A stretch of DNA of 38,061 nt from the NCBI GenBank assembly GCA_964545665.1, contig CAZJGF010000002.1:1-38061 (forward strand), in the 5' to 3' direction. Source of the stretch: an uncultured Dehalococcoidales bacterium (GTDB lineage Bacteria > Chloroflexota > Dehalococcoidia > GIF9 > AB-539-J10). Within the stretch, counting starts at the first letter, position 1, and each line of letters begins with the position of its first letter. The notes beneath the pieces were generated by a model. That model saw only the letters and a program-made list of their open reading frames with translations. It was not told where the DNA came from and did no database searches. Positions 1-38,061 of this stretch are shown here, piece by piece. The translations under genes were made by a program, and so were the position numbers.

Positions 1-2
1 TC

Positions 3-185
3 GTCATGCTGGGGCCCACCACTCCTCTATCACCTGTTCTGTTCGATTACGGCGTGGATGTCCTCGCTGGGGTAAAGGTAGTTGAACCCGAGAAGACGAT
101 TCGCTCCATCAGCGAAGGCGCAATCTTCAGCCAGGTGGAAGGGGTAAGACTTGTGACTATGGTTAAGGGCATGAATAATGAGTGA
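3..185 (+). CDS. 3' end of a CDS truncated by the window edge; the tail resembles the C-terminus of DUF364-type (putative metal-chelation, Rossmann-like) proteins
   Basis: Open frame from position 3 to TGA at 183-185 ([60 protein letters not shown]). It overlaps the moaA ATG by 8 nt. The family call comes from memory of the GPS.P..P.LF..GVD.L.G pattern only. Confidence 0.3.
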   Translation, partial: VMLGPTTPLSPVLFDYGVDVLAGVKVVEPEKTIRSISEGAIFSQVEGVRLVTMVKGMNNE

Positions 186-1146
186 GCTTGTTGATTCCTT
201 TGGACGCAGTATAAATTACCTCAGGATTTCAGTTACCGACCGCTGTAATTTACGCTGTATCTATTGCATGCCACCTGAAGGTGTTCCTTCGATACCACAT
301 AGTGAACTACTCTCTTACGAGGAAATCTCAACTGTGACTCGGGTAGCAGCAGGACTGGGCATCAACAGAGTACGACTCACCGGCGGCGAGCCTTTAGTCA
401 GAGCCGAATTGCCCAAACTTGTCGGTATGCTCTCTCAGATAAAGGGAATTGACGAGGTATCTTTGACCACAAACGGGACACTTCTCAGGAAACATGCCTT
501 GGGACTCAAGGAGGCAGGCTTAAGGCGAATCAATGTTAGCTTGGACACGCTTAATGTTGATAAGTTTCGGAGAATCACGCGCGTTGGGGAGTTGGAAAAC
601 ACCCTTGATGGTATTGAAGCAGCCAGAGACGCTGGCTTTGAACCAGTCAAGATAAATATGGTTGTCATGCAAGGGGTAAATGATGATGAGTTGCTGGATT
701 TTGCCAGTATGACCTATAAGGAAGGATGGCATGTCCGATTCATTGAGCTCATGCCCTTCGCTGATATAATAGGAGTTGTGCCGTGCAGCGAAATCCGGCA
801 GCGTATCGGGTCGCTTGGTGCACTTGAGCCATGTGGACTGACTGGCAACGGTCCGGCCAGATACTACCGCTTGCCAGGGGCTAAAGGCACTGTGGGGTTC
901 ATTTGCCCCATTAGCGAGCCTTTTTGTTCCCAGTGTAACCGATTGCGACTCACTTCATATGGACAGTTGTGTCCATGTCTCTTATCAGAGGACGGGATTG
1001 ACCTGAAGGGTCCGTTACGTAGCAACGCCTCAATGCAGGAAATTGAGCGCCTGATTGTCGAAGCGATTATTTCCAAACCGAAACAGCATCGTCTAGCAGA
1101 AGGCATTGTGCGGATGAAACGGAGTATGTCCCGAATTGGAGGTTGA
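178..1146 (+). CDS. moaA: GTP 3',8-cyclase MoaA (radical SAM, molybdenum cofactor biosynthesis)
   Basis: 322 aa. N-terminal radical-SAM motif CNLRCIYC, C-terminal auxiliary-cluster cysteines ([18 protein letters not shown]), and terminal GG. Translationally coupled to flanking genes. Confidence 0.9.
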
Positions 1147-2081
1147 AAATGCCAGAGCCAGTAGAGCGAGTACGCATGATAGACGTCACTGGGAAGGCGG
1201 AAACGGAACGCCAGGCAGTGGCCAAAGCAAAGGTGAAAATGAAGCCCGCCACGTTAGAGCTTATCCGCCGAGGTGAAATGGCGAAGGGAGACGTGCTAGC
1301 TGTGGCACAAACGGCCGGGATTATGGCAGCCAAAGAGACTCCTCGCCTTATACCGTTATGTCACCCACTGCTGCTCACCAACGTTACAGTTGAGTTCTAC
1401 CTCCCCGAGAATGCTGACTTTATTGACATCACCACCAGCGCTAAGGGAGTTGGGAAGACAGGATTTGAGATGGAGGCGCTGGCGGCGGCGACGGTGGCCG
1501 CTCTAACCATTTATGACATGTGCAAGGGGGTGGATAGAGATATGGTTATTGATGGAATCCAGTTGGTAAAAAAGAGCGGTGGCAAAAGCGGAACTTATAT
1601 TGCCACTGAGCATAGAGGAGGTACGGAATGTGGCCAGATAGTCGCCGTTTGTTTGAGCCGGAGGAAAGGACCCAAGAAGCCTGTTAGCCAAGGTCTTCTA
1701 AAAGAAGACTACGGTCTCGTTGGCGACATACACGCTGGCAGCGCCCGCCAGGTGAGTCTACTGGCAATAGAGACAGTCAATAAGATGCTATCAGCCCTGG
1801 AGAGCATTAATCCTGACAGAATGCGCTCTCAGGATATAAAGATAAAACCGGGGGATTCCGCCGAGAACTTGCTCACTGAAGGTATAGACCTGATGTCTTT
1901 ACATCTTGGCACACGAATATACATAGGGCAAGAAGCCATCCTTGAGGTCAGTCAAATCGGAAAGGCATTTCACCGCCCGGGATTTTATCTCCTGCCTCTG
2001 GAGGGAGTATTTGCTCGAGTAGTCCAGGGAGGGGTGGTGCAGCCTGGCGACAGTTTGAGGGTTGAGCTAGATAAGAGATAA
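1143..2081 (+). CDS. moaC: MoaC (cyclic pyranopterin monophosphate synthase) fused to a C-terminal MOSC-like beta-barrel domain
   Basis: The N-terminal ~155 aa carry MoaC hallmarks ([55 protein letters not shown]). The C-terminal ~150 aa ([17 protein letters not shown] ... [11 protein letters not shown] ... [17 protein letters not shown]) look like small MOSC-domain proteins. ATGA overlap with moaA. Confidence 0.8.
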
Positions 2082-2130
2082 GCTAGCCTTCTCTTTCACA
2101 CTGCGGCAGCTAGCATAGATGAGAGCTGGT

Positions 2131-2802
2131 CTAAGAAGGGAGTACGCTTTTGACCAGCTTTCTAGCGATGATTCCGCAGACTTCCCTTATGTCCTCAGCG
2201 GGAAGGTAGTCGCTGATGCCGCTATCAAGCATCATGCTACCTCTGGGGGAAAACTCGTCATCGCCTCGCCACAGGGCTATGGTCACTGGCACACGGCTGA
2301 AAGCGTTGATAACCACAGATACGTCTCCATAATCTGCCTTTTGGCCACCCAGCTTCGCCGCTGCTTCCGGCAGTAGCTCAGGCTCGTCGCCGAATCGGTT
2401 CAAAAGAGGCACCACAGCCAGTTGCTGAAACACGGTGAAGTAGCTAGCGCATCCCGGCAGTTGCCCAAAGGTGATCATTCTGTTGGTGGCAGGGGTGCCC
2501 TTCGCCACCGTCAGATAGTGAAGTATCAGAATCTTGTCCCTCAGTGACAGCCCCTCGCCACTGTCCTGTAAACAAATTTCGCCGTCAGGAATGGTGACCA
2601 CACACGGCTGGCTCATATACTGAACCAGTATTCTGGTAACAGGCCGCTCCTTCACCTTGCTCCTGCCAATGACGTATTGGGCACCAGCTTTGCGACATAC
2701 TTCTGCTACGTCCATATGCAGCAACTGTTCGTAGGCAAGCCTATAAGCGAGCTCATGACCCTGGCCCCGCACGCTGGGCGATGATAAATGCTGCCCTGCC
2801 AT
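2131..2802 (-). CDS. DUF3786-like protein (family often found in Wood-Ljungdahl clusters)
   Basis: The track ORF 2131..2847 overlaps metF by 44 nt. An internal ATG at 2800-2802 lies 1 nt after the metF stop and gives MAGQHLSS.... The motif KILILHYLTVAKG...ITFGQLPGCASYFTVF matches my memory of DUF3786. Function unknown. Confidence 0.5.
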   Translation of the reverse strand: MAGQHLSSPSVRGQGHELAYRLAYEQLLHMDVAEVCRKAGAQYVIGRSKVKERPVTRILVQYMSQPCVVTIPDGEICLQDSGEGLSLRDKILILHYLTVAKGTPATNRMITFGQLPGCASYFTVFQQLAVVPLLNRFGDEPELLPEAAAKLGGQKADYGDVSVVINAFSRVPVTIALWRGDDEFSPRGSMMLDSGISDYLPAEDIREVCGIIARKLVKSVLPS

Positions 2803-2803
2803 T

Positions 2804-3733
2804 TCACCCTGTCGGTCTGGGCCGAGGCAAAAGACCTGCTGCCTCAACTATTTCAGGCACCGCCTCCTCCCATTCAATAGCCATAAGATGAATACCAGCG
2901 ACGCCTTCAATCTGGCGCAGCTCATTAATGATGTCCACACACAGCTTAATCCCCTCTTTCGAGACCTGCTCTTTGGGTACACCGCGGAGGCGCTCAATTA
3001 TCTCATCAGGGACATCCATCCCCGGGACTCTTGTCTTCATATATCTGGCTGCACCTACCGACTTTATCGGAGCAACTCCGGCAAGGATTCTTATCTTCTC
3101 ATGCAGTCCCTTATCACGCAGACGCCTCATCCACTCAGCGAACCTATCCACATTGTAGACAATTTGGGTCTGGATGAAATCTGCTCCAGCAGCTACCTTC
3201 TTGCCGAGACGAACTACTCTAAATTCAAATGGGTCGGCAAAGGGATTAGCAGCCGCTCCTATGAAAAGGCGCGGCTCAACTGTCATCTCCTCGCCGCACT
3301 GGAACTTCTTTTCGTCCCTCATATCTTTTACCACCTGGACAAACTGGATAGAATCGAAGTCAAAGACACCCTTAGCCTCAGGATGATTGCCGAATTTTTG
3401 ATGATCGCCAGTCAGGCATAGGACATTATTCATGCCCAGTGCGGCTATGCCCAATATGTCCATTTGAAGGGCAATGCGGTTCCGGTCTCGACAGGTCATC
3501 TGAACAATGGGGTCTAAGCCTTCCTCCTTGCCTATGAGACAAGCTGCCCAGCTTGGCATGCGCACCATAGCGGTTTGGCCGTCAGTAACATTAACGGCGT
3601 CAACATACTCTTTCAGTATTTTTGCCTTTCTGCGAACCACCTCGGGATCAGCACTTTGCGGCGGTCCCAACTCGCCAGTCACAGCAAATTGTCCAGCCTC
3701 CAGCACCCTTTCCAAGTTACTTCTTGTCTTCAT
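2804..3733 (-). CDS. metF: Methylenetetrahydrofolate reductase, acetogen-type MetF
   Basis: 309 aa MTHFR TIM-barrel pattern (FAVTGELGPP, NVTDGQTAMVRM, QMTCRDRNRIALQ, LCLTGDH, GADFIQTQIVYNV). AGGAGG lies 6 nt upstream of the ATG. Directly downstream of metV. Confidence 0.85.
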   Translation of the reverse strand: MKTRSNLERVLEAGQFAVTGELGPPQSADPEVVRRKAKILKEYVDAVNVTDGQTAMVRMPSWAACLIGKEEGLDPIVQMTCRDRNRIALQMDILGIAALGMNNVLCLTGDHQKFGNHPEAKGVFDFDSIQFVQVVKDMRDEKKFQCGEEMTVEPRLFIGAAANPFADPFEFRVVRLGKKVAAGADFIQTQIVYNVDRFAEWMRRLRDKGLHEKIRILAGVAPIKSVGAARYMKTRVPGMDVPDEIIERLRGVPKEQVSKEGIKLCVDIINELRQIEGVAGIHLMAIEWEEAVPEIVEAAGLLPRPRPTG

Positions 3734-3761
3734 AAATCCCTCCTAATGTTGCTTCTCTGAA

Positions 3762-4493
3762 TCAGAGCCCCAGTGCCTCTATTACCTTCTTCGTCTCCTT
3801 CAGTTTCTCCATAAGGTCAATAGGTTCAACTTCTAGTGTGCGTGGCCTTACTGCCTTGCTCCAATCATGTGGCGCCTTTATTTCCACCAATTCGTCCAAT
3901 GCTCCAAGTTTCTCTAATCTGCGGTAAATCATTACCCAAGCACAGTCACGCGTAGGGTCTACTTCACACTTGCCATCTATAGTCGTTCCACCACAGGGGC
4001 CATTCAGCAACCCCTTGGGACACTGCACCAACGGGCAAATACCAGCGGTTCGCCCCAGTTCGCATGCCCCACACGCCTGGCATTCCTCCTTAAAGCTAGC
4101 CGGACCCCCACCAGAAAACCCCAGAGCATCGTTTGCCGGGTACATAGGCTTTACAATGCCCATTTCCTCCTCCAGATATCCTCTCACCACCTGTGCCCCA
4201 TCGCCACAACTCTGCATTAACATGGCGTCGCACTCTTCTATCTCTCCCCTGTGTTCTTTCAAGAACATGGATGACATAGGAAGGTAGCAGGCAAATACCG
4301 CGAAGGGCAATTTAATCCTGCCTATGACCTCCTTTCCCTCTTTTGCCAGTCTCTCCGCCATTTCATCTATCTCTTTTGGACCGCCAGTATGAAAAATTGT
4401 AGCGCATCCTCCACAGCCCATTAGGACTATTTTTTTCTTACCCCGGAGATACTCTAGAACCTCTTCAAAGGGTTTTGGCGTTTGTGCATTCAT
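3762..4493 (-). CDS. metV: MetV (methylene-THF reductase C-terminal-domain / zinc-ribbon Fe-S subunit)
   Basis: 243 aa. C-terminal Cys pattern CQACGACELGRTAGICPLVQCPKGLLNGPCGGTTIDGKCEVDPTRDCAW is typical of the MTHFR_C/MetV family. AAGGAG Shine-Dalgarno (SD). 28 nt upstream of metF. Confidence 0.75.
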   Translation of the reverse strand: MNAQTPKPFEEVLEYLRGKKKIVLMGCGGCATIFHTGGPKEIDEMAERLAKEGKEVIGRIKLPFAVFACYLPMSSMFLKEHRGEIEECDAMLMQSCGDGAQVVRGYLEEEMGIVKPMYPANDALGFSGGGPASFKEECQACGACELGRTAGICPLVQCPKGLLNGPCGGTTIDGKCEVDPTRDCAWVMIYRRLEKLGALDELVEIKAPHDWSKAVRPRTLEVEPIDLMEKLKETKKVIEALGL

Positions 4494-4584
4494 TCCTTTC
4501 TCCTTAACTTATTTGTTCCGTGCCAAGAATAGGCATCCCGGGCTGACCAGCCGCTTTGAGAGCGCTTCTTGACCTGTGATGAGA

Positions 4585-5235
4585 TTAGCGGAGCCTCCTC
4601 ACTGGCGGGCCTGCAATGAGACTCACGCTCCAATTCTTTGGAGACACAATCCTCTCCAACTTGTCGAGTTGCCCTAATTCAGTCAGTCTCTCAATAATCA
4701 ATTGCCAGACGCATGGAATACTGGGATCAACTTCGCATTGGCCGTCATGCGAGCCACCACAGGGACCGTTAAGCAAATGCTTAGAACATCTGGCAATGGG
4801 ACAGATGCCACCGGTGAACTCTAACACGCACTCACCACATTCAAGACAACGCTCTGCTTCCTTCCACTCAGCATGACTCCCGCCTGAGGACAAGGTATTA
4901 CAGCCAGGATGTACCACCTTGTTTACCACCTCCGCTACAGTTTGCACCCCAGCGCCATCAGTCAGCACTAGCATGGAATCAGCAGCATTGATTTCACTTC
5001 TGTGAGCCCGTAGCGCCAACCTGGTCAATGTGCTATCACACAGCATATCGACGACCGCAGACCCAGTGATGGTTTTGCCCTGCTCTCGCAGAGTTTTCCC
5101 CATTTCCGCTACCTGCTTTTCACCACCACTTTGCCAGCCTTCAGCACACCCTTTACAGCCAATCAGAAAGACATTTGTCTCACCGTCAAGATAACTAAGG
5201 ATTTCTTCAAGTGGTTTCTGCTCCGAAATCAACAT
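4585..5235 (-). CDS. Second MetV-like protein (MetV paralogue)
   Basis: 216 aa with the same architecture as metV (LIGCKGCAEG ... CLECGECVLEFTGGICPIARCSKHLLNGPCGGSHDGQCEVDPSIPCVW). Its ATG (5233-5235) overlaps the stop of the hydrogenase protease (ATGTTGA), with AAGGAG 8 nt upstream. Confidence 0.7.
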   Translation of the reverse strand: MLISEQKPLEEILSYLDGETNVFLIGCKGCAEGWQSGGEKQVAEMGKTLREQGKTITGSAVVDMLCDSTLTRLALRAHRSEINAADSMLVLTDGAGVQTVAEVVNKVVHPGCNTLSSGGSHAEWKEAERCLECGECVLEFTGGICPIARCSKHLLNGPCGGSHDGQCEVDPSIPCVWQLIIERLTELGQLDKLERIVSPKNWSVSLIAGPPVRRLR

Positions 5236-5693
5236 CTTGCCTCTCCTTCACGACCTACATTACCCAACTCCGCCAATATCATCTTCACAATATGCGGCGT
5301 CTTCTCCCGAAGCTCGGGTGATAACTCCAGGCCCCATCCTATCTCCTTAGGCTCAACCGCAATTATGACAGTCTCCGGTACATTACGCCAAGCCTTGGTT
5401 AGCAGCAGATTAGCTACTAGAGTCATCTGGTGAAGGGATAGAATCGGCTGCTGGCCCAAAGCGATATCGCCAAGCTCAAAACGATAGACCTCGCCAGGCG
5501 TTCCTCCTGCTTTGGCAGCGTCCACCACAATCAACCTGTCAGTGTTCTCAGGGAACAACACTTCAGGCGATGTCCCGCCATCTATGACCTCTGTATCGGG
5601 AAGAGGAATTTGCTTCAGAGCCTGGGCAACATGACAGCCTATTCCTTCGTCCTTCAACAATATATTTCCTACTCCGAGAATTGTGGTCCCCAT
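5229..5693 (-). CDS. [NiFe]-hydrogenase maturation endopeptidase (HybD/HycI family)
   Basis: N-terminus MGTTILGVGNILLKDEGIGCHVAQ and later VIDGGT fit the family. The track ORF starts at a TTG (5720) that overlaps the large subunit. I prefer the ATG at 5691-5693, 4 nt after the large-subunit stop. Confidence 0.8.
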   Translation of the reverse strand: MGTTILGVGNILLKDEGIGCHVAQALKQIPLPDTEVIDGGTSPEVLFPENTDRLIVVDAAKAGGTPGEVYRFELGDIALGQQPILSLHQMTLVANLLLTKAWRNVPETVIIAVEPKEIGWGLELSPELREKTPHIVKMILAELGNVGREGEARC

Positions 5694-5697
5694 GCTG

Positions 5698-7257
5698 CTA
5701 ACAGATGCTGTATTTGCCAATGCTATTCCCCTTAGGGCTAACCAGGTGTACAGCGCAGGCTAGGCAAGGGTCGAACGAACGTACAATACGGACAATCTCA
5801 AAAGGGTTAGCTTCATCTTTTATCTTAGTTCCAGTGATAGCCTGTTCTAGGGGTCCAGGTTGGCCTTTATCATCTTCGGGAGAAATATTCCAACTAGATG
5901 GGGTAACAACTTGGTAGTTAGCGATCCTATTCTCCCTTATTTCTATCCAGTGCCCCAAGGCGCCCCTTGCTGCCCCAACCAGACCCATTCCCACTGCTTC
6001 CTCAGGGAGTCTATAGCTTATGTAAGCTGGGTCGCCGGGCTTCAGCTCCAAAACCCAATCAATCATCGAATCAGCTATTAGCTTTGTTTCCAGGGCCCGA
6101 GCAAGGTTACGCCCGGTGACAGAAAACATCGCGGCGGGTTTTACACCTAGCTGCGACAAAGCAGAGTCAAACAATTTCGTGACTTCCGGGTGGCCACCCG
6201 CATAGTTGACCATGATTCGAGCCAATGGCCCAACCTCAAAAGCCATTCCATCATAGCGGGGTGATTTTATCCAAGAGTAGGCTCCTTCCTTTTCCTCGTC
6301 AAGAATAGTGTCTCCCTGCGAGGGATGCTTGCCACTGATGGAGTCAGCGTACCAAGAATGCCTCACCTCTTCGGCAATTTTGCCCGGCTTGAATTCACCA
6401 AAACTAAGGTCAGTAGAAGTTATCCCTGGCTTAAAGAATCTATTCCGCTTGGTGAGGTCTGCTTCCTTTCCATCTAGCTCATAGGACCCATAGGCAAGCA
6501 ACCTGCCACAGCCACCTCCAATCTCAAGGTAATCTGGATAAGCCCGGGCTATCGCTAGTATGTCAGGAAGGTAAACATTGTCAATGAACTGCTGAAGTTC
6601 CTTCAACCTCCACAGAAAGGACGTTATGTTGTCTACAGTGGGAACGGAAGCAACTCCGCCAGGGAGAATCCCCATATTATGAGGCATCTTACCACCGAAA
6701 AGAGAGACAAGTTCCTGCCCTTTACGGCGCATATCGAATGCCTGAACATAGTGAGCTACTGCTTGTTGGTTAACCTTATCGGCCAGGCGATAATCACCTT
6801 CATAACGAGGAACAAACGGTCCCAGCTCACCTCTCTTGATGAAGCTTTTCAGCGAGTCCAGGGCGGGGTCATTGCCTTCATATTCTGCTATCTTGGCCAC
6901 ATCCACATAATCGAGGGCGGCAAGGTGATAGAAGTGAAGGATATGGTCTGCGATATGAGCTGCTCCAAGGATTAGATTGCGGATTATCCTTCCATTATCA
7001 GGTATTCGGTCGGCGATGCCAAAGGCACTATCCAAACTCAGGGCAGCTGCAACAGAATGGCTAGTGGGACAAACTCCACAGATACGCTGAGTTATCCGCT
7101 GGGCGTCACGAGGATCCCTGCCCTTCATGATTAACTCTAAGCCTCGGAATAGCATCCCCGAGCTCTTAGCCTCTTTTACCTCGCCGTCGTCAATCACTGC
7201 CTCTACCTTGAGATGTCCCTCAATGCGAGTTACCGGATCAATTACGATCTTGCCCAT
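5698..7257 (-). CDS. [NiFe]-hydrogenase large subunit, uptake-type (group 1/2-like)
   Basis: 519 aa. N-terminal TRIEGH and RICGVCPTSH. C-terminal DPCLACAVH followed by a 16-aa extension (LVSPKGNSIGKYSIC), a substrate for the adjacent protease. Confidence 0.9.
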   Translation of the reverse strand: MGKIVIDPVTRIEGHLKVEAVIDDGEVKEAKSSGMLFRGLELIMKGRDPRDAQRITQRICGVCPTSHSVAAALSLDSAFGIADRIPDNGRIIRNLILGAAHIADHILHFYHLAALDYVDVAKIAEYEGNDPALDSLKSFIKRGELGPFVPRYEGDYRLADKVNQQAVAHYVQAFDMRRKGQELVSLFGGKMPHNMGILPGGVASVPTVDNITSFLWRLKELQQFIDNVYLPDILAIARAYPDYLEIGGGCGRLLAYGSYELDGKEADLTKRNRFFKPGITSTDLSFGEFKPGKIAEEVRHSWYADSISGKHPSQGDTILDEEKEGAYSWIKSPRYDGMAFEVGPLARIMVNYAGGHPEVTKLFDSALSQLGVKPAAMFSVTGRNLARALETKLIADSMIDWVLELKPGDPAYISYRLPEEAVGMGLVGAARGALGHWIEIRENRIANYQVVTPSSWNISPEDDKGQPGPLEQAITGTKIKDEANPFEIVRIVRSFDPCLACAVHLVSPKGNSIGKYSIC

Positions 7258-7261
7258 TGGT

Positions 7262-8128
7262 TCAAACCTCCTCTGGCAAAGAGGCTGTGCTTAGCTTTTC
7301 ATAAATCGGGGATATGTCAAAGAATTCAGGCTCTGTGCAGCCAATACATGTAGCACCACAACCCACACACCAATTCACTCCGTTGTTCCACAACCTTAAG
7401 GGACAATCAGCATGGGTCACTGGCCCCCTGCATCCTAATTCATAGTTACATCCTGGTTCGCCAAACTTCTTAGCAAACTTATTCTCATCGTAGTAGGCTC
7501 GCCGCGGGCAGTTTTCATGGATTGTTTGACCATAAAAAGCTTTAGGGCGCCTATATTCGTCCAAGTCCTCCGGCTTGGGTAAGCCTGAAAGCAAGATGCT
7601 TGCCACCGTGCCCACAAACCAAGCAGGATGCGGTGGGCAGCCTGGAATATTTACCAATGGAGTGCCGATGCCCCGGGCTCGGAGAACGTCACCAACACTG
7701 AGGCACTGGGTAGGGTTAGGATAAGCGGCAGGGATTCCCCCAAAGGCAGCACATGATCCCAGGGCAATGACTGCGAGGGCATCCTTAGCTAACTCCTCTA
7801 CTCGTGACAGCATGGTGACAGGCTTTCCATCTCTCTCGCTCACTACTCCGTGGATGCCGCCTTTAGCTGTGGGAATAGCCCCCTCTACAATCAAGATATA
7901 ACCACCCCTTTTCTCCTTTGCTGTACCCTCCATAACTTCAATCACGGGCTCTCCTGCCCCTGCCATTACAGTGGAATGGACCCGCAGATTTATATGTTTG
8001 CCTGGAAGAATCTCATCAACTAGGAGGTTTTTGATAGAGGGATTTGTAGTATTGAGAAGTGAGACCGAGCACCCAGTGCAGGCAGCACATTGAAGCCATA
8101 TTGCCGGGTATTCCTTCACCGCCGTCAT
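7262..8128 (-). CDS. [NiFe]-hydrogenase small subunit, no twin-arginine signal (cytoplasmic)
   Basis: 288 aa. It starts directly at the proximal-cluster region (IWLQCAACTGCSVSLLN). Distal cluster region is GCRGPVTHADCPLRLWNNGVNWCVGCGATCIGCTEP. No RRxFxK motif at the N-terminus. Confidence 0.85.
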   Translation of the reverse strand: MTAVKEYPAIWLQCAACTGCSVSLLNTTNPSIKNLLVDEILPGKHINLRVHSTVMAGAGEPVIEVMEGTAKEKRGGYILIVEGAIPTAKGGIHGVVSERDGKPVTMLSRVEELAKDALAVIALGSCAAFGGIPAAYPNPTQCLSVGDVLRARGIGTPLVNIPGCPPHPAWFVGTVASILLSGLPKPEDLDEYRRPKAFYGQTIHENCPRRAYYDENKFAKKFGEPGCNYELGCRGPVTHADCPLRLWNNGVNWCVGCGATCIGCTEPEFFDISPIYEKLSTASLPEEV

Positions 8129-8306
8129 AACGTTCCTGTCGATTCTGGTAGTCTGGTTATTGTACTATCCTTGACAAAAGAAGACGCCTATCTTCACTTG
8201 AATTCTTTCCACAACCGCCACTGCTCTCGGCTACTCCTAACCTGAGAACAACGGCCACCATTTTCATCTCCCCACTTGGCTGAAAACTACCCCCTTCCTT
8301 GTATTC

Positions 8307-8789
8307 TCAACGCAACAGGGCACGGTGCGCCCAGCCGATCTCCTCCAGGACAAGATTTATAACTTCTGGGACAGTCTCTGTTGCCTTTGCTGTCATTTCT
8401 TCGGTAAACTCAGTCACCTGTCCAACCCCTATAGCAAATATCACCATTTCTTTTGGCATTTGATTTGCTGCAAATCTCCGGCCAAACTCAATTGCAGTGG
8501 CGAAGTTCATGCCATGCGGCCAACTGGTCTGATCCACCGTGTTCACCAAATCTTCGAGCCGCAGCTTATATATTCCACCTATGTCTCCACTCCCAGTCTC
8601 AATTGCATCAATTATGATTACCTTGTCGTATCCAGCGATGTTTTCCAACAAACCTAAGCCACTTGTGTCGGCGTCCATCACATCAATCTTCTCGTCGTTA
8701 ATCCTTTTGGCCAACTCCTGAGCAACGTGGACGCCTATGCCATCATCTCCCAAGATTGCGTTTCCTATACCCAGAATAAGCGTCTTCAC
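8307..8789 (-). CDS. [NiFe]-hydrogenase maturation endopeptidase (second copy)
   Basis: 160 aa, MKTLILGIGNAILGDDGIGVHVAQ ... IIIDAI. Immediately downstream of the mvhA-like gene. Confidence 0.85.
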   Translation of the reverse strand: MKTLILGIGNAILGDDGIGVHVAQELAKRINDEKIDVMDADTSGLGLLENIAGYDKVIIIDAIETGSGDIGGIYKLRLEDLVNTVDQTSWPHGMNFATAIEFGRRFAANQMPKEMVIFAIGVGQVTEFTEEMTAKATETVPEVINLVLEEIGWAHRALLR

Positions 8790-8795
8790 TTCAGT

Positions 8796-10265
8796 TCAGA
8801 ATCGGCTCAGCCTTTTTATCTCATTGCTCTCTGAATCGCAAATGACAATCTCCAAAGGCATCTGTCCTGGCAGCGCATGCGTACCACAGGCCATACAAGG
8901 GTCATAGGCTCTGAACGCCATCTCAATCATATTAAGAAGACCATCTGAGACCTCGCCTTTGTGTATAAGTGACTTGGCGGCTTTCTCAACTGACATAACA
9001 ATGGGAGCCATGTTGTTTGTCGTGGCCACAATCAAGTTAACTCCGGTAAGAATCCCCGTCTCATCGGTTTGATAGTGATGGAAAAGGGTACCCCTTGGGG
9101 CTTCTACCACCCCAACGCCCTCTTTGGGAGTCTCAGTCGGCAGATTAACAATATCAGAAGAGGTAAGTTCAGGATCACGAGCAAGCTCCAACACCCTTTC
9201 TGAGGCATACAATGCCTCGACCAGCCGAGCCCAGTGGAAAGCCAGGGTATTATGGACCGGTTTTCCCCCCAGCGTTTCAAACAGTTTTTCATAAGCTTCT
9301 TGTGCCAGCGGCGTGGCCATTCCGTCGGATGCATTCAGCCTGGCCAGCGGAGCTACTCTGTAAATGCCACTATCTTCTCCATCGGTAAATCCCTTCCAGC
9401 CGACGTTTTTAAGATAGCAGAACTTCATATAACTCCAGGGCTCAACGTGCTCCCTGATGTGGTCTAGATATTCCTGGGGCCTGAATTTGGCAAATTCTTT
9501 GCCATCCGGGTCAACCACTCTAATCATGCCATCATAGAAATTCACCTTATTATTCTCATCCACCAGCCCCATATAGTAAGTCCTATGCTTGTAGACATCC
9601 CCGGTAATCAGGTCAACATAATCTTTATTCTTCAGCACTACATCATCAAAAGCCTTGAGGGCAAATTGGCAGAAATCCACTGCATATTCCCCCGCCTCTA
9701 TGAGGGTCTTCCTCTCCTCCTCAGTAATCGCTTTTGACACCCCTCCAGGCAGCCCGCAGCTAGGCATGACCGGCTTCCCTCCGATTATTCTGACAACATT
9801 CCGCAGCCTTTTCCTAGCTTCTATTACTTTCCCACCGACTTCCAGGCCAACTTTGCCAATAACTCCCAAGATATTTCTTTCTGCGGTGGCCGCTGTCGGG
9901 CCAACAAAAAAGTCGGGACCAGCGAGGTAGAAGAAGTGCAATAAATGGTCCTCCGCCTGAAAAGCATTGTACATCAGCCTCCTTATTTTCTTTGCTGTCG
10001 AGGTTGGCTCCACTTTCCAAAGGTCATCCAGGGTCTTGGTCGAGGCCATGTGGTGAGCAGTAGGACACACCCCACAAATCATGGTGGTTATTCTCGGCAT
10101 CTCCTCTGCCGGCCTTCCCTCACAGAACTTCTCAAATCCTCGAAGCTCAGGGATCTGAAGATAAGCCCTATCAACATCTCCGGCGGCATTGAGAAATATT
10201 TCTATCTTGCCGTGCCCCTCAAGTCTGGTTATCGGGTCTATGGTTATTTTTCTCATTCTACTCAT
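8796..10265 (-). CDS. mvhA: F420-non-reducing (Mvh-type, group 3c-like) [NiFe]-hydrogenase large subunit
   Basis: 489 aa. TRLEGHGKIEI, MICGVCPTAHH, C-terminal YDPCMACGTH plus extension. Lies in the mvhD-G-A gene order. Confidence 0.8.
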   Translation of the reverse strand: MSRMRKITIDPITRLEGHGKIEIFLNAAGDVDRAYLQIPELRGFEKFCEGRPAEEMPRITTMICGVCPTAHHMASTKTLDDLWKVEPTSTAKKIRRLMYNAFQAEDHLLHFFYLAGPDFFVGPTAATAERNILGVIGKVGLEVGGKVIEARKRLRNVVRIIGGKPVMPSCGLPGGVSKAITEEERKTLIEAGEYAVDFCQFALKAFDDVVLKNKDYVDLITGDVYKHRTYYMGLVDENNKVNFYDGMIRVVDPDGKEFAKFRPQEYLDHIREHVEPWSYMKFCYLKNVGWKGFTDGEDSGIYRVAPLARLNASDGMATPLAQEAYEKLFETLGGKPVHNTLAFHWARLVEALYASERVLELARDPELTSSDIVNLPTETPKEGVGVVEAPRGTLFHHYQTDETGILTGVNLIVATTNNMAPIVMSVEKAAKSLIHKGEVSDGLLNMIEMAFRAYDPCMACGTHALPGQMPLEIVICDSESNEIKRLSRF

Positions 10266-11242
10266 TTCATCCTCTTTCTTCTCAGTAGCGAAGATGGCAA
10301 GCTGAATCTGTAGAACGTACCCGCCGGGTCTACAATTTGATCAACTAGTTTTTGGACTTCTTCCTCTGTCATCTTCTCTTCGCCTTCAAGTCCCACTATG
10401 GAGGCGATTGCTGACAGTGCTTTCGCCCCTTGGTCTACAACCCCATCTACGGGACCAAAACAGCCCCGGCAGGGCATATTGGCTCTGATGCATGTTTCCC
10501 CACATCCCGAACGGGTGGCGGGGCCAAGGCAAATCAGTCCTTGCACCAGGAAGCATTTCTCAGGGTCGATTTTGATCTGCCACGGCCTTTTTACCGCTGC
10601 TATGGATAATTTCTCCGGTTTTGTCTCATTCCGTGGGCATGTATCGCACAGAGCTTTATTAGGGGCAAGCACCGCCCCTTTCTCCGGCAGATTCCCTGTG
10701 AGAATGGCATTGACAGCATCCATTACTAAATTGGGTGGTGGTGGACATCCGGGGAGGTAGTAATCTACAGGAATGGTTTGGTCCAATGTCTTTACCGTAT
10801 CATAGAATTCCGGTAAGGTAAGCTCACCAATTCCGATATCCGTCTTCTCTTGAGGAAGAGTTCCCTCTGGATTCTCAGTGGACGGAGTCTCTTTATAAGC
10901 TCGGCGAAAGATTGTATCCCTTGTCCAGAAATTCCCCAGTCCGGGTATCCCCCCTAGGTGAGCACAAGAACCAAAGGCGACCACAAGGCCGGATTTCTCC
11001 CTCAGGAGTTTTACCATCTCCTCTTGCTCTTCCAACCTTATGGCCCCGTTTATAAAGCTTACCGCTATCTCCTTATCGCCTAAAGCCTCAATGTCTTTCC
11101 TCTTGAAGTCCAAGGCTACGGGCCATAATACTATATCTACAGCATCCGCTACCTTCAGTATATCTTCATTGAGGTCAACCACTGTCTCTTCACATCCACC
11201 GCAGGAAGCGTTCCAATAGAAAGCAATCTTCGGTTTCGCCAT
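10262..11242 (-). CDS. mvhG: Mvh-type [NiFe]-hydrogenase small subunit
   Basis: I prefer the ATG at 11240-11242 (MAKPKIAFYWNASCGGCEE), with GGAG 8 nt upstream and lying after the mvhD stop. The track start at 11275 would overlap mvhD. No signal peptide. Multiple Fe-S Cys motifs (CPRNETKPEK..., CLGPATRSGCGETC, CRGCFGP). Confidence 0.8.
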   Translation of the reverse strand: MAKPKIAFYWNASCGGCEETVVDLNEDILKVADAVDIVLWPVALDFKRKDIEALGDKEIAVSFINGAIRLEEQEEMVKLLREKSGLVVAFGSCAHLGGIPGLGNFWTRDTIFRRAYKETPSTENPEGTLPQEKTDIGIGELTLPEFYDTVKTLDQTIPVDYYLPGCPPPPNLVMDAVNAILTGNLPEKGAVLAPNKALCDTCPRNETKPEKLSIAAVKRPWQIKIDPEKCFLVQGLICLGPATRSGCGETCIRANMPCRGCFGPVDGVVDQGAKALSAIASIVGLEGEEKMTEEEVQKLVDQIVDPAGTFYRFSLPSSLLRRKRMK

Positions 11243-11246
11243 ATTG

Positions 11247-11672
11247 TCATCTCCGATATGCTGTTTTACCAGCAAAAGGCCCTAGCTCTTTTATTTTCGC
11301 TGTCATGTCATTGGCTACCTGTGCGAAGTGGTTTGCCTCAGAGGCAGATATCCACTCTAGGCTTACTCGCTCCTCGTCAACCCCCAGTTGCTTCATCATT
11401 TTCTTCAGTATAGCAACACGCCGCGCTGCCTTATAGTTCCCCGTCCTGTAGTGGCAGTCTCCAAAATGGCAGCCGCCAATCAATACTCCATCTGCACCCG
11501 TCTGAAGGGCTGCAAGCACAAAGGTGGGCTCAACCATCCCACTGCACATAACTCGAACCACCATCAGATTGGAGGCATACTGAATACGCAACATACCAGC
11601 TAAATCAGCTCCAGCATAGGCACACCAATTGCATAGAAAGGCGACTATCTTCGGCTTGAAACCGCTCATCAT
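11247..11672 (-). CDS. mvhD: MvhD ([2Fe-2S] hydrogenase/Hdr adaptor subunit), copy 1
   Basis: 141 aa. FLCNWCAYAGADLAG, VMCSGMV, GGCHFGDCHY. GGAGG lies just upstream of the tandem ATGs (the second ATG at 11669 is possibly the real start). Confidence 0.85.
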   Translation of the reverse strand: MMSGFKPKIVAFLCNWCAYAGADLAGMLRIQYASNLMVVRVMCSGMVEPTFVLAALQTGADGVLIGGCHFGDCHYRTGNYKAARRVAILKKMMKQLGVDEERVSLEWISASEANHFAQVANDMTAKIKELGPFAGKTAYRR

Positions 11673-11791
11673 TACCTCCTTCCAAATATTGAGTTGTCAG
11701 CCATCTTTCCTGGCCAAACACGTTCGGGCCAGATTGGTCTGCCGCTCCAGCGCAAGTGATAACCTTCAGCCGCTGTCAGGCGAGCGGAGCT

Positions 11792-11822
11792 AGTATAGCA
11801 CATGCGAGGGCAGTCGTATCAA
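11792..11822 (-). promoter_or_regulatory. Candidate sigma-70-type promoter with extended -10 for the mvhDGA operon
   Basis: Minus strand reads TTGATA (11817-11822), 19-nt spacer, TGC-TATACT (-10 at 11792-11797). About 115 nt upstream of the mvhD ATG. Sequence pattern only. Confidence 0.35.
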
Positions 11823-11876
11823 CCTCCCCGTGACCAGCGTAGGAGTCCTCAGCACACATCTTCATGGACCAACCAT

Positions 11877-11906
11877 AGAAGCTAGAGGCAGCTGCCTCTA
11901 GCTTCT
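11877..11906. repeat. Perfect 30-bp palindrome AGAAGCTAGAGGCAG|CTGCCTCTAGCTTCT
   Basis: I verified base by base that the two 15-nt halves are exact reverse complements. It sits ~55 nt upstream of the candidate -35 element in the 498-bp intergenic gap. No T-tract follows on either strand. Confidence 0.9.
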
Positions 11907-12170
11907 GCAAGGCCAGCATCACAGAGAAAGACTGATCCCCGCCAGCCCAGCTGAGCTATACCCCACTCACACAGCGCGTCCTCACTCGACGTATCATCCT
12001 ATGCTGTGGACAACCCTTCTTCCGCTCAATCACCTACCACGCAATGCAAAAAGGGCTAGCCCACAGGAGGCCAAGAATGTGAAGACATTTAGCAGAAAAC
12101 ACAGATTACCAAGAATTTGCTGAGACCACGAGTCCCCTGGTAATGGACTGAATAAAGTGCGATTTCGGTA

Positions 12171-13277
12171 TTACCCGACGGCCGCGAATTCCTCCGGCCT
12201 GAATGTAGTAAGCGGGAGCCCCTCCTCCATATCTTTCCCTGGAAGATAACCATAAGCTTTCTGAACCGATTCGGCTACTCTCAAGGAAATGGCCCACAGC
12301 GGAATACTGGCGGGACACACATCAGAACACATACCACATCCCACACACGATGTGCTTACGTGGGATAGCCTCACCAGGTGGTAGAATATCGTGTCAGGAA
12401 AAGCCTCCACACTTCCCCTTCTTTCTAGCTGTGTTGCGTAGTAAACCGCATCATGTTCACTAGCCTCACTGTCGAAAAAGCATAAGTGGCAATAACAGAT
12501 GGGGCAGACCTTGCTGCAGTTGTGGCAGCCTATGCATTTGCTGAAGGCCTTGTTCAGTTCATCAATACCAAGGTTCCTTATTTCAGTTTCATCAAACAGT
12601 TTCTGCTTCTCACTCTCTCTCTGGCCCCTTATTCGTTCCATTGCTCCAGAATCGAACTCTTCTTCAGTGAACTCTCCCGACATACCTTCAAGCAAGTTCT
12701 CCCCTCTGTCAGTGTTGAGAAGTATCACCGTTTCTCTGTCAATGTCCTTGTTTCCCAGTAAGGACACGGTGATATCAGCAGTGTAAGGTATAAAATGCTC
12801 ACATGCCTTACAGGCAGGCCTTATCCCAGGACTCACTTCACCTTGTTTGACCGCTTCCCAGTATTGAGGTAGCTTTTCCTCAATCTTATCCTCGAGTGCC
12901 AGTTCCAATGGGTAGACTCCGCCACAGGTTGAGCTTATGAGTAACAGGTTGTCAGTGCTCCCCTGCTGCCGCTTCACCAGCTCTACGAATGCTCTTAATT
13001 CGCAAGGTCTTAGCACCACCGCAATCGGTTCAGTGGCTGCTTCCCTTAGAGTAAGAAGGGATAGCAACTTGCCGCTGTTTACCGGCATTAGAGGATACAG
13101 CGGCCGGGCATAGTCGAGTTCATCAGGACTGGAAATAAGGGAGTAAGCCACAGCCCCATTCTCACCGATCTTCCTCAAAGTCAAAACCCCTTCCACCTTG
13201 CCGTTCTCTAGGAGGAATTTGGCCATTTCTTTCACGCTTTGCTCTGGGCTTTCGCTCAACCTTAAGACCCTAGGCAT
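12171..13277 (-). CDS. Fe-S protein of the FlxB/FlxC / AsrA / sulfhydrogenase-beta (HydB) type
   Basis: The track ORF extends to 13343, but the ATG at 13275-13277 has AAGGAG 7 nt upstream and overlaps the upstream stop by 8 nt (ATGCCTAG). Motifs: VVLRPCELRAFVELVK, CIGCHNCSKVCPICYCHLCFFD, CVGCGMCSDVCPASIP. The family name is from memory. Confidence 0.55.
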   Translation of the reverse strand: MPRVLRLSESPEQSVKEMAKFLLENGKVEGVLTLRKIGENGAVAYSLISSPDELDYARPLYPLMPVNSGKLLSLLTLREAATEPIAVVLRPCELRAFVELVKRQQGSTDNLLLISSTCGGVYPLELALEDKIEEKLPQYWEAVKQGEVSPGIRPACKACEHFIPYTADITVSLLGNKDIDRETVILLNTDRGENLLEGMSGEFTEEEFDSGAMERIRGQRESEKQKLFDETEIRNLGIDELNKAFSKCIGCHNCSKVCPICYCHLCFFDSEASEHDAVYYATQLERRGSVEAFPDTIFYHLVRLSHVSTSCVGCGMCSDVCPASIPLWAISLRVAESVQKAYGYLPGKDMEEGLPLTTFRPEEFAAVG

Positions 13278-14427
13278 CTTGCTTCTCCTTGGCAGAAAAC
13301 ACTGAATGGGACTGCTCCACCTCCTGGAATTCGCCTTGCTCAAAAGTCGTTAACGGCAGAGCTTCGTCTATACTCCTACCAGATAGGTAACCGAAGGCCT
13401 CTTGGTTTCTATCACCAACTAGGCTGAAGATTTGCCCTACCGTGATATTCATGGGGCAGGCGTCCTCACACATCCCGCATGACACACAGGAGAGAGACAT
13501 ATGTAACATACGTCCAATATGGAAAAACAGAGTATCGCTGGGAAGCTTCACCACACCTCTTGCCTTTGCCCTCGTAAGGTAATCTTCAAAATTGAATTTC
13601 ATTTTGTCCGAATCGAAATGACACTGGCGGCAGTAACATATGGGGCAGACCCTCATACAGTTGTGGCAGTTTATGCATCTACTAAAGCTTTCTAGTAGCC
13701 TGTCTATACCCTCAATCTCGCTTCTTAGCCCGTTGTGAGACTCGTTCCTTTTCTGCTTTCTTTCCTGAGTCAGCCTCTCCACTCCACTTTCCCAACTCGA
13801 TATATTGTCCTCCATTGAAAGACCGAGCTTGCTCAAGACACTTTCGCCTTTACCGCTGCTGGGGATAAGGACCATAGTGCCATCCTTTGCACCCAAGGTT
13901 CCTACATGCAAGTCTTCAGCACCCGTGGTAGAGAATCTGTCACATATGTTGCACACTGGCCGCATAGGTTCACTATTCCAGTTCCGGGAAGCATCTCTGA
14001 ACGTCCTATCACCGTTTTCGGCGCTCGTGAAATAGTCAGATAGAGGCATTACTCCCGGGCAGTCCACAGTCACAAGGATTATGTCCTCCAGGTTTGCCTG
14101 TCCAAGCTTAGCCAGTTCAACTGTCGCCCTTGCCTCGCAGGGTCGCATCACAGCAGCAATGCTCTTGTTCCCTTTACCACGTCTGGTAATGCTAGAAATG
14201 GCTCTGGCTCCCTGAACTGGCATAATTGGAGGTAACGGAGACGCTGCTTCAAGAAGCGCCTCATCTCGGATCAGTGAGTAGGCGACTGAATCTCCTGCCG
14301 ACACCCTAGTTGGGATGAGGACAGCGTCAAAACAACCTTGGCTTAATGCTTGCTTCATAAAGTCAAGGACCCCTCTTTCCACATCCCCTTCTGACAGGTA
14401 GATTGTTCCCTTCCGAGTAGGTGTCAC
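13270..14427 (-). CDS. Fe-S protein of the FlxB/FlxC / AsrA / HydB-beta type (paralogue of 12171-13277)
   Basis: Motifs AAVMRPCEARATVELAKLGQ, CINCHNCMRVCPICYCRQCHFD, CVSCGMCEDACPMNI. GAGGAG lies 7 nt upstream of the GTG at 14425-14427; the alternative GTG start at 14442 is the one used by the track. Confidence 0.55.
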   Translation of the reverse strand: MTPTRKGTIYLSEGDVERGVLDFMKQALSQGCFDAVLIPTRVSAGDSVAYSLIRDEALLEAASPLPPIMPVQGARAISSITRRGKGNKSIAAVMRPCEARATVELAKLGQANLEDIILVTVDCPGVMPLSDYFTSAENGDRTFRDASRNWNSEPMRPVCNICDRFSTTGAEDLHVGTLGAKDGTMVLIPSSGKGESVLSKLGLSMEDNISSWESGVERLTQERKQKRNESHNGLRSEIEGIDRLLESFSRCINCHNCMRVCPICYCRQCHFDSDKMKFNFEDYLTRAKARGVVKLPSDTLFFHIGRMLHMSLSCVSCGMCEDACPMNITVGQIFSLVGDRNQEAFGYLSGRSIDEALPLTTFEQGEFQEVEQSHSVFSAKEKQDA

Positions 14428-14476
14428 GTTACAACTCCTCACATGTTCCCAATAGTTTGCTCATAAGCCCACATAC

Positions 14477-16174
14477 TTACCTTACTAGTTCCACAACTTC
14501 TTGATAGATCTGCGGGAAGCCAAAATTCTTTACACTGGCAGCTCCAGAGGGACAAGTAGCAGCACAGACCCCGCATCCATGACACAAAGCTTCGTTCACC
14601 ACTGCAATTCTCCTCACTTCGTCAAAGCTGATGGCAGAGTAAGGGCAGACTGAGATACACATTTTGCATCCAGTGCAGAAAGTCTCCGAAATTTCAGAGG
14701 TTCTCACTTCCAACTCCAACTTTCGGCCTGGAACAAGGGATGAGAGTATCTTACCTGCTGCTGCCTCTGATTGAACTATCGTCTCCGAGATATTCTTTGG
14801 CCCCTGGGCACACCCGACCACAAATACTCCCTCCACAGAAGACGCCACTGGACCCAGCAACTGGTGCTCTGCAACAGGGAAACCCTCCTCGTCCAGAGGG
14901 ATACCAAGCATTTCAGCGAACCTATTAGTATCACCGCTGGGTTCCATCGCCGGCACAAGGATTACCATATCTACTGCAAGCTCCTCTTCCGAACCGTTTT
15001 CAGTTTCGTATTTCACAGCTATTGCCTTGGTATTTTGGGTAACCGTAGTCTTCGCAGCGCGTACAAAGTTGATCCCTAAGTCCTTTGTCTCTTCGTAGAA
15101 CTTCTGGTAGGACTTCCCTGGAATGCATAGGTCTGAGTAGAGTTGAGATACCTTTACGTCGGGAAGCTGGGACTTCAACATCCTGGCAAATTTAAGTGAA
15201 TACACGCAGCACACCTTGGAACAATAGCCCTTCTCTTCTCGCCCAACACAATGGATAATAGCCACAGATTCAGGACTCTTGCCGTTTTTGAGCAGAATCT
15301 TCCCCCCACTAGGTCCGCTTGGCATATTCATCTGCTCAAATTCCAAGCTCGTATAGACATCATCACGCTTTCCGTACCCATATTGAGGGAGACCCGTTGG
15401 GTCCATCAAGTCGAAGCCGGTAGCTAAGATGACTGCTCCCACGCTTAGATTCCGCTCCCCATTTTCCCCTTTCTTCGTTACTTTTGCCTCAAAATTGCCA
15501 AAGAAGCCCAAGATTTGCTCAACCTCACTATCAGTAAGCTCTTCGATATTCTTGGCTCCTAGCAGTCTCTTCACTTCTTTTTCTATCAATACTGAGCCAG
15601 AATCCATAGCGGTAAACAGCTTGTCAAACTCCTTTACTTTGCCTCCCAAAGAAGGACTCTTCTCAACCAGATAGACCCTTCTGTCTGGGGAACCAAGCAG
15701 CTGGCTAGCCTTAATTCCGGCAATGCCACCGCCGATTATCAGCACATCGGGACAAACGTCCATCTCCTTCTTTTCCAGAGAAACTTGCCAGCGAACTCTA
15801 CTGATAGCGGCTCTTATTTGCCTTATTGCCTTTTCTGCAGCCTCTTCCTTGTCTGAGGTGACCCAGGCACATTGTTCCCTGATATTCACCATCTGCAATA
15901 GGTAGGGGTTGAGACTAGCTTCCTCACACACATTCATAAAAGTCATTTCGTGCTGCTTAGGAGAACAGGCTGCAAGCACCAAATGGGTCAAGTCATGCTC
16001 CTTGATGCTTTGCTTTAGGAATTCCTTCCCAGCCTCAGAACACAAGAGCCCGTATTTCTCGACAATTGCGACATCACGAAGCGGCGAAACAGCTTCAATT
16101 ACTCTATCAATATTCACATTGTCGGCTATATTAGTGCCACACTCGCATACATATACGCCTATCCTTTTTCCCAT
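14477..16174 (-). CDS. hdrA: HdrA-like flavoprotein: N-terminal [4Fe-4S] domain + TrxR-like FAD fold + C-terminal 2x[4Fe-4S] ferredoxin, but no inserted ferredoxin domain
   Basis: 565 aa. IGVYVCECGTNIA, VLIIGGGIAGIKAS, IIHCVGREEKGYCSKVCC, C-terminal CTGCKMCISVCP...CHGCGVCAATCP. The segment where HdrA normally has TFPTNDC..C plus the inserted ferredoxin is replaced by Cys-free sequence. Confidence 0.8.
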   Translation of the reverse strand: MGKRIGVYVCECGTNIADNVNIDRVIEAVSPLRDVAIVEKYGLLCSEAGKEFLKQSIKEHDLTHLVLAACSPKQHEMTFMNVCEEASLNPYLLQMVNIREQCAWVTSDKEEAAEKAIRQIRAAISRVRWQVSLEKKEMDVCPDVLIIGGGIAGIKASQLLGSPDRRVYLVEKSPSLGGKVKEFDKLFTAMDSGSVLIEKEVKRLLGAKNIEELTDSEVEQILGFFGNFEAKVTKKGENGERNLSVGAVILATGFDLMDPTGLPQYGYGKRDDVYTSLEFEQMNMPSGPSGGKILLKNGKSPESVAIIHCVGREEKGYCSKVCCVYSLKFARMLKSQLPDVKVSQLYSDLCIPGKSYQKFYEETKDLGINFVRAAKTTVTQNTKAIAVKYETENGSEEELAVDMVILVPAMEPSGDTNRFAEMLGIPLDEEGFPVAEHQLLGPVASSVEGVFVVGCAQGPKNISETIVQSEAAAGKILSSLVPGRKLELEVRTSEISETFCTGCKMCISVCPYSAISFDEVRRIAVVNEALCHGCGVCAATCPSGAASVKNFGFPQIYQEVVELVR

Positions 16175-16185
16175 TTCGCAACCTC

Positions 16186-17466
16186 TTATCTTGACAATGA
16201 TAGTAGTCTTCCCACTGCAGCCTCTGCCTGAGCCACTGTGTCTGGAATATCTTTGGGCCCCTGGGCGCAGCCGGCAACAAATATACCCTCTCTTATTGTA
16301 TCGACAGAATCAAGGTCTGGTTCCTTTTCGCTGAAAAAGCCCCCGTCACCTTGGGGAATACCCAACATCTCCGCCAGTTCCAATGAGTCGACCGCCGGTT
16401 CTAGTCCAGGTGACAAGATTATCATGCTCACACTGAGAGTATTCTCCTTGCCATCTTCAGTCTTGTAGTTAACACGCAGTCTCTCCCCTGATTCCGAGAC
16501 TTCGGTTACCGTGGCGCGAATAAAATCAACGCCGCTTTCTCGCACCTCTCTATAGAACCTCTGATAGGCTCTGCCTGGTATAGACAGATCAGAGTAGAAT
16601 TGAGATATCTTTACTTCGGGTAACTTATCCTTAATGAAGCGTGCTAGCTTGGCGGAAGACATGCAACATACTGAAGAACAATACCCCTTTTCCTCCCGCC
16701 CCACGCAATGGATGATCGCCACTGACTCTGGTGCTTTGCCATTGCGGAGAACAATCTGCCCCTGCGTAGGTCCATTGGAGGCACAAATTCTCTCAACTTC
16801 TATGTCAGAGTATACATTGTCAAATTTCTTGTACCCATATTGAGTAATCTTGCTGAGGTCAAGCGGTTTGAAGCCAGTAGCTACCAAGATACCCCCAACG
16901 TTAAGTTCGAGTTTCTCATCCTCCTGCGCGTAATCAATAGCCTCAAACATACAGGCTTCTTGACAGGCCTGGCAATCTTTCCCATTGAAACGGAGACAAT
17001 TTTGAGTATCAATGGCCGGGACGTTGGGCAGAGCCCCAGCACAGGGAATATATATTGCCTTTCTCTTGGTCAGTCCCTCCTCAAATTCGTTGTCCACCTC
17101 CACCGGGCAGGGCTCAAGACAGGCGTTGCATCCAATGCAGTTCTGCATGTCGACATACCTCGCCCTTTTCTTCACTTTCACCGTGAAATCCCCTATGGAA
17201 CCTTCCACAGCCTCAACCTGACTAAGCGTTAGCAGCTCAATGTTCTCATTTTGCAGCAACTCCTGTTGCTTCGGCGCTATCATACAGGTGGCACACTCCA
17301 TGTTAGGAAATACCTGCTCGAACTTTATTACGTTGCCACCAAAGTAACAGTTCTTCTCAACTAGATATACTTTGGCCCCAGAATTGGCCAGAAGCAGACT
17401 TGCTTCAATGCCAGCAATCCCAGCCCCAATCACCAGCACCCGCCTGTCCTCTCCCTTGTTTTCCAT
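16186..17466 (-). CDS. hdrA: HdrA core flavoprotein with inserted ferredoxin domain, lacking the N-terminal Cys domain and the C-terminal ferredoxin
   Basis: 426 aa. VLVIGAGIAGIEAS, FPNMECATCMIAPK, CIGCNACLEPCPV ... CQACQEAC, IIHCVGREEKGYCSSVCC, GIFVAGCAQGPKDIPD. Confidence 0.8.
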   Translation of the reverse strand: MENKGEDRRVLVIGAGIAGIEASLLLANSGAKVYLVEKNCYFGGNVIKFEQVFPNMECATCMIAPKQQELLQNENIELLTLSQVEAVEGSIGDFTVKVKKRARYVDMQNCIGCNACLEPCPVEVDNEFEEGLTKRKAIYIPCAGALPNVPAIDTQNCLRFNGKDCQACQEACMFEAIDYAQEDEKLELNVGGILVATGFKPLDLSKITQYGYKKFDNVYSDIEVERICASNGPTQGQIVLRNGKAPESVAIIHCVGREEKGYCSSVCCMSSAKLARFIKDKLPEVKISQFYSDLSIPGRAYQRFYREVRESGVDFIRATVTEVSESGERLRVNYKTEDGKENTLSVSMIILSPGLEPAVDSLELAEMLGIPQGDGGFFSEKEPDLDSVDTIREGIFVAGCAQGPKDIPDTVAQAEAAVGRLLSLSR

Positions 17467-17490
17467 TATTACCTGTTACCTCCGTCGCTC

Positions 17491-17925
17491 TCATAATAGG
17501 GCCTTTCCCAAGCGACTTGGCCCCAACTTTCTTACCTGCTCGGCAAACCGGTTAGTTACCTCAGCAAACCTCTGCCCTTCTGATGCTGAAACCCAGGCTA
17601 GCATAAACCTTTCCGGTTCCAGTCCCAGCGTTTCCACCGTTTTCTCCAAAAGAGCAAACCTACGGCGAGCATAGTAATTTCCCTCTCGGTAGTGGCAATC
17701 GCCTGGGTGGCACCCAGCAACAAATACCCCGTCAGCCCCCCGTAGGTATGCAGTAGCCATGAGAGCCGGCTCCACCCTTCCAGAGCACATTACTTTGATA
17801 ATCGAAACGGAACCAGGCACCGTTTGCTTCGTTGCCCCAGCAAGGTCAGCAGCCGCATATGAGCACCAGTTGCAGAGGAACCCAACTATCTTGGGTGTGA
17901 ATTCTCCCTCCATGGATATGCCCAC
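17491..17925 (-). CDS. mvhD: MvhD, copy 2
   Basis: 144 aa. FLCNWCSYAAADLAG, VMCSGRV, AGCHPGDCHY. Start uncertain (GTG at 17925 or ATG at 17913). Confidence 0.85.
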   Translation of the reverse strand: MGISMEGEFTPKIVGFLCNWCSYAAADLAGATKQTVPGSVSIIKVMCSGRVEPALMATAYLRGADGVFVAGCHPGDCHYREGNYYARRRFALLEKTVETLGLEPERFMLAWVSASEGQRFAEVTNRFAEQVRKLGPSRLGKALL

Positions 17926-17928
17926 AAA

Positions 17929-18153
17929 CTAGAACTGTATCTGTGCCTTGAACTTTCCTCCCCCCTGGTCAGCGCAGAACAGCAATGTCTTTTTCATCCT
18001 GGCACACCATGCTTCAATATCCTTGGGGAAAGACTCACAATCAGCCAGCACTTCTAATGTATCTCCAGCGGGAATACTCTTGGCCATCGCTGCCACTTTC
18101 AGTACCGGCTGGGGACACTTAAGTCCCAGTACATCCAAAGTGTGTAGTGCCAT
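17929..18153 (-). CDS. tusA: TusA/SirA-family sulfurtransferase
   Basis: Conserved LGLKCPQPVLKV (Cys-Pro-x-Pro) motif. The ATG at 18151-18153 has AGGAGG 5 nt upstream (the track starts at GTG 18159). 74 aa. Confidence 0.8.
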   Translation of the reverse strand: MALHTLDVLGLKCPQPVLKVAAMAKSIPAGDTLEVLADCESFPKDIEAWCARMKKTLLFCADQGGGKFKAQIQF

Positions 18154-18176
18154 GTTCACCTCCTAATTATTTCAGT

Positions 18177-18530
18177 TTAGAAAGAGAAAGTTATGGTGGC
18201 GTCTGATATCGAGGCCAAAAACGTAGTTGCCCCGACAATTTCCACGCCCTCCCTAAAGTCATCGGCTTTAAGGTCCTTGGCATCTAAGGCTAGCTCACAG
18301 ACTAGAATTCGGCCACCCAGATCACGTAGGCCCTGGTATAATTCCACAATGTCCGGCATGCCCTTGGCCTTGATTTTCTCCAACTCGCCTTTCACCATGG
18401 CAGGCGCACCCCCGGGACAGAAAAACACGATCACATCATCGCCGAGGGATGCGGCAGACGAACCGAGAATCATACTTGGGAAAACATTACTGGGTGCGGA
18501 ACCGTTAACTGTAATCGCTACCTTGGCCAT
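18177..18530 (-). CDS. DsrE/DsrF-family (DsrE-like) small sulfur-relay protein
   Basis: 117 aa with size and pattern of DsrE-like proteins (MAKVAITVNG..., FFCPGGAP, ILVCELAL). GGAGG SD. 17 nt upstream of tusA. Confidence 0.6.
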   Translation of the reverse strand: MAKVAITVNGSAPSNVFPSMILGSSAASLGDDVIVFFCPGGAPAMVKGELEKIKAKGMPDIVELYQGLRDLGGRILVCELALDAKDLKADDFREGVEIVGATTFLASISDATITFSF

Positions 18531-18634
18531 GATTCACCTCCTTTCTTGCGCTACAACTTGGAACAGGTACAGTGCTTTATTTGCCTGCCGCTGCTTCCAT
18601 AGCTCTCCACCAGCGGCAAATGTTGGTCGCAGGC

Positions 18635-19066
18635 TCAGAGCCCATTTCGCCTCCTATTAAGTGGGCTGGGGCCAAGTCCCCTTACCGTTTCAGTGAAGCT
18701 CCTGACTGTCTCAGCGAACTTTGGTCCTTCTGAAGCCCCTATCCATTCCAGTCTCAGTCTCTCAGGTTGGATCCCCACCGCCCCAAGGAAAGGCTTCATG
18801 GCCACAAACCTTCTACTGGTGCTCAGGTTACCCTTCATATAATGACAGTCGCCAGGATGACAGCCGGCAACTAGAACACCATCCGCCCCGGCAGCAAACG
18901 CCTTAAATATTAACATGTCGCTGACTCTGCCGGAACACATCACCCTTACCGTCCTCAAGTTTGCCGGATACTGCATCCGTGAGGTACCGGCCAGGTCCGC
19001 AGCGGCATAGGCGCACCAGTTGCAGCAAAAGCCAATGATCACGGGCTCAAAGTCATCCCGGTTCAC
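18635..19066 (-). CDS. mvhD: MvhD, copy 3
   Basis: 143 aa. FCCNWCAYAAADLAG, VMCSGRV, AGCHPGDCHY. GTG start with GGAGG 8 nt upstream. Overlaps the upstream hdrA stop by 14 nt. Confidence 0.85.
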   Translation of the reverse strand: MNRDDFEPVIIGFCCNWCAYAAADLAGTSRMQYPANLRTVRVMCSGRVSDMLIFKAFAAGADGVLVAGCHPGDCHYMKGNLSTSRRFVAMKPFLGAVGIQPERLRLEWIGASEGPKFAETVRSFTETVRGLGPSPLNRRRNGL

Positions 19067-20780
19067 CTATCACGCCTCCTTTCGACTCAACAAACGCTTC
19101 ATTATACCACGGTGCCTCAAGTTGCGCCATAATCTCCTCATTCCTGAAATGATTCATAGTAACGGCACCAGAAGGGCAAGCGGCTCCACAAACTCCACAA
19201 CCCTTACATTGAGCCACGGTGACCCGTGCTACTCTTTTGCCATCTTTGGGCACGAGTTCCATGGCTTCAAATGGGCAAAGAGAAACGCACGTGCCACATC
19301 CTGAGCAGATATCCTCATTAACCGAGGAAGTTATGGCTTCAGGCCTTACATAGCCTGTTCTCAATGGCCCCGCTGCTTTAGAGGCGGCTGCGTAAGCCTG
19401 AGAAATTCCTTCACTCACATCCGTGGGCCACTTTGCAGAGCCACAGATGTAAATACCATCCATAGCAAATTCCACAGGCCGGAGTTTCAAATGTGCTTCC
19501 AGTAAGAAACCAAACTCGTCTAACGAAACTCTAAGCATCTTGGATATTCCCTGGTTATCTTCGCGAGGGATAAGAGGCGTGGTGAGAACAAGCATATCGC
19601 AGGAAAGCTCTAGCTCCGTCTTACGTAGCTCATGGTATACCCTTATTTTCTCAACCTTCCCATTCCCAATGACTTCAGGAGGCCTTTCCAAGCTGTATCT
19701 AATGAATCTAACCCCCCGCTCCATAGCCCCTCGATAGTAATTCTCAAAATCTACACCATAAGTCATAAGGTCACGGTGCAATATCCAGACTTTCGCCCCG
19801 GGGTTTGATTCTTTTATAAGAAAAGCATTCTTAATTGCATTCATGCAGCAGATTCTGCTGCAGTAAGTTCTCTCTGGAACGCGAGCCCCAACACAGTTAA
19901 TCATTACCACGTTCTTGCCCACGGCCTCTCCGTTTTTCATCCGCTCCTCTAGCTCCAGTTGAGTGAGAACGTCAGGCATTTCACCATAGCCGTATTGACC
20001 TATTGGCTTTAATTCCTGAGCTCCAATGGCTACTATGATGGTGCCTACGTTGAACTTACTCTCCTTTCCGTCTTGATCCACAGTGACGTCGAAGTTCCCT
20101 ATGAATCCAGCCACCTCTTTAACCTTAGAAGAAAGATAGGTTTTGATCTTAGAATGATTTTCAACTTTTTCAGCGATTGGATTGGTCAACTTTGTTGCCT
20201 CTTCATTTGTGGGGTAAAGTTTATGAACATTTCGGAGGATCCCCCCAAGCTGTGATTGCTTTTCCACCAAATGGACATCGAACCCTTGCTGTGCCAAATT
20301 CAAGGCGGCACTCATACCTACAACTCCGCCGCCAATCACTAAGGCTGAAGGGGCTACCTTGATCTCCACCTCCTCCAGTGGCTCAAGTAATCTTGCCTTC
20401 GCAACCCCCATTCTGATGAGGTCTTTAGCCTTTTCCGTAGCCTTCTCTGGCTCATTCATATGAACCCAGCTACATTGATCCCTTATATTGACAAACTCAA
20501 AAAGGTATTTGTTTAAGCCCGCTGCTTCACAGGCAGACCTGAAGAGCGGCTCATGGGTTCTAGGTGTGCAAGAGGCGACTATAACACGGTTCAAGCTATA
20601 CTCTTGAATTCCCTTCTTAATCGCTGATATCCCTTCTTCAGAACAGGTATATAGATTATGCTCAGCATGCACCACATTGGGCAGTCCCTTTACATACTCA
20701 ACAACCTCTGGGACATCGACATATGCCCCGATATTCCTGCCACAATGACAGACAAAGACACCAATGCGAGGCTCGTCCAT
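19053..20780 (-). CDS. hdrA: HdrA-like flavoprotein, same subtype as 14477-16174 (N-domain + FAD fold + C-terminal ferredoxin, no inserted ferredoxin)
   Basis: 575 aa. IGVFVCHCGRNIG, ALVIGGGVVGMSAA, INCVGARVPERTYCSRICC, CSGCGTCVSLCP...CKGCGVCGAACP. GGAGG SD. Confidence 0.8.
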   Translation of the reverse strand: MDEPRIGVFVCHCGRNIGAYVDVPEVVEYVKGLPNVVHAEHNLYTCSEEGISAIKKGIQEYSLNRVIVASCTPRTHEPLFRSACEAAGLNKYLFEFVNIRDQCSWVHMNEPEKATEKAKDLIRMGVAKARLLEPLEEVEIKVAPSALVIGGGVVGMSAALNLAQQGFDVHLVEKQSQLGGILRNVHKLYPTNEEATKLTNPIAEKVENHSKIKTYLSSKVKEVAGFIGNFDVTVDQDGKESKFNVGTIIVAIGAQELKPIGQYGYGEMPDVLTQLELEERMKNGEAVGKNVVMINCVGARVPERTYCSRICCMNAIKNAFLIKESNPGAKVWILHRDLMTYGVDFENYYRGAMERGVRFIRYSLERPPEVIGNGKVEKIRVYHELRKTELELSCDMLVLTTPLIPREDNQGISKMLRVSLDEFGFLLEAHLKLRPVEFAMDGIYICGSAKWPTDVSEGISQAYAAASKAAGPLRTGYVRPEAITSSVNEDICSGCGTCVSLCPFEAMELVPKDGKRVARVTVAQCKGCGVCGAACPSGAVTMNHFRNEEIMAQLEAPWYNEAFVESKGGVIGEPG

Positions 20781-20781
20781 T

Positions 20782-22209
20782 TCACCCTCCTCCTGCTATA
20801 ACTTCCGCTACCCTGCCTGCCGCTCCTGACGCCTGGGTTACAGAATCAGGTATATCTCGTGGACTGTGGACATAGCCACAAGCAAAGATGCCGGGCTTTG
20901 TAGTATCCAGCGGTTGCGAAAGCTTATCTGGAGTCCTCACAAAGCCATTTTCGTCCAACTCTATTCCTAGTATTTCTGCTAACTCTTTGGTGATTCGGGG
21001 GACCATCGCTTGCGCCAGAACCACCAGTTCTGCCTCAAATCTTTTTATTCCCCCGGTGGTGGTATCCTCATACCAAATAACAGGGTTATCATTCTCGGAG
21101 TTGACTTCAATCCTGCCAGGACGCCCCCTGATATACGTCACGTTATATTCCTGTTTAGCCCTAACGATATATTCCTGAAATCTCTTGCCTACAGCCCTCA
21201 TGTCCATATAGAGAATTGTGGACTTCGTTCCTGGCTCATGTTCATATGCCATCATGGCTTCCTTGGTGGCATGCATGCAGCAGACGCTGGAACAATATGC
21301 TTTGTTCCTAAGATCGCGGGAGCCAACGCATTGGATGAAGGCTATATTGTGAGGGATTTTCCCATCTGAAGGGCGCTTAAGTGCTCCAAAAGTAGGACCT
21401 GATGCCGCAGTCAGTCTCTCGTATTCTATGGCAGTAATGACATTCTTTATCTTTCCATAGCCATATTCTTCCATTTGTGAGATGTCGTAGAAATCTAAGC
21501 CGGTAGCAACTATTATGGCGTCAACGTCGCGATCCAGGACCTGATCAGTCATGTCATGAACAATTGCCTTCGCTTCACAAGCGTTTTCACACCCCTTACA
21601 TTCAAGCTTCTCTGTGAGTCTCAAGCAGTGATTGGCGTCTCTGACGTTTTTCTTAGGCACTGCTTGAGGGAAAGGTAGATAGATTGCCTTCCTTGGAGAT
21701 AAACCAAGGTTAAACTCGTCGGGCACCAGGATAGGGCAAACATTTATCCTTTTGATAGCATCCTTTTGGCACTTTTCTATGCATTTCCAGCAACCAGTGC
21801 AATCCAAGCCATCGTATATCGGCTTCTCACAGTTACATTCTTCCGCTTGTTCCGTAGAACAGGTTACGCCTATGGAAACCAAGCCATCTCTCCTAAGAAC
21901 ACCAAGTTCTTCAAGTTTATCTAAAGCCCTGTCGTCACATCCTCTGGAGACAACTCCAAACCTTTTCTCAGGCCACTTATCCTTAATTTTACGAACGAAA
22001 GTTGCCAGGTTATATCGTGGCTCAAGTTCCAGCTCCTTAAGCTCCTCCTTTTGGGTGAAGAGATAAGGGCCTACATGTCCCCATCTTCTTCGAAGCCCAA
22101 TGATGCCATCGTAACCGTGGTCTAGAATTTCCTCGGCTGCGGCTATTATTCCCCCCTTATCCAGAATCCTCTCTGCTTCCCCTACTATTCTTTCTCCCTT
22201 CTCAGCCAT
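20782..22209 (-). CDS. Chimera: N-terminal half of a FlxB/AsrA-type protein fused to the C-terminal half of HdrA (inserted ferredoxin onward)
   Basis: 475 aa. The first ~130 aa (FGVVSRGCDDRALDKLEELGVLRRDGLVSIGVTC) parallel the N-termini of ORFs 12171-13277 and 13270-14427. They are followed by CTGCWKCIEKC, CKGCENACEAKAI, ATGLDFYD, IQCVGSRDLRNKAYCSSVCC, GIFACGYVHSPRDIPD. There is no N-terminal GxGxxG FAD motif. Confidence 0.7.
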   Translation of the reverse strand: MAEKGERIVGEAERILDKGGIIAAAEEILDHGYDGIIGLRRRWGHVGPYLFTQKEELKELELEPRYNLATFVRKIKDKWPEKRFGVVSRGCDDRALDKLEELGVLRRDGLVSIGVTCSTEQAEECNCEKPIYDGLDCTGCWKCIEKCQKDAIKRINVCPILVPDEFNLGLSPRKAIYLPFPQAVPKKNVRDANHCLRLTEKLECKGCENACEAKAIVHDMTDQVLDRDVDAIIVATGLDFYDISQMEEYGYGKIKNVITAIEYERLTAASGPTFGALKRPSDGKIPHNIAFIQCVGSRDLRNKAYCSSVCCMHATKEAMMAYEHEPGTKSTILYMDMRAVGKRFQEYIVRAKQEYNVTYIRGRPGRIEVNSENDNPVIWYEDTTTGGIKRFEAELVVLAQAMVPRITKELAEILGIELDENGFVRTPDKLSQPLDTTKPGIFACGYVHSPRDIPDSVTQASGAAGRVAEVIAGGG

Positions 22210-24253
22210 GCTTGTCCCCCTTATAGATTTTCACAGCGCAAACTTTGAACTCAGGGATCTTGGCTTCAGGGTCAAGATTTCTGCTGGTAAGCTCATTGGC
22301 GGCACACTCAGCAAAGTGGAAAGGTATAAATACCACCCCAGGGGAAACTCGATCGGTAACGAAAGCCTTTATCTCAATCTCACCTCGCCGTGATTTCACC
22401 TGTACCTTTTCTCCTTGCACTATAGAGAGTCTCGCCGCGTCTTCAGGATTAAGTTCCACAAAGCCTGTAGAGGCTTCCCTTTCTAAGGCAGGGACTCTGC
22501 GAGTCATTGTCCCAGTATGAAATTGAAACATTACTCTGCCCGTGGTTAGAATGAAAGGATATTCCTCGTCAGGTAGCTCAGCGGGCTGTTCATAATCAAT
22601 GGCAAAGAAGCGTCCTTTTCCCCTGGCGAAGATTTCTTCATGAAGCAATTTGGTGCCGGGGTGTTCTTTGGACGGGCATGGCCAAGCTAACACCTCACCG
22701 CTATCCAATCGCTCGTAGGAAATGCCCCCATAGCTAGGGGTAAGATTCACGATTTCCTCCATAATGGCTTGAGGCGACTCATAATTGAATTGGGTGCTTC
22801 CCATTCTTCTGGCAAGCTCAGTGATTATGACCCAGTCAGGCTTGGAATCACCAATAGGCCCTATTGCCTTCCTTCCCCTTTGGACCCTTCTATCTGTTGC
22901 GGTAAAAGTCCCCTCTTTCTCAGCAAAGGAACAGGCAGGCAGCACCACATGGGCAAATTCGGCTGTATCAGAGAGGAAGCAATCCTGTACCACCAAGAAA
23001 TCAAGTTCACTTAGTGCTTTTCTCACGTGGTTTACATCAGGATCGGAAAGCACAGGATTTTCCCCCATTATATACATCGCCTTAAGCGATCCTTCTAGAG
23101 CAGCATCGATCATTTCGGTTACCGTGAGCCCTGGCTCTTGAGGCAATTCAACACCCCAAGCTTTTTCAAATTTGCCTCTGCTGGCTTCATCCCGAACTGA
23201 TTGATAGCCTGAGTAAACATTTGGCAGAGCACCCATGTCGCAGGCACCCTGAACATTGTTTTGTCCGCGCAGCGGATTCACCCCGGTTGACTTGCGGCCA
23301 ACGTTCCCAGTAAGCATCGCCAGATTGGCGCAAGATTCGACATTATCGGTACCGGTGGTATGTTGTGTGATACCCATAGCATATAGGATGCTTGCTTTTT
23401 CAGCTTCCCCATACCATCGAGCTGCCTTCTCCAGTGCAGCTCGGTCGACCCCCGTTATCTGGCAAACCTTTTCAGGCGAGTATTCTCCAACCTTCCTTTT
23501 GAATTCCTCGAACCCTTCAGTACGCCCAGCGATGAAATCATTATCAGCCAAATTCCAAGAAAGAATGAGGTTCATTATGCCATTAAGCAGGCAAACATCT
23601 GTTCCCGGCCTGTGCTGAAGATGGACGTCAGCAAACTCGACCAGTGGTATGCGGCGTGGGTCAGCCACAATCAGCTTGGCTCCCCTTTCCTTCGCCCGTA
23701 GAACCCTTGAGCTTACAAGAGGGTGCTGCTCCATGGTATTGCTTCCTATCACGAAAATACAGCCCGCTCCTTCTATTTCCGGAATGCTATTGGTCATTGC
23801 TCCACTACCAAAGGAGTTAACTAAGCCTAGCACTGTAGAGGCATGACAAAGTCGAGCACAATGATCAACGTTATTTGTGCCAATAACTGCCCGTGCGAAT
23901 TTCATCATGAGGAAATTTTCCTCATTGGTACACTTGGCAGACGAAAGGATACCTATGGAATCAGCTCCTTGCAGTTGCTTTATCTCGCTCAACCTCCCGC
24001 TCACAATTTCTAAGGCCTCATCCCAGCTTGTCTCTTCAAACTTACCATTTCTTCTTACCAAGGGTGATTTCAGCCGATCACGGTGGTAAATGAAGCCTGC
24101 TGCATTCCTTCCTTTGATACAGAGTTGGCCCCCGCTTACCTCGTCGGTTTTGCAGGGAACCACCCCAGTTATTTCACCGTCCAGAACCTCGAGGTAAAAC
24201 TGACAGCCACAGCCACAAAAAGGGCAAACGGTTAATACCAAGTCACAATTCAC
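22202..24253 (-). CDS. fdhA: Formate dehydrogenase catalytic subunit (Mo/W-bisPGD), cytoplasmic, Cys-type
   Basis: 683 aa. N-terminal [4Fe-4S] motif CPFCGCGCQF...C. Active-site region VDHCARLCHASTV has Cys (TGT, 23846-23848) where Sec-type enzymes have U. No signal peptide. GTG start with a 4-nt overlap with the upstream gene. Confidence 0.9.
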   Translation of the reverse strand: MNCDLVLTVCPFCGCGCQFYLEVLDGEITGVVPCKTDEVSGGQLCIKGRNAAGFIYHRDRLKSPLVRRNGKFEETSWDEALEIVSGRLSEIKQLQGADSIGILSSAKCTNEENFLMMKFARAVIGTNNVDHCARLCHASTVLGLVNSFGSGAMTNSIPEIEGAGCIFVIGSNTMEQHPLVSSRVLRAKERGAKLIVADPRRIPLVEFADVHLQHRPGTDVCLLNGIMNLILSWNLADNDFIAGRTEGFEEFKRKVGEYSPEKVCQITGVDRAALEKAARWYGEAEKASILYAMGITQHTTGTDNVESCANLAMLTGNVGRKSTGVNPLRGQNNVQGACDMGALPNVYSGYQSVRDEASRGKFEKAWGVELPQEPGLTVTEMIDAALEGSLKAMYIMGENPVLSDPDVNHVRKALSELDFLVVQDCFLSDTAEFAHVVLPACSFAEKEGTFTATDRRVQRGRKAIGPIGDSKPDWVIITELARRMGSTQFNYESPQAIMEEIVNLTPSYGGISYERLDSGEVLAWPCPSKEHPGTKLLHEEIFARGKGRFFAIDYEQPAELPDEEYPFILTTGRVMFQFHTGTMTRRVPALEREASTGFVELNPEDAARLSIVQGEKVQVKSRRGEIEIKAFVTDRVSPGVVFIPFHFAECAANELTSRNLDPEAKIPEFKVCAVKIYKGDKHG

Positions 24254-25224
24254 TTGCTTATCTCGGTCCCAACAACGGGCCGCTCCTTCACTCGCTCTAC
24301 AAGCTTGTTTTTTGTCTCTGGATCTAGACCTGGAATGATTTCAAAAATTGACTCAGGGGGTTGACGCTGCATAAGGTGATGGATAGTTCTGAGGGGTATG
24401 TCCACAGGACAAGTTTCTTCACACATGCCGCAGTTAATGCAGCTATCGCCAATGCGGTAAGCTCTTATTATGTGAAACAGGGGCACAGCGGGAGGTATTT
24501 CGCCGGGGGCAATCCACTCCGGGTCTTCCAGCTCAGTCTCACCGTAAATCCATACGGGGCAGACATCACAGCAGCCAAAGCACTTTATGCACTTGCTGAG
24601 TTCCTTCTGCCAGAAGTCTGCTCGTGACTCTTCGTCCATCAGGGCCACCCGCTGGGCCAATATCTCAGGCTCCCTTCCTTCTCGTTCCTCAGGAGGAAGT
24701 TCAACAAATCTTCGCCTCTCGAAGGCAACATTGGTCATGGCATGCCTTTCCTTGTTTTCCTCAACACAGGCCTGGGTGCATTCTCCGCACTGGACGCAAC
24801 TTGTCTCGTCTATTTTGATTCGGTCAACCCATATTTCCCCTTCAAACTCCTTCGAGCCATCTAACTCGGTCTGAGTGCACTCCCCGCACCCGGTGCATTT
24901 ATCCCAATCAACGTGTGTTGCCTTCCTCTTGACTTTGACATGGAAATTTCCTTCCTCTCCTGATACTCCCTCCACCTCGGAATAGGTCAAAAGCTCTATG
25001 TTAGGATGCTGGCTTGCCTCTATCATCTTGGGGGCAAGAATACACATAGCACAGTCATTAGTGGGGAAGGTCTTATCTAGCTGTGCCATCCTCCCCCCAA
25101 TACTGGGAGTCTTTTCCACCAAATACACCTTGAACCCCATATTAGCCAGATCGAGAGAAGCTTGAATCCCAGCTATCCCACCGCCAATCACCAAGACCGA
25201 TTTATGTTCATTTTCCCGGTTCAC
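24250..25224 (-). CDS. Chimera: N-terminal (FAD-binding) half of HdrA fused to the C-terminal Cys-rich half of a FlxB/AsrA-type protein
   Basis: 324 aa. VLVIGGGIAGIQASLDLANMGFKVYLVEK, TFPTNDCAMCILAPK, KCTGCGEC, then CVQCGECTQAC, CIKCFGCCDVCPVW, LFHIIRAYRIGDSCINCGMCEETCPVDIP. The latter part parallels CINCHNCMRVCPICYC...LFFHIGRMLHMSLSCVSCGMCEDACP of ORF 13270-14427. GTG start with a 4-nt overlap. Confidence 0.7.
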   Translation of the reverse strand: MNRENEHKSVLVIGGGIAGIQASLDLANMGFKVYLVEKTPSIGGRMAQLDKTFPTNDCAMCILAPKMIEASQHPNIELLTYSEVEGVSGEEGNFHVKVKRKATHVDWDKCTGCGECTQTELDGSKEFEGEIWVDRIKIDETSCVQCGECTQACVEENKERHAMTNVAFERRRFVELPPEEREGREPEILAQRVALMDEESRADFWQKELSKCIKCFGCCDVCPVWIYGETELEDPEWIAPGEIPPAVPLFHIIRAYRIGDSCINCGMCEETCPVDIPLRTIHHLMQRQPPESIFEIIPGLDPETKNKLVERVKERPVVGTEISK

Positions 25225-26375
25225 TTGTCGCCTCCTAAGGCGTTTGCTACCAGATTTACCAAATCCATAACTTCAATTTTTGGCATTACCCGCTTCTCTT
25301 CCCCTTTGTCTACCATAGCGCATCTGAAATGGATTTGACATTTGGGACAAGAGGTTATAAGCATCTGCGCTCCAGTCGAAGCTGCCTCAGACAACCTCTC
25401 TGTCCTTATCATGTTGGAATATGAGTCGCAATTGGTAAAGGCGCTGGTTCCACAACAAATAGAATCCCATCCGCTATGTTCCATCTCAAGAAACTCTACC
25501 CCTGGAATAGAACCCAGCACCTTTCGGGGTGCATCATAGACACCTAGATGTCTTCCTAATCTACAAGGGTCTTGATAAGTTACCTTCTTATCAATCCAGT
25601 TAAACTTAGCCTCCCCTTTCTCTATCTTCTCAGCTAAGAATTCAGAGATATGTTGTAACTCGCAATCCACACTAAACCCATGATTGGGGTAGTCTAGCTT
25701 GAATGTCCGATAGCCCTCAGGACAGGAAAAGATTATCTTTTTCACCCCAGCCTCTTTTATTAGTTTTGTGTTATGTTCGGCTAAGCTCTTGAAGGTCTCC
25801 ACATCCCCGGTCCAAAGCACATCATGCCCACAGCATTTCTCATCTGGAAGCAATTTGGGCTCTATTCCGAAAAAGTTTAAGATTCTTAAGCTTGCCTCAG
25901 TGATATCAAGAGCCCTAAACTCAATATCCTCAAAGACAGGTTCAAAATATGGAGCGCATCCAACCCAGAACAGGACATCGGAGTCGTCAGAGATACGATA
26001 TTCTTTGGATAGCCATTCCAATCTTCTCTGCTTAATGTCAGGACTTGTCATAAGTCGTGCCAAGGATTGCAGTTGCCCCGAGTGGGCATAAATTCCATGC
26101 TGTCCATTATCTTGGGCTATAGCTCGGGCTTGGCGAATGAAAATAGGAAAATCAACATCGCAGGGGCATCTCTGCTGGCAGGTATAGCAAGTTAAGCAAG
26201 AAAAGAGTTTTTGGTTGAAGACCAATACATCCTCAAATCCCAAAAGGGCGTCTTCAATTATCGCCCGCGGAGAGAAAGATGGATCATATCTGGCAACAGG
26301 GCATACACTAGTACACTTGCCGCATTCCAAGCAGTAATAAGTCTTGGTTTCCTGAATAATGTCTTCTAAATTCAA
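25221..26375 (-). CDS. HdrD-like protein (fused HdrC-type 2x[4Fe-4S] + HdrB-type double CCG domain)
   Basis: 384 aa. CLECGKCTSVCP, CLTCYTCQQRCP, then CCG motifs EKCCGHD and SICCGTSAF with SCPKCQ. TTG start with a 4-nt overlap with mvhD. Confidence 0.75.
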   Translation of the reverse strand: MNLEDIIQETKTYYCLECGKCTSVCPVARYDPSFSPRAIIEDALLGFEDVLVFNQKLFSCLTCYTCQQRCPCDVDFPIFIRQARAIAQDNGQHGIYAHSGQLQSLARLMTSPDIKQRRLEWLSKEYRISDDSDVLFWVGCAPYFEPVFEDIEFRALDITEASLRILNFFGIEPKLLPDEKCCGHDVLWTGDVETFKSLAEHNTKLIKEAGVKKIIFSCPEGYRTFKLDYPNHGFSVDCELQHISEFLAEKIEKGEAKFNWIDKKVTYQDPCRLGRHLGVYDAPRKVLGSIPGVEFLEMEHSGWDSICCGTSAFTNCDSYSNMIRTERLSEAASTGAQMLITSCPKCQIHFRCAMVDKGEEKRVMPKIEVMDLVNLVANALGGDK

Positions 26376-26830
26376 ACCGCTACTTCTTCCCTCCTTAAAG
26401 CTGAAAAGGGTGAGGGGCCCAGTTTCTTAAGTTGGTCGACAAATTCCTCAACTACTCTGGCAAACACTGTTCCCTCAGAAGTAGATATCATTTCACGCCT
26501 CAGCCTTTCATCCTCTAAGCCAAGGGTGTGGACTAGCCTCTTTAGCTTGGCGAACATGGCATCACACTTTACCGGCCCATCAATGTAATGGCAGTCGGTG
26601 TATTTACACCCAGCGACTATAACTCCATCAGCTCCTCTTTCAAAGGCTCTAAGGACATAGTCAGGATTTATCATTCCACTGCACATTACCCTTGCAATAT
26701 AAACATTGGGAGGGTATTGGACCCGGCTTGTGCCGGCCAAATCAGCTGCAGCGTAAGTACACCAGTTGCAGGCAAAAGCAATAATCTGCGGCTCAAATTC
26801 AGCCACGGTAAGCCTCCAGTAAGCCATCAA
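26372..26830 (-). CDS. mvhD: MvhD, copy 4
   Basis: 152 aa. FACNWCTYAAADLAG, VMCSGMI, AGCKYTDCHY. Start is TTG at 26830 or ATG at 26827; it overlaps the hdrL 3' end by ~30 nt. Confidence 0.85.
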   Translation of the reverse strand: MMAYWRLTVAEFEPQIIAFACNWCTYAAADLAGTSRVQYPPNVYIARVMCSGMINPDYVLRAFERGADGVIVAGCKYTDCHYIDGPVKCDAMFAKLKRLVHTLGLEDERLRREMISTSEGTVFARVVEEFVDQLKKLGPSPFSALRREEVAV

Positions 26831-29800
26831 CCAAGCTATCTATTTCCTGCATATTGAAATGCCTGATTGACATTGCTCCCGTCGGGCAAACAACGGCACA
26901 CGCCCCACATCCTTTACACAGGGCTTCATTTACGCTGGAGACCAAAAAAGTCCCATCCTTGCTAATAATCGTGGGAGCGTGGAAGGTGCAAATTTCCTCA
27001 CAGCGTCCACATCCATGACAAATGCTTTCATCCACTTGGGCTATGGCTGCCTCAGTGGTTACCTTGCCTCTGCTTATTAACGACAAAGCTTTGGATGCTG
27101 CGGCAGAAGCCTGGGCCACAGTATCAGGGATGTCCTTCGGTCCGGCACAGCAGCCAGCGATGAAAACTCCGTCTGTGGGCGTGTTTACCGGAGCAAGCTT
27201 GGGATGCGTTTCCAAGAAGAAGCCATCGGCTCTCTGACCTATGGTAAAACGACTGGCGATATCGGCTGCATCAGACCGAGCTTGCAGAGCAGCACAGAGG
27301 ATAACCATATCCACCGGGACACGGATCATCCTCCCCAATAAGGTATCCTCAGCCAAGGCAACTAATTTCCCTCTCTCCTCTTCACTTATGGCCTGATCGG
27401 TTATCTTTGCCACCTTGCCTCGGATAAAATTGACTCCCATTTCCGAAACGTGCTGGTAGAATTCCTCATAGGCTTCTCCAAAGCACCTCATGTCAATATA
27501 GAATTCATATACATCGGCCTTGGTAAACTCTTTTATCAGCTCTGCATACTTGAGACCATACATGCAGCAAACCCTGGAGCAGTACTCATGGTAGTTTTTG
27601 TCTCGACTGCCGACACAGTGTACTATGGCTACACTTCCCGGTTCTCTGCCATCCTTAAGTTGAATTCGCCCCTGAGTTGGCCCGCCAGCACACGTTATCC
27701 TCTCAAATTCAAGTCCGGTTAGAACATTATCATACTTCTTATACCCGTATTGAGTCATGACACTGGGATCAAACTGGTCATAGCCAGTAGCCAGAATGAT
27801 TGAGCCTACCTCTACCTCAGCAAACTCCTCTTCCATGCCATGGTTAATCGCCCCTTGCTCACAGACCTTCAAGCACTCCAAACATTCCGAGCATACGCCA
27901 CAGTTGAGACAGCGTTTAGCCTCCTCTACGGCTGTTTCTTCGTCAAAGCCTTGTTCAACCTCAGCAAAGGAGCTTTTTCTCTGGTCAAGGCTAAGCAGCG
28001 GCATGCTGGCTCTTGCCTTTGGTTTGACTCCTTCCGTCGATACCTGTTCTACCTTTTTGGACGCTATTTGTCTTCCCTCGGTTAGGCTAATACCTTTCAG
28101 ATATCGATCGATAGAAATAGCTGCCTCTTTGCCGGCGGCGATGGCTGCAATTACGTCACCGGGGCCGGAGACCGCGTCGCCACCGGCGAAAACGCCATGG
28201 ATGTTTGTTTGCAAGGTAGGAGGGGCGACTTCAAGGGTGCCCCAACCAGTATAGTCCAATTCTTTAGGCAGCATTGTCTTATCCACAGCCTGACCAACAG
28301 CGATGATAAGATTGTCCACATCCATGGTGAACTCTGAGCCTTTGATGGGTACCGGACGGTTACGGCCGCTAGCATCAGGCGTGCCCAACTCCATCCTGAT
28401 ACACTCAATAGCTGTCAATTGACCATCCTCGGATAGGATTTTAACTGGCCCCGCCAGGAAGTGGATCTTGACTCCTTCTCGCTTGGCTTCCTCAACCTCG
28501 GTCCCGATAGCAGGCATTTCAAGCTGAGAGCGGCGATAGACTACAGTCACCTCTTTAGCCCCAAGGCGTGAAGCTAATCTAGCAGCATCGATAGCGGCGT
28601 TGCCGCCACCAATGACTACCACCCGCTCCCCTAAACTAATCTTCACGCCAGAATTTGCCATTCTGAGAAAGTCGAGGGCATGGATTACTCCGCCTGTTTC
28701 TTCACCAGAGACTCCTGTCTTTTGGCTTTCCTGACAACCGTTGCCTAGTAAAATGGCTGTATATCCCTGGTTGAAGATCTCGCCGATGTCTTTAACTGGC
28801 GTATTTGTCCTGATCTCAACCCCCAGTTCTTGTATGTAATTTATCTCGTTATCCACTATTTCTTTGGGCAATCTGTATGCGGGGATGCCATACCTTAGCA
28901 GGCCACCTGGCTGAGGAAGTGCCTCGAACACAGTGACTGCATAACCCTCCCTAACCAAATCGTAAGCACAGGCAAGTCCGGCAGGGCCAGAGCCAACAAT
29001 AGCCACTTTACCCTCTTTTGTCCTTTCAACTGGAGCTGCTCTTTCCCTCCTGAGCCTCAGCTCATAATCAGCAATGAAGCGCTTCAGGCTTCGAATGGCG
29101 ATGGATTCGTCAAACCGCCCTCGCTCGCAGTCCAGTTCACAAGGATGCGTACAGACCCGTCCAACAACCCCGGCAAAAGGCATTGTCCTTCTGACTACTT
29201 CAAGGGCTTCTTTGAACTTGCCCTGGGAAATAAGTGCGACATAGCCTTGAGCATTGACTCCAGCGGGACAAGCAATGCGGCACGGCGCGGTGCCTCTCTT
29301 GTCAATGGCAAAAGCGGCAGGGACAGCTTGGGGGAGGGGAAGATAAGCTGCCTTTCTCATGTGCAGGCCCATTTCAAACTCGTCAGGCACCTCAACAGGA
29401 CATACTTTGGCGCATTCCCCACATGAGTTACATTTAACAACGTCCACATACCTGGGCTTCTTCCTCACTTTGACTTTGAAATTGCCGATATAGCCTGAAA
29501 CCTCTTCTACTTCGCTAGAGGTCATTAATTCGATGTTAGGGTGATGACCGACGTCGGTCATCTTAGGTGTGAGAATGCATTCCGAACAGTCCAAAGTAGG
29601 GAAAGTCCTGTCAAGCTGAATCATATGTCCACCAATGGATGGTTCCCGTTCCACTACATAGACTTTCTTGCCCCCATCAGCGATATCTAAAGCAGCCTGA
29701 ATTCCAGCGATGCCGCCGCCCACAACCAAGACATTAGGATTCACTGGAACTTCCTTAATCTCCAGAGGCTCATGCCAGTAAACGCGCCTTATTGCAGCGC

Positions 29801-30167
29801 GTACAAGAGCCTTGGCCTTCTCTGTAGCTCGCTTCTTGTCTGCAGCATGGGGCCAAGAACAGTGCTCCCTGATATTGGCATGCTCATATAAGTAAGGATT
29901 TAACCCGGCATCTTGGCAAGCTTTGCGGAACGTAGGTTCATGCATCCTTGGTGAGCAGGAAGCAACCACAACTCGATTGAGCCCTAGCTCTTTGATATCA
30001 TTTTTGATGAGATCCTGCCCGGGATCCGAGCACATATACCTGTAGTCACGCGAAATCACTACATTAGGCAAGGTTGTCGCATATTTGACCACCTCCTCAC
30101 AATCCACTGTACCGGCAATATTTAATCCACAGTGGCAAACGTATACTCCGATCTTTACCTCTTCCAT
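26799..30167 (-). CDS. hdrL: Large HdrA-type protein (HdrL-like): complete HdrA with a GltD/NfnB/SudA-type NAD(P)H:FAD module inserted in the inserted-ferredoxin domain
   Basis: 1122 aa. HdrA parts: IGVYVCHCGLNIA, VLVVGGGIAGIQAA, TFPTLDCSECILTPK, CNSCGECAKVCP, [insert], CLNCGVCSECLECLKVC, VHCVGSRDKNYHEYCSRVCC, C-terminal CHGCGRCEEIC...CKGCGACAVVCP. The insert (aa ~290-750, nt ~27918-29300) reads CRIACPAG...GRVCTHPCELDCERG, KVAIVGSGPAGLACAYDL, RVVVIGGGNAAIDAAR, GVFAGGDAVSGPGDVIAAIAAGKEAA. Confidence 0.8.
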   Translation of the reverse strand: MEEVKIGVYVCHCGLNIAGTVDCEEVVKYATTLPNVVISRDYRYMCSDPGQDLIKNDIKELGLNRVVVASCSPRMHEPTFRKACQDAGLNPYLYEHANIREHCSWPHAADKKRATEKAKALVRAAIRRVYWHEPLEIKEVPVNPNVLVVGGGIAGIQAALDIADGGKKVYVVEREPSIGGHMIQLDRTFPTLDCSECILTPKMTDVGHHPNIELMTSSEVEEVSGYIGNFKVKVRKKPRYVDVVKCNSCGECAKVCPVEVPDEFEMGLHMRKAAYLPLPQAVPAAFAIDKRGTAPCRIACPAGVNAQGYVALISQGKFKEALEVVRRTMPFAGVVGRVCTHPCELDCERGRFDESIAIRSLKRFIADYELRLRRERAAPVERTKEGKVAIVGSGPAGLACAYDLVREGYAVTVFEALPQPGGLLRYGIPAYRLPKEIVDNEINYIQELGVEIRTNTPVKDIGEIFNQGYTAILLGNGCQESQKTGVSGEETGGVIHALDFLRMANSGVKISLGERVVVIGGGNAAIDAARLASRLGAKEVTVVYRRSQLEMPAIGTEVEEAKREGVKIHFLAGPVKILSEDGQLTAIECIRMELGTPDASGRNRPVPIKGSEFTMDVDNLIIAVGQAVDKTMLPKELDYTGWGTLEVAPPTLQTNIHGVFAGGDAVSGPGDVIAAIAAGKEAAISIDRYLKGISLTEGRQIASKKVEQVSTEGVKPKARASMPLLSLDQRKSSFAEVEQGFDEETAVEEAKRCLNCGVCSECLECLKVCEQGAINHGMEEEFAEVEVGSIILATGYDQFDPSVMTQYGYKKYDNVLTGLEFERITCAGGPTQGRIQLKDGREPGSVAIVHCVGSRDKNYHEYCSRVCCMYGLKYAELIKEFTKADVYEFYIDMRCFGEAYEEFYQHVSEMGVNFIRGKVAKITDQAISEEERGKLVALAEDTLLGRMIRVPVDMVILCAALQARSDAADIASRFTIGQRADGFFLETHPKLAPVNTPTDGVFIAGCCAGPKDIPDTVAQASAAASKALSLISRGKVTTEAAIAQVDESICHGCGRCEEICTFHAPTIISKDGTFLVSSVNEALCKGCGACAVVCPTGAMSIRHFNMQEIDSLVDGLLEAYRG

Positions 30168-30185
30168 ATCTACTCCAGCTTGTCG

Positions 30186-31334
30186 CTACATTGCCTCCTG
30201 AACTAATTCTGTAATATCCTTGATTTCAATAGTTTCGCCCTTATCCACTCTCAACTGACTATCTTTCAACATGCACATACAATAAGGACAGGCAACAGCT
30301 AATACCTCGGCTCCAGTTGCCAGAGCTTGTTGTAATCTAAGGTCGGCAAATCTTTCCTCTCTCCTGACACCCATCCATATGCCTCCCCCTCCGCCACCAC
30401 AACAAAGACTGTTTTCCCCGAAATCCGACATTTCAACCAGCTCGAGACCAGGAATGCTCCTTAGGACCTCCCGAGGCTCATCATATATGCCGTTATGCCG
30501 ACCAAGGTAGCATGGATCATGATATGTAACCCTCTTATTCAGTTCCTTGGTAGGCTTTATCCTCTGCTCCTTAATGAGTTCTAATAGAAGCTGGGTAGAA
30601 TGAATCACTTCAAATTTGCCTCCGAACTCCGGGTATTCATTTTTGAAAGTGTGATAGCAATGGGGCGAAGAAACAAGGATTTGCTTGACGCCGCTCTCAA
30701 CAAAAGCAGCAATATTGTTCCTTGCTAGCATTTCGAATACGTCTTCATTTCCCAACTTACGGGTGCTCTCACCACAGCAATTTTCTTTACTGCCCAAGAT
30801 GCCAAAATCCACTTGCGCCTTTTTCAGGATATCCACTGTAGCGAGGGCTATCCCCCTCTCCGCCGGTTCATATATGGAGAAGCAACAAGGGAAAAACGAT
30901 AGTGCAGTGCCCGGACCAGATTTCTTCACTCCCAAACCCTTAGCCCAGTCATCCCGCTTTCCCGGCTCCTGACCGAATGGATTGCCCGCACCAGCGATAT
31001 TCTTGACTGTGATTCGAAGGGCATCAGGAACAGCGCCAACGCCTAAACTAACTACAGCTCGGCGCAACGCCCTCATAATGTCGATTATCTCTACGCCACG
31101 AGGGCAGCTCTGGACACAAGCCCGACAAGTGGCACAAAGCCACAGCTCATCACTCTCAAAATCTGTCGCGCCAAGCTGGGCCTCGTGAATAATACGGCGA
31201 ACAATAAAGCTTCGAACCAGATTCCAGGGACAATTAGCAGTGCAAATGCCACATTGGTAACACAATCTCAGAGGGTCACCACCAGCCTCTAGTATCACGT
31301 TTGTGGCTTCTTTGTAAGGAGCTAGCACCTGCAT
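30186..31334 (-). CDS. HdrD-like protein (HdrC-type ferredoxin + double CCG domain), first gene of the long operon
   Basis: 382 aa. CYQCGICTANCP, CATCRACVQSCP, ENCCGES, SLCCGGGGG, ACPYCMCM. Weak SD; the start is taken from the track. Confidence 0.75.
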   Translation of the reverse strand: MQVLAPYKEATNVILEAGGDPLRLCYQCGICTANCPWNLVRSFIVRRIIHEAQLGATDFESDELWLCATCRACVQSCPRGVEIIDIMRALRRAVVSLGVGAVPDALRITVKNIAGAGNPFGQEPGKRDDWAKGLGVKKSGPGTALSFFPCCFSIYEPAERGIALATVDILKKAQVDFGILGSKENCCGESTRKLGNEDVFEMLARNNIAAFVESGVKQILVSSPHCYHTFKNEYPEFGGKFEVIHSTQLLLELIKEQRIKPTKELNKRVTYHDPCYLGRHNGIYDEPREVLRSIPGLELVEMSDFGENSLCCGGGGGGIWMGVRREERFADLRLQQALATGAEVLAVACPYCMCMLKDSQLRVDKGETIEIKDITELVQEAM

Positions 31335-31366
31335 GGAACTTTGGCCCTGGTCCTATAAGAATCAGA

Positions 31367-31410
31367 CAAAAAATGGAGGAGTAGCTATCTTGAAAACCTT
31401 GTAGCTACCC
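31367..31410 (-). terminator. Hairpin plus T6 tract in the leader of the hdr operon (terminator/attenuator candidate)
   Basis: Minus strand reads GGGTAGCTA-(14 nt)-TAGCTACTCC: 9 bp including one G.U, with the final C of the second arm left unpaired. It is followed by TCCATTTTTTG and lies ~33 nt upstream of the ATG at 31334, downstream of the candidate promoter. Confidence 0.3.
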
Positions 31411-31446
31411 TTTTTCTCCACAGAATGAATTGAAGCACGGCCAGTG

Positions 31447-31476
31447 AGTATAACAAAATATTACTGGTGAAAGCAA
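31447..31476 (-). promoter_or_regulatory. Candidate sigma-70-type promoter with extended -10 for the 16-gene hdr operon
   Basis: Minus strand reads TTGCTT (31471-31476), 18-nt spacer, TGT-TATACT (-10 at 31447-31452). It has the same TGnTATACT form as the candidate at 11792-11800. Confidence 0.35.
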
Positions 31477-31741
31477 ATTCTCGGCGATAGTATGGTTATA
31501 GATGTTTCAAGAACCCTTCTAATGGAGCCCCCTGATCATCTAGGATTAGGAGCATAAGGGAAACTCCTGATTATGCCGCTATTCTGAGGCTCTGCGTGGG
31601 CCAAACCAGAATCGGTCTAAAACAAAGCAGTTGTTATTCTAAGGGAAGAGAGCTAGGTGTCTCACTAAGAATACATCTCCCCCCTTTTGTGCCACTGGAA
31701 CTTTCTGGCTAACTCTTTTACTACAACCCTAACCAACTTGG

Positions 31742-32761
31742 CTATGCCTCAGCCCTTTGTCCCTTTTTACGCAGTGCCTCTCGGCGAGCTGCTAGCTTAG
31801 TCAATTTTTGGTCTAAAGCGTCCTGCATAAACTGGCCAAATTCACAAGCTGAGCATTGGAACAGACGGGTGCAAAGTCGATAAGAGACGTCACCCTTTAG
31901 AGCATAACGGCAAAGTCTCTGACTTCCCGGCAGTTCCTTAAACCTCTCCAGAGCCTTATCGATTTCCGGAGCTTCGCCAGCGGCTATTTTCTCTTGCATC
32001 ATCTGGTCAAACTCGCAGGTAAGGCAGTCATAATTCCGGGTGCAGACCCTGTAAGAGACCATGCCCATCTTTGACCAGACGCACTCATTGACTTTCACCA
32101 CCTGTTCGACAGCAGCCTCATCTTCAGGCACCTCAACCCTTGGCTTGGCCAGTTCTTCCTTCGTCCTTTGGATCCAAACTCGGGTTTCCATGTGGCCCGG
32201 AGCGATATGGAGAATAGACTGGAATTCCCTCAACGCTTTCTCATAGCGGCCTGCCCTGAAGCAAGTTTTGCCTTGCTCGAGGTAAGCAGGGATTTCTTCC
32301 TCAGTTATGGCTATGGTTTGCTCAACCTCGGCTTCTTCGACCACTGAAGCTTCCGTTATCGCTGCTTCAACCTTCGCCTCCTCAGGTTTTACCTCTACCT
32401 GAATAGGGCCGAGAACCTCCTGAATTGATTTTTCCAGAGCATCGGGGGCAAAGGGCTTAACCAAGTAATCAACTGCTCCGATTTTCATTGCCTCTACTGC
32501 TGTCTCCATCGAAGGATAAGCGGTGATGATGATTCCTTTAAGCTTTGGGTTTTGCGCTGTGGCCTCTTTCAGCAGCTCAAGCCCATTTTTCCCTGGCAGC
32601 CTTAGATCAAGAACGACAACGCCAAATCCCCTCTTTCCAATTTCTTGCAACGCCTCTTCGCCTTCCTGGGCAGTTTCCACCTCATAGCCCCTATCCTTAA
32701 GCCAGTCTCGAAGCGACTCGCGCATGATGGCTTCATCTTCAACGATCAATACTGATTTCAT
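31742..32761 (-). CDS. Response-regulator receiver protein with a TPR-like motif and a duplicated C-x12-C-x5-C-x2-C-E-F C-terminal module (no recognisable DNA-binding domain)
   Basis: The ATG at 32759-32761 has GGAGG 8 nt upstream (the track starts 9 nt earlier at a GTG). REC hallmarks: VEDE, VLDLRLPG (acceptor Asp), ITAYPS, VKPF. TPR-like AYLEQGKTCFRAGRYEKALREFQSILHIAPGH. The two Cys repeats are ECVWSKMGMVSYRVCTRNYDCLTCEFDQMMQ and RLCRYALKGDVSYRLCTRLFQCSACEFGQFMQ. Confidence 0.85.
   Translation of the reverse strand: MKSVLIVEDEAIMRESLRDWLKDRGYEVETAQEGEEALQEIGKRGFGVVVLDLRLPGKNGLELLKEATAQNPKLKGIIITAYPSMETAVEAMKIGAVDYLVKPFAPDALEKSIQEVLGPIQVEVKPEEAKVEAAITEASVVEEAEVEQTIAITEEEIPAYLEQGKTCFRAGRYEKALREFQSILHIAPGHMETRVWIQRTKEELAKPRVEVPEDEAAVEQVVKVNECVWSKMGMVSYRVCTRNYDCLTCEFDQMMQEKIAAGEAPEIDKALERFKELPGSQRLCRYALKGDVSYRLCTRLFQCSACEFGQFMQDALDQKLTKLAARREALRKKGQRAEA
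32360..32761 (-). repeat. REC-plus-linker coding repeat, copy A (paralogous to 34629-35030)
   Basis: Protein segments are collinear and highly similar, including the linker VLGP(I/V)QVE(V/I)(K/R)PEE(A/T)KVEAA. In a 61-nt stretch aligned by eye (32701-32761 vs 34970-35030), 53/61 positions match. Confidence 0.8.
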
Positions 32762-32819
32762 TTCTTCCACCTCCTTTCACCCTTTGGTGTCGCAGTCTTT
32801 CAGCCAACTCCTTTCGTTT

Positions 32820-35030
32820 TCACATCAGCACTCCCTCAATTTCAGCCGTAATCTGCTCAGTGGTAGAGTTACTGATGGTAATGGCCTCACTAGGGCAGGC
32901 AGCACTACATGCACCGCATCGCTTACATTTAAGGTCATCTATAACTGATACTACCCCTTTATTAGATTCCACTAGTTTGATGGCGTCATAGCTACATACG
33001 GCGGCACAAATTCCACAGCCACTGCACACATCCTGGTTGACTTCAATTTCTGCTATCTCAGGCTGAACTCCCAGTGCCACACATGCTTTACAGCTCTTAC
33101 ATGGACCGCAGTCCAGACACCTCCTGGCCTCTTCCACTGCTTCTTCCAAGGTGAACCCCTTTTTAAACAGTTCAAAGTTCATCCTCTCTAGTAACCATTC
33201 CGATTCAGGCTGAGGCTTGTATTCCATAAGCTTGGGGATAGCAGCGGCTTCATACTGCTTCTCTCTACCCAGCTTCAGGTCTTCACCCCTCAGGTAGCGG
33301 TCGATGGACTCCGCTGCTATCACCCCATCTCTCATTGCTTCTGCGGCAAAACCTACTCGTCTCACATCGCCGCCGACAAAAACCCCTTCCTTACGATTGC
33401 TCATGAGAGTGAGGGGATCGATATCGAGCCTGCCTCTCTCATTCACCAGCCCTTCTTGGGAAAAGAATGTCCGCTCTGGACCTTGCCCTATAGTAACCAG
33501 CAGCACATCGCCCTCAAGATATATTGCAGCGCTGTGGTCAAACTTAGGATTAAATCCGCTTTCGTCAAAGACCGAGGTGCATCGGGGACACTTTATTTTC
33601 TTGAATTTCCCATCCTCTCCGATTATCTCTTCTACACCTCGGGAGTAGTATATCTTTAATCCTTCCTCAGTAGCGCCTTCTATCTCCTCCACATCGGCCG
33701 GAATCCCATCCTTGGAAGATTTATCTTCATTTTCGAGGCAGACAATGGAAACATCTGCACCAAGCCGCCGTGCACTCCTTGCTGCATCAAATGCCACATT
33801 GCCACCGCCTATCACTATCACTCTCTCCTCTCGGAAGAGTTGCCGAAGGAGCTCTTGACAAAGCCTGTTTTGGTTCAGCTCGAAAAGGAGATGCAAACCA
33901 AAGGCGACTCCGCCGAGGTCTGCTCCATTTATTAGCTGCCCCTCCATACTCAGGGGTCTGGGAGAAGGAGTACCAGTAGCAATGAACACAGCTCGGTACC
34001 CCTCACTCTTAAGGTCATCCAGCGTTTCCCCGCCATTGCCCATTGTTGCTCCAAACTCAACATCAATATGGGCAATCCTTGCCAGATTATCTAAAGTGTT
34101 ATCTATAATATTGGTGGGAAGACGATATTGGGGGATATATCTCAACGCGCCTCCCAATTGTGAGCTCCTTTCCAGAATAGTCACCCGATAGCCCTTTTTG
34201 CTCAGTTTGTAAGCACACATCAGCCCTCCGGGGCCCCCACCGATCACCGCAACCTTTTCTCTGGTAGGATAGGGAAGTGGCGGTTTGGTTTCTAGATATG
34301 GAAGATAATGATCGGTGAGGAATCGTTTAAGCATCGTTCTTCTTATTGCCCCCGTCTGGTCTTTGTAATTGCATTCCTTCTCACAAAGCCCACAAATATA
34401 GCTGCATACCGTGAATAGAGGATTCTTGTCATAAATTTCATCACCTATCTCTATTATCTGGTTGTAAGCTCTCTCAGCATCCAAAGGAAGATACGCTATC
34501 ATTGTGTTAGTGCGCTGAATAGGCTCTCCGATAGGACAAGCTATCTGACAAGGAGGCAGACATACTTTCCCGGTTGCCTCGTCAATCACCTCCTCAACCA
34601 CCTCCTCAACTGCTGGAACTTCCACCACGGCTGCCTCAACCTTGGTCTCTTCAGGTCTTATCTCCACTTGAACCGGGCCGAGAACCTCCTGAATTGGTTT
34701 TTCCAGGGCATCAGGGGCAAAAGGCTTGACTATGTAATCGACTGCCCCGATTTTCATCGCCTCCACTGCAGTCTCAACCGAGGGATAAGCAGTAATAACA
34801 ATTCCCTTAAGCTTAGGGTTCTGCACCGTGGCCTCCCTCAACACCTCGAGCCCGTCTCTTCCTGGTAGCCTCAGATCGAGAACCGCAACACCAAATTCTC
34901 TCTCCCCAATCTTCTGCAATGCCTCTTCACCTTCTTCGGCAGTGTCCACTTCGTAGCCATCTTCTTTAAGCCAATCTCGGAGCGATTCTCGCATGATGGC
35001 CTCATCCTCAACGATCAATATTGGTTTCAT
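32820..35030 (-). CDS. Receiver (REC) domain fused to a GltD/NfnB/SudA-like FAD/NAD(P)H oxidoreductase and a C-terminal 2x[4Fe-4S] ferredoxin domain
   Basis: The ATG at 35028-35030 has AGGAGG ~9 nt upstream (the track starts at TTG 35060). REC: IVEDE, VLDLRLPG, ITAYPS, VKPF. Then CLPPCQIACPIG, CSYICGLCEKEC, KVAVIGGGPGGLMCAYKL, RVIVIGGGNVAFDAARSA, GVFVGGDV...AMRDGVIAAESIDRYL, RRCLDCGPCKSCKAC, CSGCGICAAVCS...CKRCGACSAACP. Confidence 0.85.
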   Translation of the reverse strand: MKPILIVEDEAIMRESLRDWLKEDGYEVDTAEEGEEALQKIGEREFGVAVLDLRLPGRDGLEVLREATVQNPKLKGIVITAYPSVETAVEAMKIGAVDYIVKPFAPDALEKPIQEVLGPVQVEIRPEETKVEAAVVEVPAVEEVVEEVIDEATGKVCLPPCQIACPIGEPIQRTNTMIAYLPLDAERAYNQIIEIGDEIYDKNPLFTVCSYICGLCEKECNYKDQTGAIRRTMLKRFLTDHYLPYLETKPPLPYPTREKVAVIGGGPGGLMCAYKLSKKGYRVTILERSSQLGGALRYIPQYRLPTNIIDNTLDNLARIAHIDVEFGATMGNGGETLDDLKSEGYRAVFIATGTPSPRPLSMEGQLINGADLGGVAFGLHLLFELNQNRLCQELLRQLFREERVIVIGGGNVAFDAARSARRLGADVSIVCLENEDKSSKDGIPADVEEIEGATEEGLKIYYSRGVEEIIGEDGKFKKIKCPRCTSVFDESGFNPKFDHSAAIYLEGDVLLVTIGQGPERTFFSQEGLVNERGRLDIDPLTLMSNRKEGVFVGGDVRRVGFAAEAMRDGVIAAESIDRYLRGEDLKLGREKQYEAAAIPKLMEYKPQPESEWLLERMNFELFKKGFTLEEAVEEARRCLDCGPCKSCKACVALGVQPEIAEIEVNQDVCSGCGICAAVCSYDAIKLVESNKGVVSVIDDLKCKRCGACSAACPSEAITISNSTTEQITAEIEGVLM
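34629..35030 (-). repeat. REC-plus-linker coding repeat, copy B (paralogous to 32360-32761)
   Basis: See copy A. The plus-strand shadow ORFs 32724..32948 and 34993..35307 both begin MMASSSTIN because they are antisense to the shared VEDEAIM codons. Confidence 0.8.
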
Positions 35031-35145
35031 TGCCTTTGCCTCCTCTTTCTTGTTTGTCAAGATTGCTTGTCTGTCTATCTTTCAGCTCCTTTCATCTTTT
35101 AGTATGCCAACTTCTTCCCTTTGGGTTGTTCCCACCTTGCTGATA

Positions 35146-35161
35146 TGCAATTTTCTTGCCA
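35146..35161 (-). promoter_or_regulatory. Sigma-54 (-24/-12) promoter upstream of the two REC genes
   Basis: Minus strand reads TGGCAAGAAAATTGCA, against the consensus TGGCACG-N4-TTGCA. GG and GC have the exact 10-nt separation, with one mismatch in the -24 hexamer. About 115 nt upstream of the ATG at 35030. Confidence 0.6.
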
Positions 35162-35194
35162 AAATAGAAAGCTACCCAAATTTTCTGGGTAGCT
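35161..35194 (-). terminator. Rho-independent terminator candidate after the EBP remnant
   Basis: Minus strand reads AGCTACCCA-GAAAATT-TGGGTAGCT: a perfect 9-bp stem with a 7-nt loop, followed by TTCTATTTT. The T-tract abuts the -24 element of the sigma-54 promoter. Confidence 0.5.
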
Positions 35195-35252
35195 TTTGTT
35201 GCCAAGGAAGACCAAAGACTTGTAATACTTTTGCAGCCTGTAAAGACATTGG

Positions 35253-35611
35253 TCACACAGTGTCTATTTTCTTTACGCCACGACCATTGCCTCTCGCCTT
35301 GTTGTAGAGTGTCATTCTGGTGATTCCTAAGATTCTAGCCGCCACGCTACAATTTCCTCCAGTTTCACAGAGGACATTCAATATATGGCTTTTCTCCACC
35401 CCTTTAGGGCCCCCCGCGGTACAGTTGCGCGAGCTGGCGGCATATTTTCATGAAGTGAATCGACAACTGTGACAAGGCCAGCTTCGGCTAGGATGGTTGC
35501 CCTTTCGATAGCATTTTCCAACTCACGAACGTTTCCCGGCCAGTCATAATCGAGCAGAAACTCTGTTACCTTTCGGGAGAATCCAGCGACCTCTTTTTGA
35601 TACTCCGAGGA
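35253..35611 (-). pseudogene. 3' remnant of a sigma-54 enhancer-binding protein (NtrC-family AAA+ activator), 5'-truncated and frameshifted
   Basis: Minus-strand translation gives [47 protein letters not shown].... After a -1 shift near the C6/G6 homopolymer at 35410-35415 it continues [37 protein letters not shown] (Fis-type HTH), with a stop at 35253-35255. An in-frame TGA at 35612-35614 and the rpoN-like stop at 35662 leave no room for Walker A/B. The track lists no ORF of 60 aa or more here on this strand. Confidence 0.7.
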
Positions 35612-35661
35612 TCAGCCGCTGCGTCTTGGGGCTAAAGACCGGACTCATTTGCATGTCTTCT

Positions 35662-36765
35662 CTAGTTCTTAGAGGAGTTCTTTCTCTTCCATGCTGGAGC
35701 TATCTTCAACTCCTTCCTTAGACTTGCTACCAAGCGGCGGGAAATAGAAACACCAAATGCTTCTTGCAACTTGTCCTTAATTGCTTCGTCCGATAGGGGC
35801 TCCGTCTCAGCTTCAAGGAAGCGTCTGACTAGTTCCTTCTTAAACCTTCTTGGTCGAGGGAAGAAATCCTTGAGGGCTTTCTCTTCGCCCCAGGGTGTGT
35901 CTAAGCTTCTGCCCCTGATGGCACGGCTAATTGAGCTTGGAACAACTTCAATCTTTTCGGCCAGCTCCCGTTGACTGAAGGGTAGAAGTGCTTTGGTATC
36001 ACCGGATTCGAAGTAGAGCGCTTGTTGTTCCACGATACCTTGCAGTATCCGAGTTATCGTGTCCTTACGGCTATTGATTAGCTCCAGTCTTTTGAATAGC
36101 TGCCTGATTTCCCCCACTTCAGCACCACCAATAGCTCCATTCCCTCTCAATTCCTCAAACCTTTCATAGTCAATCGAATATCTTCCCCGGGCAGAAGAAG
36201 GTGAGAAATAACCAATGACAAATCCCGCTGGCCCCCTTTCCACCGCGGCAACCTTGGAATAGCGAATTCCATGCTCCGGACTAAGTGCAGTGGGGTGACA
36301 GAACTCACTCATAATGGAGAACTCATCGACAAGGCTGTTTATTCTCCGAACCTCCGAAAGTTCTAGATTGCATTCTTGGGCTATCTTCTCCAGGCTTATT
36401 TCCTCTTCAGGATATAAGAAATATCGCTTAAAGTTTTCCAGCCCCAGTTTCTGTATCTGACGGACAACGTCTTCCTTATCTAGCAGAAGAGATTCGACGT
36501 GAGGAGATCCTGCGCCAACTACAATCTCCTCATTAAGCTGATAGAAACGAGACGAAATGTCTGTCTTAGGGTATTTCTGGTAGCGTACTATTTTCGCCTC
36601 CCGATATAACTTTTTGAATAGGGGACTATTTTCTAGCTCTCTGATGAGCCTGTTAAACTCGTCTTCAGGCATTTCCAGCAAACTGGCCTGTTCCAATCGG
36701 GCAATAAGTTTGAACTCTTGCCGCGCTTGCAGAGATTGTGTTTGCTGAATCTCCAACGTACCCAT
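35662..36765 (-). CDS. rpoN: Short, divergent sigma-54 (RpoN)-like protein
   Basis: 367 aa. Region-I-like Gln/Leu-rich N-terminus (QQTQSLQARQEFKLIARLEQASLLEMPEDEFNRLIRELENSPLF). DNA-binding region RKDTITRILQGIVEQQALYFESGDTKALLPFSQRELAEKIEVVPSSISRAIRGRSLDTPWGEEKALKDFF. RpoN-box-like ISRRLVASLRKELKIAPAWKRK, against the canonical ARRTVAKYRE. No SD before the ATG. Confidence 0.7.
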   Translation of the reverse strand: MGTLEIQQTQSLQARQEFKLIARLEQASLLEMPEDEFNRLIRELENSPLFKKLYREAKIVRYQKYPKTDISSRFYQLNEEIVVGAGSPHVESLLLDKEDVVRQIQKLGLENFKRYFLYPEEEISLEKIAQECNLELSEVRRINSLVDEFSIMSEFCHPTALSPEHGIRYSKVAAVERGPAGFVIGYFSPSSARGRYSIDYERFEELRGNGAIGGAEVGEIRQLFKRLELINSRKDTITRILQGIVEQQALYFESGDTKALLPFSQRELAEKIEVVPSSISRAIRGRSLDTPWGEEKALKDFFPRPRRFKKELVRRFLEAETEPLSDEAIKDKLQEAFGVSISRRLVASLRKELKIAPAWKRKNSSKN

Positions 36766-36775
36766 TTGTATAAAT

Positions 36776-36805
36776 CTTTTACATCATATCGTACTGCATT
36801 GTCAA
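36776..36805 (-). promoter_or_regulatory. Possible sigma-70 promoter giving a nearly leaderless rpoN-like mRNA
   Basis: Minus strand reads TTGACA (36800-36805), 18 nt, TAAAAG (36776-36781). The ATG begins 11 nt after the -10 hexamer and lacks an SD. Weak -10; speculative. Confidence 0.25.
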
Positions 36806-37055
36806 AAGGACTATTTTTGCTGGAATGTCACTGCTGTCTAACCTTCGTGGTAGTTGAGCTGAGGTAACTGGCAAAGCTATTATTAGACAGCCTCTCCGAA
36901 TGTGTCAGGCACTATGTCCATGAGGTTTTGAAGTTAATGTGTCCCAGGCGAAATCACCTTTCAGAAGCGAAGCAGCAGCAAGCTCTTACCATCGCTAGAG
37001 AATTAGCGTCACTCTGGACAAGTAAGTTTGATCCACCTTGTTTGCTGTTCTAGAA

Positions 37056-38060
37056 CTAGCATGGAAAGGGCTTCTCACCCAAAGCCATGCGGCAAAGGTC
37101 AATCAAATATATTTGCGGCAAGCCGCGCTCCTCACAACCCTTTCTAAGAGCTAGCTGGCACCAGGGACAGATGAATGCCATGGCTTCAGCTCCATGTTCC
37201 TGTGCGTCAGTAAGGTTCATGTCCTGGACTTTGCTGGCCAATTCTGGCTTGAGACGGCCAAAGGAAAAGGTGCAACAGAGCGCATCCTCACGGTCATGCT
37301 TCCTGGCCACTCGCTGCACGCCAATCAGGTCAAACAGTTCATCTATCCAGGGATCTAGCTCTGGTGTCCATCTCCCTGAGCAAGAACGCTGGTAGGCGAT
37401 CTTCCTATTCAGCTTGGTAATGCCGCCCTTATGCTCCTTAAGATAGTTCAACACATATTCAACAATGTGAATTGACTTGAAGGACGGTTTCACACCATAA
37501 TCTGCTGCTATCCTATTTGCCATAGCATAACATTCGTCATGCAGAAAGATAATTTCCCTGGCGCCCAGCTTAGCCAAGTTATCGAAGAACCTGTGCACAT
37601 TTGCTTTGACAACGCTCTCCAGAGCTGCGTGGAGGTAAACCACGTAGCACCAATAATCGCCTCCCTTGACTATTGTCAGGCCCTCGAACATTTTGCTCTC
37701 GAGTACCCCCTCAGAAAGCACAGGCCCAGCAATACACACGGAAAGGACAGGTTTGTCATGATCTCCCTTGATTACTTCGTTAGGGACTTCCATTCCTCTA
37801 TCAAGAAAAGCGCGCGTCTTTTCCGGTATAACTAACGCTCCGGTCTCTTCTTGAAGCCGCATGATCAAATCGTAAGGATTAGCCCCCGTGGGGCAATACT
37901 CGTTGCAGGCCAAGCACGTGATGCACTCCTTTAGAATCGGAGCCTCTTTGCCTTCCGTTAAGGCAATGAACTCTCTGATAGCCCGGTCCCTATCGTAATC
38001 AACGTACTGGCATTTCACCAAGCAATCCCCGCACAGATTACACTTTGATCTATCAAACAC
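37056..38060 (-). CDS. HdrD/GlpC-like Fe-S CCG-domain oxidoreductase, possibly 5'-truncated by the window edge
   Basis: 334+ aa. CNLCGDCLVKCQ and CITCLACNEYCPTG ferredoxin motifs. C-terminal CCG-type motif DALCCTFSFG with ICPWCQ. The first CCG domain appears degenerate. The track start is a GTG 1 nt from the window end. Confidence 0.65.
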   Translation of the reverse strand: MFDRSKCNLCGDCLVKCQYVDYDRDRAIREFIALTEGKEAPILKECITCLACNEYCPTGANPYDLIMRLQEETGALVIPEKTRAFLDRGMEVPNEVIKGDHDKPVLSVCIAGPVLSEGVLESKMFEGLTIVKGGDYWCYVVYLHAALESVVKANVHRFFDNLAKLGAREIIFLHDECYAMANRIAADYGVKPSFKSIHIVEYVLNYLKEHKGGITKLNRKIAYQRSCSGRWTPELDPWIDELFDLIGVQRVARKHDREDALCCTFSFGRLKPELASKVQDMNLTDAQEHGAEAMAFICPWCQLALRKGCEERGLPQIYLIDLCRMALGEKPFPC

Positions 38061-38061
38061 G

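Follow-up and report, generated by a model that had tools for sequence, protein, structure and literature searches.

What could a [NiFe] hydrogenase be doing directly upstream of the genes for a methylene-tetrahydrofolate reductase (MTHFR), and do the two belong to one enzyme? In the window, by which we mean the whole 38,061-nucleotide stretch analysed here from an uncultured Dehalococcoidales bacterium, seven open reading frames (ORFs) follow one another on the minus strand, in the order and with the families given in a preliminary description, as borne out by the ORFs and by profile matches. In the direction of transcription, the features are the following:

8129..8306, minus strand: 178-nt spacer from the protease of the upstream Mvh operon to the small subunit
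7262..8128, minus strand: [NiFe]-hydrogenase small subunit, 288 aa (PF01058, Oxidored_q6, and PF14720, NiFe_hyd_SSU_C)
5698..7257, minus strand: [NiFe]-hydrogenase large subunit, 519 aa (NiFeSe_Hases, PF00374, E = 5e-152)
5229..5693, minus strand: hydrogenase maturation endopeptidase (HycI/HybD family), 154 aa (PF01750, E = 1e-20)
4585..5235, minus strand: hydrogenase-linked MetV, 216 aa (PF12225, E = 7e-34)
4494..4584, minus strand: 91-nt spacer between the two MetV genes
3762..4493, minus strand: canonical-type MetV, 243 aa (PF12225, E = 4e-31)
2804..3733, minus strand: MetF, the catalytic subunit of methylene-tetrahydrofolate reductase, 309 aa (PF02219, full profile, E = 4e-44)
2131..2802, minus strand: DUF3786 protein, 223 aa (PF12654, E = 7e-42)

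The gaps along the block are, in order, 4, 4, -7, 91, 28 and 1 nt. In ATGTTGA the protease gene ends within the first codons of the 216-aa MetV, with AAGGAG just 5′ of that start, and both features, previously used to assign this MetV to the hydrogenase transcript, were read in the sequence. The 91-nt spacer ends in an AAGGAG Shine-Dalgarno motif serving the 243-aa MetV; its fold is no better than that of shuffled sequences (z = -0.25), and an Rfam search of it returned no family. Since a terminator scan inside the block also gave no terminator-like site, the unstructured spacer and the protease/MetV overlap speak against a terminator between the hydrogenase and the met genes. Two starts lie inside longer mechanical ORFs: the likely ATG of the protease (ORF 5229-5720) is at 5693, its 154-aa start being the one called on identical contigs, and that of the DUF3786 protein (ORF 2131-2847) is at 2802, 1 nt past the MetF stop. 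Directly upstream of the block lies a second hydrogenase operon, of the Mvh type (MvhD-MvhG-MvhA-protease, 8307-11672), and further an Hdr/Fdh array of ~20 kb, the whole forming an Mvh/Hdr supercluster in which the entire Mvh operon stands between the Hdr genes and the block. The 178-nt spacer (fold z = -2.0) contains a long hairpin and, in addition, a weak one resembling a terminator (GAAGAU-AGGC-GUCUUC then UUUUGU), in which G-C pairs are too scarce for the terminator scan to call it. The module's transcript may have its 5′ limit in this spacer.

In regard to the hydrogenase itself, the small subunit scores 238 bits against TIGR00391 (cut-off 179.5), and its best solved match is the NiFeSe small subunit 1cc1_S (E = 1e-77). 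This alignment starts at mature residue 5, that with the NiFeSe small-subunit profile starts at profile position 38, and the ORF allows no upstream extension; the protein thus has no twin-arginine (Tat) signal, as had been noticed earlier, and in the 69 family members inspected there is likewise no space for one. The hydrogenase is therefore cytoplasmic. A C-terminal membrane anchor is missing from the small subunit, and the block holds no cytochrome or Isp gene as an alternative partner. Ligands for three [4Fe-4S] clusters are present, namely C17/C20/C126/C164 (proximal), C242/C254/C261/C264 (medial) and H204/C207/C227/C233 (distal), and are kept in 98-100% of family members (n = 60).

The large subunit (NF033181, 696 bits, cut-off 600) is of the Cys type, with the motifs RICGVCP and DPCLACAVH, and C60, C63, C498, C501 and H504 are invariant. 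Its best solved relatives are 1h2a_L (E = 1e-130) and 5jsu_B (E = 9e-129), both catalytic periplasmic group 1 enzymes, while structures from groups 2 and 1h are much weaker matches. Judged by these matches, the hydrogenase is group 1a/1b-like; of the earlier label "group 1/2-like" the first half stands, and the group 2 assignment was dropped. The subunit carries a 15-residue C-terminal extension, its own endopeptidase gene (TIGR00072, 124 bits) lies nearby, and two gas-channel positions are Val/Leu, not Ile/Phe, which according to a rule reportedly formulated by Buhrke et al. in 2005 marks the catalytic type. Together with the group 1 matches, these features rule against a sensory, HupUV-like hydrogenase. 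With all Ni-Fe and Fe-S ligands kept and both extension and protease gene present, the enzyme is predicted to be catalytically competent.

Whether the arrangement extends beyond this genome was followed from both sides, in 80 GTDB species-representative loci searched from the 216-aa MetV, with counts taken on loci with enough flank, and in 80 metagenome loci with large subunits 64-98% identical. From the MetV side, both hydrogenase subunits lie upstream in 68/68 species loci and MetF lies downstream in 63/64; the large subunit or the protease is the immediate upstream neighbour in 77/77, and the upstream gene overlaps the MetV start in 39/78 loci, the distance between stop and start being ≤42 nt in 77/78. 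From the hydrogenase side, the hydrogenase-linked MetV follows the large subunit within 900 nt in 61 of 62 loci, and MetF comes next in 38 of 39. The linkage in relatives is thus very high, and the same arrangement at ~140 independent loci in at least three bacterial phyla is beyond chance. Exceptions are two loci (L064 and L086) with hydrogenase and MetV but no adjacent MetF, and one (L129) with hydrogenase, protease, histidine kinase and MetF but no MetV.

The module was found in Dehalococcoidia, Syntrophobacteraceae and Nitrospirota/Thermodesulfovibrionales. In ~25 Dehalococcoidia species loci it follows acs/CODH-NuoEF-CooC and precedes formate dehydrogenase, in other loci it is flanked by histidine kinase and response regulator (HisK/RR) genes, and in the window by Mvh/Hdr; such variation of the flanks around a constant block indicates that the block is a module. 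In Syntrophobacteraceae an HdrA-MvhD-MetV-MetF cluster adjoins it, while in most relatives the surroundings of the module are free of Hdr genes, so that the module is independent of Hdr/MvhD. The preliminary description set the block apart from MTHFR types with HdrABC-MvhD partners; Hdr/MvhD genes, the partners in type IV MTHFR, do lie upstream in the window.

The two MetV genes differ in their status. The 216-aa protein has twelve invariant cysteines and belongs to a subfamily ~40% identical to canonical and Hdr-linked MetVs (41% to the 243-aa protein). Its pairwise distances track those of the hydrogenase subunits (r = 0.88-0.97; over 60 loci, 0.95 for small versus large subunit, 0.92 for small subunit versus MetV and 0.88 for large subunit versus MetV). 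The 243-aa MetV was found in 11/80 species loci, and its family partners MetF alone in other bacteria and archaea. The 216-aa MetV is thus the conserved hydrogenase partner and the 243-aa MetV an optional extra from the stand-alone MetV-MetF family; the "second MetV" initially placed in the hydrogenase unit is indeed linked to it, but the other one is the extra. MetF matches solved MTHFRs at E = 1e-14. Its lineages differ between sub-clades (40-88% identity) and its distances correlate more weakly with the hydrogenase over the whole family (r = 0.60-0.65), making it a more exchangeable partner than MetV. In 18 acs-embedded loci, small subunit, large subunit, MetV and MetF correlate at r = 0.92-0.99, against 0.57-0.78 with the adjacent CdhD/NuoF. 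DUF3786 often, but not always, closes the module, lying downstream in 30/58 species loci whose flank was long enough; searches of solved structures and of the literature returned neither a relative nor a description of it.

A tight block recurring at ~140 loci probably encodes an uncharacterised enzyme that either uses H2 to drive a step of the acetyl-CoA pathway or gives off H2 in that step. Linkage, hydrogenase class and cytoplasmic location all support the H2-linked methylene-THF reductase proposed at the outset, and for the seven genes forming one enzyme system, a soluble cytoplasmic H2:methylene-tetrahydrofolate oxidoreductase, we would put the chances a little above even. In such a system, the group-1a-like heterodimer, matured by its own endopeptidase, would oxidise H2 and pass electrons via the three small-subunit [4Fe-4S] clusters to the Cys-rich 216-aa MetV, which would fill the place of the cytochromes or membrane subunits of other group 1 hydrogenases. 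From there electrons would reach the MetF flavin and reduce methylene-THF to methyl-THF in the Wood-Ljungdahl pathway. In this lineage the 243-aa MetV would stand between the hydrogenase-linked MetV and MetF, probably forming the usual MetV-MetF core, with DUF3786 as a putative accessory protein. At sediment H2 (~1 Pa, E′ ~-266 mV) the potential is close enough to that of methylene/methyl-THF (-200 mV) for the reaction to lie near equilibrium, so direct, non-bifurcating coupling would not be wasteful. Against the proposal weigh the three exceptional loci and the exchangeability of MetF; moreover, at high H2 direct coupling would dissipate ~41 kJ/mol, a loss known acetogens avoid, and the upstream Mvh/Hdr cluster could provide other electron routes in the window. 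The enzyme may run in either direction, with H2 uptake favoured.

It is also conceivable, though unlikely, that the same complex works mainly in reverse, oxidising methyl-THF and venting electrons as H2, as a redox valve that would serve the oxidation of acetate or methyl groups when H2 is very low. The bias of group 1 [NiFe] hydrogenases is typically towards uptake, and H2 formation from a -200 mV couple requires ~<0.01-0.1 Pa H2 or very skewed folate ratios, while the position between acs/CODH and formate dehydrogenase genes in many Dehalococcoidia fits either direction. On the other hand, our own calculation, based on E0′ values given in PMC6295475, places the reaction close to equilibrium at ~0.1-1 Pa H2, the module occurs in the syntrophic family Syntrophobacteraceae, and published remarks on such clusters come only from syntrophic acetate oxidisers (SAOB) and propose H2 production (PMC6295475, PMC10608574).

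A slim chance is left for a bifurcating enzyme, in which electron flow from H2 to methylene-THF would drive ferredoxin reduction, as in MvhADG-HdrABC with methylene-THF for heterodisulfide, the second branch being supplied by the extra MetV or by NuoEF-like neighbours. Two MetV paralogues in this lineage, NuoE/NuoF-like genes just upstream in acs-embedded relatives, and the organism's wealth of Hdr/MvhD bifurcation modules speak for it, and the energetics (+214 mV downhill versus ~40-90 mV uphill) would permit it. However, the conserved core offers just one MetV and one flavoprotein, MetF, with no bifurcating flavin of the HdrA, NuoF or EtfAB type, the window and the HisK-type loci lack NuoEF, and no bifurcation was seen with purified MetVF enzymes (PMC8760232). 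Alternatively, the hydrogenase and the 216-aa MetV could be self-contained and feed a soluble carrier such as ferredoxin, with MetF physically uncoupled and merely co-regulated in a Wood-Ljungdahl regulon. The closer tracking of the hydrogenase by MetV than by MetF, the two loci without adjacent MetF and the swapping of MetF lineages between sub-clades are in line with this, yet we regard it as quite improbable: MetF is next in nearly all loci from both sides, across three phyla and three flank contexts, without energy input H2, at -414 mV or above, reduces ferredoxin poorly, and outside this module MetV homologues are known solely as partners of MetF (PMC8760232 and the loci here). Finally, an H2 sensor signalling through MetV and a two-component system to metF or Wood-Ljungdahl expression could be read from the cNMP-binding histidine kinase between MetV and MetF, followed by two response regulators, in ~30/80 species loci, from MetV-kinase fusions (P0372) and from Nitrospirota large subunits without extension or protease gene, but is highly improbable, as no kinase or regulator lies within the block in the window or acs-embedded loci, the hydrogenase has the cleavable extension, dedicated protease and catalytic-type gas channel and resembles catalytic group 1, not group 2b, and HisK/RR genes also flank hydrogenase-free MetV-MetF (L176, L178), so that the two-component system goes with MetVF, not with the hydrogenase.

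Returning to the H2:methylene-THF oxidoreductase, none of the published MTHFR types I-IV has a hydrogenase partner, and which partner donates electrons to MetVF enzymes in vivo is left open in the literature (PMC8760232). The preliminary description knew of no type with such a hydrogenase as neighbour, but the arrangement is not wholly unprecedented, since a Tat-less NiFe hydrogenase beside metF was mentioned in passing for 'Ca. Syntrophonatronum acetioxidans' (PMC6295475) and 'Ca. Contubernalis alkaliaceticus' (PMC10608574). As described, these clusters likewise combine signal-less large and small subunits with methylene-THF reductase genes, and the authors of both papers independently suspected a hydrogenase-metF link and a direct role in the (reverse) Wood-Ljungdahl pathway, one naming the enzyme 'group 5' and one proposing NADH as donor for H2 formation. 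Unlike our comparison, these remarks concern single genomes of Firmicutes, with no dedicated MetV subunit, comparison or class recognised; beyond them, our literature search found no systematic or biochemical description of the module. Like type II MetVF of acetogens (Clostridium ljungdahlii, Thermoanaerobacter kivui, Eubacterium callanderi; PMC8760232, PMC8515935), the block has MetF beside a Cys-rich MetV (PF12225) and no NAD(P)H-binding subunit, so that electrons must enter MetF via the MetV Fe-S centres. It differs in the full hydrogenase with protease directly upstream, translationally coupled to a dedicated MetV subfamily, and, in the window, in the additional canonical-type MetV. The type IV MetFV-HdrABC-MvhD of Moorella thermoacetica, also reported in marine Chloroflexi (PMC5736913), resembles it in being encoded with a larger electron-input module and in occurring in related uncultured Chloroflexi, but HdrA, HdrBC and MvhD are all missing from the conserved module, in which the hydrogenase is the input module. 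On genomic grounds, it is a candidate fifth MTHFR type.

The periplasmic group 1a/1b [NiFe]/[NiFeSe] enzymes (Desulfomicrobium baculatum 1cc1, Desulfovibrio vulgaris 5jsu/1h2a) are the closest in sequence and share the Ni-Fe ligands and C-terminal processing by an endopeptidase, the NiFeSe enzymes also the all-[4Fe-4S] small-subunit chain with its four-Cys medial cluster. In contrast to them, the present enzyme has no Tat signal, Cys in place of Sec, and a MetV gene at the partner position instead of cytochrome c3, cytochrome b or Isp. The hydrogen-dependent CO2 reductase (HDCR) of Acetobacterium woodii and T. kivui, said to have been described by Schuchmann and Muller in 2013, joins an [FeFe] hydrogenase to a formate dehydrogenase acting on CO2/formate. 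Although its protein families are unrelated, the likeness would lie in a Wood-Ljungdahl reductase wired to a hydrogenase via small Fe-S subunits, an H2-driven step without soluble carriers; if the proposal is true, H2 drives, or is released by, one acetyl-CoA pathway step through a dedicated soluble complex.

The seven genes follow one another on the minus strand in the order given in the preliminary description, from the hydrogenase small subunit to the DUF3786 gene, as open reading frames and family assignments confirm:

7262-8128, minus strand, [NiFe]-hydrogenase small subunit, 288 aa (family search)
5698-7257, minus strand, [NiFe]-hydrogenase large subunit, 519 aa (NF033181, 696 bits against a cut-off of 600)
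5229-5693, minus strand, HycI-family endopeptidase (family search)
4585-5235, minus strand, MetV of 216 aa (PF12225)
3762-4493, minus strand, MetV of 243 aa (PF12225)
2804-3733, minus strand, MetF (PF02219, E = 4e-44)
2131-2802, minus strand, DUF3786 protein (family search)

The gaps between these genes are, in order, 4, 4, -7, 91, 28 and 1 nt. The protease stop overlaps the start of the 216-aa MetV in ATGTTGA, and an AAGGAG precedes that start, both as first described. Promoter and terminator consensus scans returned counts at chance expectation and no site inside the block, so that no terminator-like sequence separates the hydrogenase from the met genes; the 91-nt spacer between the two MetV genes folds no better than shuffled sequence, and an Rfam scan of the window gave no match. 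For DUF3786, the structure search returned no solved relative and the literature search no paper. Two plus-strand ORFs at 178-2081 converge on the module from its downstream side, the one at 178-1146 resembling, by eye, a radical-SAM MoaA-type enzyme, and the one at 1143-2081 appearing MoaC-like with an extra C-terminal domain.

In regard to the hydrogenase, the large subunit carries the motifs RICGVCP (L1, RxCGxC) and DPCLACAVH (L2, DPCxxCxxH), and its Ni-Fe ligands C60, C63, C498 and C501, together with His504, are invariant across the family. Its best PDB matches, 1h2a_L and 5jsu_B (E about 1e-130), are periplasmic [NiFe]/[NiFeSe] enzymes of Desulfovibrio, while matches to the Mycobacterium group 2a (7utd, 213 bits) and Ralstonia group 1h (5aa5, 167 bits) enzymes are far weaker. 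The small subunit, whose nearest solved relative is that of the Desulfomicrobium baculatum [NiFeSe] enzyme (1cc1_S), has all 12 of 12 Fe-S ligand positions for three clusters, 98-100% conserved in 60 relatives, and four Cys at the medial cluster, as in NiFeSe/1a enzymes, point to an all-[4Fe-4S] chain. After His504 the large subunit has a 15-residue C-terminal extension, which matches the HycI-family endopeptidase gene directly next to it. Nitrospirota relatives are the exception to this pattern: the large subunit of a Nitrospirota/Thermodesulfovibrionales locus (L077, 2871-4376) ends 4 residues past the C-terminal His, and the modules of L077, L079 and L088 have no protease gene between large subunit and MetV. 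The large subunit also bears Val62 (in CGVC) and Leu112 (in HFYHL), at what we take to be the two positions of the gas channel where H2 sensors have Ile/Phe; Buhrke et al. (2005) reportedly described such a narrowed channel, with Ile/Phe replacing Val/Leu, in sensory hydrogenases.

The claim that the small subunit lacks a twin-arginine signal is borne out. Its ORF begins 4 residues ahead of the point at which mature 1cc1_S starts, without any upstream in-frame extension, and it aligns from residue 5 of the mature, signal-cleaved periplasmic subunits and from position 38 of the NiFeSe profile, which together indicate that the Tat signal is absent; room for one was found in none of 69 relatives (0/69). 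The small subunit has no C-terminal membrane anchor, genes for cytochrome b, cytochrome c3, HybA or Isp-type partners are missing in and beside the block, and the gene in the position of the electron partner is MetV. Judged by the structure matches, the NF033181 score, the ligands, the C-terminal extension and Val62/Leu112, the enzyme is predicted to be a catalytic hydrogenase of group 1a/1b-like type that is no longer exported and no longer has its usual redox partner. The original "group 1/2-like" label therefore holds for group 1, as 1a/1b-like by similarity, and is dropped for group 2.

The linkage between hydrogenase and met genes is kept in relatives, whichever side it is approached from. 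From the MetV side, one genome per GTDB species was scanned by alignment of 216-aa-type MetVs and the closest 80 loci were annotated by tblastn. Small and large subunits were colinear and directly upstream in 68/68 loci with more than 3 kb of upstream sequence, the large subunit or protease was immediately upstream in 77/77 loci whose upstream sequence exceeds 700 nt, and MetF was found within 4.5 kb downstream in 63 of the 64 loci with enough sequence. The upstream stop overlaps the MetV start in 39/78 loci and lies within 42 nt of it in 77/78. From the hydrogenase side, metagenomes were scanned by large-subunit alignment, and in the closest 80 loci (64-98% identity) a 216-aa-type MetV was situated no more than 900 nt downstream of the large subunit in 61/62 loci of sufficient length, followed by MetF in 38/39 of the hydrogenase-MetV loci. 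The exceptions are L064 and L086, with hydrogenase and MetV and no adjacent MetF, and L129, with no MetV. The loci listed show the module in Dehalococcoidia, Syntrophobacteraceae and Nitrospirota/Thermodesulfovibrionales; in the tree of small and large subunits, each of the last two is one clade nested among Dehalococcoidia. Proteins identical to those of the window are present only on sediment-metagenome contigs, close homologues bear the names of Chloroflexi/Dehalococcoidia MAGs, and the closest species-representative genome among the 80 loci is a Dehalococcoidales MAG with an 86% identical MetV.

The preliminary description was right to link its "second MetV" to the hydrogenase, and wrong to cast it as the extra copy. 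Most of the 80 species loci hold a single MetV, which belongs to the 216-aa type and shares 62-86% identity with the 216-aa MetV of the window and about 41% with the 243-aa one. The 243-aa type is found in 11/80 of these loci, and its wider family pairs with MetF alone, with the hydrogenase missing, for example on a bacterial and a Euryarchaeota contig, the latter also bearing MtrBCDE and a gene with an MCR_C domain. Members of this family with 64-69% identity stand beside MetF in archaeal MAGs (L175, 7001-8661; proteins P0301, P0308 and P0324); the Euryarchaeota contig is one of these, and others are named Bathyarchaeota and Methanomethylicota. Such a distribution indicates that the 216-aa MetV is the core partner of the hydrogenase and the 243-aa MetV an added canonical copy. 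MetV relatives below about 50% identity are no longer linked to a hydrogenase, and the best matches in a search of a representative library with MetV were at most 47% identical, too distant to mark the limits of the family. Twelve Cys are invariant in the 216-aa type and eleven across both MetV families. Cys112 ("HPGC"), invariant in 60 aligned hydrogenase-linked MetVs and missing from the Hdr-linked and 243-aa MetVs compared, was rejected as a diagnostic residue, being present also in the distant MetVs P0361, P0363 and P0365 from other contexts. The solved-structure search gave no match for MetV; the AlphaFold2 model of the 216-aa protein (mean pLDDT 81.8) is confident in the N-terminal alpha/beta domain and less so in the Cys-rich half, and in Foldseek it matched only generic Rossmann/periplasmic-binding-protein-like folds of the PDB (TM 0.3-0.37).

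Pairwise distances over 60 loci, a small sample uncorrected for phylogeny, correlate at r = 0.95 between small and large subunit, 0.92 between small subunit and MetV, 0.88 between large subunit and MetV, and 0.60-0.65 between MetF and the hydrogenase. With the same reservation, in 18 loci where the module is embedded in an acs/CODH cluster, hydrogenase, MetV and MetF correlate mutually at 0.92-0.99, block genes and the adjacent CdhD/NuoF at only 0.57-0.78, and CdhD and NuoF at 0.93. These values fit a MetV that behaves like a hydrogenase subunit and a MetF that behaves like a partner exchanged between sub-clades. Some Dehalococcoidia modules (L013, L015, L036, L053, L115) hold two MetF genes, a short one (about 42% identical to that of the window) directly after the MetVs, and a second one (about 60%) after a histidine kinase.

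Among the closest 80 loci, three flanking contexts were distinguished. In about 25 Dehalococcoidia species the block lies inside a Wood-Ljungdahl supercluster, in the order CdhC-CdhD-NuoE-NuoF-CooC-[block]-formate dehydrogenase. The second context, that of other Dehalococcoidia and of every Syntrophobacteraceae locus, has a gene for a cNMP-binding histidine kinase separating MetV from MetF, and two response regulators come after; Syntrophobacteraceae additionally have a separate HdrA-MvhD-MetV-MetF cluster just upstream of the module. The third context, with Mvh/Hdr upstream, is that of the window, L065 and L093, the last being the same population as the window. Since the block is constant while its flanks differ, it would thus be a mobile or at least autonomous module, not tied to Hdr. 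The neighbourhood on which the preliminary description was silent comprises:

8307-11672, minus strand, Mvh-type operon MvhD-MvhG-MvhA-protease, F420-non-reducing, group 3c-like
11700-31334, minus strand, flavin-based bifurcation-type gene array (Hdr/Fdh) of about 20 kb

A spacer of 178 nt is all that lies between the Mvh operon and the module downstream of it; the operon also stands beside the module in L065 and L093, and on the opposite strand in L060. Array and operon together contain four MvhD/FlpD paralogues (at 11247, 17491, 18635 and 26372). HdrA-like genes are also present in the array in several copies, one of them encoding an HdrA-GltD fusion of 1122 aa (26799-30167), alongside genes for two CCG proteins of HdrBC-like type, a molybdopterin formate dehydrogenase of the Cys type (22202-24253), a DsrE-like protein (18177-18530) and a pair of FrhB/Fer4 paralogues of 390 aa (12171-14442), all on the minus strand. 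Beyond it, also on the minus strand, two response-regulator receiver proteins (31742-32770 and 32820-35060) are, by direct reading, roughly 85% identical over their first ~140 residues; the shorter has Cys-rich C-terminal repeats, and in the longer one, of 746 aa, the receiver is joined to a GltD-like NAD(P)H flavoprotein domain and to two ferredoxin-type clusters. For a 367-aa protein at 35662-36765 (minus strand), the only match was the sigma-54 DNA-binding domain PF04552, with none reported to the N-terminal or core-binding domains of sigma-54.

Two-component systems are repeatedly linked to MetV/MetF (L009, 12733-15630; L069-L089; L178; P0372), and the arrangement of a kinase between MetV and MetF with two response regulators spans three phyla. 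P0372 is a MetV-histidine-kinase fusion of 527 aa, and P0361 a MetV-MetF fusion of 546 aa whose neighbours are a kinase and regulators and include no hydrogenase. NuoE/NuoF-like pairs with no obvious catalytic partner occur inside acs/CODH clusters, two to three genes upstream of the module (L007, 2418-4900; L011, 5824-8237; about 25 loci of L013-L092); their distances, again uncorrected, co-vary with CdhD (r = 0.93) and less with the hydrogenase (0.74-0.77).

In the proposed soluble H2:methylene-THF oxidoreductase, H2 would be oxidised at the Ni-Fe site and electrons would travel by way of the three small-subunit clusters (proximal, medial, distal) to the Cys-rich MetV, and from there to the MetF flavin and methylene-THF. 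MetV is known as an Fe-S and zinc protein and a strong stimulator of MetF (PMC8760232). With E0' of -414 mV for H+/H2 and -200 mV for methylene/methyl-THF (PMC8760232, PMC6295475), we calculate a standard free energy of about -41 kJ/mol; at 1 Pa H2, with the H2 couple at about -266 mV, only about 13 kJ/mol is left, which makes direct coupling without energy conservation reasonable in H2-poor sediments. At low H2 catalysis would be possible both ways. The alternative we take most seriously, unlikely as we consider it, is that the enzyme works physiologically as a valve that oxidises methyl-THF and releases H2, as two papers on syntrophic acetate oxidisers suggested. It is also conceivable, with a rather small probability, that the complex bifurcates electrons (2 H2 + methylene-THF + oxidised ferredoxin -> methyl-THF + reduced ferredoxin); it would then be a bacterial, folate-dependent counterpart of MvhADG-HdrABC, by which the abundant Dehalococcoidia below the seafloor would use trace H2 as a source of low-potential electrons to reduce CO2, and would answer how MetVF-type reductases couple to energy conservation. 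Equally improbable, in our estimate, is that hydrogenase and MetV merely share regulation with MetF. An H2 sensor is by far the least probable: kinases accompany the module in other sub-clades, but the block of the window has none, the similarity to group 1, the Val/Leu residues of the channel, the C-terminal extension and the protease led us to reject a HupUV-like type here, and the idea is weakened further because kinases and regulators also flank hydrogenase-free MetV-MetF (L176, L178) and MetV-kinase fusions such as P0372 exist independently. Comparative genomics supports the reading as an H2-linked MTHFR, with the corrections described.

The module is common in Dehalococcoidia, a group that ranks with the most abundant bacteria in marine and freshwater sediment. 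By sequence, its enzymes resemble group 1a/1b "respiratory uptake" hydrogenases. Metagenome studies read such matches as respiratory uptake hydrogenases, and surveys take them as evidence for hydrogenotrophic respiration or dehalorespiration (e.g., PMC6472368, which describes the source MAG of L060); for this hydrogenase clade, such a reading is probably wrong.

The electron donor and energy coupling of MetVF are a long-standing question in acetogen bioenergetics, and of the MTHFR types I-IV none contains a hydrogenase, with only hypothetical Rnf- or Ech-coupled MetVF discussed (PMC8760232). The preliminary description, which knew of no such type, is correct as far as types I-IV go, yet papers on 'Ca. 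Syntrophonatronum acetioxidans' (PMC6295475) and 'Ca. Contubernalis alkaliaceticus' (PMC10608574) had already pointed to a NiFe hydrogenase that lacks a Tat signal and is encoded next to metF. In both, the dedicated MetV went unrecognised and genomes were not compared; a full-text literature search found no paper that characterises the module or treats it as a class, so that earlier notice of it has been in passing only. Marine Chloroflexi were reported with the Hdr type, and with no hydrogenase in those single-cell genomes (PMC5736913).

MetF (PF02219) encoded together with a Cys-motif MetV (PF12225) places the module with the MetVF-type reductases (types II-IV). In type IV (MetFV-HdrABC-MvhD), hdrA, hdrBC and mvhD share the metVF operon, whereas here the closest MvhD gene (11247-11672) is part of the Mvh operon, the HdrA genes begin at 14477, and most of the closest 80 species loci have the module without Hdr. 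We therefore rejected the met genes as part of an Hdr-type reductase: Hdr is outside the block, and relatives keep the block with other flanks. Type III (MetFV-RnfC2) has an RnfC-like NADH-binding subunit beside metVF; in contrast, the family search found no Complex1_51K/RnfC-like gene in the block, and NuoF-like genes, two or three genes upstream, are a feature of acs-embedded relatives only. From the hydrogenase side, group 1 enzymes have a Tat signal and a cytochrome, HybA or Isp partner, neither of which is present here, while group 2b HupUV/HoxBC, which work with a cognate histidine kinase, lack the C-terminal extension and endopeptidase that the enzyme of the window has. A reductase hard-wired to a hydrogenase would represent a fifth MTHFR type, with H2 itself as donor, and a methyl-branch counterpart of hydrogen-dependent CO2 reductase. 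The module may be regarded as a MetVF reductase with a hydrogenase input or, equally, as a hydrogenase of group 1 whose cytoplasmic partner is new.

Follow-up and report, generated by a model that had tools for sequence, protein, structure and literature searches.

The genome of an uncultured sediment Dehalococcoidia (Chloroflexota) carries a composite gene island that we read, with roughly even confidence, as three HdrA-based flavin-based electron-bifurcation modules, one of which would wire an H2-fed HdrA to CO2/formate. We describe the island from sequence identities, domain losses, the split point of one HdrA, cassette exchange and synteny. From these we infer the subunit partners, the way in which electrons flow and the substrates, including the thiol.

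Layout and parts of the island

Sixteen successive ORFs (G1 to G16, Table 1) occupy the minus strand from 31334 to 12171 of the window, i.e. the whole 38,061-nucleotide stretch analysed here. The ORF listing contains no sizeable competing plus-strand ORF in this interval. Junction lengths were recalculated using plausible start codons and Shine-Dalgarno motifs, giving +18 nt for G1/G2, -8 (GTG with GGAGG) or -32 for G2/G3, -4 for G3/G4 (TTG), G4/G5 (GTG) and G5/G6 (GTG), -8 for G6/G7, +1 for G7/G8, -14 (GTG) for G8/G9, +104 for G9/G10, +17 or +23 for G10/G11, +3 for G11/G12, +24 for G12/G13, +11 for G13/G14, +34 for G14/G15, and -8 for G15/G16 if G16 begins at ATG 13277. This start has a Shine-Dalgarno motif and is favoured; starting at TTG 13343 instead would give a 74-nt overlap with G15. 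The original prediction of sixteen minus-strand genes, with junctions that overlap or span at most 34 nt save for one 104-nt gap and with 4-nt overlaps at GTG/TTG starts, is borne out by these data. The G9/G10 spacer, the largest internal gap, is the least conserved segment in comparison with the related genome L048 (88.5%), and its length differs in L049 and L055. Promoter and terminator scans of the region gave chance level only.

Table 1. Features of the island and its surroundings (positions in the window)
Feature	Position	Strand	Basis or remark
Receiver protein, duplicated Cys-rich C-terminus	31742..32770	-	Pfam Response_reg; conserved neighbour upstream of G1
G1 HdrD-like: HdrC-type 2x[4Fe-4S] and two CCG domains	30186..31334	-	Pfam CCG 1.9e-33 and Fer4
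G2 HdrL: complete four-domain HdrA, NfnB/GltD-like NAD(P)H-FAD insert in inserted-ferredoxin domain	26799..30167	-	NCBIfam
G3 MvhD	26372..26830	-	Pfam FlpD 1.5e-48; probable start GTG 26806
G4 HdrD-like: HdrC-like N-terminus and two CCG domains	25221..26375	-	Pfam CCG 2.2e-26
G5 N-terminal half of split HdrA	24250..25224	-	NCBIfam HdrA2 model 139-302
G6 FdhA, Mo/W-pterin formate dehydrogenase catalytic subunit, Cys type	22202..24253	-	TIGR01591 924 bits (cut-off 666)
G7 C-terminal half of split HdrA	20782..22209	-	PDB 5odc_A 242-568 = G7 residues 133-474
G8 long HdrA with N- and C-terminal ferredoxin domains; lacks inserted-ferredoxin domain and Cys194/197	19053..20780	-	PDB alignment; proposed G5/G7 partner
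G9 MvhD	18635..19066	-	Pfam FlpD 1.7e-53
Spacer, 104 nt	18531..18634		Divides conserved core G1-G9 from accessory block G10-G16
G10 DsrE-family sulfurtransferase-like	18177..18530	-	Pfam DrsE_2 1.5e-12, DsrE 5e-10
G11 TusA sulfur carrier, CPxP cysteine (LKCPQP)	17929..18159	-	Pfam TusA 1.3e-17
G12 MvhD	17491..17925	-	Pfam FlpD 4.2e-51
G13 short HdrA: thioredoxin-reductase domain, inserted ferredoxin, Cys194/197; no terminal domains	16186..17466	-	NCBIfam HdrA2 model 139-556
G14 long HdrA with N- and C-terminal domains; lacks inserted ferredoxin and Cys194/197	14477..16174	-	blastp; proposed G13 partner
G15 FdhB/FrhB-family Fe-S protein	13270..14442	-	Weak FrhB_FdhB_C match and 2x CxxCxxCxxxC
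G16 FdhB/FrhB-family Fe-S protein, start ATG 13277	12171..13277	-	Pfam FrhB_FdhB_C 6.6e-12
Non-coding gap, 498 nt	11673..12170		Conserved core; perfect 13-bp inverted repeat
Fourth MvhD	11247..11672	-	Pfam FlpD 7.3e-54
MvhG-like NiFe hydrogenase small subunit	10262..11242	-	Pfam Oxidored_q6; syntenic with mvhA in L003, L006, L009, L011, L074
MvhA-like NiFe hydrogenase large subunit	8796..10265	-	Pfam NiFeSe_Hases
Hydrogenase maturation protease	8307..8789	-	Pfam HycI
MetV-like protein 1	4585..5235	-	Pfam DUF5981 / MTHFR C-terminal 6.6e-34
MetV-like protein 2	3762..4493	-	Pfam DUF5981 3.6e-31
MetF methylene-tetrahydrofolate reductase	2804..3733	-	Pfam MTHFR 3.8e-44

Pfam, NCBIfam and PDB searches agree with the predicted parts list (two HdrD-like proteins, HdrL, three MvhD, FdhA, TusA and DsrE) and, again as predicted, found no separate HdrB, HdrC or FlxA-like protein in the whole window. 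The top NCBIfam match of G1 is TfrB-like, under the cut-off, and in the first of the two CCG domains of G1 the CxxC motif is without its final Cys. G4 matches 5odc_C (HdrC) over residues 5-93 (3.8e-15) and 9ojn_A with its CCG part (3e-28), and the PDB search gave no HdrB match for it at E 1e-3. Judged by such matches, neither HdrD-like protein is a near relative of HdrB. In G2, NCBIfam aligns residues 5-301 with positions 1-301 of the HdrA2 model, 290-787 with the GltD/NAD(P)-binding model and 759-1119 with positions 300-653 of the HdrA model; the Cys197 motif is present as CSEC. The NAD(P)H module attributed to HdrL is real, and it is the only one. FdhA has the Molybdop_Fe4S4, Molybdopterin and Molydop_binding domains (Pfam), with Cys at the Sec position (ARLCHAS). 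The G8 orthologue also adjoins MvhD in L042, L049, L056/57 and L074, and the response-regulator gene has positional counterparts in L003 (82%) and L008 (73%). G15 and G16 are paralogues with 38% identity over their full length. They had been taken for FlxB/C-like proteins and belong rather to the FdhB/FrhB family, G16 matching FdhB chains of Fdh-Hdr/Elp-Hdr complexes (9t1s_M, 1.1e-39; 8rvu_E, 5.1e-28; 7bkb_E, 1.3e-27).

Ending the operon at 12171, as originally proposed, cuts off the Mvh hydrogenase, which belongs to the same conserved cluster in L003, L006, L009, L011 and L074. The 498-nt gap is 93.8% identical to L048 overall and 98.6% in its core, contains two weak terminator-like hairpins and has no Rfam or tRNA match. 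It is probably the operon end together with the promoter/leader of mvhDGA. Past it, on the same strand, lie a fourth mvhD, mvhG, mvhA and the maturation protease gene (11672-8307), and further along come another NiFe hydrogenase, a pair of metV-like genes and metF. In L009 a MetV homologue comes directly behind the G8 orthologue, and in L053 one is found near G15/G16. A link of MetV-like protein 1 to the Hdr cluster is possible; metFV is located about 7 kb off, past two hydrogenase operons, and adjoins Hdr genes in some relatives only.

Complementary HdrA proteins and a cassette slot

Five HdrA equivalents in six ORFs had been counted, correctly, and all are true relatives of HdrA, with E values of 1e-62 to 1e-146 against methanogen HdrA structures and the CxGxR...CxxCC cluster signature in every one. 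G5/G7 and G13 retain the CxxC motif (CATC in G13) and the inserted ferredoxin, and both terminal domains are absent. G8 aligns only to 1-234 and 308-650 of M. wolfeii HdrA (5odc_A) and has EATK in place of CSIC, i.e. E/K at Cys194/197. Similarly, G14 corresponds in blastp to G2 over residues 4-235 (G2 5-237) and 243-556 (G2 785-1109), with S/V at the Cys194/197 sites (DSGSV). Because these domain losses are complementary, they point to three separate HdrA dimers and not five equal units, namely one complete HdrL and the putative pairs G5/G7+G8 and G13+G14. The same pattern in tandem HdrA proteins of ANME archaea was read as obligate heterodimers (Chadwick 2022, PMC9012536). We infer the subunit pairings from gene adjacency and archaeal structures. 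The domain distribution varies, the split HdrA of L074 keeping its N- and C-terminal domains.

The two halves of the split HdrA cover positions 139-302 (G5, HdrA2) and 242-563 (G7) of the NCBIfam HdrA models. In G5 the thioredoxin-reductase domain is represented by its FAD-binding start, which includes Cys194/197; this half also has a ferredoxin-like segment and, at the C-terminus, a 2x[4Fe-4S] domain of FdhB type (residues 174-303, similar to the G15/G16 C-termini in blastp, 7e-12 and 2e-14). G7 consists of an FdhB/FrhB-type N-terminal domain (1-~125), the inserted-ferredoxin domain and the remaining thioredoxin-reductase domain with the CxGxRD...CC cluster. Its residues 20-118 resemble the G16 N-terminus (84% probability and E 7.7e-6 in hhalign against G15/G16), and the best matches of an AF2 model of residues 1-135 (pLDDT 82) are the FdhB chains 8rvu_E (E 1.7e-5) and 7bkb_E (TM 0.65, rmsd 1.9 A). 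G5/G7 lack the FAD/F420-binding middle part of FdhB. HdrA is cut inside its inserted-ferredoxin domain, where FdhA is found with FdhB remnants on both sides. Formate had been predicted as one of several linked substrates. FdhA is indeed present, and its position inside a split HdrA, which had been overlooked, likely changes its role: in HdrA, FmdF binds to the inserted-ferredoxin domain, through which electrons are anticipated to leave, and the donor arm moves together with the N- and C-terminal domains (Nomura 2025, PMC12350162).

The flanks of this site are well conserved in L022, L009, L008, L011 and L012 (75-84% identity for the G4 orthologues, 78-85% for those of G8). The HdrA scaffold itself has identities of 79-82% in its N part and 74-77% in its C part, the former measured for residues 1-118 of G5 against the slot variants of L022, L012 and L005. 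The insert is FdhA in the window, L003, L004, L010, L007, L074 and L076, NfnB-like within a single ORF in L022, L009, L008 and L011, NuoE / NuoF / 2Fe-2S in L005 and NuoE / NuoF-GltD in L012; unsplit versions of 436-441 aa without insert exist. These alignments identify one orthologous HdrA slot with exchangeable cassettes: FdhA, NuoEF-like, NfnB-like or nothing.

Conserved gene order and the sulfur-relay block

Selection and not chance lies behind the gene order: L048 is collinear with the window (95.1% nucleotide identity across 21 kb), and L003, L049 and L055 are mostly so (55-86% protein identity). The genes of the conserved core run HdrD-HdrL-MvhD-HdrD-(variable HdrA)-HdrA-MvhD, and relatives extend this series into mvhDGA. 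L006 and L009 have mvhDGA behind the G8 orthologue, and so do L011 and the nearest genome, L003, with two NfnAB-like genes in between; G10-G16 are missing from L003. The order in L074 is hdrA-mvhD-hdrC-hdrB-(hdrA'N-fdhA-hdrA'C)-mvhG-mvhA-hycI. The block DsrE-TusA-MvhD-HdrA-HdrA-FdhB-like x2 is separately conserved and inserted in this core. It stands as an independent unit in L049, L052, L055, L057, L063 and L065/66, with identities down to 43-56%; L049, L055 and L057 have an extra TusA and a YeeE/YedE sulfur transporter inside it, and L057 a rhodanese too. The predicted sulfur or persulfide link is thus plausible for the distal half. Comparison across relatives upholds a conserved order, not one unit, and synteny shows the cluster to be composite.

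It is improbable that a single transcript yields a megacomplex of all 16 products that couples formate, NAD(P)H, ferredoxin and a disulfide or persulfide. The tight junctions with 4-nt overlaps, the full order shared with L048 and almost entirely with L049 and L055, and the megadalton size to which methanogen Hdr systems assemble would fit such a complex. However, other genomes have G1-G9 and G10-G16 separately: the latter are absent from L003, L006, L009 and L011, the block is alone in L052 and L065, and L057 has the two blocks on opposite strands. The 104-nt junction is moreover the most variable segment, and by domain complementarity the three HdrA dimers would be self-sufficient, each with its own MvhD. 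Very unlikely, in our view, is a dissimilatory sulfur system made of G10-G16 or the whole cluster, either sulfur-oxidising and sHdr-like or a Qmo-like donor for sulfate/sulfite reduction. TusA and DsrE, the additional sulfur genes of relatives and the short and long HdrA pair G13+G14, like QmoA/QmoB in outline, are in its favour. Yet G13 and G14 match methanogen-type HdrA best and not Qmo, the NCBIfam QmoC model gives 56 bits on G1 (cut-off 300), and the window lacks HdrB1/B2, HdrC1/C2, lipoate-binding protein, the QmoC membrane subunit, AprAB and DsrAB. MvhD and FdhB-like partners are typical of reductive bifurcating Hdr (Nomura 2025, PMC12350162).

Proposed electron paths

Module A1 (G1-G4) would combine the complete HdrL and its NfnB-like NAD(P)H module with MvhD and HdrD-like CCG proteins. 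Module A2 (G4/G5-G9 and the downstream mvhDGA) would be built on an asymmetric HdrA heterodimer. G8 would give the N- and C-terminal domains, tied in methanogen Hdr to the donor arm (MvhD, hydrogenase), and G5/G7 would give Cys197, the flavin-adjacent [4Fe-4S] and the sole inserted-ferredoxin domain. By homology to solved methanogen complexes, MvhAG would oxidise H2 and electrons would pass via MvhD to the G5/G7 flavin. One electron would then go uphill over the inserted-ferredoxin and FdhB-remnant clusters to FdhA, reducing CO2 to formate, and the other downhill over an HdrD-like CCG protein to an acceptor of disulfide type, with methylene-THF via MetFV as another possibility. The path would be reversible in principle. 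Against this reading, the HdrD-like proteins are distant from HdrB and have an incomplete first CCG motif, and we know of no thiol/disulfide carrier in Dehalococcoidia. Module B (G10-G16) may be an Elp-like unit in which a hydride carrier (F420H2 in archaea) would hand electrons to the two FdhB-like proteins, and these would pass them via MvhD (G12) to the second HdrA heterodimer, G13+G14. Given TusA and DsrE, its substrate may be a persulfide bound to a protein or sulfur derived from thiosulfate.

It is possible, if rather doubtful, that formate is the donor. Electrons would then run from FdhA over the FdhB remnants and inserted-ferredoxin clusters to the HdrA flavin, and ferredoxin or protons (via Mvh, giving H2) would be reduced together with a disulfide. 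The complex would then be the bacterial counterpart of methanogen Fdh-Hdr, or would interconvert formate and H2 by confurcation. FdhA is reversible and could equally donate here: methanogen FdhAB-MvhD-HdrABC oxidises formate (Buckel and Thauer 2018), which in methanogens enters via FdhB-MvhD, the structures 7bkb and 9t1s are matched, and formate use via HdrBCA-MvhD-FdhBA was proposed for marine Chloroflexi (Sewell 2017). NADH-/NADPH-type modules fill the same slot in relatives and would be more natural donors than acceptors of very low-potential electrons. NAD(P)H modules operate at about -320 mV. Electrons may therefore enter at this slot, or it may serve different roles from one variant to another. 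Against formate as donor, the methanogen entry consists of FdhB, MvhD and the HdrA terminal domains, the inserted-ferredoxin domain being the exit (Nomura 2025, PMC12350162). FdhA occupies the pair's only such domain, the FAD/F420-binding middle of FdhB is absent from G5/G7, and a full donor arm (MvhD, MvhAG, terminal-domain partner) is encoded alongside in the window and in L074.

We thus favour a hydrogenase-fed bifurcating HdrA joined straight to CO2/formate, because the FdhA-bearing domain is the low-potential exit in methanogen Hdr. The redox enzymes of the island belong to a known family.

Gene content and HdrA complement of the cluster

The sixteen consecutive minus-strand ORFs of the original prediction (31334 to 12171, here G1 to G16 in that order) are borne out by the ORF listing. 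Their junctions, recomputed with candidate starts and Shine-Dalgarno motifs, are as tight as predicted, with gaps of 34 nt or less and a single exception of 104 nt between G9 and G10 (18531-18634). Overlaps of 4 nt are found at G3/G4 (TTG), G4/G5 and G5/G6 (both GTG), and G2/G3, G6/G7, G8/G9 and G15/G16 also overlap. The start of G16 is most likely ATG 13277 rather than TTG 13343. Scans for promoter and terminator consensus sequences over 11000-32900 gave counts at or below shuffled expectation and are uninformative on transcript units. ARAGORN and Rfam gave no match over the window.

Every part in the predicted list was confirmed by Pfam, NCBIfam and PDB sequence searches. G1 and G4 are HdrD-like (Fer4 plus two CCG domains), G3, G9 and G12 are MvhD proteins, G10 is DsrE and G11 is TusA. 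As had been claimed, neither a separate HdrB or HdrC nor an FlxA-like protein is found among the annotated minus-strand genes of the window. Instead, there are the fused HdrD-like forms G1 and G4; the HdrD-like N-terminus matches HdrC at 3.8e-15, the first CCG domain is one Cys short, and a PDB search returned no HdrB structure for the CCG part at E 1e-3. No CoM or CoB genes were found in the window.

Five HdrA equivalents had been announced, and all the ORFs concerned are indeed HdrA-like. The GxGxxG FAD motif at the start of the thioredoxin-reductase-like domain is present in G2, G5, G8, G13 and G14, with Pyr_redox_2/FAD Pfam matches, and PDB matches to HdrA range from E 1e-62 to 1e-146. The [4Fe-4S] signature CxGxR(D)x6-8CxxCC next to the flavin was located by regular expression in G2, G7 and G8, and was read from the sequence as 'CVGREEKGYCS.VCC' in G13 and G14. 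However, these proteins are not equivalent, as their domain losses are complementary and only G2 has all four HdrA domains. None reaches the methanogen HdrA equivalog level (NCBIfam scores of 191-840 bits versus cut-offs of 1100-1400). G8 aligns to residues 1-234 and 308-650 only of Methanothermobacter wolfeii HdrA (5odc_A) and thus lacks the inserted-ferredoxin domain; E and K stand at the positions of Cys194 and Cys197 ('CSIC'). The same pattern is seen in G14. The split HdrA formed by G5 and G7, and G13, lack both terminal domains but retain the Cys194/197 motif and the inserted ferredoxin. For ANME archaea, Chadwick et al. (2022, PMC9012536) read such complementary loss as a sign of obligate heterodimers, the rationale being that the N-terminal cluster of each protomer is ligated by Cys197 from its partner. 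The simplest reading of the complementarity and of this precedent is a G2 homodimer and two heterodimers, G5/G7 with G8 and G13 with G14, each of the three dimers having an MvhD of its own. G2 corresponds to HdrL, with a match to PRK12771 (NAD(P)-binding; 530 bits, cut-off 516) over residues 290-787, located between its HdrA halves, and it is followed by the MvhD protein G3.

FdhA within a split HdrA and the exchange of cassettes

G6 is a formate dehydrogenase subunit FdhA (TIGR01591, 924 bits versus a cut-off of 666; three Pfam domains), and reading of its sequence shows the N-terminal 4Fe-4S motif 'CPFCGCGC' and a Cys at the Sec position in 'ARLCHAS'. Its gene separates the two HdrA halves. 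G5 covers HdrA model 139-302, where the thioredoxin-reductase domain begins, and then has a 2x[4Fe-4S] domain resembling the C-terminus of G15 and G16 (blastp 7e-12 and 2e-14). G7 begins with a domain of about 125 residues, behind which come the inserted-ferredoxin domain and the remainder of HdrA (5odc_A residues 242-568). Plain blastp did not detect similarity of this N-terminal domain to G15/G16, whereas profile and fold comparison did: hhalign aligned it to the N-terminus of G16 with a probability of 84% (E 7.7e-6), and the domain modelled alone with AF2 (pLDDT 82, pTM 0.74) has FdhB chains as best structural matches (8rvu_E, E 1.7e-5; 7bkb_E, TM 0.65, rmsd 1.9 A over 107 columns), followed by FrhB, HCAR and Fsr. 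The full-length G7 model (pLDDT 64.6, below 50 in the ferredoxin region) retrieved only HdrA and disulfide reductases in the fold search. FdhA is thus flanked on either side by one end of an FdhB-type protein, and each of these ends is fused to one HdrA half. The FAD/F420-binding middle of FdhB is absent from G5/G7. An intact FdhB (FAD plus four [4Fe-4S]) that would bridge to MvhD, as in the methanogen FdhAB-MvhD-HdrABC type, is missing beside FdhA, where there are only the FdhB-N-like domain of G7 and the FdhB-C-like domain of G5; G15 and G16, the FdhB-like genes of full length, are 8 genes distant. Selenocysteine read-through is unlikely to be the cause of the HdrA split, because FdhA, encoded between the halves, has an intact gene with a start of its own, and because this three-gene triad recurs in relatives whose G5 and G7 orthologues are as little as 47-59% identical (73-74% for FdhA).

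The nearest genomes to the window are, by their labels, Dehalococcoidia MAGs, one of which (locus L003; related loci from MAGs and metagenome contigs are given L numbers) is 82% identical over all of G7. Exact copies of the G7 protein were retrieved only from short (2-4 kb) JGI metagenome contigs by exact-protein look-up. Another metagenome contig, L048 (Ga0315533_1000132), has 95.1% DNA identity over 21 kb and is collinear from fdhA to the DUF3786 gene. In related Dehalococcoidia loci the flanking orthologues of G4 and G8 are 75-84% and 78-85% identical, respectively. Between them, residues 1-118 of G5 are 79-82% and residues 137/186-474 of G7 are 74-77% identical, versus only 62-66% and 33-48% for the paralogue G2. 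Judged from these identities, the HdrA scaffold between G4 and G8 is orthologous across loci.

What sits within the inserted-ferredoxin domain of this scaffold is variable. FdhA occupies the slot in the window and in L003, L004, L010, L074, L076 and L007, the last a 3.8-kb contig labelled 'Syntrophaceae' that may be misbinned. In L008, L009, L011 and L022 the insert is one ORF with an NfnB/GltD-like module. L005 has three ORFs (NuoE-like, NuoF-like and 2Fe-2S), and L012 a NuoE-like ORF followed by a NuoF-GltD fusion. All four states of the slot, including unsplit proteins of 436-441 residues, are found among the best 120 G7 homologues, for which the sole annotation is 'heterodisulfide reductase subunit A'. 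The triad also occurs in other settings: L074 has a compact cluster, hdrA-mvhD-hdrC-hdrB-[hdrA'N-fdhA-hdrA'C]-mvhG-mvhA-hycI, and in L076 the order is HdrD-[triad]-HdrA.

An accessory block and the surroundings of the cluster

The genes G10 to G16 (DsrE, TusA, MvhD, short HdrA, long HdrA and two FdhB-like proteins) form a block that is separately conserved in L049, L052, L055, L057, L063 and L065/66, down to 43-56% identity. It is missing from L003, L006, L009 and L011. In L006 and L009, mvhDGA (a fourth mvhD with mvhG and mvhA) comes almost directly after the G8 orthologue, and in L057 the core and the block are convergent. The 104-nt spacer between G9 and G10 differs in length among relatives and is the least conserved segment in comparison with L048 (88.5%). 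The predicted single 16-gene unit is thus composite, consisting of a conserved core (G1 to G9, functionally continuous with mvhDGA) and an inserted accessory block. In L003 and L011 an NfnB-like gene lies between the G8 orthologue and mvhDGA. In L003 it is accompanied by an NfnA-like gene (DHODB_Fe-S_bind; Fer4_20 plus Pyr_redox_2 in the NfnB-like partner), and this pair (L003 13125-15407), directly upstream of mvhDGA, replaces G9-G16 and constitutes yet another interchangeable redox module at this position. Still longer strings of such modules occur at three distant metagenome loci (L058, L059 and L068, at about 5000-16000), where HdrL-like and HdrC-like genes and three genes for MvhD are joined by homologues of G15/G16, a pair of short and long HdrA, and a molybdoenzyme distantly similar to FdhA (32% identity).

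The label 'FlxB/C-like' given to G15 and G16 is better replaced by FdhB/FrhB, the only family against which it was weighed: the solved archaeal Fdh-Hdr and Elp-Hdr structures contain FdhB chains similar to G16 (9t1s_M, 1.1e-39; 8rvu_E, 5.1e-28; 7bkb_E, 1.3e-27), and G15 is its paralogue (38% identical) in the same FrhB/FdhB family. The block resembles the Elp-Hdr complex of Methanothermobacter marburgensis (Nomura et al. 2025, PMC12350162; 8RVU), in which an FdhB homologue without catalytic FdhA and an MvhD homologue feed HdrA. ElpB would correspond to the G16-type FdhB homologue, ElpC to the MvhD protein G12, and HdrA to G13/G14. By analogy, the FdhB homologue would oxidise a hydride carrier, which is F420H2 in Elp-Hdr itself, and pass electrons on through the MvhD homologue. 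In contrast to Elp-Hdr, neither ElpA (a truncated FdhA) nor HdrBC was found by Pfam in G10-G16, there are two FdhB-like paralogues, HdrA would be heterodimeric, and sulfur-carrier genes are attached. A second TusA and a YeeE/YedE sulfur transporter are located inside the block in L049, L055 and L057, the last also with a two-domain rhodanese. A persulfide link, proposed for the whole cluster, is thus retained for the block by virtue of its sulfur carriers but not for the other genes. An sHdr sulfur-oxidation system was rejected, since TusA and DsrE are present but the window has no HdrB/HdrC pair of the hdrC1B1A-hyp-hdrC2B2 set and no lipoate-binding protein LbpA. QmoABC was also rejected, the QmoC model scoring 56 bits on G1 versus a cut-off of 300, and no HdrE/QmoC-type membrane subunit or AprAB was matched among the annotated genes.

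Beyond G16 the same strand continues past a 498-nt non-coding gap (11673-12170) with the fourth mvhD, mvhG, mvhA and a maturation protease (11672-8307), bringing the MvhD genes of the window to four. Identity to L048 is 98.6% in the core of this gap (11900-12110), compared with 90.7% in the G16 coding DNA next to it. The gap contains a perfect 13-bp inverted repeat (GAAGCTAGAGGCA / TGCCTCTAGCTTC, about 11872-11907) and a tRNA-like 5' string, GGGGTATAGCTCAGCTGGG, negative in ARAGORN and Rfam. Genes mvhG and mvhA are syntenic with the hdr core in L003, L006, L009, L011 and L074. The features outside the sixteen genes are collected in the table.

Features flanking the sixteen-gene cluster
Feature	Position	Strand	Remarks
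MoaA and MoaC-MOSC fusion	178-2081	+	Molybdenum cofactor synthesis; far end
Two different MetV-like genes, MetF, DUF3786 protein	2131-5235	-	After the hydrogenases
Second NiFe hydrogenase	5229-8128	-	Small subunit with group-1-type C-terminal domain, large subunit, own protease
MvhA	8796-10265	-	NiFe hydrogenase subunit
MvhG	10262-11242	-	NiFe hydrogenase subunit
Receiver-domain protein with Cys-rich tail	31742-32770	-	Upstream of G1; no known output domain
Receiver, NfnB/GltD-like FAD-NAD(P)H oxidoreductase and 2x[4Fe-4S] ferredoxin fusion	32820-35060	-	746 aa
Short sigma-54-like protein	35662-36765	-	367 aa; sigma-54 DNA-binding domain only
Third, divergent HdrD/GlpC-like protein	37056-38060	-	ORF runs to window end

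The second NiFe hydrogenase, located between mvhDGA and metVF, is probably cytoplasmic because its small subunit has no twin-arginine signal. MetF and the two MetV-like genes are on the same strand as the hdr genes, about 7 kb downstream. MetV and MetF are also found near Hdr genes in L009, L049 and L053, MetV adjoining the G8 orthologue in L009 and G15/G16 in L053; MetV was not seen in L003, L011 or L074. The presence of MoaA and MoaC-MOSC fits the cofactor need of FdhA. On the other side, the receiver-domain protein ends with two copies of a Cys-rich motif (C-x9/10-C-x5-C-x2-C) and keeps its place next to the HdrD gene, on the upstream side, in both L003 and L008; it may regulate the cluster in response to redox state or metals. 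Its neighbour, a receiver-NfnB-like fusion and not a histidine kinase, has a 70%-identical homologue between mvhA and the protease in L009, which suggests a phosphorylation-controlled redox enzyme linked to Hdr/Mvh genes. No AAA+ enhancer-binding protein is visible near the sigma-54-like gene. The HdrD/GlpC-like protein contains two CxxCxxCxxxC motifs and CCG-domain-like 'CCT' and 'CPWC', with only a weak Fer4_9 match in Pfam. Taken with these hydrogenase, met, receiver/NfnB-like and moa neighbours, the window forms a redox and Wood-Ljungdahl island rather than an isolated operon.

Relation to known Hdr systems and proposed electron flow

The methanogen Fdh-Hdr(-Fmd) and Mvh-Hdr complexes (7BKB, 5ODC, 9T1S) share with the window the HdrA cluster signature, MvhD, the NiFe Mvh hydrogenase, FdhA and FdhB-type proteins, and also an electron exit at the inserted-ferredoxin domain, to which a CO2-reducing enzyme can be connected directly (in 7BKB through FmdF). 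The window differs in being bacterial, in the replacement of HdrB and HdrC by fused, divergent HdrD-like proteins, in a predicted HdrA heterodimer of incomplete paralogues, in the reduction of FdhB to two terminal fragments fused to HdrA halves, and in that no CoM/CoB pathway is expected. The ANME clusters (Chadwick et al. 2022, PMC9012536), as far as the consulted part of that study goes, are closer in several respects: several HdrA paralogues per cluster, tandem HdrA with complementary loss of Cys197 and the N-terminal domain (the proposed heterodimers), HdrD-like proteins, NfnB-like insertions in the inserted-ferredoxin domain, and clusters with FdhAB or with FdhB alone. That part covers archaea only and describes neither an HdrA split around FdhA or NuoEF nor an association with TusA/DsrE/YeeE. 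In Desulfobacterium autotrophicum (Strittmatter et al. 2009, PMC2702500), an HdrA/glutamate-synthase-type fusion (HdrL) is likewise followed by MvhD, and HdrD-type fused HdrCB and fdhB with or without fdhA occur in the same loci; these are nine scattered sites with selenocysteine, whereas the window is concatenated, of the Cys type, and has the split-HdrA/FdhA unit. The MetFV-HdrABC-MvhD system of Moorella thermoacetica and the marine Chloroflexi hdrABD-mvhD-metVF clusters (Sewell et al. 2017, PMC5736913) share the Wood-Ljungdahl context, same-strand MetF/MetV, fused HdrCB, MvhD and a complementary double HdrA (fused in Moorella). The window differs in the distance of metVF from the hdr genes and in its additional modules (hydrogenase, FdhA and NAD(P)H), and the complex partners are putative. 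FlxABCD-HdrABC of Desulfovibrio shares an MvhD-like subunit (FlxD), HdrA and a link to NAD(P)H, and differs from the window, which has no FlxA and no separate HdrB/HdrC, and in which G15/G16 are of the FdhB/FrhB family. Every component and several design principles are thus already published (HdrL, Hdr-MetFV/Hdr-Fdh, heterodimeric HdrA, NfnB insertions, Elp-Hdr), the Hdr-MetFV and Hdr-Fdh clusters in marine Chloroflexi themselves (PMC5736913). In a limited literature search we found no description of an HdrA split into two genes around FdhA or NuoEF, of FdhB remnants fused to HdrA halves, or of cassette exchange on an otherwise orthologous HdrA scaffold.

Cryo-EM work has established for methanogen complexes (Nomura et al. 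2025, PMC12350162) that the donor arm, made up of MvhD with Mvh, Fdh or Elp, and the two terminal domains of HdrA move as one, and that the flavin receiving electrons from this arm is that of the partner protomer. The anticipated electron exit is the inserted-ferredoxin domain, where FmdF binds. Transferred to the window, G8 would carry the donor arm, made of MvhD (G9) and MvhAG. G5/G7 would carry the active flavin, the cluster towards the CCG protein (G4 or G1), and the exit, wired to FdhA through the FdhB-derived clusters. The low-potential electron would then reduce CO2 to formate inside the complex, and the high-potential electron would go to a disulfide-type acceptor or possibly, via MetFV, to methylene-THF. 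The identities of the parts, the split point, the complementarity, the exchange of cassettes and the co-occurrence with Mvh are shown by the sequences, and the subunit pairings, flow direction and acceptors are inferred. H2-fed bifurcation with FdhA as the CO2-reducing acceptor is our best reading, with about an even chance of being correct. The main alternative is that formate is the electron donor, as in methanogens, which we regard as possible if rather doubtful. The NADH and NADPH modules found in the same slot make a role as entry point plausible; yet FdhA belongs to the donor arm in methanogens, whereas here it lies inside the split HdrA, at the exit domain.

An extended form of the reading with FdhA as acceptor, which we consider unlikely and put forward as a speculation, is that the G5-FdhA-G7/G8/MvhD/HdrD unit with MvhAG is a hard-wired electron-bifurcating H2:CO2 reductase that releases no ferredoxin. 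Low-potential electrons would pass from the flavin directly to FdhA, never leaving the protein as ferredoxin, and the downhill electrons would reach methylene-THF (through MetFV and the CCG protein) or a thiol carrier. If true, bacteria would have an equivalent of the methanogen Fdh-Hdr-Fmd supercomplex and of Wolfe-cycle coupling, joining the first and last reductive steps. A candidate would also be at hand for the second acceptor long sought in Hdr-linked methylene-THF reductases, and the HdrA exit domain would be an evolvable socket for FdhA, NuoEF or NfnB cassettes.

Hdr-type electron bifurcation is the route of strict anaerobes to very low-potential electrons, and to our knowledge the substrate or wiring is known for almost none of the many hdrA clusters outside methanogens. 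The hosts are Dehalococcoidia of the subsurface, both abundant and uncultured, which presumably rely on the Wood-Ljungdahl pathway where H2 is very low. The present locus is an unusually readable case, with one orthologous HdrA scaffold (74-82%) in four interchangeable states at an electron exit point known from cryo-EM, and it leads to concrete predictions on which subunits pair and where formate/CO2, NADH or NADPH connect. Should FdhA turn out not to be the acceptor, the locus would remain a well-documented counterpart, in bacteria, of the Hdr diversity of ANME archaea. If it is the acceptor, this would explain how CO2 is reduced to formate at the H2 levels of sediments, and would bear on the second acceptor of Hdr-MetFV enzymes.

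Follow-up and report, generated by a model that had tools for sequence, protein, structure and literature searches.

A DsrE-like/TusA-like pair in a conserved HdrA/MvhD/FdhB-like gene cassette as a candidate carrier of protein-bound sulfur for a probable HdrA heterodimer

The window, i.e., the whole stretch of 38,061 nt that was analyzed, carries on its minus strand a gene for a DsrE-like sulfur carrier and a tusA-like gene enclosed by two mvhD genes. The order mvhD–dsrE-like–tusA–mvhD, which had been read from the sequence alone, was borne out by the ORF coordinates and Pfam matches. The features of the locus are as follows:

18635..19066, minus strand: mvhD, the leading copy of a form-B cassette (see below); PF02662, E 1.7e-53
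18177..18530, minus strand: dsrE-like gene, sulfur carrier of 117 aa; PF13686 (48.2 bits) and PF02635 (40 bits), each exceeding its gathering score
17929..18159, minus strand: tusA-like gene, ORF as listed; PF01206 at 63.8 bits; contains LGLKCPQPV
17491..17925, minus strand: mvhD, the copy that always follows tusA; PF02662, E 4.2e-51; five invariant Cys
16186..17466, minus strand: hdrA′, 426 aa; NCBIfam HdrA2 positions 139–556 and 8rvv_A 140–556
14477..16174, minus strand: hdrA, 565 aa; NCBIfam, and 8rvv_A 2–235 and 310–638
13270..14442, minus strand: fdhB-like a, 390 aa; 9t1s_M (5.8e-28), 8rvu_E, 7bkb_E
12171..13343, minus strand: fdhB-like b, ORF of 390 aa; 9t1s_M (8.2e-40), 8rvu_E, 7bkb_E; PF04432
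8796..11672, minus strand: mvhD-mvhG-mvhA, an adjoining unit (Pfam)
25221–26375 and 30186–31334: two CCG proteins (HdrD-like), each with Fer4 and two CCG domains
22202–24253: FdhA, a separate module flanked by two HdrA fragments

The wider surroundings were also as first described, with HdrA paralogues, FdhA, two HdrD-like CCG proteins, two [NiFe] hydrogenases, and MetV/MetF, while neither a lipoate-binding protein nor a dsr gene was present among the window ORFs of at least 100 aa. The left end of the window holds MoaA and a MoaC–MOSC fusion. The leading mvhD (18635–19066) overlaps the end of an upstream hdrA (19053–20780) by 14 nt, and a strong Shine-Dalgarno sequence (AAGGAGGTGA) precedes the dsrE-like gene at 7 nt. 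With the ORF starts as listed, the gaps around tusA are 17 and 3 nt, as the sequence-only reading had given them; however, the GTG at 18159 falls within the Shine-Dalgarno sequence AGGAGGTGA, and the real start is likely the ATG at 18153, which would give 74 aa as in relatives and widen the first gap to 23 nt. For the mvhD that follows tusA, an ATG at 17913 may be the start, which would match the 140 aa of relatives; fdhB-like b likely starts at Met23 at 13277, a residue that is invariant in the alignment, and its product would then have about 368 aa, again like that of relatives. Between fdhB-like b and mvhD-mvhG-mvhA, the probable H2 input, lies a 498-nt gap with terminator-like hairpins at 12074–12056 and 11948–11929. 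Because promoter and terminator scans gave counts no better than shuffles, the operon boundaries were drawn from gaps and synteny only.

The AF2 model of the DsrE-like protein (pLDDT 91.5) shows the DsrE/YchN alpha/beta fold, with 3mc3 (TM 0.83, E 6e-9), 2qs7, 3pnx, 2hy5, and 1jx7 as the best Foldseek matches. The alignment check that had been proposed for the active-site Cys of the DsrE family pointed to Cys78 (VCELAL), which is kept without exception in the 23 diverse members compared and lines up with a Cys in both 3mc3 (YVCVQSL) and 2qs7 (FACSTTM); the model places it at the end of strand 74–78, ahead of helix 80–84. The family stands apart as a compact group: among 1.84 billion, only 4 representatives were found at E ≤ 1e-30. 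The DsrE2 equivalog (NCBIfam NF047629) was rejected at 49.8 bits vs. a cut-off of 210, with residues 45–114 only being matched. Membership in a DsrEFH/TusBCD heterohexamer was also rejected, as adjacent paralogous partner genes are lacking; each cassette has one dsrE-like gene, and no DsrF/DsrH (TusC/TusB) paralogue was found in the window or the loci. The JGI label for the family is ‘predicted peroxiredoxin’. Known Sec-containing DsrE-like proteins carry a UxxC motif (PMC13188914), which is absent here; since FdhA, the HdrA paralogues, and MvhD are also free of in-frame stops, a selenium or Sec link was dropped.

The partner protein belongs to the TusA family (PF01206, 63.8 bits vs. a gathering score of 28.6), and the CPxP motif ascribed to it is present as CPQP in LGLKCPQPV. 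Its Cys15 (CPQP) and Cys41 (ADC) are each invariant in 62/62 sequences and Cys62 is kept in 59/62 (95%); Cys15 aligns with Cys19 of E. coli TusA, and Cys41 with the second Cys of E. coli YedF (1je3). The NCBIfam equivalogs TusA (43 vs. 78), YedF (27.2 vs. 79), and YeeD (20.6 vs. 147.5) all scored below their cut-offs and were not assigned. Taken together, the DsrE fold, with 3mc3 and 2qs7 as matches, and the invariance of both Cys78 and the CPxP Cys support the claim that the two proteins are a genuine sulfur-relay pair.

Rather than a stray insert, the dsrE-like/tusA-like pair is a fixed part of a conserved cassette of eight genes. The cassette, in the order (mvhD)–dsrE–tusA–mvhD–hdrA′–hdrA–fdhB-like–fdhB-like–(mvhD), was found in about 100 loci of Dehalococcoidales, Aminicenantes, WOR-3, Thermoplasmatota, and others, all of which are MAGs or metagenome contigs and include related contigs, so that the counts are not of independent events; the linkage spans at least eight phylum-level lineages of sediment microbes. 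The suggested co-occurrence analysis of tusA-dsrE with mvhD/hdrA was carried out in both directions. Starting from 73 GTDB-genome loci with the DsrE-like gene, hdrA was found within 6 kb in 61, tusA adjacent in 63, mvhD within 3 kb in 54, and both fdhB-like genes in 40, the loci without the full cassette being mostly cut by contig ends. Starting from fdhB-like b, dsrE and tusA were present in 30/30 of the cassettes with at least 1.3 kb of upstream sequence. These results rule out that the pair is an independent unit unrelated to hdr in relatives, and because it is tied to Hdr-type genes there, nothing was found of what the sequence-only reading had itself listed as speaking against it. The same order recurs in close relatives at 96% identity, and, recurring also as a cassette across phyla, the arrangement is far beyond chance. 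Of all cassette proteins, the two carriers show the highest conservation: median identity is 69% for the DsrE-like protein and 73% for TusA, vs. 53–62% for the enzymes.

Complete cassettes contain exactly two short mvhD genes each, in one of two permuted positions. The copy following tusA is conserved in all of them, while the other trails the cassette with none leading in 33 loci (form A), or leads dsrE without a short trailing copy in 20 loci, including Dehalococcoidales-like relatives, as in the window (form B). The mvhD “sandwich” is therefore a conserved permutation, and the idea that the upstream mvhD is part of the preceding HdrA module was dropped, as every complete cassette has two short mvhD genes. 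Outside the cassette, mvhGA lies beside it in 11/73 genome loci, and many cassettes are followed by an mvhD–polyferredoxin fusion and metV. In the literature, no description of the cassette was found except a passing remark on one Cloacimonadota MAG, and this eight-gene HdrA/MvhD/FdhB-like unit is apparently undescribed so far.

The catalytic partner of the carriers had been sought in the CCG-domain (HdrD-like) subunits, which would reduce a persulfide or trisulfide on TusA/DsrE. HdrB reduces CoM-S-S-CoB and DsrK reduces a DsrC trisulfide, which are the models for such a reaction, and the two proteins with Fer4 and two CCG domains do lie in the same strand-continuous gene array. However, the cassette contains neither HdrB, with its two CCG domains, nor HdrC, and the constant partners of the pair are HdrA′, HdrA, two MvhD, and two FdhB-like proteins. 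The CCG proteins of the window are separate HdrD-like fusions located 6–12 kb upstream of the cassette, each paired with its own HdrL/MvhD or HdrA-N/FdhA module; CCG-bearing HdrL/MvhD modules accompany the cassette in only about 10–15% of loci, and HdrC/D-like genes occur within 10 kb in only about 10 of the 73 genome loci and a few metagenome loci. On Aminicenantes contigs, the same order stands alone among unrelated genes, with no other Hdr, Fdh, or Mvh genes nearby. As the cassette has no CCG (HdrB/D) subunit, a catalytic role of these subunits is unsupported here, and we regard the reduction of the carriers by the CCG proteins of the window as improbable, although their acting in trans is possible. 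A variant in Fidelibacterota, Cloacimonadota, and Neomarinimicrobiota links the dsrE-tusA pair to hdrA-mvhD, hdrC, hdrB(CCG), and mvhGA, with dsrE-tusA directly preceding hdrA-mvhD, hdrC, and a CCG-domain hdrB in loci of the Fidelibacterota and Cloacimonadota type. Since the same pair sits with a CCG-domain hdrB there, CCG action on the carriers is plausible in this HdrACB-linked variant; HdrB and HdrC share one unit with the pair only in two variant loci (L040 and L052).

Both HdrA proteins of the cassette matched 8rvv_A and 5odc_A with E values of 1e-92 to 1e-117. HdrA′ comprises the FAD domain and the inserted ferredoxin domain, keeps a CxxC (Cys58, Cys61), and is devoid of the N-terminal and C-terminal domains, while HdrA comprises the N-terminal Cys domain, the FAD domain, and the C-terminal 2x[4Fe-4S] domain, and is devoid of the inserted ferredoxin domain and the CxxC. 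The alignment to 8rvv_A and the lists of invariant Cys thus show complementary domains and Cys sets, and the two are probably a heterodimer. By alignment, the CxxC of HdrA′ is the counterpart of the DCSMC motif of methanogen HdrA, in which at least one Cys is, we take it, an iron-sulfur cluster ligand and not part of a free redox pair. A Cys in ‘GCAxGP’ is conserved in both HdrAs; it was not adopted as a catalytic thiol, as the position, which we liken to the GD motif of related flavoproteins, would by analogy contact the FAD ribityl rather than the isoalloxazine. FdhB-like a and b, two flavo-iron-sulfur proteins, matched the F420-type formate dehydrogenase beta subunits of solved Fdh-Hdr complexes (E 6e-28 to 8e-40) and keep the FdhB Cys motifs, with 16 invariant Cys in FdhB-like a. 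The FdhB-like proteins may bridge physically to MvhD/HdrA. In nearly all loci, fdhA is absent from the cassette.

Sulfur-import genes are frequent around the cassette. The cassette encloses a tusA2–yeeE(PF04143)–rhodanese module in at least 13 loci, further loci have the module alongside, and a YeeE-type gene occurs in 36 loci in all. Copies of the family outside Hdr contexts adjoin YeeE-type transporters, rhodaneses, or a CoADR–rhodanese–TusA fusion. In relatives, the cassette is flanked by regulators of two families capable of thiol sensing, CsoR and ArsR, with conserved Cys pairs; neither the YeeE/rhodanese module nor flanking regulators are present in the window. It is conceivable that the pair senses or buffers reactive sulfane sulfur, gating or protecting the flavin/iron-sulfur complex, and is not itself a substrate that turns over; both the flanking regulators and the peroxiredoxin label would count for this. 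We consider this very unlikely, as dedicated regulators are already present, and no other part of the cassette is as conserved as the pair, which is encoded stoichiometrically with good ribosome-binding sites; moreover, the DsrE and TusA families are known sulfur transferases (PMC11094781).

Alternatively, the pair could have a biosynthetic or maturation role, supplying S (or Se) for the numerous iron-sulfur clusters that the complex contains, the Mo/W sulfido ligand of FdhA, or selenoprotein metabolism, instead of serving as a redox substrate. E. coli TusA takes part in Moco and thiolation pathways, the second Cys of the cassette TusA matches that of YedF, which has the NCBIfam name of a selenium-metabolism protein, MoaA and the MoaC–MOSC fusion lie at the left end of the window, and NifU_N genes are found near the cassette in 9 loci. 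Nevertheless, the linkage is to HdrA′, HdrA, MvhD, and FdhB-like, not to FdhA, and the other iron-sulfur-rich modules of the window have no such pair. The YedF score of 27 bits is far from the cut-off of 79, the window FdhA and HdrA paralogues without in-frame stops give no sign of Sec, and the embedded importer/rhodanese modules suggest flux rather than trace supply. A maturation role is thus hardly likely; a Moco-sulfuration or FdhD-like role tied to FdhA was set aside, FdhA being outside the conserved cassette.

The most likely reading, which we favor with somewhat less than even confidence, is that the DsrE/TusA pair presents protein-bound sulfane sulfur or a disulfide to the HdrA heterodimer as redox substrate. 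It builds on cassette membership, obligate linkage, conservation of the active-site Cys, and the sulfur-import links; we infer the direction of the reaction (reduction), electron bifurcation, the subunit that contacts the carriers, and the disulfide step. As the cassette is without HdrBC, the two carriers are the only remaining encoded candidates for a thiol/sulfur partner. By homology with the methanogen Fdh-MvhD-HdrA assemblies, the FdhB-like/MvhD units would pass electrons on to the flavin of HdrA, and the ferredoxin domains of HdrA would serve the low-potential branch; the electrons may come from the FdhB-like flavin site itself or from the neighboring Mvh hydrogenase or FdhA. Sulfane sulfur would be loaded as persulfide onto Cys78 of the DsrE-like protein and Cys15 of TusA, supplied in many relatives by the embedded YeeE-type importer, the rhodanese, and a one-Cys TusA2. 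Cys41 of TusA may then resolve the persulfide in a DsrC-like manner, giving an intramolecular disulfide or trisulfide and releasing H2S, and the HdrA complex would re-reduce the carrier, with protein-bound sulfur in the role of the methanogen CoM-S-S-CoB. Several points count against this proposal: none of the cassette subunits carries a recognized site for reducing a disulfide or persulfide (CCG/HdrB or CxxC flavoprotein disulfide reductase), the CxxC of HdrA′ would include at least one cluster ligand, the YeeE/rhodanese module and the flanking regulators are missing from the window, and persulfide reduction is less favorable than CoM-S-S-CoB as a high-potential acceptor. Since many cassettes are followed by the mvhD–polyferredoxin fusion and metV, methylene-THF reduction could be the real high-potential sink, with the carriers in another role.

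The opposite direction was also considered, in which sulfur delivered by rhodanese, TusA, and DsrE is oxidized by the Hdr-like complex, as in sHdr, to provide reductant for CO2 fixation. In a Cloacimonadota MAG, a cluster of Hdr genes that also holds genes for TusA, a thiosulfate sulfurtransferase, and a sulfur transporter was read as sulfur oxidation (Williams et al., 2021; PMC8542988), and TusA and DsrE3-type proteins accompany sHdr systems (PMC11094781). However, the defining sHdr genes and LbpA are absent from cassette and window, no site for oxygen-atom chemistry to sulfite is obvious, and the neighbors, an H2-oxidizing Mvh hydrogenase, FdhA, and MetVF, indicate an anaerobic Wood-Ljungdahl setting. 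An oxidative direction is therefore quite unlikely.

Extending the preferred reading of the carriers as redox substrate, we tentatively propose, as a possibility, that a two-Cys TusA and a DsrE-like carrier are the physiological thiol/sulfur redox partner of HdrA-type bifurcating complexes in non-methanogenic anaerobes (Dehalococcoidia, Aminicenantes, Thermoplasmatota, Cloacimonadota, and others). Their protein-borne persulfide or disulfide would be a ‘heterodisulfide equivalent’, reduced directly by the HdrA′/HdrA/FdhB-like assembly in the CCG-less cassette, and imported sulfane sulfur or thiosulfate would be coupled to ferredoxin reduction for the Wood-Ljungdahl pathway. If a CCG-less assembly does reduce a carrier directly, Hdr-type enzymes would have a new catalytic route. 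Non-methanogenic anaerobes widely possess HdrA/MvhD modules, and we know of hardly any established high-potential substrate for them, because CoM-S-S-CoB is not made there. Two small, easily expressed Cys carriers obligately linked to an HdrA heterodimer, often with a sulfur importer inside the operon, make it possible to test in vitro whether Hdr-type enzymes outside methanogens use carrier-bound sulfane sulfur, or a disulfide on the carrier, as their substrate. Bacteria and archaea that are abundant in sediments but uncultured might thereby possess an overlooked route that ties the turnover of zero-valent sulfur or thiosulfate to hydrogen, formate, and acetogenic carbon metabolism. As a natural HdrA system without HdrBC, the cassette is also useful for learning how flavin-based bifurcation modules get rewired.

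Among known systems, sHdr-LbpA works with a TusA/DsrE3 sulfur-transferase cascade in Hyphomicrobium, Aquifex, and Acidithiobacillus, and its core is shdrC1B1AHC2B2 (type I) or shdrC1B1AHB3-etfAB-emo (type II), with LbpA (PMC11094781). Like the cassette, it couples an Hdr-type flavo-iron-sulfur complex genetically to TusA and a single-domain carrier of DsrE3-like type, and genes for rhodanese and YeeE-type importers are often close by. Membership was nevertheless rejected: the defining core genes are absent, the cassette having no HdrB/HdrC-type genes (sHdrB1/B2/C1/C2, CCG), no LbpA, and no lipoate ligases, and no lipoyl or GcvH-type protein was found among the annotated window ORFs of at least 100 aa. 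The cassette differs further in its two HdrA paralogues, two MvhD, and two FdhB-like proteins, in its strictly anaerobic context with Mvh hydrogenase, FdhA, and MetVF, and in a TusA with an extra invariant Cys and with Gln as the X of CPXP, vs. the Leu/Ile reported for sulfur oxidizers. The YTD cluster of sulfur disproportionators, as cited in PMC13490349, similarly combines a YedE-type transporter, TusA, and a DsrE-like gene (yedE-tusA-dsrE-like) with conserved proteins. As far as that citation describes it, however, its DsrE-like and two further proteins form a DsrEFH-type complex (type II) that is linked to Dsr and not to HdrA/MvhD/FdhB-like proteins; such extra YTD-type (DsrEFH-type partner) genes were not found here.

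DsrC with DsrMK(JOP), the ‘bacterial heterodisulfide’ system, is alike in having a small sulfur-carrying protein with two Cys, for which re-reduction by an Hdr-related enzyme has been proposed, but the DsrC fold differs, its partner DsrK is a CCG protein, and the window has no dsr gene. The thiosulfate uptake system YeeE/YeeD (TsuA/TsuB) and YedE/YedF combine a PF04143 transporter with a TusA-like protein encoded next to it, as is also found within or alongside many cassettes, and YedF has the second Cys at the same position as the cassette TusA; in contrast, the window has no transporter, and we know of no coupling of YeeE/YeeD or YedE/YedF to HdrA complexes. The adjacency of HdrA-type flavoproteins and MvhD to metV/metF recalls the MetFV-HdrABC-MvhD complex of acetogens (Moorella), and the HdrA paralogue pair recalls QmoA/QmoB of sulfate reducers (QmoAB), but the cassette has no HdrBC, QmoC, or AprAB, and neither system includes TusA and DsrE. 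Finally, in the HdrABC-MvhAGD and Fdh-MvhD-HdrABC(-Fmd) complexes of methanogens (5odc, 7bkb, 8rvu, 9t1s), the HdrA, MvhD, and FdhB-like subunits are homologous to those of the cassette, and the electron-input chain FdhB-MvhD-HdrA is its structural template. The cassette differs from these complexes in lacking HdrBC and FdhA and in having HdrA divided between two complementary paralogues. CoM-S-S-CoB is not expected in the cassette lineages, and the cassette encodes two protein carriers of sulfur instead.

Translation of the ORFs and a Pfam scan confirmed the mvhD-dsrE-tusA-mvhD order noticed in the sequence-only reading and, given the ORF starts listed here, the gaps of 17 nt and 3 nt flanking tusA. 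Its statement that the window holds no dsr or lipoate-binding genes was also borne out by the annotation of ORFs of 100 aa or more.

18635-19066, minus strand: mvhD, leading copy (PF02662, E 1.7e-53)
18177-18530, minus strand: DsrE-like protein, 117 aa (PF13686, 48.2 bits; PF02635, 40 bits)
17929-18159, minus strand: tusA (PF01206, 63.8 bits; LGLKCPQPV present)
17491-17925, minus strand: mvhD, copy after tusA (PF02662, E 4.2e-51)

Direct reading of the DNA revealed a strong Shine-Dalgarno ahead of dsrE, and placed the GTG "start" of tusA within the AGGAGGTGA ribosome-binding site. Translation of tusA almost certainly begins at the ATG at 18153, which yields a 74-aa product, as long as those of relatives, and an upstream gap of 23 nt.

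The dsrE-tusA pair is an obligate member of an HdrA/MvhD/FdhB-like cassette of eight genes, (mvhD)-dsrE-tusA-mvhD-hdrA'-hdrA-fdhB-like a-fdhB-like b-(mvhD), where HdrA' and HdrA are paralogues and the bracketed mvhD stands at one end or the other. Contigs with a 96%-identical DsrE-like protein reproduced the entire window layout. By their names, the closest contigs came from sediment metagenomes, one data set being from a sulfate-methane transition zone. Aminicenantes contigs (74% identity) carried dsrE-tusA-mvhD-hdrA(422 aa)-hdrA(563 aa)-Fer4 protein(395 aa)-FrhB/FdhB-like(370 aa)-mvhD, and no other Hdr, Fdh or hydrogenase genes were found near the cassette on them. A GTDB scan with one genome per species yielded 74 loci, every one MAG-derived, from Dehalococcoidales, Aminicenantes, WOR-3, Cloacimonadota, Neomarinimicrobiota, Fidelibacterota, Zixibacteria, Thermotogae, Planctomycetia and Thermoplasmatota archaea, and the best relatives of the window's cassette were Dehalococcoidales MAGs.

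Each locus ORF was labelled by the window protein that it matched best, and the 73 loci with a DsrE-like gene were counted. The gene was adjacent to tusA in 63, within 6 kb of an hdrA-like gene in 61 and within 3 kb of mvhD in 54; both FdhB-like genes were present in 40, most of the remaining loci being broken by contig ends, and mvhGA in 11. The reverse test, a metagenome scan seeded with the last cassette gene, retrieved 80 loci (≥52% identity). Both dsrE and tusA were present in all 30 of these in which hdrA' was full-length and the upstream sequence reached 1.3 kb or more. The outcome that the sequence-only reading named as refuting its idea, that dsrE-tusA is an independent, hdr-unrelated unit in relatives, is therefore rejected by forward and reverse co-occurrence. 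Median identity to the window was highest for TusA (73%) and the DsrE-like protein (69%), followed by MvhD (68%), the two HdrAs (62% and 59%) and the FdhB-like proteins (53-54%); by this measure the predicted carriers are the best-conserved cassette proteins.

Every complete cassette contained two short mvhD genes and no more, one invariably after tusA. The second lay behind the last gene, with none leading, in 33 loci (form A), and ahead of dsrE, with no short copy trailing, in 20 loci (form B); three further loci, in which the gap is wider, probably belong to form B. Both the window and its nearest GTDB relatives, the Dehalococcoidales MAGs (77-79% identity), have form B, and the mvhD "sandwich" is a conserved permutation. 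The two-mvhD rule and form B place the upstream mvhD (18635-19066) within the cassette, despite its 14-nt overlap with the preceding hdrA. The window's cassette extends over 12171-19066, and a 498-nt gap containing terminator-like hairpins lies between it and mvhDGA. Promoter and terminator scans were no better than shuffles and thus weigh little.

Homologues of the DsrE-like protein formed 437 clusters, the best 120 of 437 at ~67-96% identity, and the organism names attached to matches were only MAGs of Dehalococcoidia, WOR-3, Acidobacteriota and Aminicenantes. Among 1.84 billion representatives scanned exhaustively with HMMER, only 177 proteins passed E≤1e-3, 37 passed 1e-10 and 4 passed 1e-30, which indicates a compact, well-separated DsrE subfamily. 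Assignment to the DsrE2 equivalog was rejected (49.8 bits vs. a cut-off of 210). The AlphaFold2 model (pLDDT 91.5) best matched Sulfolobus 3mc3 (TM 0.83) and 2qs7, followed by DsrEFH and YchN; 3mc3 has been classified as DsrE3A-type and 2qs7 as DsrE2B-type, both homotrimers (PMC11094781). Across 23 diverse members Cys38 was variable and Cys78 (VCELAL) invariant, the latter aligning to the conserved Cys of 3mc3 and 2qs7, so that the active-site Cys, whose loss would have spoken against sulfur relay, is retained.

The cassette TusA aligned with E. coli TusA over the CPxP Cys. Among 62 cassette-linked orthologues, Cys15 and Cys41 (ADC) were invariant, Cys62 was kept in 59, and the E. coli Cys56 position was Cys in just 35. 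Cys41 aligned to a cysteine of E. coli YedF, its second (SDCPQS), and the cassette protein fell below the curated cut-offs of TusA, YedF and YeeD alike; judged by its residues, it is a two-cysteine TusA. In both proteins of the dsrE-tusA pair, the cysteines that are catalytic in sulfur carriers are present. A maturation or selenium role of the pair, which is less well supported, is assigned a low probability.

Both 390-aa FdhB-like proteins matched F420-type formate dehydrogenase beta subunits, among them FdhB chains from Fdh-Hdr supercomplexes of known structure (9t1s_M, E 8e-40 and 6e-28; also 8rvu_E and 7bkb_E), and their Cys motifs were all invariant. The two HdrAs matched methanogen HdrA at E 1e-92 to 1e-117.

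16186-17466, minus strand: HdrA', 426 aa, covering methanogen HdrA 140-556; inserted ferredoxin domain and CxxC aligned with the DCSMC motif present, N-terminal domain and C-terminal ferredoxin domain absent
14477-16174, minus strand: HdrA, 565 aa, covering 2-235 and 310-638; inserted ferredoxin domain and CxxC absent, N-terminal domain (with its Cys) and C-terminal ferredoxin domain present

These complementary domains argue for a predicted HdrA'-HdrA heterodimer. A Cys was also seen in the FAD motif 'G-C-A-x-G-P' of both cassette HdrAs (79/82 and 73/74; relatives' loci L005-L161), in the window Cys400 of HdrA' (16267-16269) and Cys455 of HdrA (14810-14812); the position is Val in methanogen HdrA and Thr in the HdrBC-linked variant.

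In that variant, found at loci L040, L045, L052 and L056 (MAGs of Fidelibacterota and Cloacimonadota, and unclassified ones), the genes behind this same dsrE-tusA pair encode an HdrA-MvhD fusion of ~800 aa, an HdrC-like protein and an HdrB with CCG domain; mvhG, mvhA and another hdrCBA set come next. HdrA and MvhD are the shared denominator of all dsrE-tusA contexts. The sequence-only reading raised the possibility of CCG-domain (HdrD-like) subunits acting on a persulfide or trisulfide borne by TusA/DsrE. No cassette protein contains a CCG domain, and a CCG-based mechanism, operating in trans or in the variant architecture, is considered unlikely.

The window's wider content is one long minus-strand array with two HdrD-like CCG proteins, an HdrA-NfnB-type fusion, FdhA between two HdrA fragments, more HdrA paralogues, mvhDGA, a second [NiFe] hydrogenase, two MetV, MetF and DUF3786. 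These and flanking features are as follows.

35662-36765, minus strand: 367-aa protein with a Sigma54_DBD domain only, not full RpoN
32820-35060 and 31742-32770, minus strand: a response-regulator receiver domain joined to a GltD/NfnB-like NAD(P)H oxidoreductase that ends in a 2x[4Fe-4S] domain, and next to this fusion a second receiver-domain protein, both upstream of the Hdr array
26799-30167, minus strand: 1122-aa fusion of HdrA and a GltD/NfnB-like module (HdrL-like)
24250-25224, minus strand: HdrA N-part, FAD Rossmann fold and ferredoxin insert
22202-24253, minus strand: FdhA, full-length, Cys-type
20782-22209, minus strand: 475-aa protein, residues 140-474 being the HdrA C-part
5229-11672, minus strand: tandem [NiFe] hydrogenases, first mvhD-mvhG-mvhA-hycI and next small subunit-large subunit-hycI, with a separate HycI-type maturation protease gene behind each
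4585-5235 and 3762-4493, minus strand: MetV paralogues
2804-3733, minus strand: MetF
2131-2847, minus strand: DUF3786
1143-2081, plus strand: MoaC-MOSC fusion
178-1146, plus strand: MoaA

The HdrL-like fusion is flanked by the HdrD-like proteins (30186-31334 and 25221-26375) and mvhD (26372-26830), a group that is an Hdr module distinct from the cassette. The HdrA seemingly split around FdhA (20782-25224) has genes overlapping by 4 and 8 nt, a layout kept at 92-94% in near relatives. The Sigma54_DBD protein has hundreds of near homologues (70-99% identity), some JGI-labelled 'transposase', and one (75% identity) in a Dehalococcoidia MAG, a hint at the lineage of the window.

The DsrE-like family was repeatedly linked to sulfur import. 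Members away from hdr genes adjoin other sulfur genes: at L011, L044, L061 and L078 the neighbours are TusA, a PF04143 YeeE/YedE-type transporter and rhodaneses, L011 being the second DsrE-like copy of a Dehalococcoidia MAG that also bears the cassette. In at least 13 cassettes (e.g., L094:6351-8758, L100, L102, L109, L128 and L142), a one-Cys tusA2, yeeE (PF04143) and a two-domain rhodanese lie between hdrA and fdhB-like a; elsewhere this module is just upstream (Thermoplasmatota-like loci) or downstream of the cassette. A YeeE-type gene was present in 36 loci overall. Likewise away from hdr genes, a diverged DsrE-like/TusA pair of a Thermoplasmatota MAG adjoins a 745-aa protein in which a CoA-disulfide-reductase-like flavoprotein is fused to a rhodanese and two TusA domains (L075:6245-8482).

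Unbiased clustering of the remaining neighbour proteins revealed two regulators. A PF02583 CsoR/RcnR-family regulator with two Cys 29 residues apart diverges from form-B cassettes at 18 or more loci (e.g., L013:9063-9356 and L116:3740-4063), with Tyr in place of the copper-ligand His of CsoR, and in form-A cassettes a PF01022 ArsR-family regulator with a conserved Cys pair immediately precedes dsrE (e.g., L036:5475-5747 and L053:9663-9956). Both families include persulfide sensors (CstR; SqrR/BigR), and the flanking proteins are candidate sulfane-sulfur sensors. The window contains neither the importer module nor CsoR- or ArsR-family regulators. That the pair itself has a regulatory or protective role is less well supported and very improbable.

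We tentatively propose, at somewhat below even probability, that the carriers stand in for the missing thiol substrate branch, taking up sulfane sulfur and being reduced again by the FdhB-like/MvhD/HdrA complex. By homology to Fdh-MvhD-HdrA assemblies, the FdhB-like and MvhD units would pass electrons to the HdrA flavin from a donor that may be the flavin site of the FdhB-like units or else the Mvh or FdhA encoded nearby, and the HdrA ferredoxin domains would serve ferredoxin. TusA Cys41 could turn a Cys15 persulfide into a disulfide or trisulfide with release of H2S, by analogy with DsrC. One weak point of this carrier-reduction proposal is that the cassette has no recognised S-S-reducing site. 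Many form-B cassettes run straight into a polyferredoxin-MvhD fusion (347-392 aa) and metV (e.g., L094:11347-13169 and L115:11348-13170), which ties relatives' cassettes to methylene-THF reductase genes. Because metV follows these cassettes and MetV/MetF lie downstream in the window, methylene-THF may instead be the main high-potential acceptor, with the carriers serving otherwise. The comparative signal is strong, and it opens a question of long standing; carrier reduction is offered as a proposal for the mechanism.

A full-text search, in which literature coverage was incomplete, found no published description of the cassette. The sole related mention was a Cloacimonadota MAG with Hdr genes clustered with a sulfurtransferase, TusA and a sulfur transporter, read by its authors as sulfur oxidation (PMC8542988). 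Of the systems described so far, sHdr-LbpA and its TusA/DsrE3 cascade (PMC11094781) come closest; the cassette is without the HdrB/C core and LbpA that define sHdr-LbpA, and an oxidative, sHdr-like function is less well supported and rather improbable. In contrast to methanogen HdrABC-MvhAGD and Fdh-Hdr, the cassette lacks HdrBC and FdhA and its HdrA is split, and it also differs from Qmo, MetFV-HdrABC-MvhD and the YTD/DsrEFH-II cluster. Hdr-type complexes coupled to sulfur-relay proteins are known, and the cassette belongs with systems of this kind.

What the first reader, a model, noticed from the sequence alone, without database searches (positions are those of the whole stretch)
20782..25224. 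Reciprocal HdrA / FlxB-type chimeras bracketing a cytoplasmic formate dehydrogenase
ORF 24250-25224 starts as the FAD-binding half of HdrA (VLVIGGGIAGIQAS..., TFPTNDCAMC, KCTGCGEC). After ~115 aa it switches to a Cys-rich tail (CIKCFGCCDVCPVW ... LFHIIRAYRIGDSCINCGMCEETCP). By eye this tail parallels the C-terminal halves of the two FlxB/C (AsrA/HydB-beta)-like proteins in this window (CINCHNCMRVCPICYC ... LFFHIGRMLHMSLSCVSCGMCEDACP). ORF 20782-22209 is the mirror image. Its first ~130 aa (FGVVSRGCDDRALDKLEELG...IGVTC) parallel the N-terminal halves of those proteins (AAVMRPCEARATVELAKLG...VTVDC). The rest is the C-terminal half of HdrA, from the inserted ferredoxin through IQCVGSRD..CSSVCC to the end. 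The two chimeras flank fdhA with 4-nt and 8-nt overlaps. One HdrA and one FlxB-type protein therefore appear to be encoded as swapped halves on either side of FdhA. This would hard-wire formate oxidation to a bifurcating flavin. Methanogens achieve the same coupling with separate FdhAB, MvhD and HdrABC subunits. I do not recognise this architecture as described.
Basis: partly seen in the sequence, partly recalled or inferred. Interest (0 to 1): 0.85.

Follow-up and report, generated by a model that had tools for sequence, protein, structure and literature searches.

The report
Swapped-half HdrA/FdhB proteins around FdhA
Two genes flanking a cytoplasmic formate dehydrogenase each encode half of the electron-bifurcating flavoprotein HdrA fused to half of the iron-sulfur subunit FdhB; this swapped design recurs in several bacterial phyla, I found no published description of it, and it probably wires formate/CO2 chemistry directly to the HdrA flavin.

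Summary

- **ORF 24250-25224 (chimN):** HdrA residues 146-303 (FAD Rossmann part plus a shortened inserted ferredoxin), followed by the C-terminal 2x[4Fe-4S] domain of FdhB.
- **ORF 20782-22209 (chimC):** the N-terminal 4-Cys domain of FdhB, followed by HdrA residues 242-568.
- **Gene order:** the two ORFs overlap fdhA by 4 and 8 nt.
- **Partner family:** it is best described as a flavin-less FdhB ("mini-FdhB"), not FlxB.
- **Unswapped relatives:** Desulfobacterota loci encode intact HdrA, an intact 263-275 aa mini-FdhB and FdhA side by side. Both breakpoints can be mapped from these.
- **Conservation:** the swapped triad occurs in at least 13 independent contigs binned to Chloroflexota, Desulfobacterota and a Pirellulales genome. 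All metal-binding Cys and FAD motifs are conserved.
- **Second version:** close relatives of the window carry HdrA halves fused to NuoE-like and NuoG-like domains around a NuoF-like gene.

The most likely reading is a two-piece HdrA and a two-piece FdhB that assemble around FdhA into a hard-wired Fdh-Hdr module. This module would sit inside a larger Hdr/MvhD/HdrD complex. The direction of electron flow is not settled: formate could be the donor, or CO2 the low-potential acceptor. Seven literature searches found no description. Verdict: new variant of a known kind.

The parts
24919..25224 (-). chimN residues 1-102: N-terminal part of the HdrA thioredoxin-reductase-like FAD domain. It carries GGGIAGI and TFPTNDCAMC. 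Cys61 corresponds to HdrA Cys197.
   Evidence: Aligns to 5odc_A 146-247 without gaps. G14/G16/G19, D57, C58 and C61 are invariant in 70 homologues. Position 61 is an in-frame UGA (Sec) in Desulfobacterota homologues.
24757..24918 (-). chimN residues 103-156: shortened copy of the HdrA inserted ferredoxin. It has 7 Cys: C110, C113, C116, C143, C146, C149, C153.
   Evidence: Aligns to 5odc_A 246-303 with a 14-residue deletion. All 7 Cys are invariant.
24307..24627 (-). chimN residues 200-306: FdhB C-terminal 2x[4Fe-4S] domain (B_C). Ligands are C212, C215, C218, C222 and C262, C265, C268, C272.
   Evidence: PDB FdhB 9t1s_M 277-375 E 5e-28, 7bkb_E E 3e-27. hhalign E 2e-29. Foldseek hits 7bkb_E and 8rvu_E. 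Colinear with mini-FdhB.
22202..24253 (-). FdhA: cytoplasmic Mo/W-bisPGD formate dehydrogenase catalytic subunit. It has Cys at the position that is Sec in homologues, and no Tat signal.
   Evidence: TIGR01591 924 bits (cut-off 666). Pfam Molybdop_Fe4S4 + Molybdopterin + Molydop_binding. Best PDB hit is F420-type FdhA 9t1s_L, 799 bits, full length. Homologues have an in-frame stop at residue 136.
21820..22209 (-). chimC residues 1-130: FdhB N-terminal domain (B_N) with 4 invariant Cys (C91, C117, C125, C127). It probably binds one [4Fe-4S].
   Evidence: hhalign P 98.1%, E 7e-14 against the FrhB/FdhB-like family. Top 3 PDB hits are FdhB 31-130. Invariant Cys. pLDDT 81-93 for residues 21-110. 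Colinear with mini-FdhB.
21565..21819 (-). chimC residues 131-215: complete HdrA inserted ferredoxin domain (2x[4Fe-4S]). Its first Cys lies 10 residues after the last B_N Cys.
   Evidence: Aligns to 5odc_A/9sfi_A 242-313. C137, C140, C143, C147 are nearly invariant and C195, C204, C207, C211 are invariant.
20782..21564 (-). chimC residues 216-475: C-terminal part of the HdrA FAD domain. It includes the CVGSRD...CSSVCC [4Fe-4S] site and the C-terminal FAD motif GIFACGY..PRDIP.
   Evidence: 5odc_A rmsd 2.6 A over 323 columns. phmmer E 8e-78. C294, C306, C310, C311 invariant and G440, G445, D452 nearly invariant.
19053..20780 (-). Complementary HdrA (575 aa). It has the N-terminal Fe-S domain and the C-terminal ferredoxin, but lacks the inserted ferredoxin and Cys197. 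It is the likely heterodimer partner and is fused to chimC in most other genomes.
   Evidence: Sequence. BLAST segments. Fusions of 1031-1111 aa in L003, L005, L007, L009-L016. Complementarity logic from PMC9012536.
18635..19066 (-). MvhD-like [2Fe-2S] protein downstream of the partner HdrA.
   Evidence: Sequence. The same position is held by FlpD/MvhD genes in L001, L003, L010, L015, L016.
25221..26375 (-). HdrD-like protein (fused HdrC ferredoxin + 2 CCG domains). It is the predicted disulfide-reducing subunit and lies immediately upstream of chimN.
   Evidence: Pfam CCG 2.2e-26 + Fer4_8. It holds the same position in L001, L005, L015, L016, L086, L087.
26372..30167 (-). MvhD (26372-26830) and HdrL (26799-30167). 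HdrL is an HdrA with a GltD/NfnB-like NAD(P)H module inserted in the inserted ferredoxin. They lie upstream in the same gene string.
   Evidence: Pfam Fer4_20 + Pyr_redox_2 inside HdrA. BLAST segments.

Best explanation
**What the genes encode.** The three overlapping genes encode one formate dehydrogenase catalytic subunit (FdhA) and two polypeptides. Each polypeptide carries part of HdrA and part of a flavin-less FdhB.
- chimN = HdrA N-part + short inserted ferredoxin + FdhB C-terminal di-cluster domain.
- chimC = FdhB N-terminal 4-Cys domain + inserted ferredoxin + HdrA C-part.

**Proposed assembly (inferred).**
- The two HdrA parts come together into one FAD-binding thioredoxin-reductase fold.
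- The two FdhB parts come together into one three-cluster Fe-S relay docked on FdhA.
- This gives an unbroken cluster chain: Mo/W site, FdhA [4Fe-4S], two B_C clusters, the B_N cluster, the inserted-ferredoxin clusters, then the HdrA FAD region.
- The split HdrA pairs with the complementary HdrA encoded next (19053-20780). chimN Cys61 would complete that partner's N-terminal cluster.
- MvhD and the HdrD-like CCG protein complete the complex.

**Proposed function (inferred).** The complex couples the formate/CO2 couple to the bifurcating flavin. My preferred direction, held only weakly, is that of methanogen Fdh-MvhD-HdrABC. In that direction formate oxidation drives reduction of a disulfide (a DsrC-like or other thiol carrier) and of a low-potential acceptor.

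**Shown versus inferred.** Shown: domain composition, breakpoints, conservation, complementarity and the existence of unswapped relatives. Inferred: physical reassembly, cofactor content, partners and direction.

**Possible origin (inferred).** One Campbell-type crossover between a circular fdhB-fdhA segment and hdrA would give exactly the observed order and orientation.
For: - **Domain mapping:**
- **Complementary coverage of one HdrA chain:** 146-303 from chimN and 242-568 from chimC. The Foldseek top hits for both models are HdrA.
- **Constraint on both halves:** FAD motifs and all Fe-S ligands are invariant or nearly so in 57- and 70-sequence alignments.
- **Cluster proximity:** the last B_N Cys (C127) and the first inserted-ferredoxin Cys (C137) are 10 residues apart.
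- **Translational coupling:** the genes overlap by 4 and 8 nt.
- **Conserved triad:** found in L001, L003, L005-L012, L014-L016. L013 has the two chimeras adjacent without fdhA, so the pair travels as a unit.
- **Unswapped relatives:** intact HdrA + mini-FdhB, followed by FdhA in all but the truncated L079.
- **FdhA type:** it is of the FdhB-partnered F420-type.
- **Parallel design:** the same bracket exists with a NuoE/NuoF/NuoG-N module in L086 and L087. Their flanking genes are 64-94% identical to the window's.
- **Precedent for the insertion site:** HdrL in the window shows the inserted-ferredoxin site tolerates a whole redox module (PMC9012536).
Against: - No multimer model, proteomic data or biochemical data exist for reassembly.
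- Single-chain models are only moderate: mean pLDDT 75-76, and the ferredoxin regions fall below 50.
- chimN's ferredoxin copy has only 7 Cys.
- The duplicated inserted ferredoxin is not explained by a simple split or a single crossover.
- The FdhB relay is attached at the inserted-ferredoxin port. In methanogen HdrA that port is the low-potential exit, not the MvhD / C-terminal-ferredoxin entry used by methanogen Fdh (structure-based knowledge; PMC9012536). This argues against a simple 'formate as donor' reading.
- The disulfide substrate is unknown.
- All carriers found are uncultured MAGs.
Confidence: 0.7

Rival explanations
1. The assembly is the same, but FdhA works as a CO2 reductase on the low-potential arm. 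[quoted passage not shown] The low-potential electrons leave through the inserted ferredoxin and the FdhB relay to reduce CO2 to formate. This would be the first step of the Wood-Ljungdahl methyl branch. It is analogous to Hdr feeding Fmd/Fwd through a polyferredoxin in methanogens.
For: - The FdhB parts are fused exactly at the inserted ferredoxin, which is the ferredoxin-reducing exit in solved HdrA (PMC9012536).
- A canonical entry port (partner HdrA C-terminal ferredoxin + MvhD) is encoded but is not fused to Fdh.
- MvhA/G, HdrL and FdhB-like genes lie in the same gene string.
- L003 lies next to MetF/MetV-HdrA-MvhD genes of the Wood-Ljungdahl pathway.
Against: - In closely related loci (L086, L087) the same port carries an NADH-type NuoEF module.
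- In HdrL the same port carries an NAD(P)H-type GltD module.
- Both are typical donors, so the port may simply be where two-electron donors are attached.
- Many carriers are Desulfobacterota that may run the pathway oxidatively.
- There are no activity data.
Confidence: 0.3
2. The halves do not rebuild HdrA. chimN and chimC would be independent, non-bifurcating Fe-S electron-transfer subunits of a formate dehydrogenase, with vestigial HdrA fragments.
For: - Neither ORF reaches the NCBIfam HdrA cut-offs: 191 and 325 bits against 1100.
- Single-chain models have low pTM, 0.55-0.56.
Against: - The FAD-binding glycines, the C-terminal FAD motif, Cys61 (= Cys197; Sec in homologues) and the TrxR-domain cluster ligands are invariant across phyla. 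Such conservation is not expected for vestiges.
- The two fragments cover one HdrA chain exactly.
- They always co-occur.
Confidence: 0.08
3. The finding is an artefact. Either an assembly chimera or pseudogenised fragments are involved, or the 'extra' segments are generic ferredoxin motifs unrelated to FdhB.
For: Pairwise BLAST of the chimC N-terminus against the window paralogues is not significant (E 0.3-3).
Against: - The same architecture occurs in at least 13 independent contigs from different samples and phyla, with intact reading frames.
- More than 120 and about 40 full-length homologue clusters were found for the two ORFs.
- FdhB-specific profile matches are 13-20 orders of magnitude better than other ferredoxins.
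- hhalign gives E 7e-14 and 2e-29.
- The segments are colinear with mini-FdhB.
Confidence: 0.02

Closest known systems
Methanogen FdhAB-MvhD-HdrABC formate-dependent bifurcating complex (solved: 7BKB Methanospirillum hungatei; also 9T1S/9SFI)
   Same: - FdhA of the same type (799 bits to 9t1s_L).
- FdhB-derived Fe-S domains.
- An HdrA flavoprotein.
- MvhD genes and HdrB/C-type CCG domains (HdrD) in the cluster.
   Different: - Here FdhB has no flavin/F420 middle.
- FdhB is cut in two, and each part is covalently fused to a part of a likewise cut HdrA.
[quoted passage not shown]
- HdrB and HdrC are fused.
- The hosts are bacteria, so the substrate is presumably not CoM-S-S-CoB.
Bacterial 'HdrBCA-MvhD-FdhBA' / hdrA-fdhB-fdhA clusters (Desulfobacula toluolica Tol2, Chloroflexi DscP3: PMC5736913; Desulfobacterium autotrophicum loci V, VI: PMC2702500)
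   Same: - The same components and the same mini-FdhB family.
- B_N is 33-37% identical and B_C 42-48% identical to the chimeric segments.
- The same Sec/Cys positions in HdrA and FdhA.
   Different: - There HdrA and mini-FdhB are separate, intact proteins in the order hdrA-(hdrA2)-fdhB-fdhA.
- In the window they are reciprocally recombined and bracket fdhA.
- Those papers do not describe the swapped form.
HdrL / type III HdrA (HdrA with a GltD/NfnB-like module interrupting the inserted ferredoxin; PMC2702500, PMC9012536, PMC12054007)
   Same: A foreign redox module is placed at the same site of HdrA. One such gene lies in the window at 26799-30167.
   Different: - HdrL is a single polypeptide with a one-domain insert.
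- Here the 'insert' is a three-gene cassette and the HdrA chain is broken.
Complementary tandem or fused HdrA pairs of ANME archaea (HdrA5/6, 12/13; PMC9012536)
   Same: [quoted passage not shown]
- Its partner has Cys197 and the inserted ferredoxin.
- The window shows this pattern twice: chimN+chimC with 19053-20780, and 16186-17466 with 14477-16174.
   Different: In the window the Cys197-bearing partner is itself split and fused to FdhB parts.

Membership tests
HdrA (bifurcating flavoprotein of soluble heterodisulfide reductase) | Thioredoxin-reductase-like FAD domain: N-terminal GxGxxG Rossmann motif and C-terminal G..GD-type motif | tested here: met
   The feature is met only by the two ORFs together. 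GGGIAGI is in chimN (G14/G16/G19 invariant). GIFACGY..PRDIP is in chimC (G440, G445, D452 nearly invariant). They align to 5odc_A 146-303 and 242-568.
HdrA (bifurcating flavoprotein of soluble heterodisulfide reductase) | [4Fe-4S] in the FAD domain (CxGSRD...C..CC) leading to HdrC/B | tested here: met
   C294, C306, C310 and C311 of chimC are invariant in 57 sequences.
HdrA (bifurcating flavoprotein of soluble heterodisulfide reductase) | Inserted ferredoxin domain with two [4Fe-4S] | tested here: met
   A complete copy is in chimC residues 131-215. A second, shortened 7-Cys copy is in chimN residues 103-156.
HdrA (bifurcating flavoprotein of soluble heterodisulfide reductase) | [quoted passage not shown] | tested here: not met
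   The protein is encoded in two polypeptides. Neither the N-terminal domain nor the C-terminal ferredoxin is present in the window versions; both are present in neighbouring HdrA 19053-20780. NCBIfam HdrA2 scores are 191 and 325 bits against a cut-off of 1100.
HdrA (bifurcating flavoprotein of soluble heterodisulfide reductase) | Binds FAD and bifurcates electrons | not testable with these tools
   This needs purified protein.
FdhB/FrhB family (beta subunits of F420-dependent formate dehydrogenase/hydrogenase) | N-terminal alpha/beta domain with conserved Cys (..PCD/GCD.., ..NCG..) | tested here: met
   chimC 16-118: hhalign P 98.1%, E 7e-14. The top 3 PDB hits are FdhB 31-130. Pfam PF04432 gives only weak hits (best E 0.024, 4 of 17 members).
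FdhB/FrhB family (beta subunits of F420-dependent formate dehydrogenase/hydrogenase) | Middle flavin/F420-binding region (most of Pfam FrhB_FdhB_C) | tested here: not met
   FrhB-like residues about 120-240 have no counterpart in either chimera. Mini-FdhB has only a 30-40 aa linker there. That this region binds FAD/F420 is from my knowledge of FrhB structures.
FdhB/FrhB family (beta subunits of F420-dependent formate dehydrogenase/hydrogenase) | C-terminal 2x[4Fe-4S] domain that docks on FdhA | tested here: met
   chimN 200-306 against FdhB 277-381: E 5e-28 and 3e-27. hhalign E 2e-29. 8 Cys are invariant. Docking on FdhA itself was not tested.
FlxB/FlxC (AsrA/HydB-beta-like) proteins of Flx-Hdr | AsrA-type Fer4_22 di-cluster domain; encoded with FlxA (NAD(P)H flavoprotein) and FlxD | tested here: inconclusive
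   PF17179 scores 21.4 bits in chimN, below the cut-off of 27. There is no AsrA (TIGR02910) hit for either chimera. No flxA lies next to them in the window. FlxB/C-like genes next to the triad in other loci are only about 22-25% identical to the window FdhB-like ORFs. No reference FlxB sequence was compared directly.
Formate dehydrogenase alpha subunit (FdhA/FdhF, TIGR01591) | Curated family score, N-terminal [4Fe-4S] motif, Sec/Cys Mo/W ligand | tested here: met
   924 bits against a cut-off of 666. Pfam gives the three expected domains. Cys136 lies where homologues carry an in-frame UGA.
Methanogen-type Fdh-MvhD-HdrABC complex | Separate FdhA, flavin-containing FdhB, MvhD, HdrA, HdrB and HdrC; CoM-S-S-CoB as acceptor | tested here: not met
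   FdhB is flavin-less and split. HdrA is split. HdrB and HdrC are fused as HdrD. The acceptor cannot be tested here.

The most novel reading that the evidence does not exclude
The split HdrA is a general docking platform. Whole multi-subunit redox modules (FdhB_C|FdhA|FdhB_N, or NuoE|NuoF|NuoG_N) have been integrated as cassettes into the hdrA reading frame at the inserted-ferredoxin site. This creates covalently wired complexes.

In the Fdh version the catalytic subunit would sit on the low-potential arm. The enzyme would then be a bifurcation-driven CO2 reductase: H2 or NAD(P)H plus a disulfide, giving formate. That would be a previously unrecognised entry to the Wood-Ljungdahl pathway in uncultured Chloroflexota and Desulfobacterota.
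Probability: 0.25. Interest if true: 0.8.

Novelty: new variant of a known kind. Interest (0 to 1): 0.65.

Why it matters
- **An open question becomes testable.** Bacterial Hdr-like complexes are abundant in anaerobes, but almost none has been characterised biochemically, and it is unclear where electrons enter and leave HdrA outside methanogens. Here the covalent fusions dictate which Fe-S domains must sit next to which. The architecture therefore gives a concrete wiring prediction: FdhA, B_C, B_N, inserted ferredoxin, flavin region.
- **A rare evolutionary event can be traced.** This is a reciprocal exchange between two subunits, and the unswapped ancestor-like state is still present in relatives.
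- **The design is reused.** A NuoEFG-type module sits in the same bracket, which suggests cassette-like modularity of bifurcating enzymes.
- **Physiological consequence.** If FdhA sits on the low-potential arm, the models of CO2 fixation and formate metabolism for widespread sediment Chloroflexota and Desulfobacterota would change.

Tried and rejected
1. **Pairwise BLAST of the chimC N-terminus** against the window FdhB-like ORFs was not significant (E 0.3-3). Profile methods were needed.
2. **My first chimC alignment (A1) mixed true family members with full-length HdrAs.** Its profile spuriously aligned the N-terminal domain to HdrA 134-250. I discarded this and rebuilt a domain-only alignment (A3).
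3. **Foldseek of the whole chimC model** returned only HdrA/TrxR hits.
4. **P0176 and other 'GltD + HdrA_C' proteins** looked like a third split type. L085 shows a run of N in the scaffold inside the gene, so they are truncated HdrL calls, not splits.
5. **A natural single-chain fusion** (chimN-FdhA, FdhA-chimC, or HdrA with mini-FdhB inserted) was sought to stand in for a multimer model. None appeared among the best 120 hits of either search. Only chimC-HdrA2 fusions were found.
6. **A simple inversion between oppositely oriented hdrA and fdhB** was considered as the origin. I rejected it because it would leave chimC on the opposite strand. A Campbell-type integration fits the order and orientation, but it does not explain the duplicated inserted ferredoxin.
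7. **Seven literature searches and twelve papers** yielded no description of the swapped form. The Appel et al. 2021 HdrA review is not in the searchable library.
8. **No cultured organism with the swapped triad** was found in the genome scan.

Full report
**Setting.** All relevant genes lie on the minus strand in one tight string. Read 5' to 3', the order is:
- HdrD-like (30186-31334)
- HdrL (26799-30167)
- MvhD (26372-26830)
- HdrD-like (25221-26375)
- chimN (24250-25224)
- FdhA (22202-24253)
- chimC (20782-22209)
- HdrA (19053-20780)
- MvhD (18635-19066)
- DsrE-like (18177-18530)
- MvhD (17491-17925)
- short HdrA (16186-17466)
- HdrA (14477-16174)
- two FdhB-like genes (13270-14442 and 12171-13343)
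- MvhD, MvhG, MvhA (8796-11672)

The closest named relative of chimN is from a Dehalococcoidia MAG, at 85% identity.

**Checking the observation.** chimN overlaps fdhA by GTGA, and fdhA overlaps chimC by ATGGCTGA.

For chimN:
- Residues 10-153 align with solved HdrA (5odc_A 146-303, E 1.4e-48). The alignment has no gap up to residue 112.
- HdrA homology therefore covers the Rossmann part, the TFPTNDCxxC motif and a shortened inserted ferredoxin.
- After a linker of about 45 residues, residues 200-306 match the C-terminal di-cluster domain of FdhB.
- A 70-sequence family profile hits 9t1s_M 277-375 (E 5e-28), 7bkb_E (3e-27) and 8rvu_E (7e-21). The next ferredoxin-type protein scores 1e-7.
- Against the FdhB-like ORFs of the window, BLASTP gives E 1e-12 and 4e-10.
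- hhalign against 113 family representatives gives P 99.8%, E 2e-29.

For chimC:
- Residues 133-474 align with HdrA 242-568 (E 8e-78). The Foldseek rmsd is 2.6 A over 323 columns to 5odc_A.
- The first ~130 residues are not significantly similar to the window paralogues by BLAST (E 0.3-3).
- A domain-only profile (A3) has FdhB residues 31-130 as its three best PDB hits (E 0.0014-0.011).
- hhalign gives P 98.1%, E 7e-14 for chimC 16-118 against FrhB-like 10-119.
- Family member P0187 links the two by BLAST at E 1.3e-7.
- Four Cys (C91, C117, C125, C127) are invariant, and the domain is confidently folded (pLDDT 81-93 for residues 21-110).

ORF 12171 hits Pfam PF04432 at E 6.6e-12 and PDB FdhB at E 1e-39.

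**What is missing and what is duplicated.** Neither chimera contains a counterpart of FrhB-like residues ~120-240. From my knowledge of FrhB/FdhB structures, that region holds the flavin/F420 site. Conversely, HdrA residues 242-303 (the inserted ferredoxin) are present in both chimeras. The copy in chimC is complete; the copy in chimN is shortened and has 7 Cys.

**Comparative evidence.** The triad is conserved.
- Contigs carrying chimN homologues show CCG protein, chimN-like, FdhA, chimC-like and MvhD in order (L001, L003).
- A scan of one genome per species with the tail profile found full-length matches only in MAGs. They are labelled Chloroflexota, Desulfatiglandales, Desulfobacterales/Desulfobacteraceae (including Eth-SRB2), a Pirellulales bin and a doubtful Woesearchaeota bin.
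- In L005-L012 and L014-L016 the order is chimN | FdhA | chimC. chimC is usually fused to a second, complete HdrA (1031-1111 aa).
- In L013 the two chimeras are adjacent without fdhA.
- In Desulfobacterota versions, chimN position 61 and FdhA position 136 are in-frame stops, that is selenocysteine. The window has Cys at both.
- Position 61 corresponds to HdrA Cys197. According to PMC9012536, this is the ligand donated to the N-terminal cluster of the partner HdrA.

**Unswapped relatives.** This was the most informative result. Partial matches from the same scan are loci in Desulfobacula, Desulfohalobiaceae, Desulfatiglandales, Desulfomonile and others (L019, L020, L027, L035, L037, L079).
- They encode an intact Sec-HdrA, a second HdrA, a 263-275 aa protein and then Sec-FdhA. 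L079 ends before fdhA.
- The small protein consists of B_N directly followed by B_C.
- An alignment shows chimC 1-136 colinear with its N-half, through C-x-C-(K/E)-K-P.
- chimN 195-306 is colinear with its C-half, from (F/Y)W..F.KC(I/V)KC.
- The junction falls in a 30-40 residue linker.
- These are the 'FdhB' genes of the hdrA-fdhB-fdhA clusters already noted in D. autotrophicum (PMC2702500) and in D. toluolica and Chloroflexi DscP3 (PMC5736913).

So A_N-A_C plus B_N-B_C exist in some genomes, and A_N-B_C plus B_N-A_C in others, with FdhA alongside in nearly all loci. This is what a reciprocal exchange predicts.

**A second bracket family.** The HdrA_C part of chimC is 76% identical to 504-517 aa proteins whose N-terminus is a NuoG-like 2Fe-2S domain (P0162-P0170).
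- Their loci L086 and L087 share flanking genes 64-94% identical to the window's (MvhD, HdrD, partner HdrA).
- Between those flanks they carry [HdrA_N + NuoE-like 2Fe-2S domain] | [NuoF-like, with or without GltD] | [NuoG-N-like + inserted ferredoxin + HdrA_C].
- The split-HdrA bracket is therefore a reused design, and the enclosed module is exchangeable.
- Together with HdrL, this marks the inserted-ferredoxin site as the place where HdrA accepts foreign redox modules. HdrL is a single chain with a GltD/NfnB-like module at the same site (PMC9012536, PMC12054007).

**How it probably works (inference).**
- The two HdrA parts cover one chain without a gap, and both carry invariant FAD and cluster ligands. 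I infer that they reassemble into one flavoprotein.
- B_N and B_C would reassemble into a three-cluster relay on FdhA. FdhA is of the FdhB-partnered type.
- Only 10 residues separate the last B_N ligand from the first inserted-ferredoxin ligand. These clusters must therefore be neighbours.
- The window's chimeras lack the N-terminal Fe-S domain and the C-terminal ferredoxin of HdrA.
- The next gene (19053-20780) has both of those, but lacks the inserted ferredoxin and Cys197. This is the complementary-heterodimer pattern described for ANME HdrA pairs.
- The window repeats that pattern with 16186-17466 and 14477-16174.
- MvhD and the HdrD-like CCG protein would complete a bifurcating unit.

**Direction of electron flow.** This is open.
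- By analogy with methanogens, and as proposed for the unswapped bacterial clusters (PMC5736913), formate would be the donor.
- The relay is attached at the port that is the low-potential exit in methanogen HdrA. That favours CO2 reduction by low-potential electrons.
- However, NADH-type modules occupy the same port in L086, L087 and HdrL. That favours the view that the port is a donor site.
- I weight these readings at roughly 0.45 and 0.30.

**Origin (speculation).** A single crossover between a circular fdhB-fdhA segment, opened in the FdhB linker, and hdrA, opened at the inserted ferredoxin, yields A_N-B_C | fdhA | B_N-A_C. That is the observed order and orientation. It does not explain the duplicated ferredoxin.

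**Novelty.** Seven full-text searches and twelve papers turned up related material only:
- unswapped clusters,
- HdrA encoded by colinear adjacent genes,
- HdrL,
- complementary HdrA pairs.

None describes HdrA and FdhB halves exchanged around fdhA, or the NuoE/NuoG analogue. Source annotations call these proteins only 'ferredoxin' or 'HdrA-like polyferredoxin'. I rate this a new variant of a known kind (Fdh-Hdr complexes). It is of real interest to specialists in flavin-based bifurcation, but it is not a new class of system.

Noticed in passing
L086 2969-8515 and L087 3136-7542 (close relatives of the window locus): The same operon context holds a different bracketed module: [HdrA_N + NuoE-like 2Fe-2S domain, 290-298 aa] | [NuoF-like, with or without GltD, 643-1055 aa] | [NuoG-N-like Fer2 + inserted ferredoxin + HdrA_C, 504-513 aa]. 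The HdrA halves are 73-80% identical to the window's chimeras. This suggests cassette exchange inside a split-HdrA scaffold. I found no description of it.
   Followed up: partly
window 12171-17925: A second Hdr cluster: MvhD, a short HdrA (inserted ferredoxin, no terminal domains), an HdrA with terminal domains but no inserted ferredoxin or Cys197, two tandem full-length FdhB/FrhB-like proteins, then MvhD-MvhG-MvhA. The FdhB-like ORF 12171 matches the FdhB-like subunit of the Methanothermobacter Elp-Hdr complex (8rvu_E) at E 5e-28. The cluster may therefore be an Elp-like or hydrogenase-linked Hdr in a bacterium.
   Followed up: partly
L007-L009, L011, L012, L014 (chimN position 61; FdhA position 136): Desulfobacterota versions of chimN and FdhA have in-frame UGA codons where the window has Cys61 (= HdrA Cys197) and Cys136. 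These are selenoprotein and Cys variants of the same system. Gene callers split or truncate the Sec forms.
   Followed up: partly
L013 6794-10776: The chimN-like and chimC-HdrA2 genes are directly adjacent with no fdhA between them. The two chimeras therefore travel as a pair even when fdhA is elsewhere or absent.
   Followed up: no
window 31742-35060: Two adjacent genes begin with nearly identical response-regulator receiver domains. One (32820-35060, 746 aa) continues into a GltD/NfnB-like pyridine-nucleotide oxidoreductase with a C-terminal di-cluster ferredoxin. The other (31742-32770) continues into a Cys-rich domain with no Pfam match. A receiver domain fused to a redox enzyme is unusual.
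   Followed up: partly
window 18177-18530: A small DsrE/DsrE2-like sulfur-carrier gene sits between two MvhD genes inside the Hdr string. L001 has a DsrC-like gene upstream of its triad. Both hint that the thiol/disulfide substrate belongs to sulfur-relay or DsrC-type proteins.
   Followed up: no
L003 3171-7462: The triad lies immediately downstream of HdrA-polyferredoxin-MvhD-MetV(DUF5981)-MetF genes. It is followed by MvhD, two FlxB/C-like genes and a FlxA-like gene. This links it to the Wood-Ljungdahl methyl branch and to Flx-type NADH modules.
   Followed up: no
L085 about 5020-5120: A run of N in the scaffold truncates an HdrL-type gene. As a result, database proteins such as P0176 ('GltD + HdrA_C', 793 aa) look like split HdrAs but are assembly artefacts.
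   Followed up: yes

Follow-up and report, generated by a model that had tools for sequence, protein, structure and literature searches.

A receiver protein with a paired four-cysteine domain and a dedicated sigma-54 promoter: a candidate protein-contact regulator in Dehalococcoidia

Sigma-54 cascades of the NtrB/NtrC type can lead to a second-tier regulator, as in the step from NtrBC to NifLA, and Cupriavidus necator (formerly Ralstonia eutropha) has a comparable arrangement in HoxBC/HoxJ/HoxA, which senses H2. Response regulators devoid of a DNA-binding domain, such as RssB, CpdR, CheY and DivK, act as adaptors, and the REC-ANTAR proteins AmiR, EutV and NasT act as antiterminators. Small proteins may also serve as partners of Hdr-like CCG enzymes, as DsrC does for DsrK. 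OrpR is a sigma-54 activator that carries a [4Fe-4S] PAS domain (PMC8359166), and LbpA is the GcvH-like lipoate-binding protein of the sHdr system (PMC6067878). Here we describe REC-TPR-DM, a response regulator encoded on a 38,061-nucleotide stretch of DNA from an uncultured Dehalococcoidales bacterium (the window), and compare its locus with these systems.

All features described below lie on the minus strand. The target ORF extends from 32770 (GTG) or 32761 (ATG) to 31742, with the stop codon at 31742-31744. The ATG at 32761 is the likely start, since an AGGAGG motif is located 8 nt upstream of it. The coding sequence defined in this way (31742..32761, from the ORF list, the RBS and homologues) specifies 339 amino acids, the same length as metagenome proteins P0001 and P0002. 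A preliminary description of the same DNA had placed the gene start at this ATG, while its residue numbers correspond to the 342-aa GTG frame; we keep that frame here, and residue numbers in the ATG frame are lower by 3. More than 120 homologues share at least 70% identity with the target. We rejected chance or a spurious ORF as the explanation, given the RBS, how deeply the gene is conserved and the repeat statistics.

The N-terminal part was originally read as a REC domain followed by an acidic linker, and our searches bear this out. Pfam PF00072 covers residues 7-116 (32423..32752) with E=1.3e-30 and 106 bits, against a cut-off of 30.2, and the phospho-acceptor D55, the acidic pocket D12/E13, T83 and K105 are invariant in 17 of the 17 diverse REC-DM proteins that were aligned. 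Judged from its sequence, the target belongs to the CheY-like receiver (response regulator) family, with the phosphorylation residues all kept. The Glu/Val/Ala-rich linker (residues 119-158, 32297..32416) has a net charge of -9 and a pI of 4.1, and its length differs between REC-DM homologues. For the TPR motif that was proposed next, a helical fold was modeled and the profile score remained below threshold: TPR_14, the top TPR profile for residues 162-197, reached 21.7 bits under a Pfam cut-off of 23.5, and TPR_2 was likewise sub-threshold. In this TPR-like unit (residues 159-205, 32156..32296), AlphaFold predicted three confident helices at positions 3-18, 22-35 and 40-53 of the modeled part (pLDDT >83, range 83-95), equivalent to about 1.5 repeats, and many homologues of the target carry recorded TPR_2 matches. 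The protein ends in a basic helix or tail (residues 319-342, KLTKLAARREALRKKGQRAEA; 31745..31816) with a net charge of +5 and a pI of 11; Lys/Arg-rich C-terminal tails are kept in distant REC-DM proteins, and AlphaFold renders the tail as one long helix.

Between the TPR-like unit and the tail lie two four-Cys motifs of identical spacing, exactly as first reported. The expression C.{12}C.{5}C..CEF.Q.MQ matches the target protein exactly twice, in module 1 (C230-x12-C243-x5-C249-x2-C252-EFDQMMQ; residues 230-259, CVWSKMGMVSYRVCTRNYDCLTCEFDQMMQ; 31994..32083) and in module 2 (C287-x12-C300-x5-C306-x2-C309-EFGQFMQ; residues 287-316, CRYALKGDVSYRLCTRLFQCSACEFGQFMQ; 31823..31912). The two modules are 48% identical to each other (BLASTP E=9e-12), and we coin the name DM domain for such paired, homologous C-x12-C-x5-C-x2-C modules. 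According to alignments and the structural model, they are joined by a helical connector (residues 260-286, 31913..31993; helix 45-55 in the DM model), at whose end a conserved LPGxQR precedes module 2. Both modules are present in 141 of 188 retrieved relatives. In 72 of 72 diverse double modules the eight cysteines are invariant across phyla, and about 40% of the DM columns are identical over the same range. This invariance fits the binding of a metal or cluster, as the preliminary description had suggested with Zn or Fe-S in mind.

That description had also stated that the C-terminal region could not be placed in any known DNA-binding or enzymatic family, and the same outcome was obtained by profile and structure searches. 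Against Pfam, the DM region gave nothing above cut-off (the top match, zf-CHY, scored 17.3 bits against 31.3) and against NCBIfam it gave no match; sequence and profile searches of the PDB returned only E>=0.08. A confident AlphaFold model, built from a diverse alignment of 72 sequences (pLDDT 87, pTM 0.74), returned only E>=1.5 when compared by Foldseek with the PDB and BFVD. An earlier run on 21 close homologues had left the Cys modules at a pLDDT of 45-60, which was unusable and was remedied by the diverse alignment. A zinc-ribbon or zinc-finger DNA-binding family, named at the outset as the assignment that would speak against a novel output, was searched for over residues 222-330 with a negative outcome, since no Pfam or NCBIfam match rose above cut-off and neither the PDB nor Foldseek gave a match. 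Four further candidates were rejected. The ferredoxin-type 4Fe-4S signature CxxCxxCxxxCP is absent from the target, which has no Fer4-family match, while neighboring proteins match many. The order and spacing of the cysteines differ from those of WhiB/FNR-type Fe-S sensors, with no corresponding Pfam match in the target. No ANTAR match was found in the target at E<=1. Finally, the NtrC, AtoC and ZraR models cover only residues 1-135 of the target, i.e., the REC domain, and no AAA+ match accompanies them.

The motif and neighborhood search proposed in the preliminary description revealed a large family, in whose surroundings a sigma-54 cassette and Hdr-like neighbors recur. We defined the DM family by two C-x12-C-x5-C-x2-C-x-[FY] modules about 49-71 residues apart, eight invariant cysteines and W/G/R/Q signature positions. 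A profile search retrieved 734 protein clusters at E<=1e-3; the modules are almost always paired, and 49-71 aa separate them in nearly all DM proteins. The target, which seeded the profile, reaches 158.7 bits in two domains, and no other ORF of the window matches. DM domains occur alone or fused to REC, TPR, a HisKA/HATPase core (P0193) or a GcvH-like domain, the last in 40 of 145 representatives, and 19 species have a DM without REC. In protein P0329 a HoxU-like 2Fe-2S/4Fe-4S unit is inserted within the DM, and in fragment P0327 the DM is joined to the AAA-lid of an activator, at the position usually held by the activator HTH. The lipoyl lysine is missing from the GcvH-like domain in 36 of 37 DM fusion proteins, its position being taken from the E. 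coli GcvH sequence; a lipoate-carrier role of the LbpA kind was rejected for these fusions on this ground. The DM core has a net charge of -1 in the target, with a family median of +1 and a range from -10 to +12. All taxa found with DM proteins are anaerobes. The range of DM architectures is what sensor or interaction modules usually show and would be unusual for a DNA-binding domain.

In about 75 species of Dehalococcoidia, the DM gene belongs to a fixed cassette in which it is preceded, in this order, by genes for a compact sigma-54, a kinase and an NtrC-type activator. The activator gene lies directly 5' of the DM gene in 50 of 80 loci, and the full cassette, including the histidine kinase, is present in at least 35 loci. 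A near-invariant promoter of the sigma-54 type TGGCA-N6-TTGC (TGGCAAGAAAATTGC) precedes the target gene in 43 of 47 cassette loci, mostly 60-100 nt from the start. Canonical sigma-54 sites are also present at two further loci (L088 and L089). The strict motif was not found upstream of the DM genes of Desulfobacterota, among which locus L005 shows only a TGGCAT-N5-TTGT variant. One relative has a kinase with an [FeFe]-hydrogenase-like sensor domain, in L012 REC-only paralogues are interleaved, and in seven loci NuoE/NuoF-like genes start 10-130 nt 3' of the DM gene and are probably co-transcribed with it. The DM gene itself is the predicted target of a dedicated sigma-54/NtrC-type circuit.

In the window, the first gene of the cassette encodes a compact sigma-54 homologue of 367 aa (35662..36765; Pfam Sigma54_DBD, E=6e-24), whose sequence reads as a Region-I-like N-terminus and an RpoN-box-like end and which is syntenic in at least 35 loci. 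Deletion has removed the histidine kinase and the greater part of the activator. What is left of the activator is a frameshifted remnant with only the AAA+ lid and HTH_8 (35268..35605), which tblastn aligned in two frames with the activator of a related locus (L002) at 62-72% identity and which holds no intact ORF. Since the kinase and activator have been lost, the cascade as drawn below cannot run in the window unless trans-acting copies exist. An intrinsic terminator hairpin of the upstream activator operon (35168..35196, a 13-bp stem plus T-run) abuts the sigma-54 promoter; relatives form the same stem from a different sequence, which indicates covariation. The promoter itself (35147..35161) matches TGGCAAGAAAATTGC exactly and is the putative driver of an operon of two genes, REC-NfnB-like and REC-TPR-DM. 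The first of these (32820..35060, likely ATG at 35030; Pfam, NCBIfam) encodes a REC domain fused to an NfnB/GltD-like FAD/NAD(P)H iron-sulfur oxidoreductase, and its REC is 84% identical to that of the target. This paralogue is predicted to be co-transcribed with the target across a gap of 49 nt, and the same gene order recurs in L092 and L093, which come from independent samples, and in L012.

A hairpin lies 3' of the target gene (31643..31684; intergenic alignment, fold -16.9 kcal/mol). It is weakened in the window, and relatives have a clear terminator at this place (GGGGTCAG...CTGACCCC followed by a T-run). Beyond it, a conserved block contains the sigma-70-type promoter of the hdrD operon (31447..31476), with a -35 element TTGCTT, a 17-nt spacer and the extended -10 element TGTTATACT. 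The block TTG..TT-N-TG.TATACT is conserved in 17 aligned loci and occurs once per locus, always 5' of hdrD (19 true matches); no sigma-54 promoter was found between the target and hdrD. The leader of the hdrD operon, about 105 nt long, folds within 31366..31435 into a small hairpin P1 (31416-31435) and a terminator-like hairpin (31375-31419) followed by a T-run (31368-31373), the hairpin and T-run lying about 35-40 nt 5' of the hdrD ATG. This hairpin and U-run are found in most of the 17 folded loci and are clear in about 13-15, with differing stem sequences; the window hairpin taken alone is modest (-17.4 kcal/mol, z=-1.45). Leaders were folded as single sequences, since RNAalifold on a MAFFT alignment set the 3' arm out of register and failed to recover the stem. 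Rfam gave only chance-level matches on the leader and no riboswitch family.

Pfam matches assign the enzyme genes downstream (26799..31334) to an HdrD-like CCG protein at 30186-31334 and, at 26799-30167, to an HdrA/NfnB-like fusion of 1122 aa. An HdrD/HdrA/MvhD operon with its own promoter and leader terminator is often found 3' of the DM gene in Dehalococcoidia, and hdrD follows directly in 15 of the 46 GTDB loci having enough downstream sequence. In locus L001 the hdrD leader comes after the activator gene instead. In the Desulfobacterota locus L095, orthologues of HdrD and of the HdrA fusion (about 1120 aa) adjoin DM and DM-GcvH genes. On the evidence of gene order, the link of the DM to one Hdr-like enzyme is conserved across two phyla.

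We propose, with a probability of about 0.4, that REC-TPR-DM is a second-tier, phosphorylation-gated and metal-binding adaptor or sensor that acts on protein partners. The sigma-54 cascade would be self-contained and would serve hydrogen-, formate-, NAD(P)H- and ferredoxin-linked energy enzymes; we infer all steps beyond synthesis of the protein from the sigma-54 promoter. A signal, probably H2 or the redox state, would activate the kinase, and the phosphorylated activator would open the sigma-54 promoter, so that REC-TPR-DM is made and, in the window, the REC-NfnB-like paralogue as well. The same kinase would then phosphorylate D55 of the new REC-TPR-DM. Phosphorylation would free the TPR-DM part, whose two Cys4 centers would hold Zn or an Fe-S cluster and which could then dock on a protein partner. 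The likeliest partners would be the neighboring HdrD/HdrA-NfnB, NfnB-like and NuoEF-like flavo-iron-sulfur enzymes, or the kinase/activator pair. Electron-bifurcating metabolism would in this way be tuned post-translationally and not via a classical DNA-binding domain. The domain combinations and the near-neutral charge of the DM appear to favor such a protein-contact mode. Against it speak the terminator that parts the gene from hdrD, an arrangement that looks regulatory rather than structural, and the fact that hdrD is the direct downstream neighbor in only about one third of loci.

The conserved basic tail and the hdrD leader terminator fit a nucleic-acid-binding effector equally well. On that account, the DM and basic tail would be the output with which the phosphorylated regulator antiterminates at the hdrD leader RNA, in the manner of REC-ANTAR proteins, or binds hdrD promoter DNA. 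Most response regulators bind nucleic acids, the tail is conserved, and in fragment P0327 the DM stands where an HTH usually does. The target gene is inducible and lies immediately 5' of hdrD, which has no sigma-54 promoter and whose leader has no Rfam riboswitch. Moreover, a conserved promoter is followed, across 17 loci, by a leader hairpin and U-run near the ATG, and this placement between promoter and hdrD ATG means that read-through into hdrD must be controlled. However, the DM core has little net charge, which differs widely between family members, and DMs also occur on kinase cores and GcvH-like domains, a setting in which binding of nucleic acids would be hard to explain. The leader and hdrD are directly downstream in only 15 of 46 loci, and L001 has the leader behind its activator gene. 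The target has no ANTAR domain, an alternative antiterminator fold is not obvious, and the window hairpin is weak (z=-1.45). We regard control of hdrD through nucleic-acid binding as possible but unlikely.

Another possibility is that the DM is a redox carrier whose Cys pairs or Fe-S centers exchange electrons or thiol-disulfide equivalents with the HdrD-like CCG protein and the HdrA/NfnB fusion, as in DsrC-DsrK or LbpA-sHdr, with REC phosphorylation setting its availability. The C-x5-C-x2-C spacing, presumably no more than a lead, recalls adrenodoxin-type 2Fe-2S loops. DM genes adjoin orthologous HdrD-like and HdrA-like (about 1120 aa) genes in two phyla, P0329 holds its HoxU-like 2Fe-2S/4Fe-4S unit inside the DM, an Fe-S flavoenzyme is the direct fusion partner of a paralogous REC, and the DM taxa found are all anaerobic. 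Fusion of the DM to GcvH-like domains points the same way, given that Hdr-like complexes cannot do without the GcvH-like LbpA proteins as partners (PMC6067878). Yet the lipoyl lysine is absent from 36 of 37 such fusions and the DM resembles neither DsrC nor ferredoxin motifs. In addition, a stoichiometric substrate is expected within the enzyme operon, whereas the target is transcribed apart from the enzyme genes and from a regulatory promoter. We consider a carrier role quite unlikely. We give still less credence to a bolder version, in which the DM is a redox-active module (Fe-S or thiol/disulfide) that serves as the missing partner or substrate, or as the direct redox sensor, of HdrD-like/HdrA-NfnB enzymes in anaerobes without DsrC, so that in the REC form phosphorylation would gate an electron-bifurcating enzyme directly and not gene expression. 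Least probable to us is that the target is mainly a phosphate sink or feedback element, whose induced REC drains the kinase and stops the cascade, with the TPR-DM part as a Zn-stabilized structural appendage or dimerization unit. Its REC and that of the activator inducing it are both NtrC-like, REC-only paralogues are interleaved in L012, and induced single-domain regulators are well-known sources of negative feedback; a passive appendage, however, would not keep eight invariant cysteines and about 40% column identity across phyla, nor recur without REC (19 species) or in hundreds of other architectures.

The wide spread of the DM family, its sigma-54 circuit and the Hdr link across two phyla are new relative to the preliminary description. 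A literature search returned no description of CX12CX5CX2C, of GcvH with an enhancer-binding protein, of Dehalococcoidia sigma-54 or of GcvH with HdrA. Dehalococcoidia are among the most abundant bacteria of anoxic sediments, and the lineages that carry the DM cassette are mostly uncultured. The analysis provides a widespread eight-Cys domain (734 clusters) that is named in no database, and ties it to one specific Hdr-like enzyme over two phyla. It also provides a compact, readable circuit made of sigma-54, kinase, activator, sigma-54 promoter, novel regulator and an enzyme operon with an attenuator. Should the DM turn out to sense the redox state, to antiterminate or to be a partner of Hdr, it would represent a new output class of two-component signaling and offer a handle on the energy metabolism of the deep biosphere.

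Among the known systems, LbpA and DsrC are likewise small proteins encoded beside Hdr-like genes, and many DM proteins have a GcvH-like domain. Unlike LbpA, 36 of 37 DM fusions have no lipoyl lysine, and the target itself has REC and TPR in place of a GcvH-like domain; unlike DsrC, DM proteins have no DsrC-like C-terminal arm. With the Cys4 Fe-S redox sensors known from anaerobes and actinobacteria, namely FNR, WhiB-like proteins and OrpR, the target shares a small four-Cys motif in a regulator of anaerobes and a sigma-54 circuit, which is redox-responsive in the case of OrpR. However, the spacing is C-x12-C-x5-C-x2-C here and C-x2-C-x5-C in FNR and WhiB, with no similarity in sequence or fold. 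As for AmiR, EutV and NasT, the response regulator gene adjoins an operon with an intrinsic terminator in its leader, but the target lacks an ANTAR domain and the two-hexaloop RNA motif was not seen. RssB, CpdR, CheY and DivK resemble the target in their phosphorylatable REC, here proposed to control protein contacts, and in having no HTH or enzymatic domain. The NCBIfam RssB matches of the target are confined to the REC domain, and its output, a TPR-like unit and an eight-Cys domain, has no counterpart in these adaptors. The sigma-54 cascades resemble the locus in circuit design. As in NtrB/NtrC, a kinase and an NtrC-type AAA+ activator would work on a promoter of the form TGGCA-N6-TTGC, from which a further regulator is made, and, as for HoxBC/HoxJ/HoxA, the gene context is one of hydrogenase and redox functions, with a hydrogenase-like sensor domain in the kinase of one relative. 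In contrast to the NtrB/NtrC cascades, the sigma-54 factor is compact (367 aa) and encoded in the cassette, the enzyme operon has a sigma-70-type promoter, and the second-tier product is a REC joined to a new Cys domain rather than an activator or HTH protein.

The response regulator gene occupies an open reading frame at 31742-32770 on the reverse strand, which encodes 342 residues from a GTG codon. An ATG at 32761, three codons further in and 8 nt after AGGAGG, is the likely start, because of this spacing and because the ATG-started product has the same length as the related metagenome proteins P0001 and P0002 (339 aa). Residue numbers refer to the 342-aa frame, as in the preliminary description. 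Pfam analysis confirmed the receiver (REC) domain (residues 7-116, E=1.3e-30), and the acidic linker proposed to follow it lies at residues 119-158 with a net charge of -9. The single TPR-like motif described next was upheld in part: residues 162-197 form three confident helices in the AlphaFold model, but their Pfam TPR matches stay below threshold. A pattern search found the motif C-x12-C-x5-C-x2-C-E-F-x-Q-x-M-Q exactly twice in the protein, in reverse-strand modules at residues 230-259 (nt 31994-32083) and 287-316 (nt 31823-31912), and the two copies are 48% identical (BLASTP E=9e-12), in agreement with a duplicated, equally spaced four-Cys module. We refer to this pair as the DM.

The suggestion that the Cys region falls outside known output families was borne out. 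No Pfam or NCBIfam match exceeded its cut-off, the best being zf-CHY (17 bits against a cut-off of 31), and phmmer and two profile searches of all PDB sequences gave only E>=0.08. AlphaFold assigned the modules a pLDDT of 45-60 with 21 close homologues, and a confident single globular model (pLDDT 87.4, pTM 0.74) with 72 diverse double modules. In each module of this model, Cys 1 and 2 are predicted to lie on a short strand pair and Cys 3 and 4 at a helix start. Foldseek with the confident model retrieved no match from PDB or BFVD. Since Pfam, NCBIfam, PDB and Foldseek all lacked a match, the profile and structure searches do not place the region in a well-known zinc-ribbon family. The protein has every defining feature of the receiver family and does not qualify for the zinc-ribbon, Fer4, WhiB/FNR, ANTAR or NtrC-activator families.

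A 44-position single-module profile, run against 1.84 billion cluster representatives, matched 734 proteins at E<=1e-3 (161 at E<=1e-10), nearly all with two modules and nearly all with a spacing of 49-71 residues. In the 72 diverse double modules all eight cysteines are invariant, and W8, G12 and Q89 are almost invariant. Of the 145 top representatives, 40 have a GcvH-like domain at the C-terminus, 14 have a REC domain and several contain TPR. One protein (P0193) has a HisKA/HATPase kinase core behind TPR-DM, another (P0329) an inserted HoxU/NuoG-like Fe-S unit, and many DM proteins stand alone at ~140 aa. In a 114-aa fragment (P0327), an activator AAA-lid continues straight into DM module 1 at the usual place of HTH_8; this is either a genuine activator-DM fusion or a metagenome frameshift. 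DM proteins are named in databases as 'hypothetical protein' or, in Desulfacinum, Desulfosoma and Desulfococcaceae, 'glycine cleavage system protein H', with no other names, and their named source taxa are all anaerobes. The lipoyl lysine is absent from the GcvH-like domain in 36 of 37 fusion proteins, as judged against an approximate E. coli reference sequence. Desulfobacterota proteins of ~300 aa with the glycine cleavage annotation (P0195, P0199, P0201, P0217 and others; L005 8488-9405 and L095 7533-8450, L numbers denoting related loci) combine a DM with a GcvH-like domain that has no lipoyl lysine. There are several paralogues per locus, each adjoining a sigma-54 activator and kinase pair, and some begin with a conserved MKCPFLEE..YCKA.P motif. 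We found no description of the DM domain in the literature searched and regard it, on sequence grounds, as a large family without a name.

Scanning one genome for each GTDB species yielded 80 loci, ~75 of them from Dehalococcoidia or Chloroflexota MAGs, and we used BLAST to compare the regions flanking the loci with a panel of proteins from the window and L002. REC-TPR-DM is encoded in 57 of the 80, an NtrC-type activator gene lies directly upstream in 50, and 35 show the full order of compact sigma-54, kinase, activator and target gene; annotated metagenome contigs have an identical cassette order. The compact sigma-54 gene, of whose product Pfam detects the DNA-binding domain only, is always the first cassette gene in Dehalococcoidia, and the literature searched made no mention of sigma-54 with Dehalococcoidia. 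The kinase has HisKA/HATPase after an N-terminal region with only sub-threshold matches to membrane-type DUFs, which suggest that this region may be membrane-embedded. The activator comprises REC, Sigma54_activat and HTH_8. Between activator and target lies a terminator of conserved structure, immediately followed by a canonical sigma-54 promoter, TGGCAAGAAAATTGC, present in 43 of 47 loci and mostly 60-100 nt before the target start; the target gene is therefore the local sigma-54 target. Distant DM genes (WOR-3, Thermodesulfobacteriota, Syntrophobacteria and Eubacteriales MAGs) likewise come after an activator gene, two of them with canonical sigma-54 promoters.

Other arrangements were also observed. 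L001 encodes a second kinase (12812-14773, forward strand) that begins with an [FeFe]-hydrogenase-like domain (Fe_hyd_lg_C, Fer4), adjoining an NtrC-type activator; its domains suggest H2 or redox sensing, and it could possibly feed the same cassette as an H2 sensor. In 19 species, TPR-DM lacks REC and is divergent from a NarL/GerE-type two-component pair. These ~195-aa proteins, at 19 loci within L044-L076 (e.g. L056 9067-11827), have a fixed synteny, divergent from a GerE-type response regulator and HisKA_3 kinase and with an AIRS-domain gene next; in L008 an antiporter-like membrane subunit gene precedes the REC-less TPR-DM.

In the window, the compact sigma-54 gene is intact (35662-36765, reverse strand, 367 aa), with a Region-I-like N-terminus and an RpoN-box-like end. 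Relatives have a kinase and a complete activator here; in the window a deletion directly after the sigma-54 gene has removed the kinase and all of the activator but a frameshifted AAA-lid and HTH_8 remnant (35268-35605, reverse). The terminator (35168-35196) and sigma-54 promoter (35147-35161), both reverse, are kept, and a trans-acting activator would be needed for this promoter. Between promoter and target lies a gene (32820-35060, reverse) for a 746-aa protein made up of a REC domain and an NfnB/GltD-like FAD/NAD(P)H oxidoreductase that has Fe-S domains. This REC is 84% identical to that of the target and the linkers are closely similar; we interpret the protein as a response regulator with a redox enzyme output, co-transcribed with the target, and the promoter as driving two REC proteins, one with an enzyme and one with a DM output. 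The REC-NfnB-like gene is also found in L012, L040, L068, L092 and L093, and the order promoter, REC-NfnB-like gene, target recurs in two independent samples. In L012 it precedes the target with kinase and activator still there. That locus also has extra REC-only segments (5664-6038 and 8754-9128; 80-82% identical to the target REC) interleaved among activator, REC-NfnB gene and target, and we interpret the REC-linker unit as tandemly amplified in this lineage. The window contains six TGGCA-N6-TTGC matches (0.53 expected by chance); apart from the promoter, all five lie in the NiFe-hydrogenase gene region (6494-6508, 7591-7605, 8454-8468 and 9488-9504 among the positions), where they may represent internal sigma-54 sites or reflect sequence composition.

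Downstream of the target, an HdrD-like CCG protein gene comes next, followed by HdrA-like and MvhD genes, in 15 of the 46 loci with enough downstream sequence, and the window has the same order. Seven other loci have NuoE-/NuoF-like genes starting 10-130 nt after the target, an eighth (L068) has this pair on the opposite strand, and in further loci the target and NiFe hydrogenase genes are convergent. In the target-hdrD intergenic region, the target's terminator is followed by a conserved sigma-70-type promoter, TTGccT-N17-TGTTATACT, and a ~105-nt leader, which contains a small hairpin and, ~40 nt ahead of the ATG, a strong hairpin with a U-run; searches of this region for a sigma-54 promoter or an Rfam family found none. 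There is one promoter-leader unit per locus, always ahead of hdrD; its promoter has an extended -10, and the unit spans 31366-31476 (reverse) in the window and was also seen in L001, L002, L011, L013, L014, L017, L019, L023, L024, L029, L034, L041, L052, L090 and L091. The leader looks like a candidate transcription attenuator. Window positions 2131-31334 (reverse) form one long run of redox genes that includes four MvhD-like, several HdrA-like and HdrD-like (one a 1122-aa HdrA/NfnB fusion), an FdhA-like molybdopterin protein, FrhB-like proteins, two NiFe hydrogenases with maturation proteases, MetF/MetV-type methylene-THF reductase genes and a DUF3786 gene. The run resembles a Wood-Ljungdahl-linked electron-bifurcation island. 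MoaA and MoaC are encoded on the forward strand, at 178-2081.

On Desulfobacterota contigs, a PAS kinase and NtrC-type activator are divergent from a stand-alone DM gene and a DM-GcvH gene. The L095 neighbourhood runs on into an HdrD-like gene whose product is 41% identical to the window HdrD-like protein over 370 aa, and encodes a 1124-aa HdrA/NfnB-like protein, 59% identical to the window 1122-aa protein over the first 92 aa. Thus the DM, a sigma-54 activator and this Hdr-like enzyme travel together in two distant phyla.

Collectively, sequence comparison shows an intact REC, a new and conserved eight-Cys domain, a sigma-54/activator-driven promoter before the gene and a conserved neighbourhood of Hdr/Mvh/Nfn/NuoEF-type genes. 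We propose, with a probability of roughly 0.4, that the target is a second-tier, phosphorylation-gated adaptor or sensor whose TPR-DM would hold Zn or Fe-S and contact protein partners, either redox enzymes or the signalling pair. We favor this reading because DM fusions (with kinase core, REC, GcvH-like and activator parts) span a range that sensor or interaction domains typically show, because the DM core has a near-neutral charge, and because the protein has a TPR-like unit and the sister REC forms part of a fusion with a redox enzyme. It is possible, if doubtful, that the DM is instead a new RNA/DNA-binding output relieving the hdrD leader terminator, a reading supported by the candidate attenuator and a basic tail.

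A DM that serves the Hdr-like enzyme as redox carrier or as protein substrate would fit the enzyme link across phyla, the GcvH-like fusions and the HoxU-like insert, but the target is transcribed separately from a regulatory promoter and the lipoyl Lys is missing, and we consider such a role improbable. Because the DM is deeply conserved in proteins without REC, we think it very improbable that the target is a phosphate sink carrying a passive Zn appendage. As to what the DM would hold, the restriction to anaerobes and the C-x5-C-x2-C spacing lead us to lean slightly toward Fe-S over Zn. The DM output domain is new to the databases and literature searched, where we likewise found no description of the dedicated compact sigma-54 cassette or of its association with one Hdr-like enzyme. 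The response regulator as such belongs to a known kind, and we liken the working of the target to that of a tiered NtrBC-type cascade and of adaptor-type response regulators.
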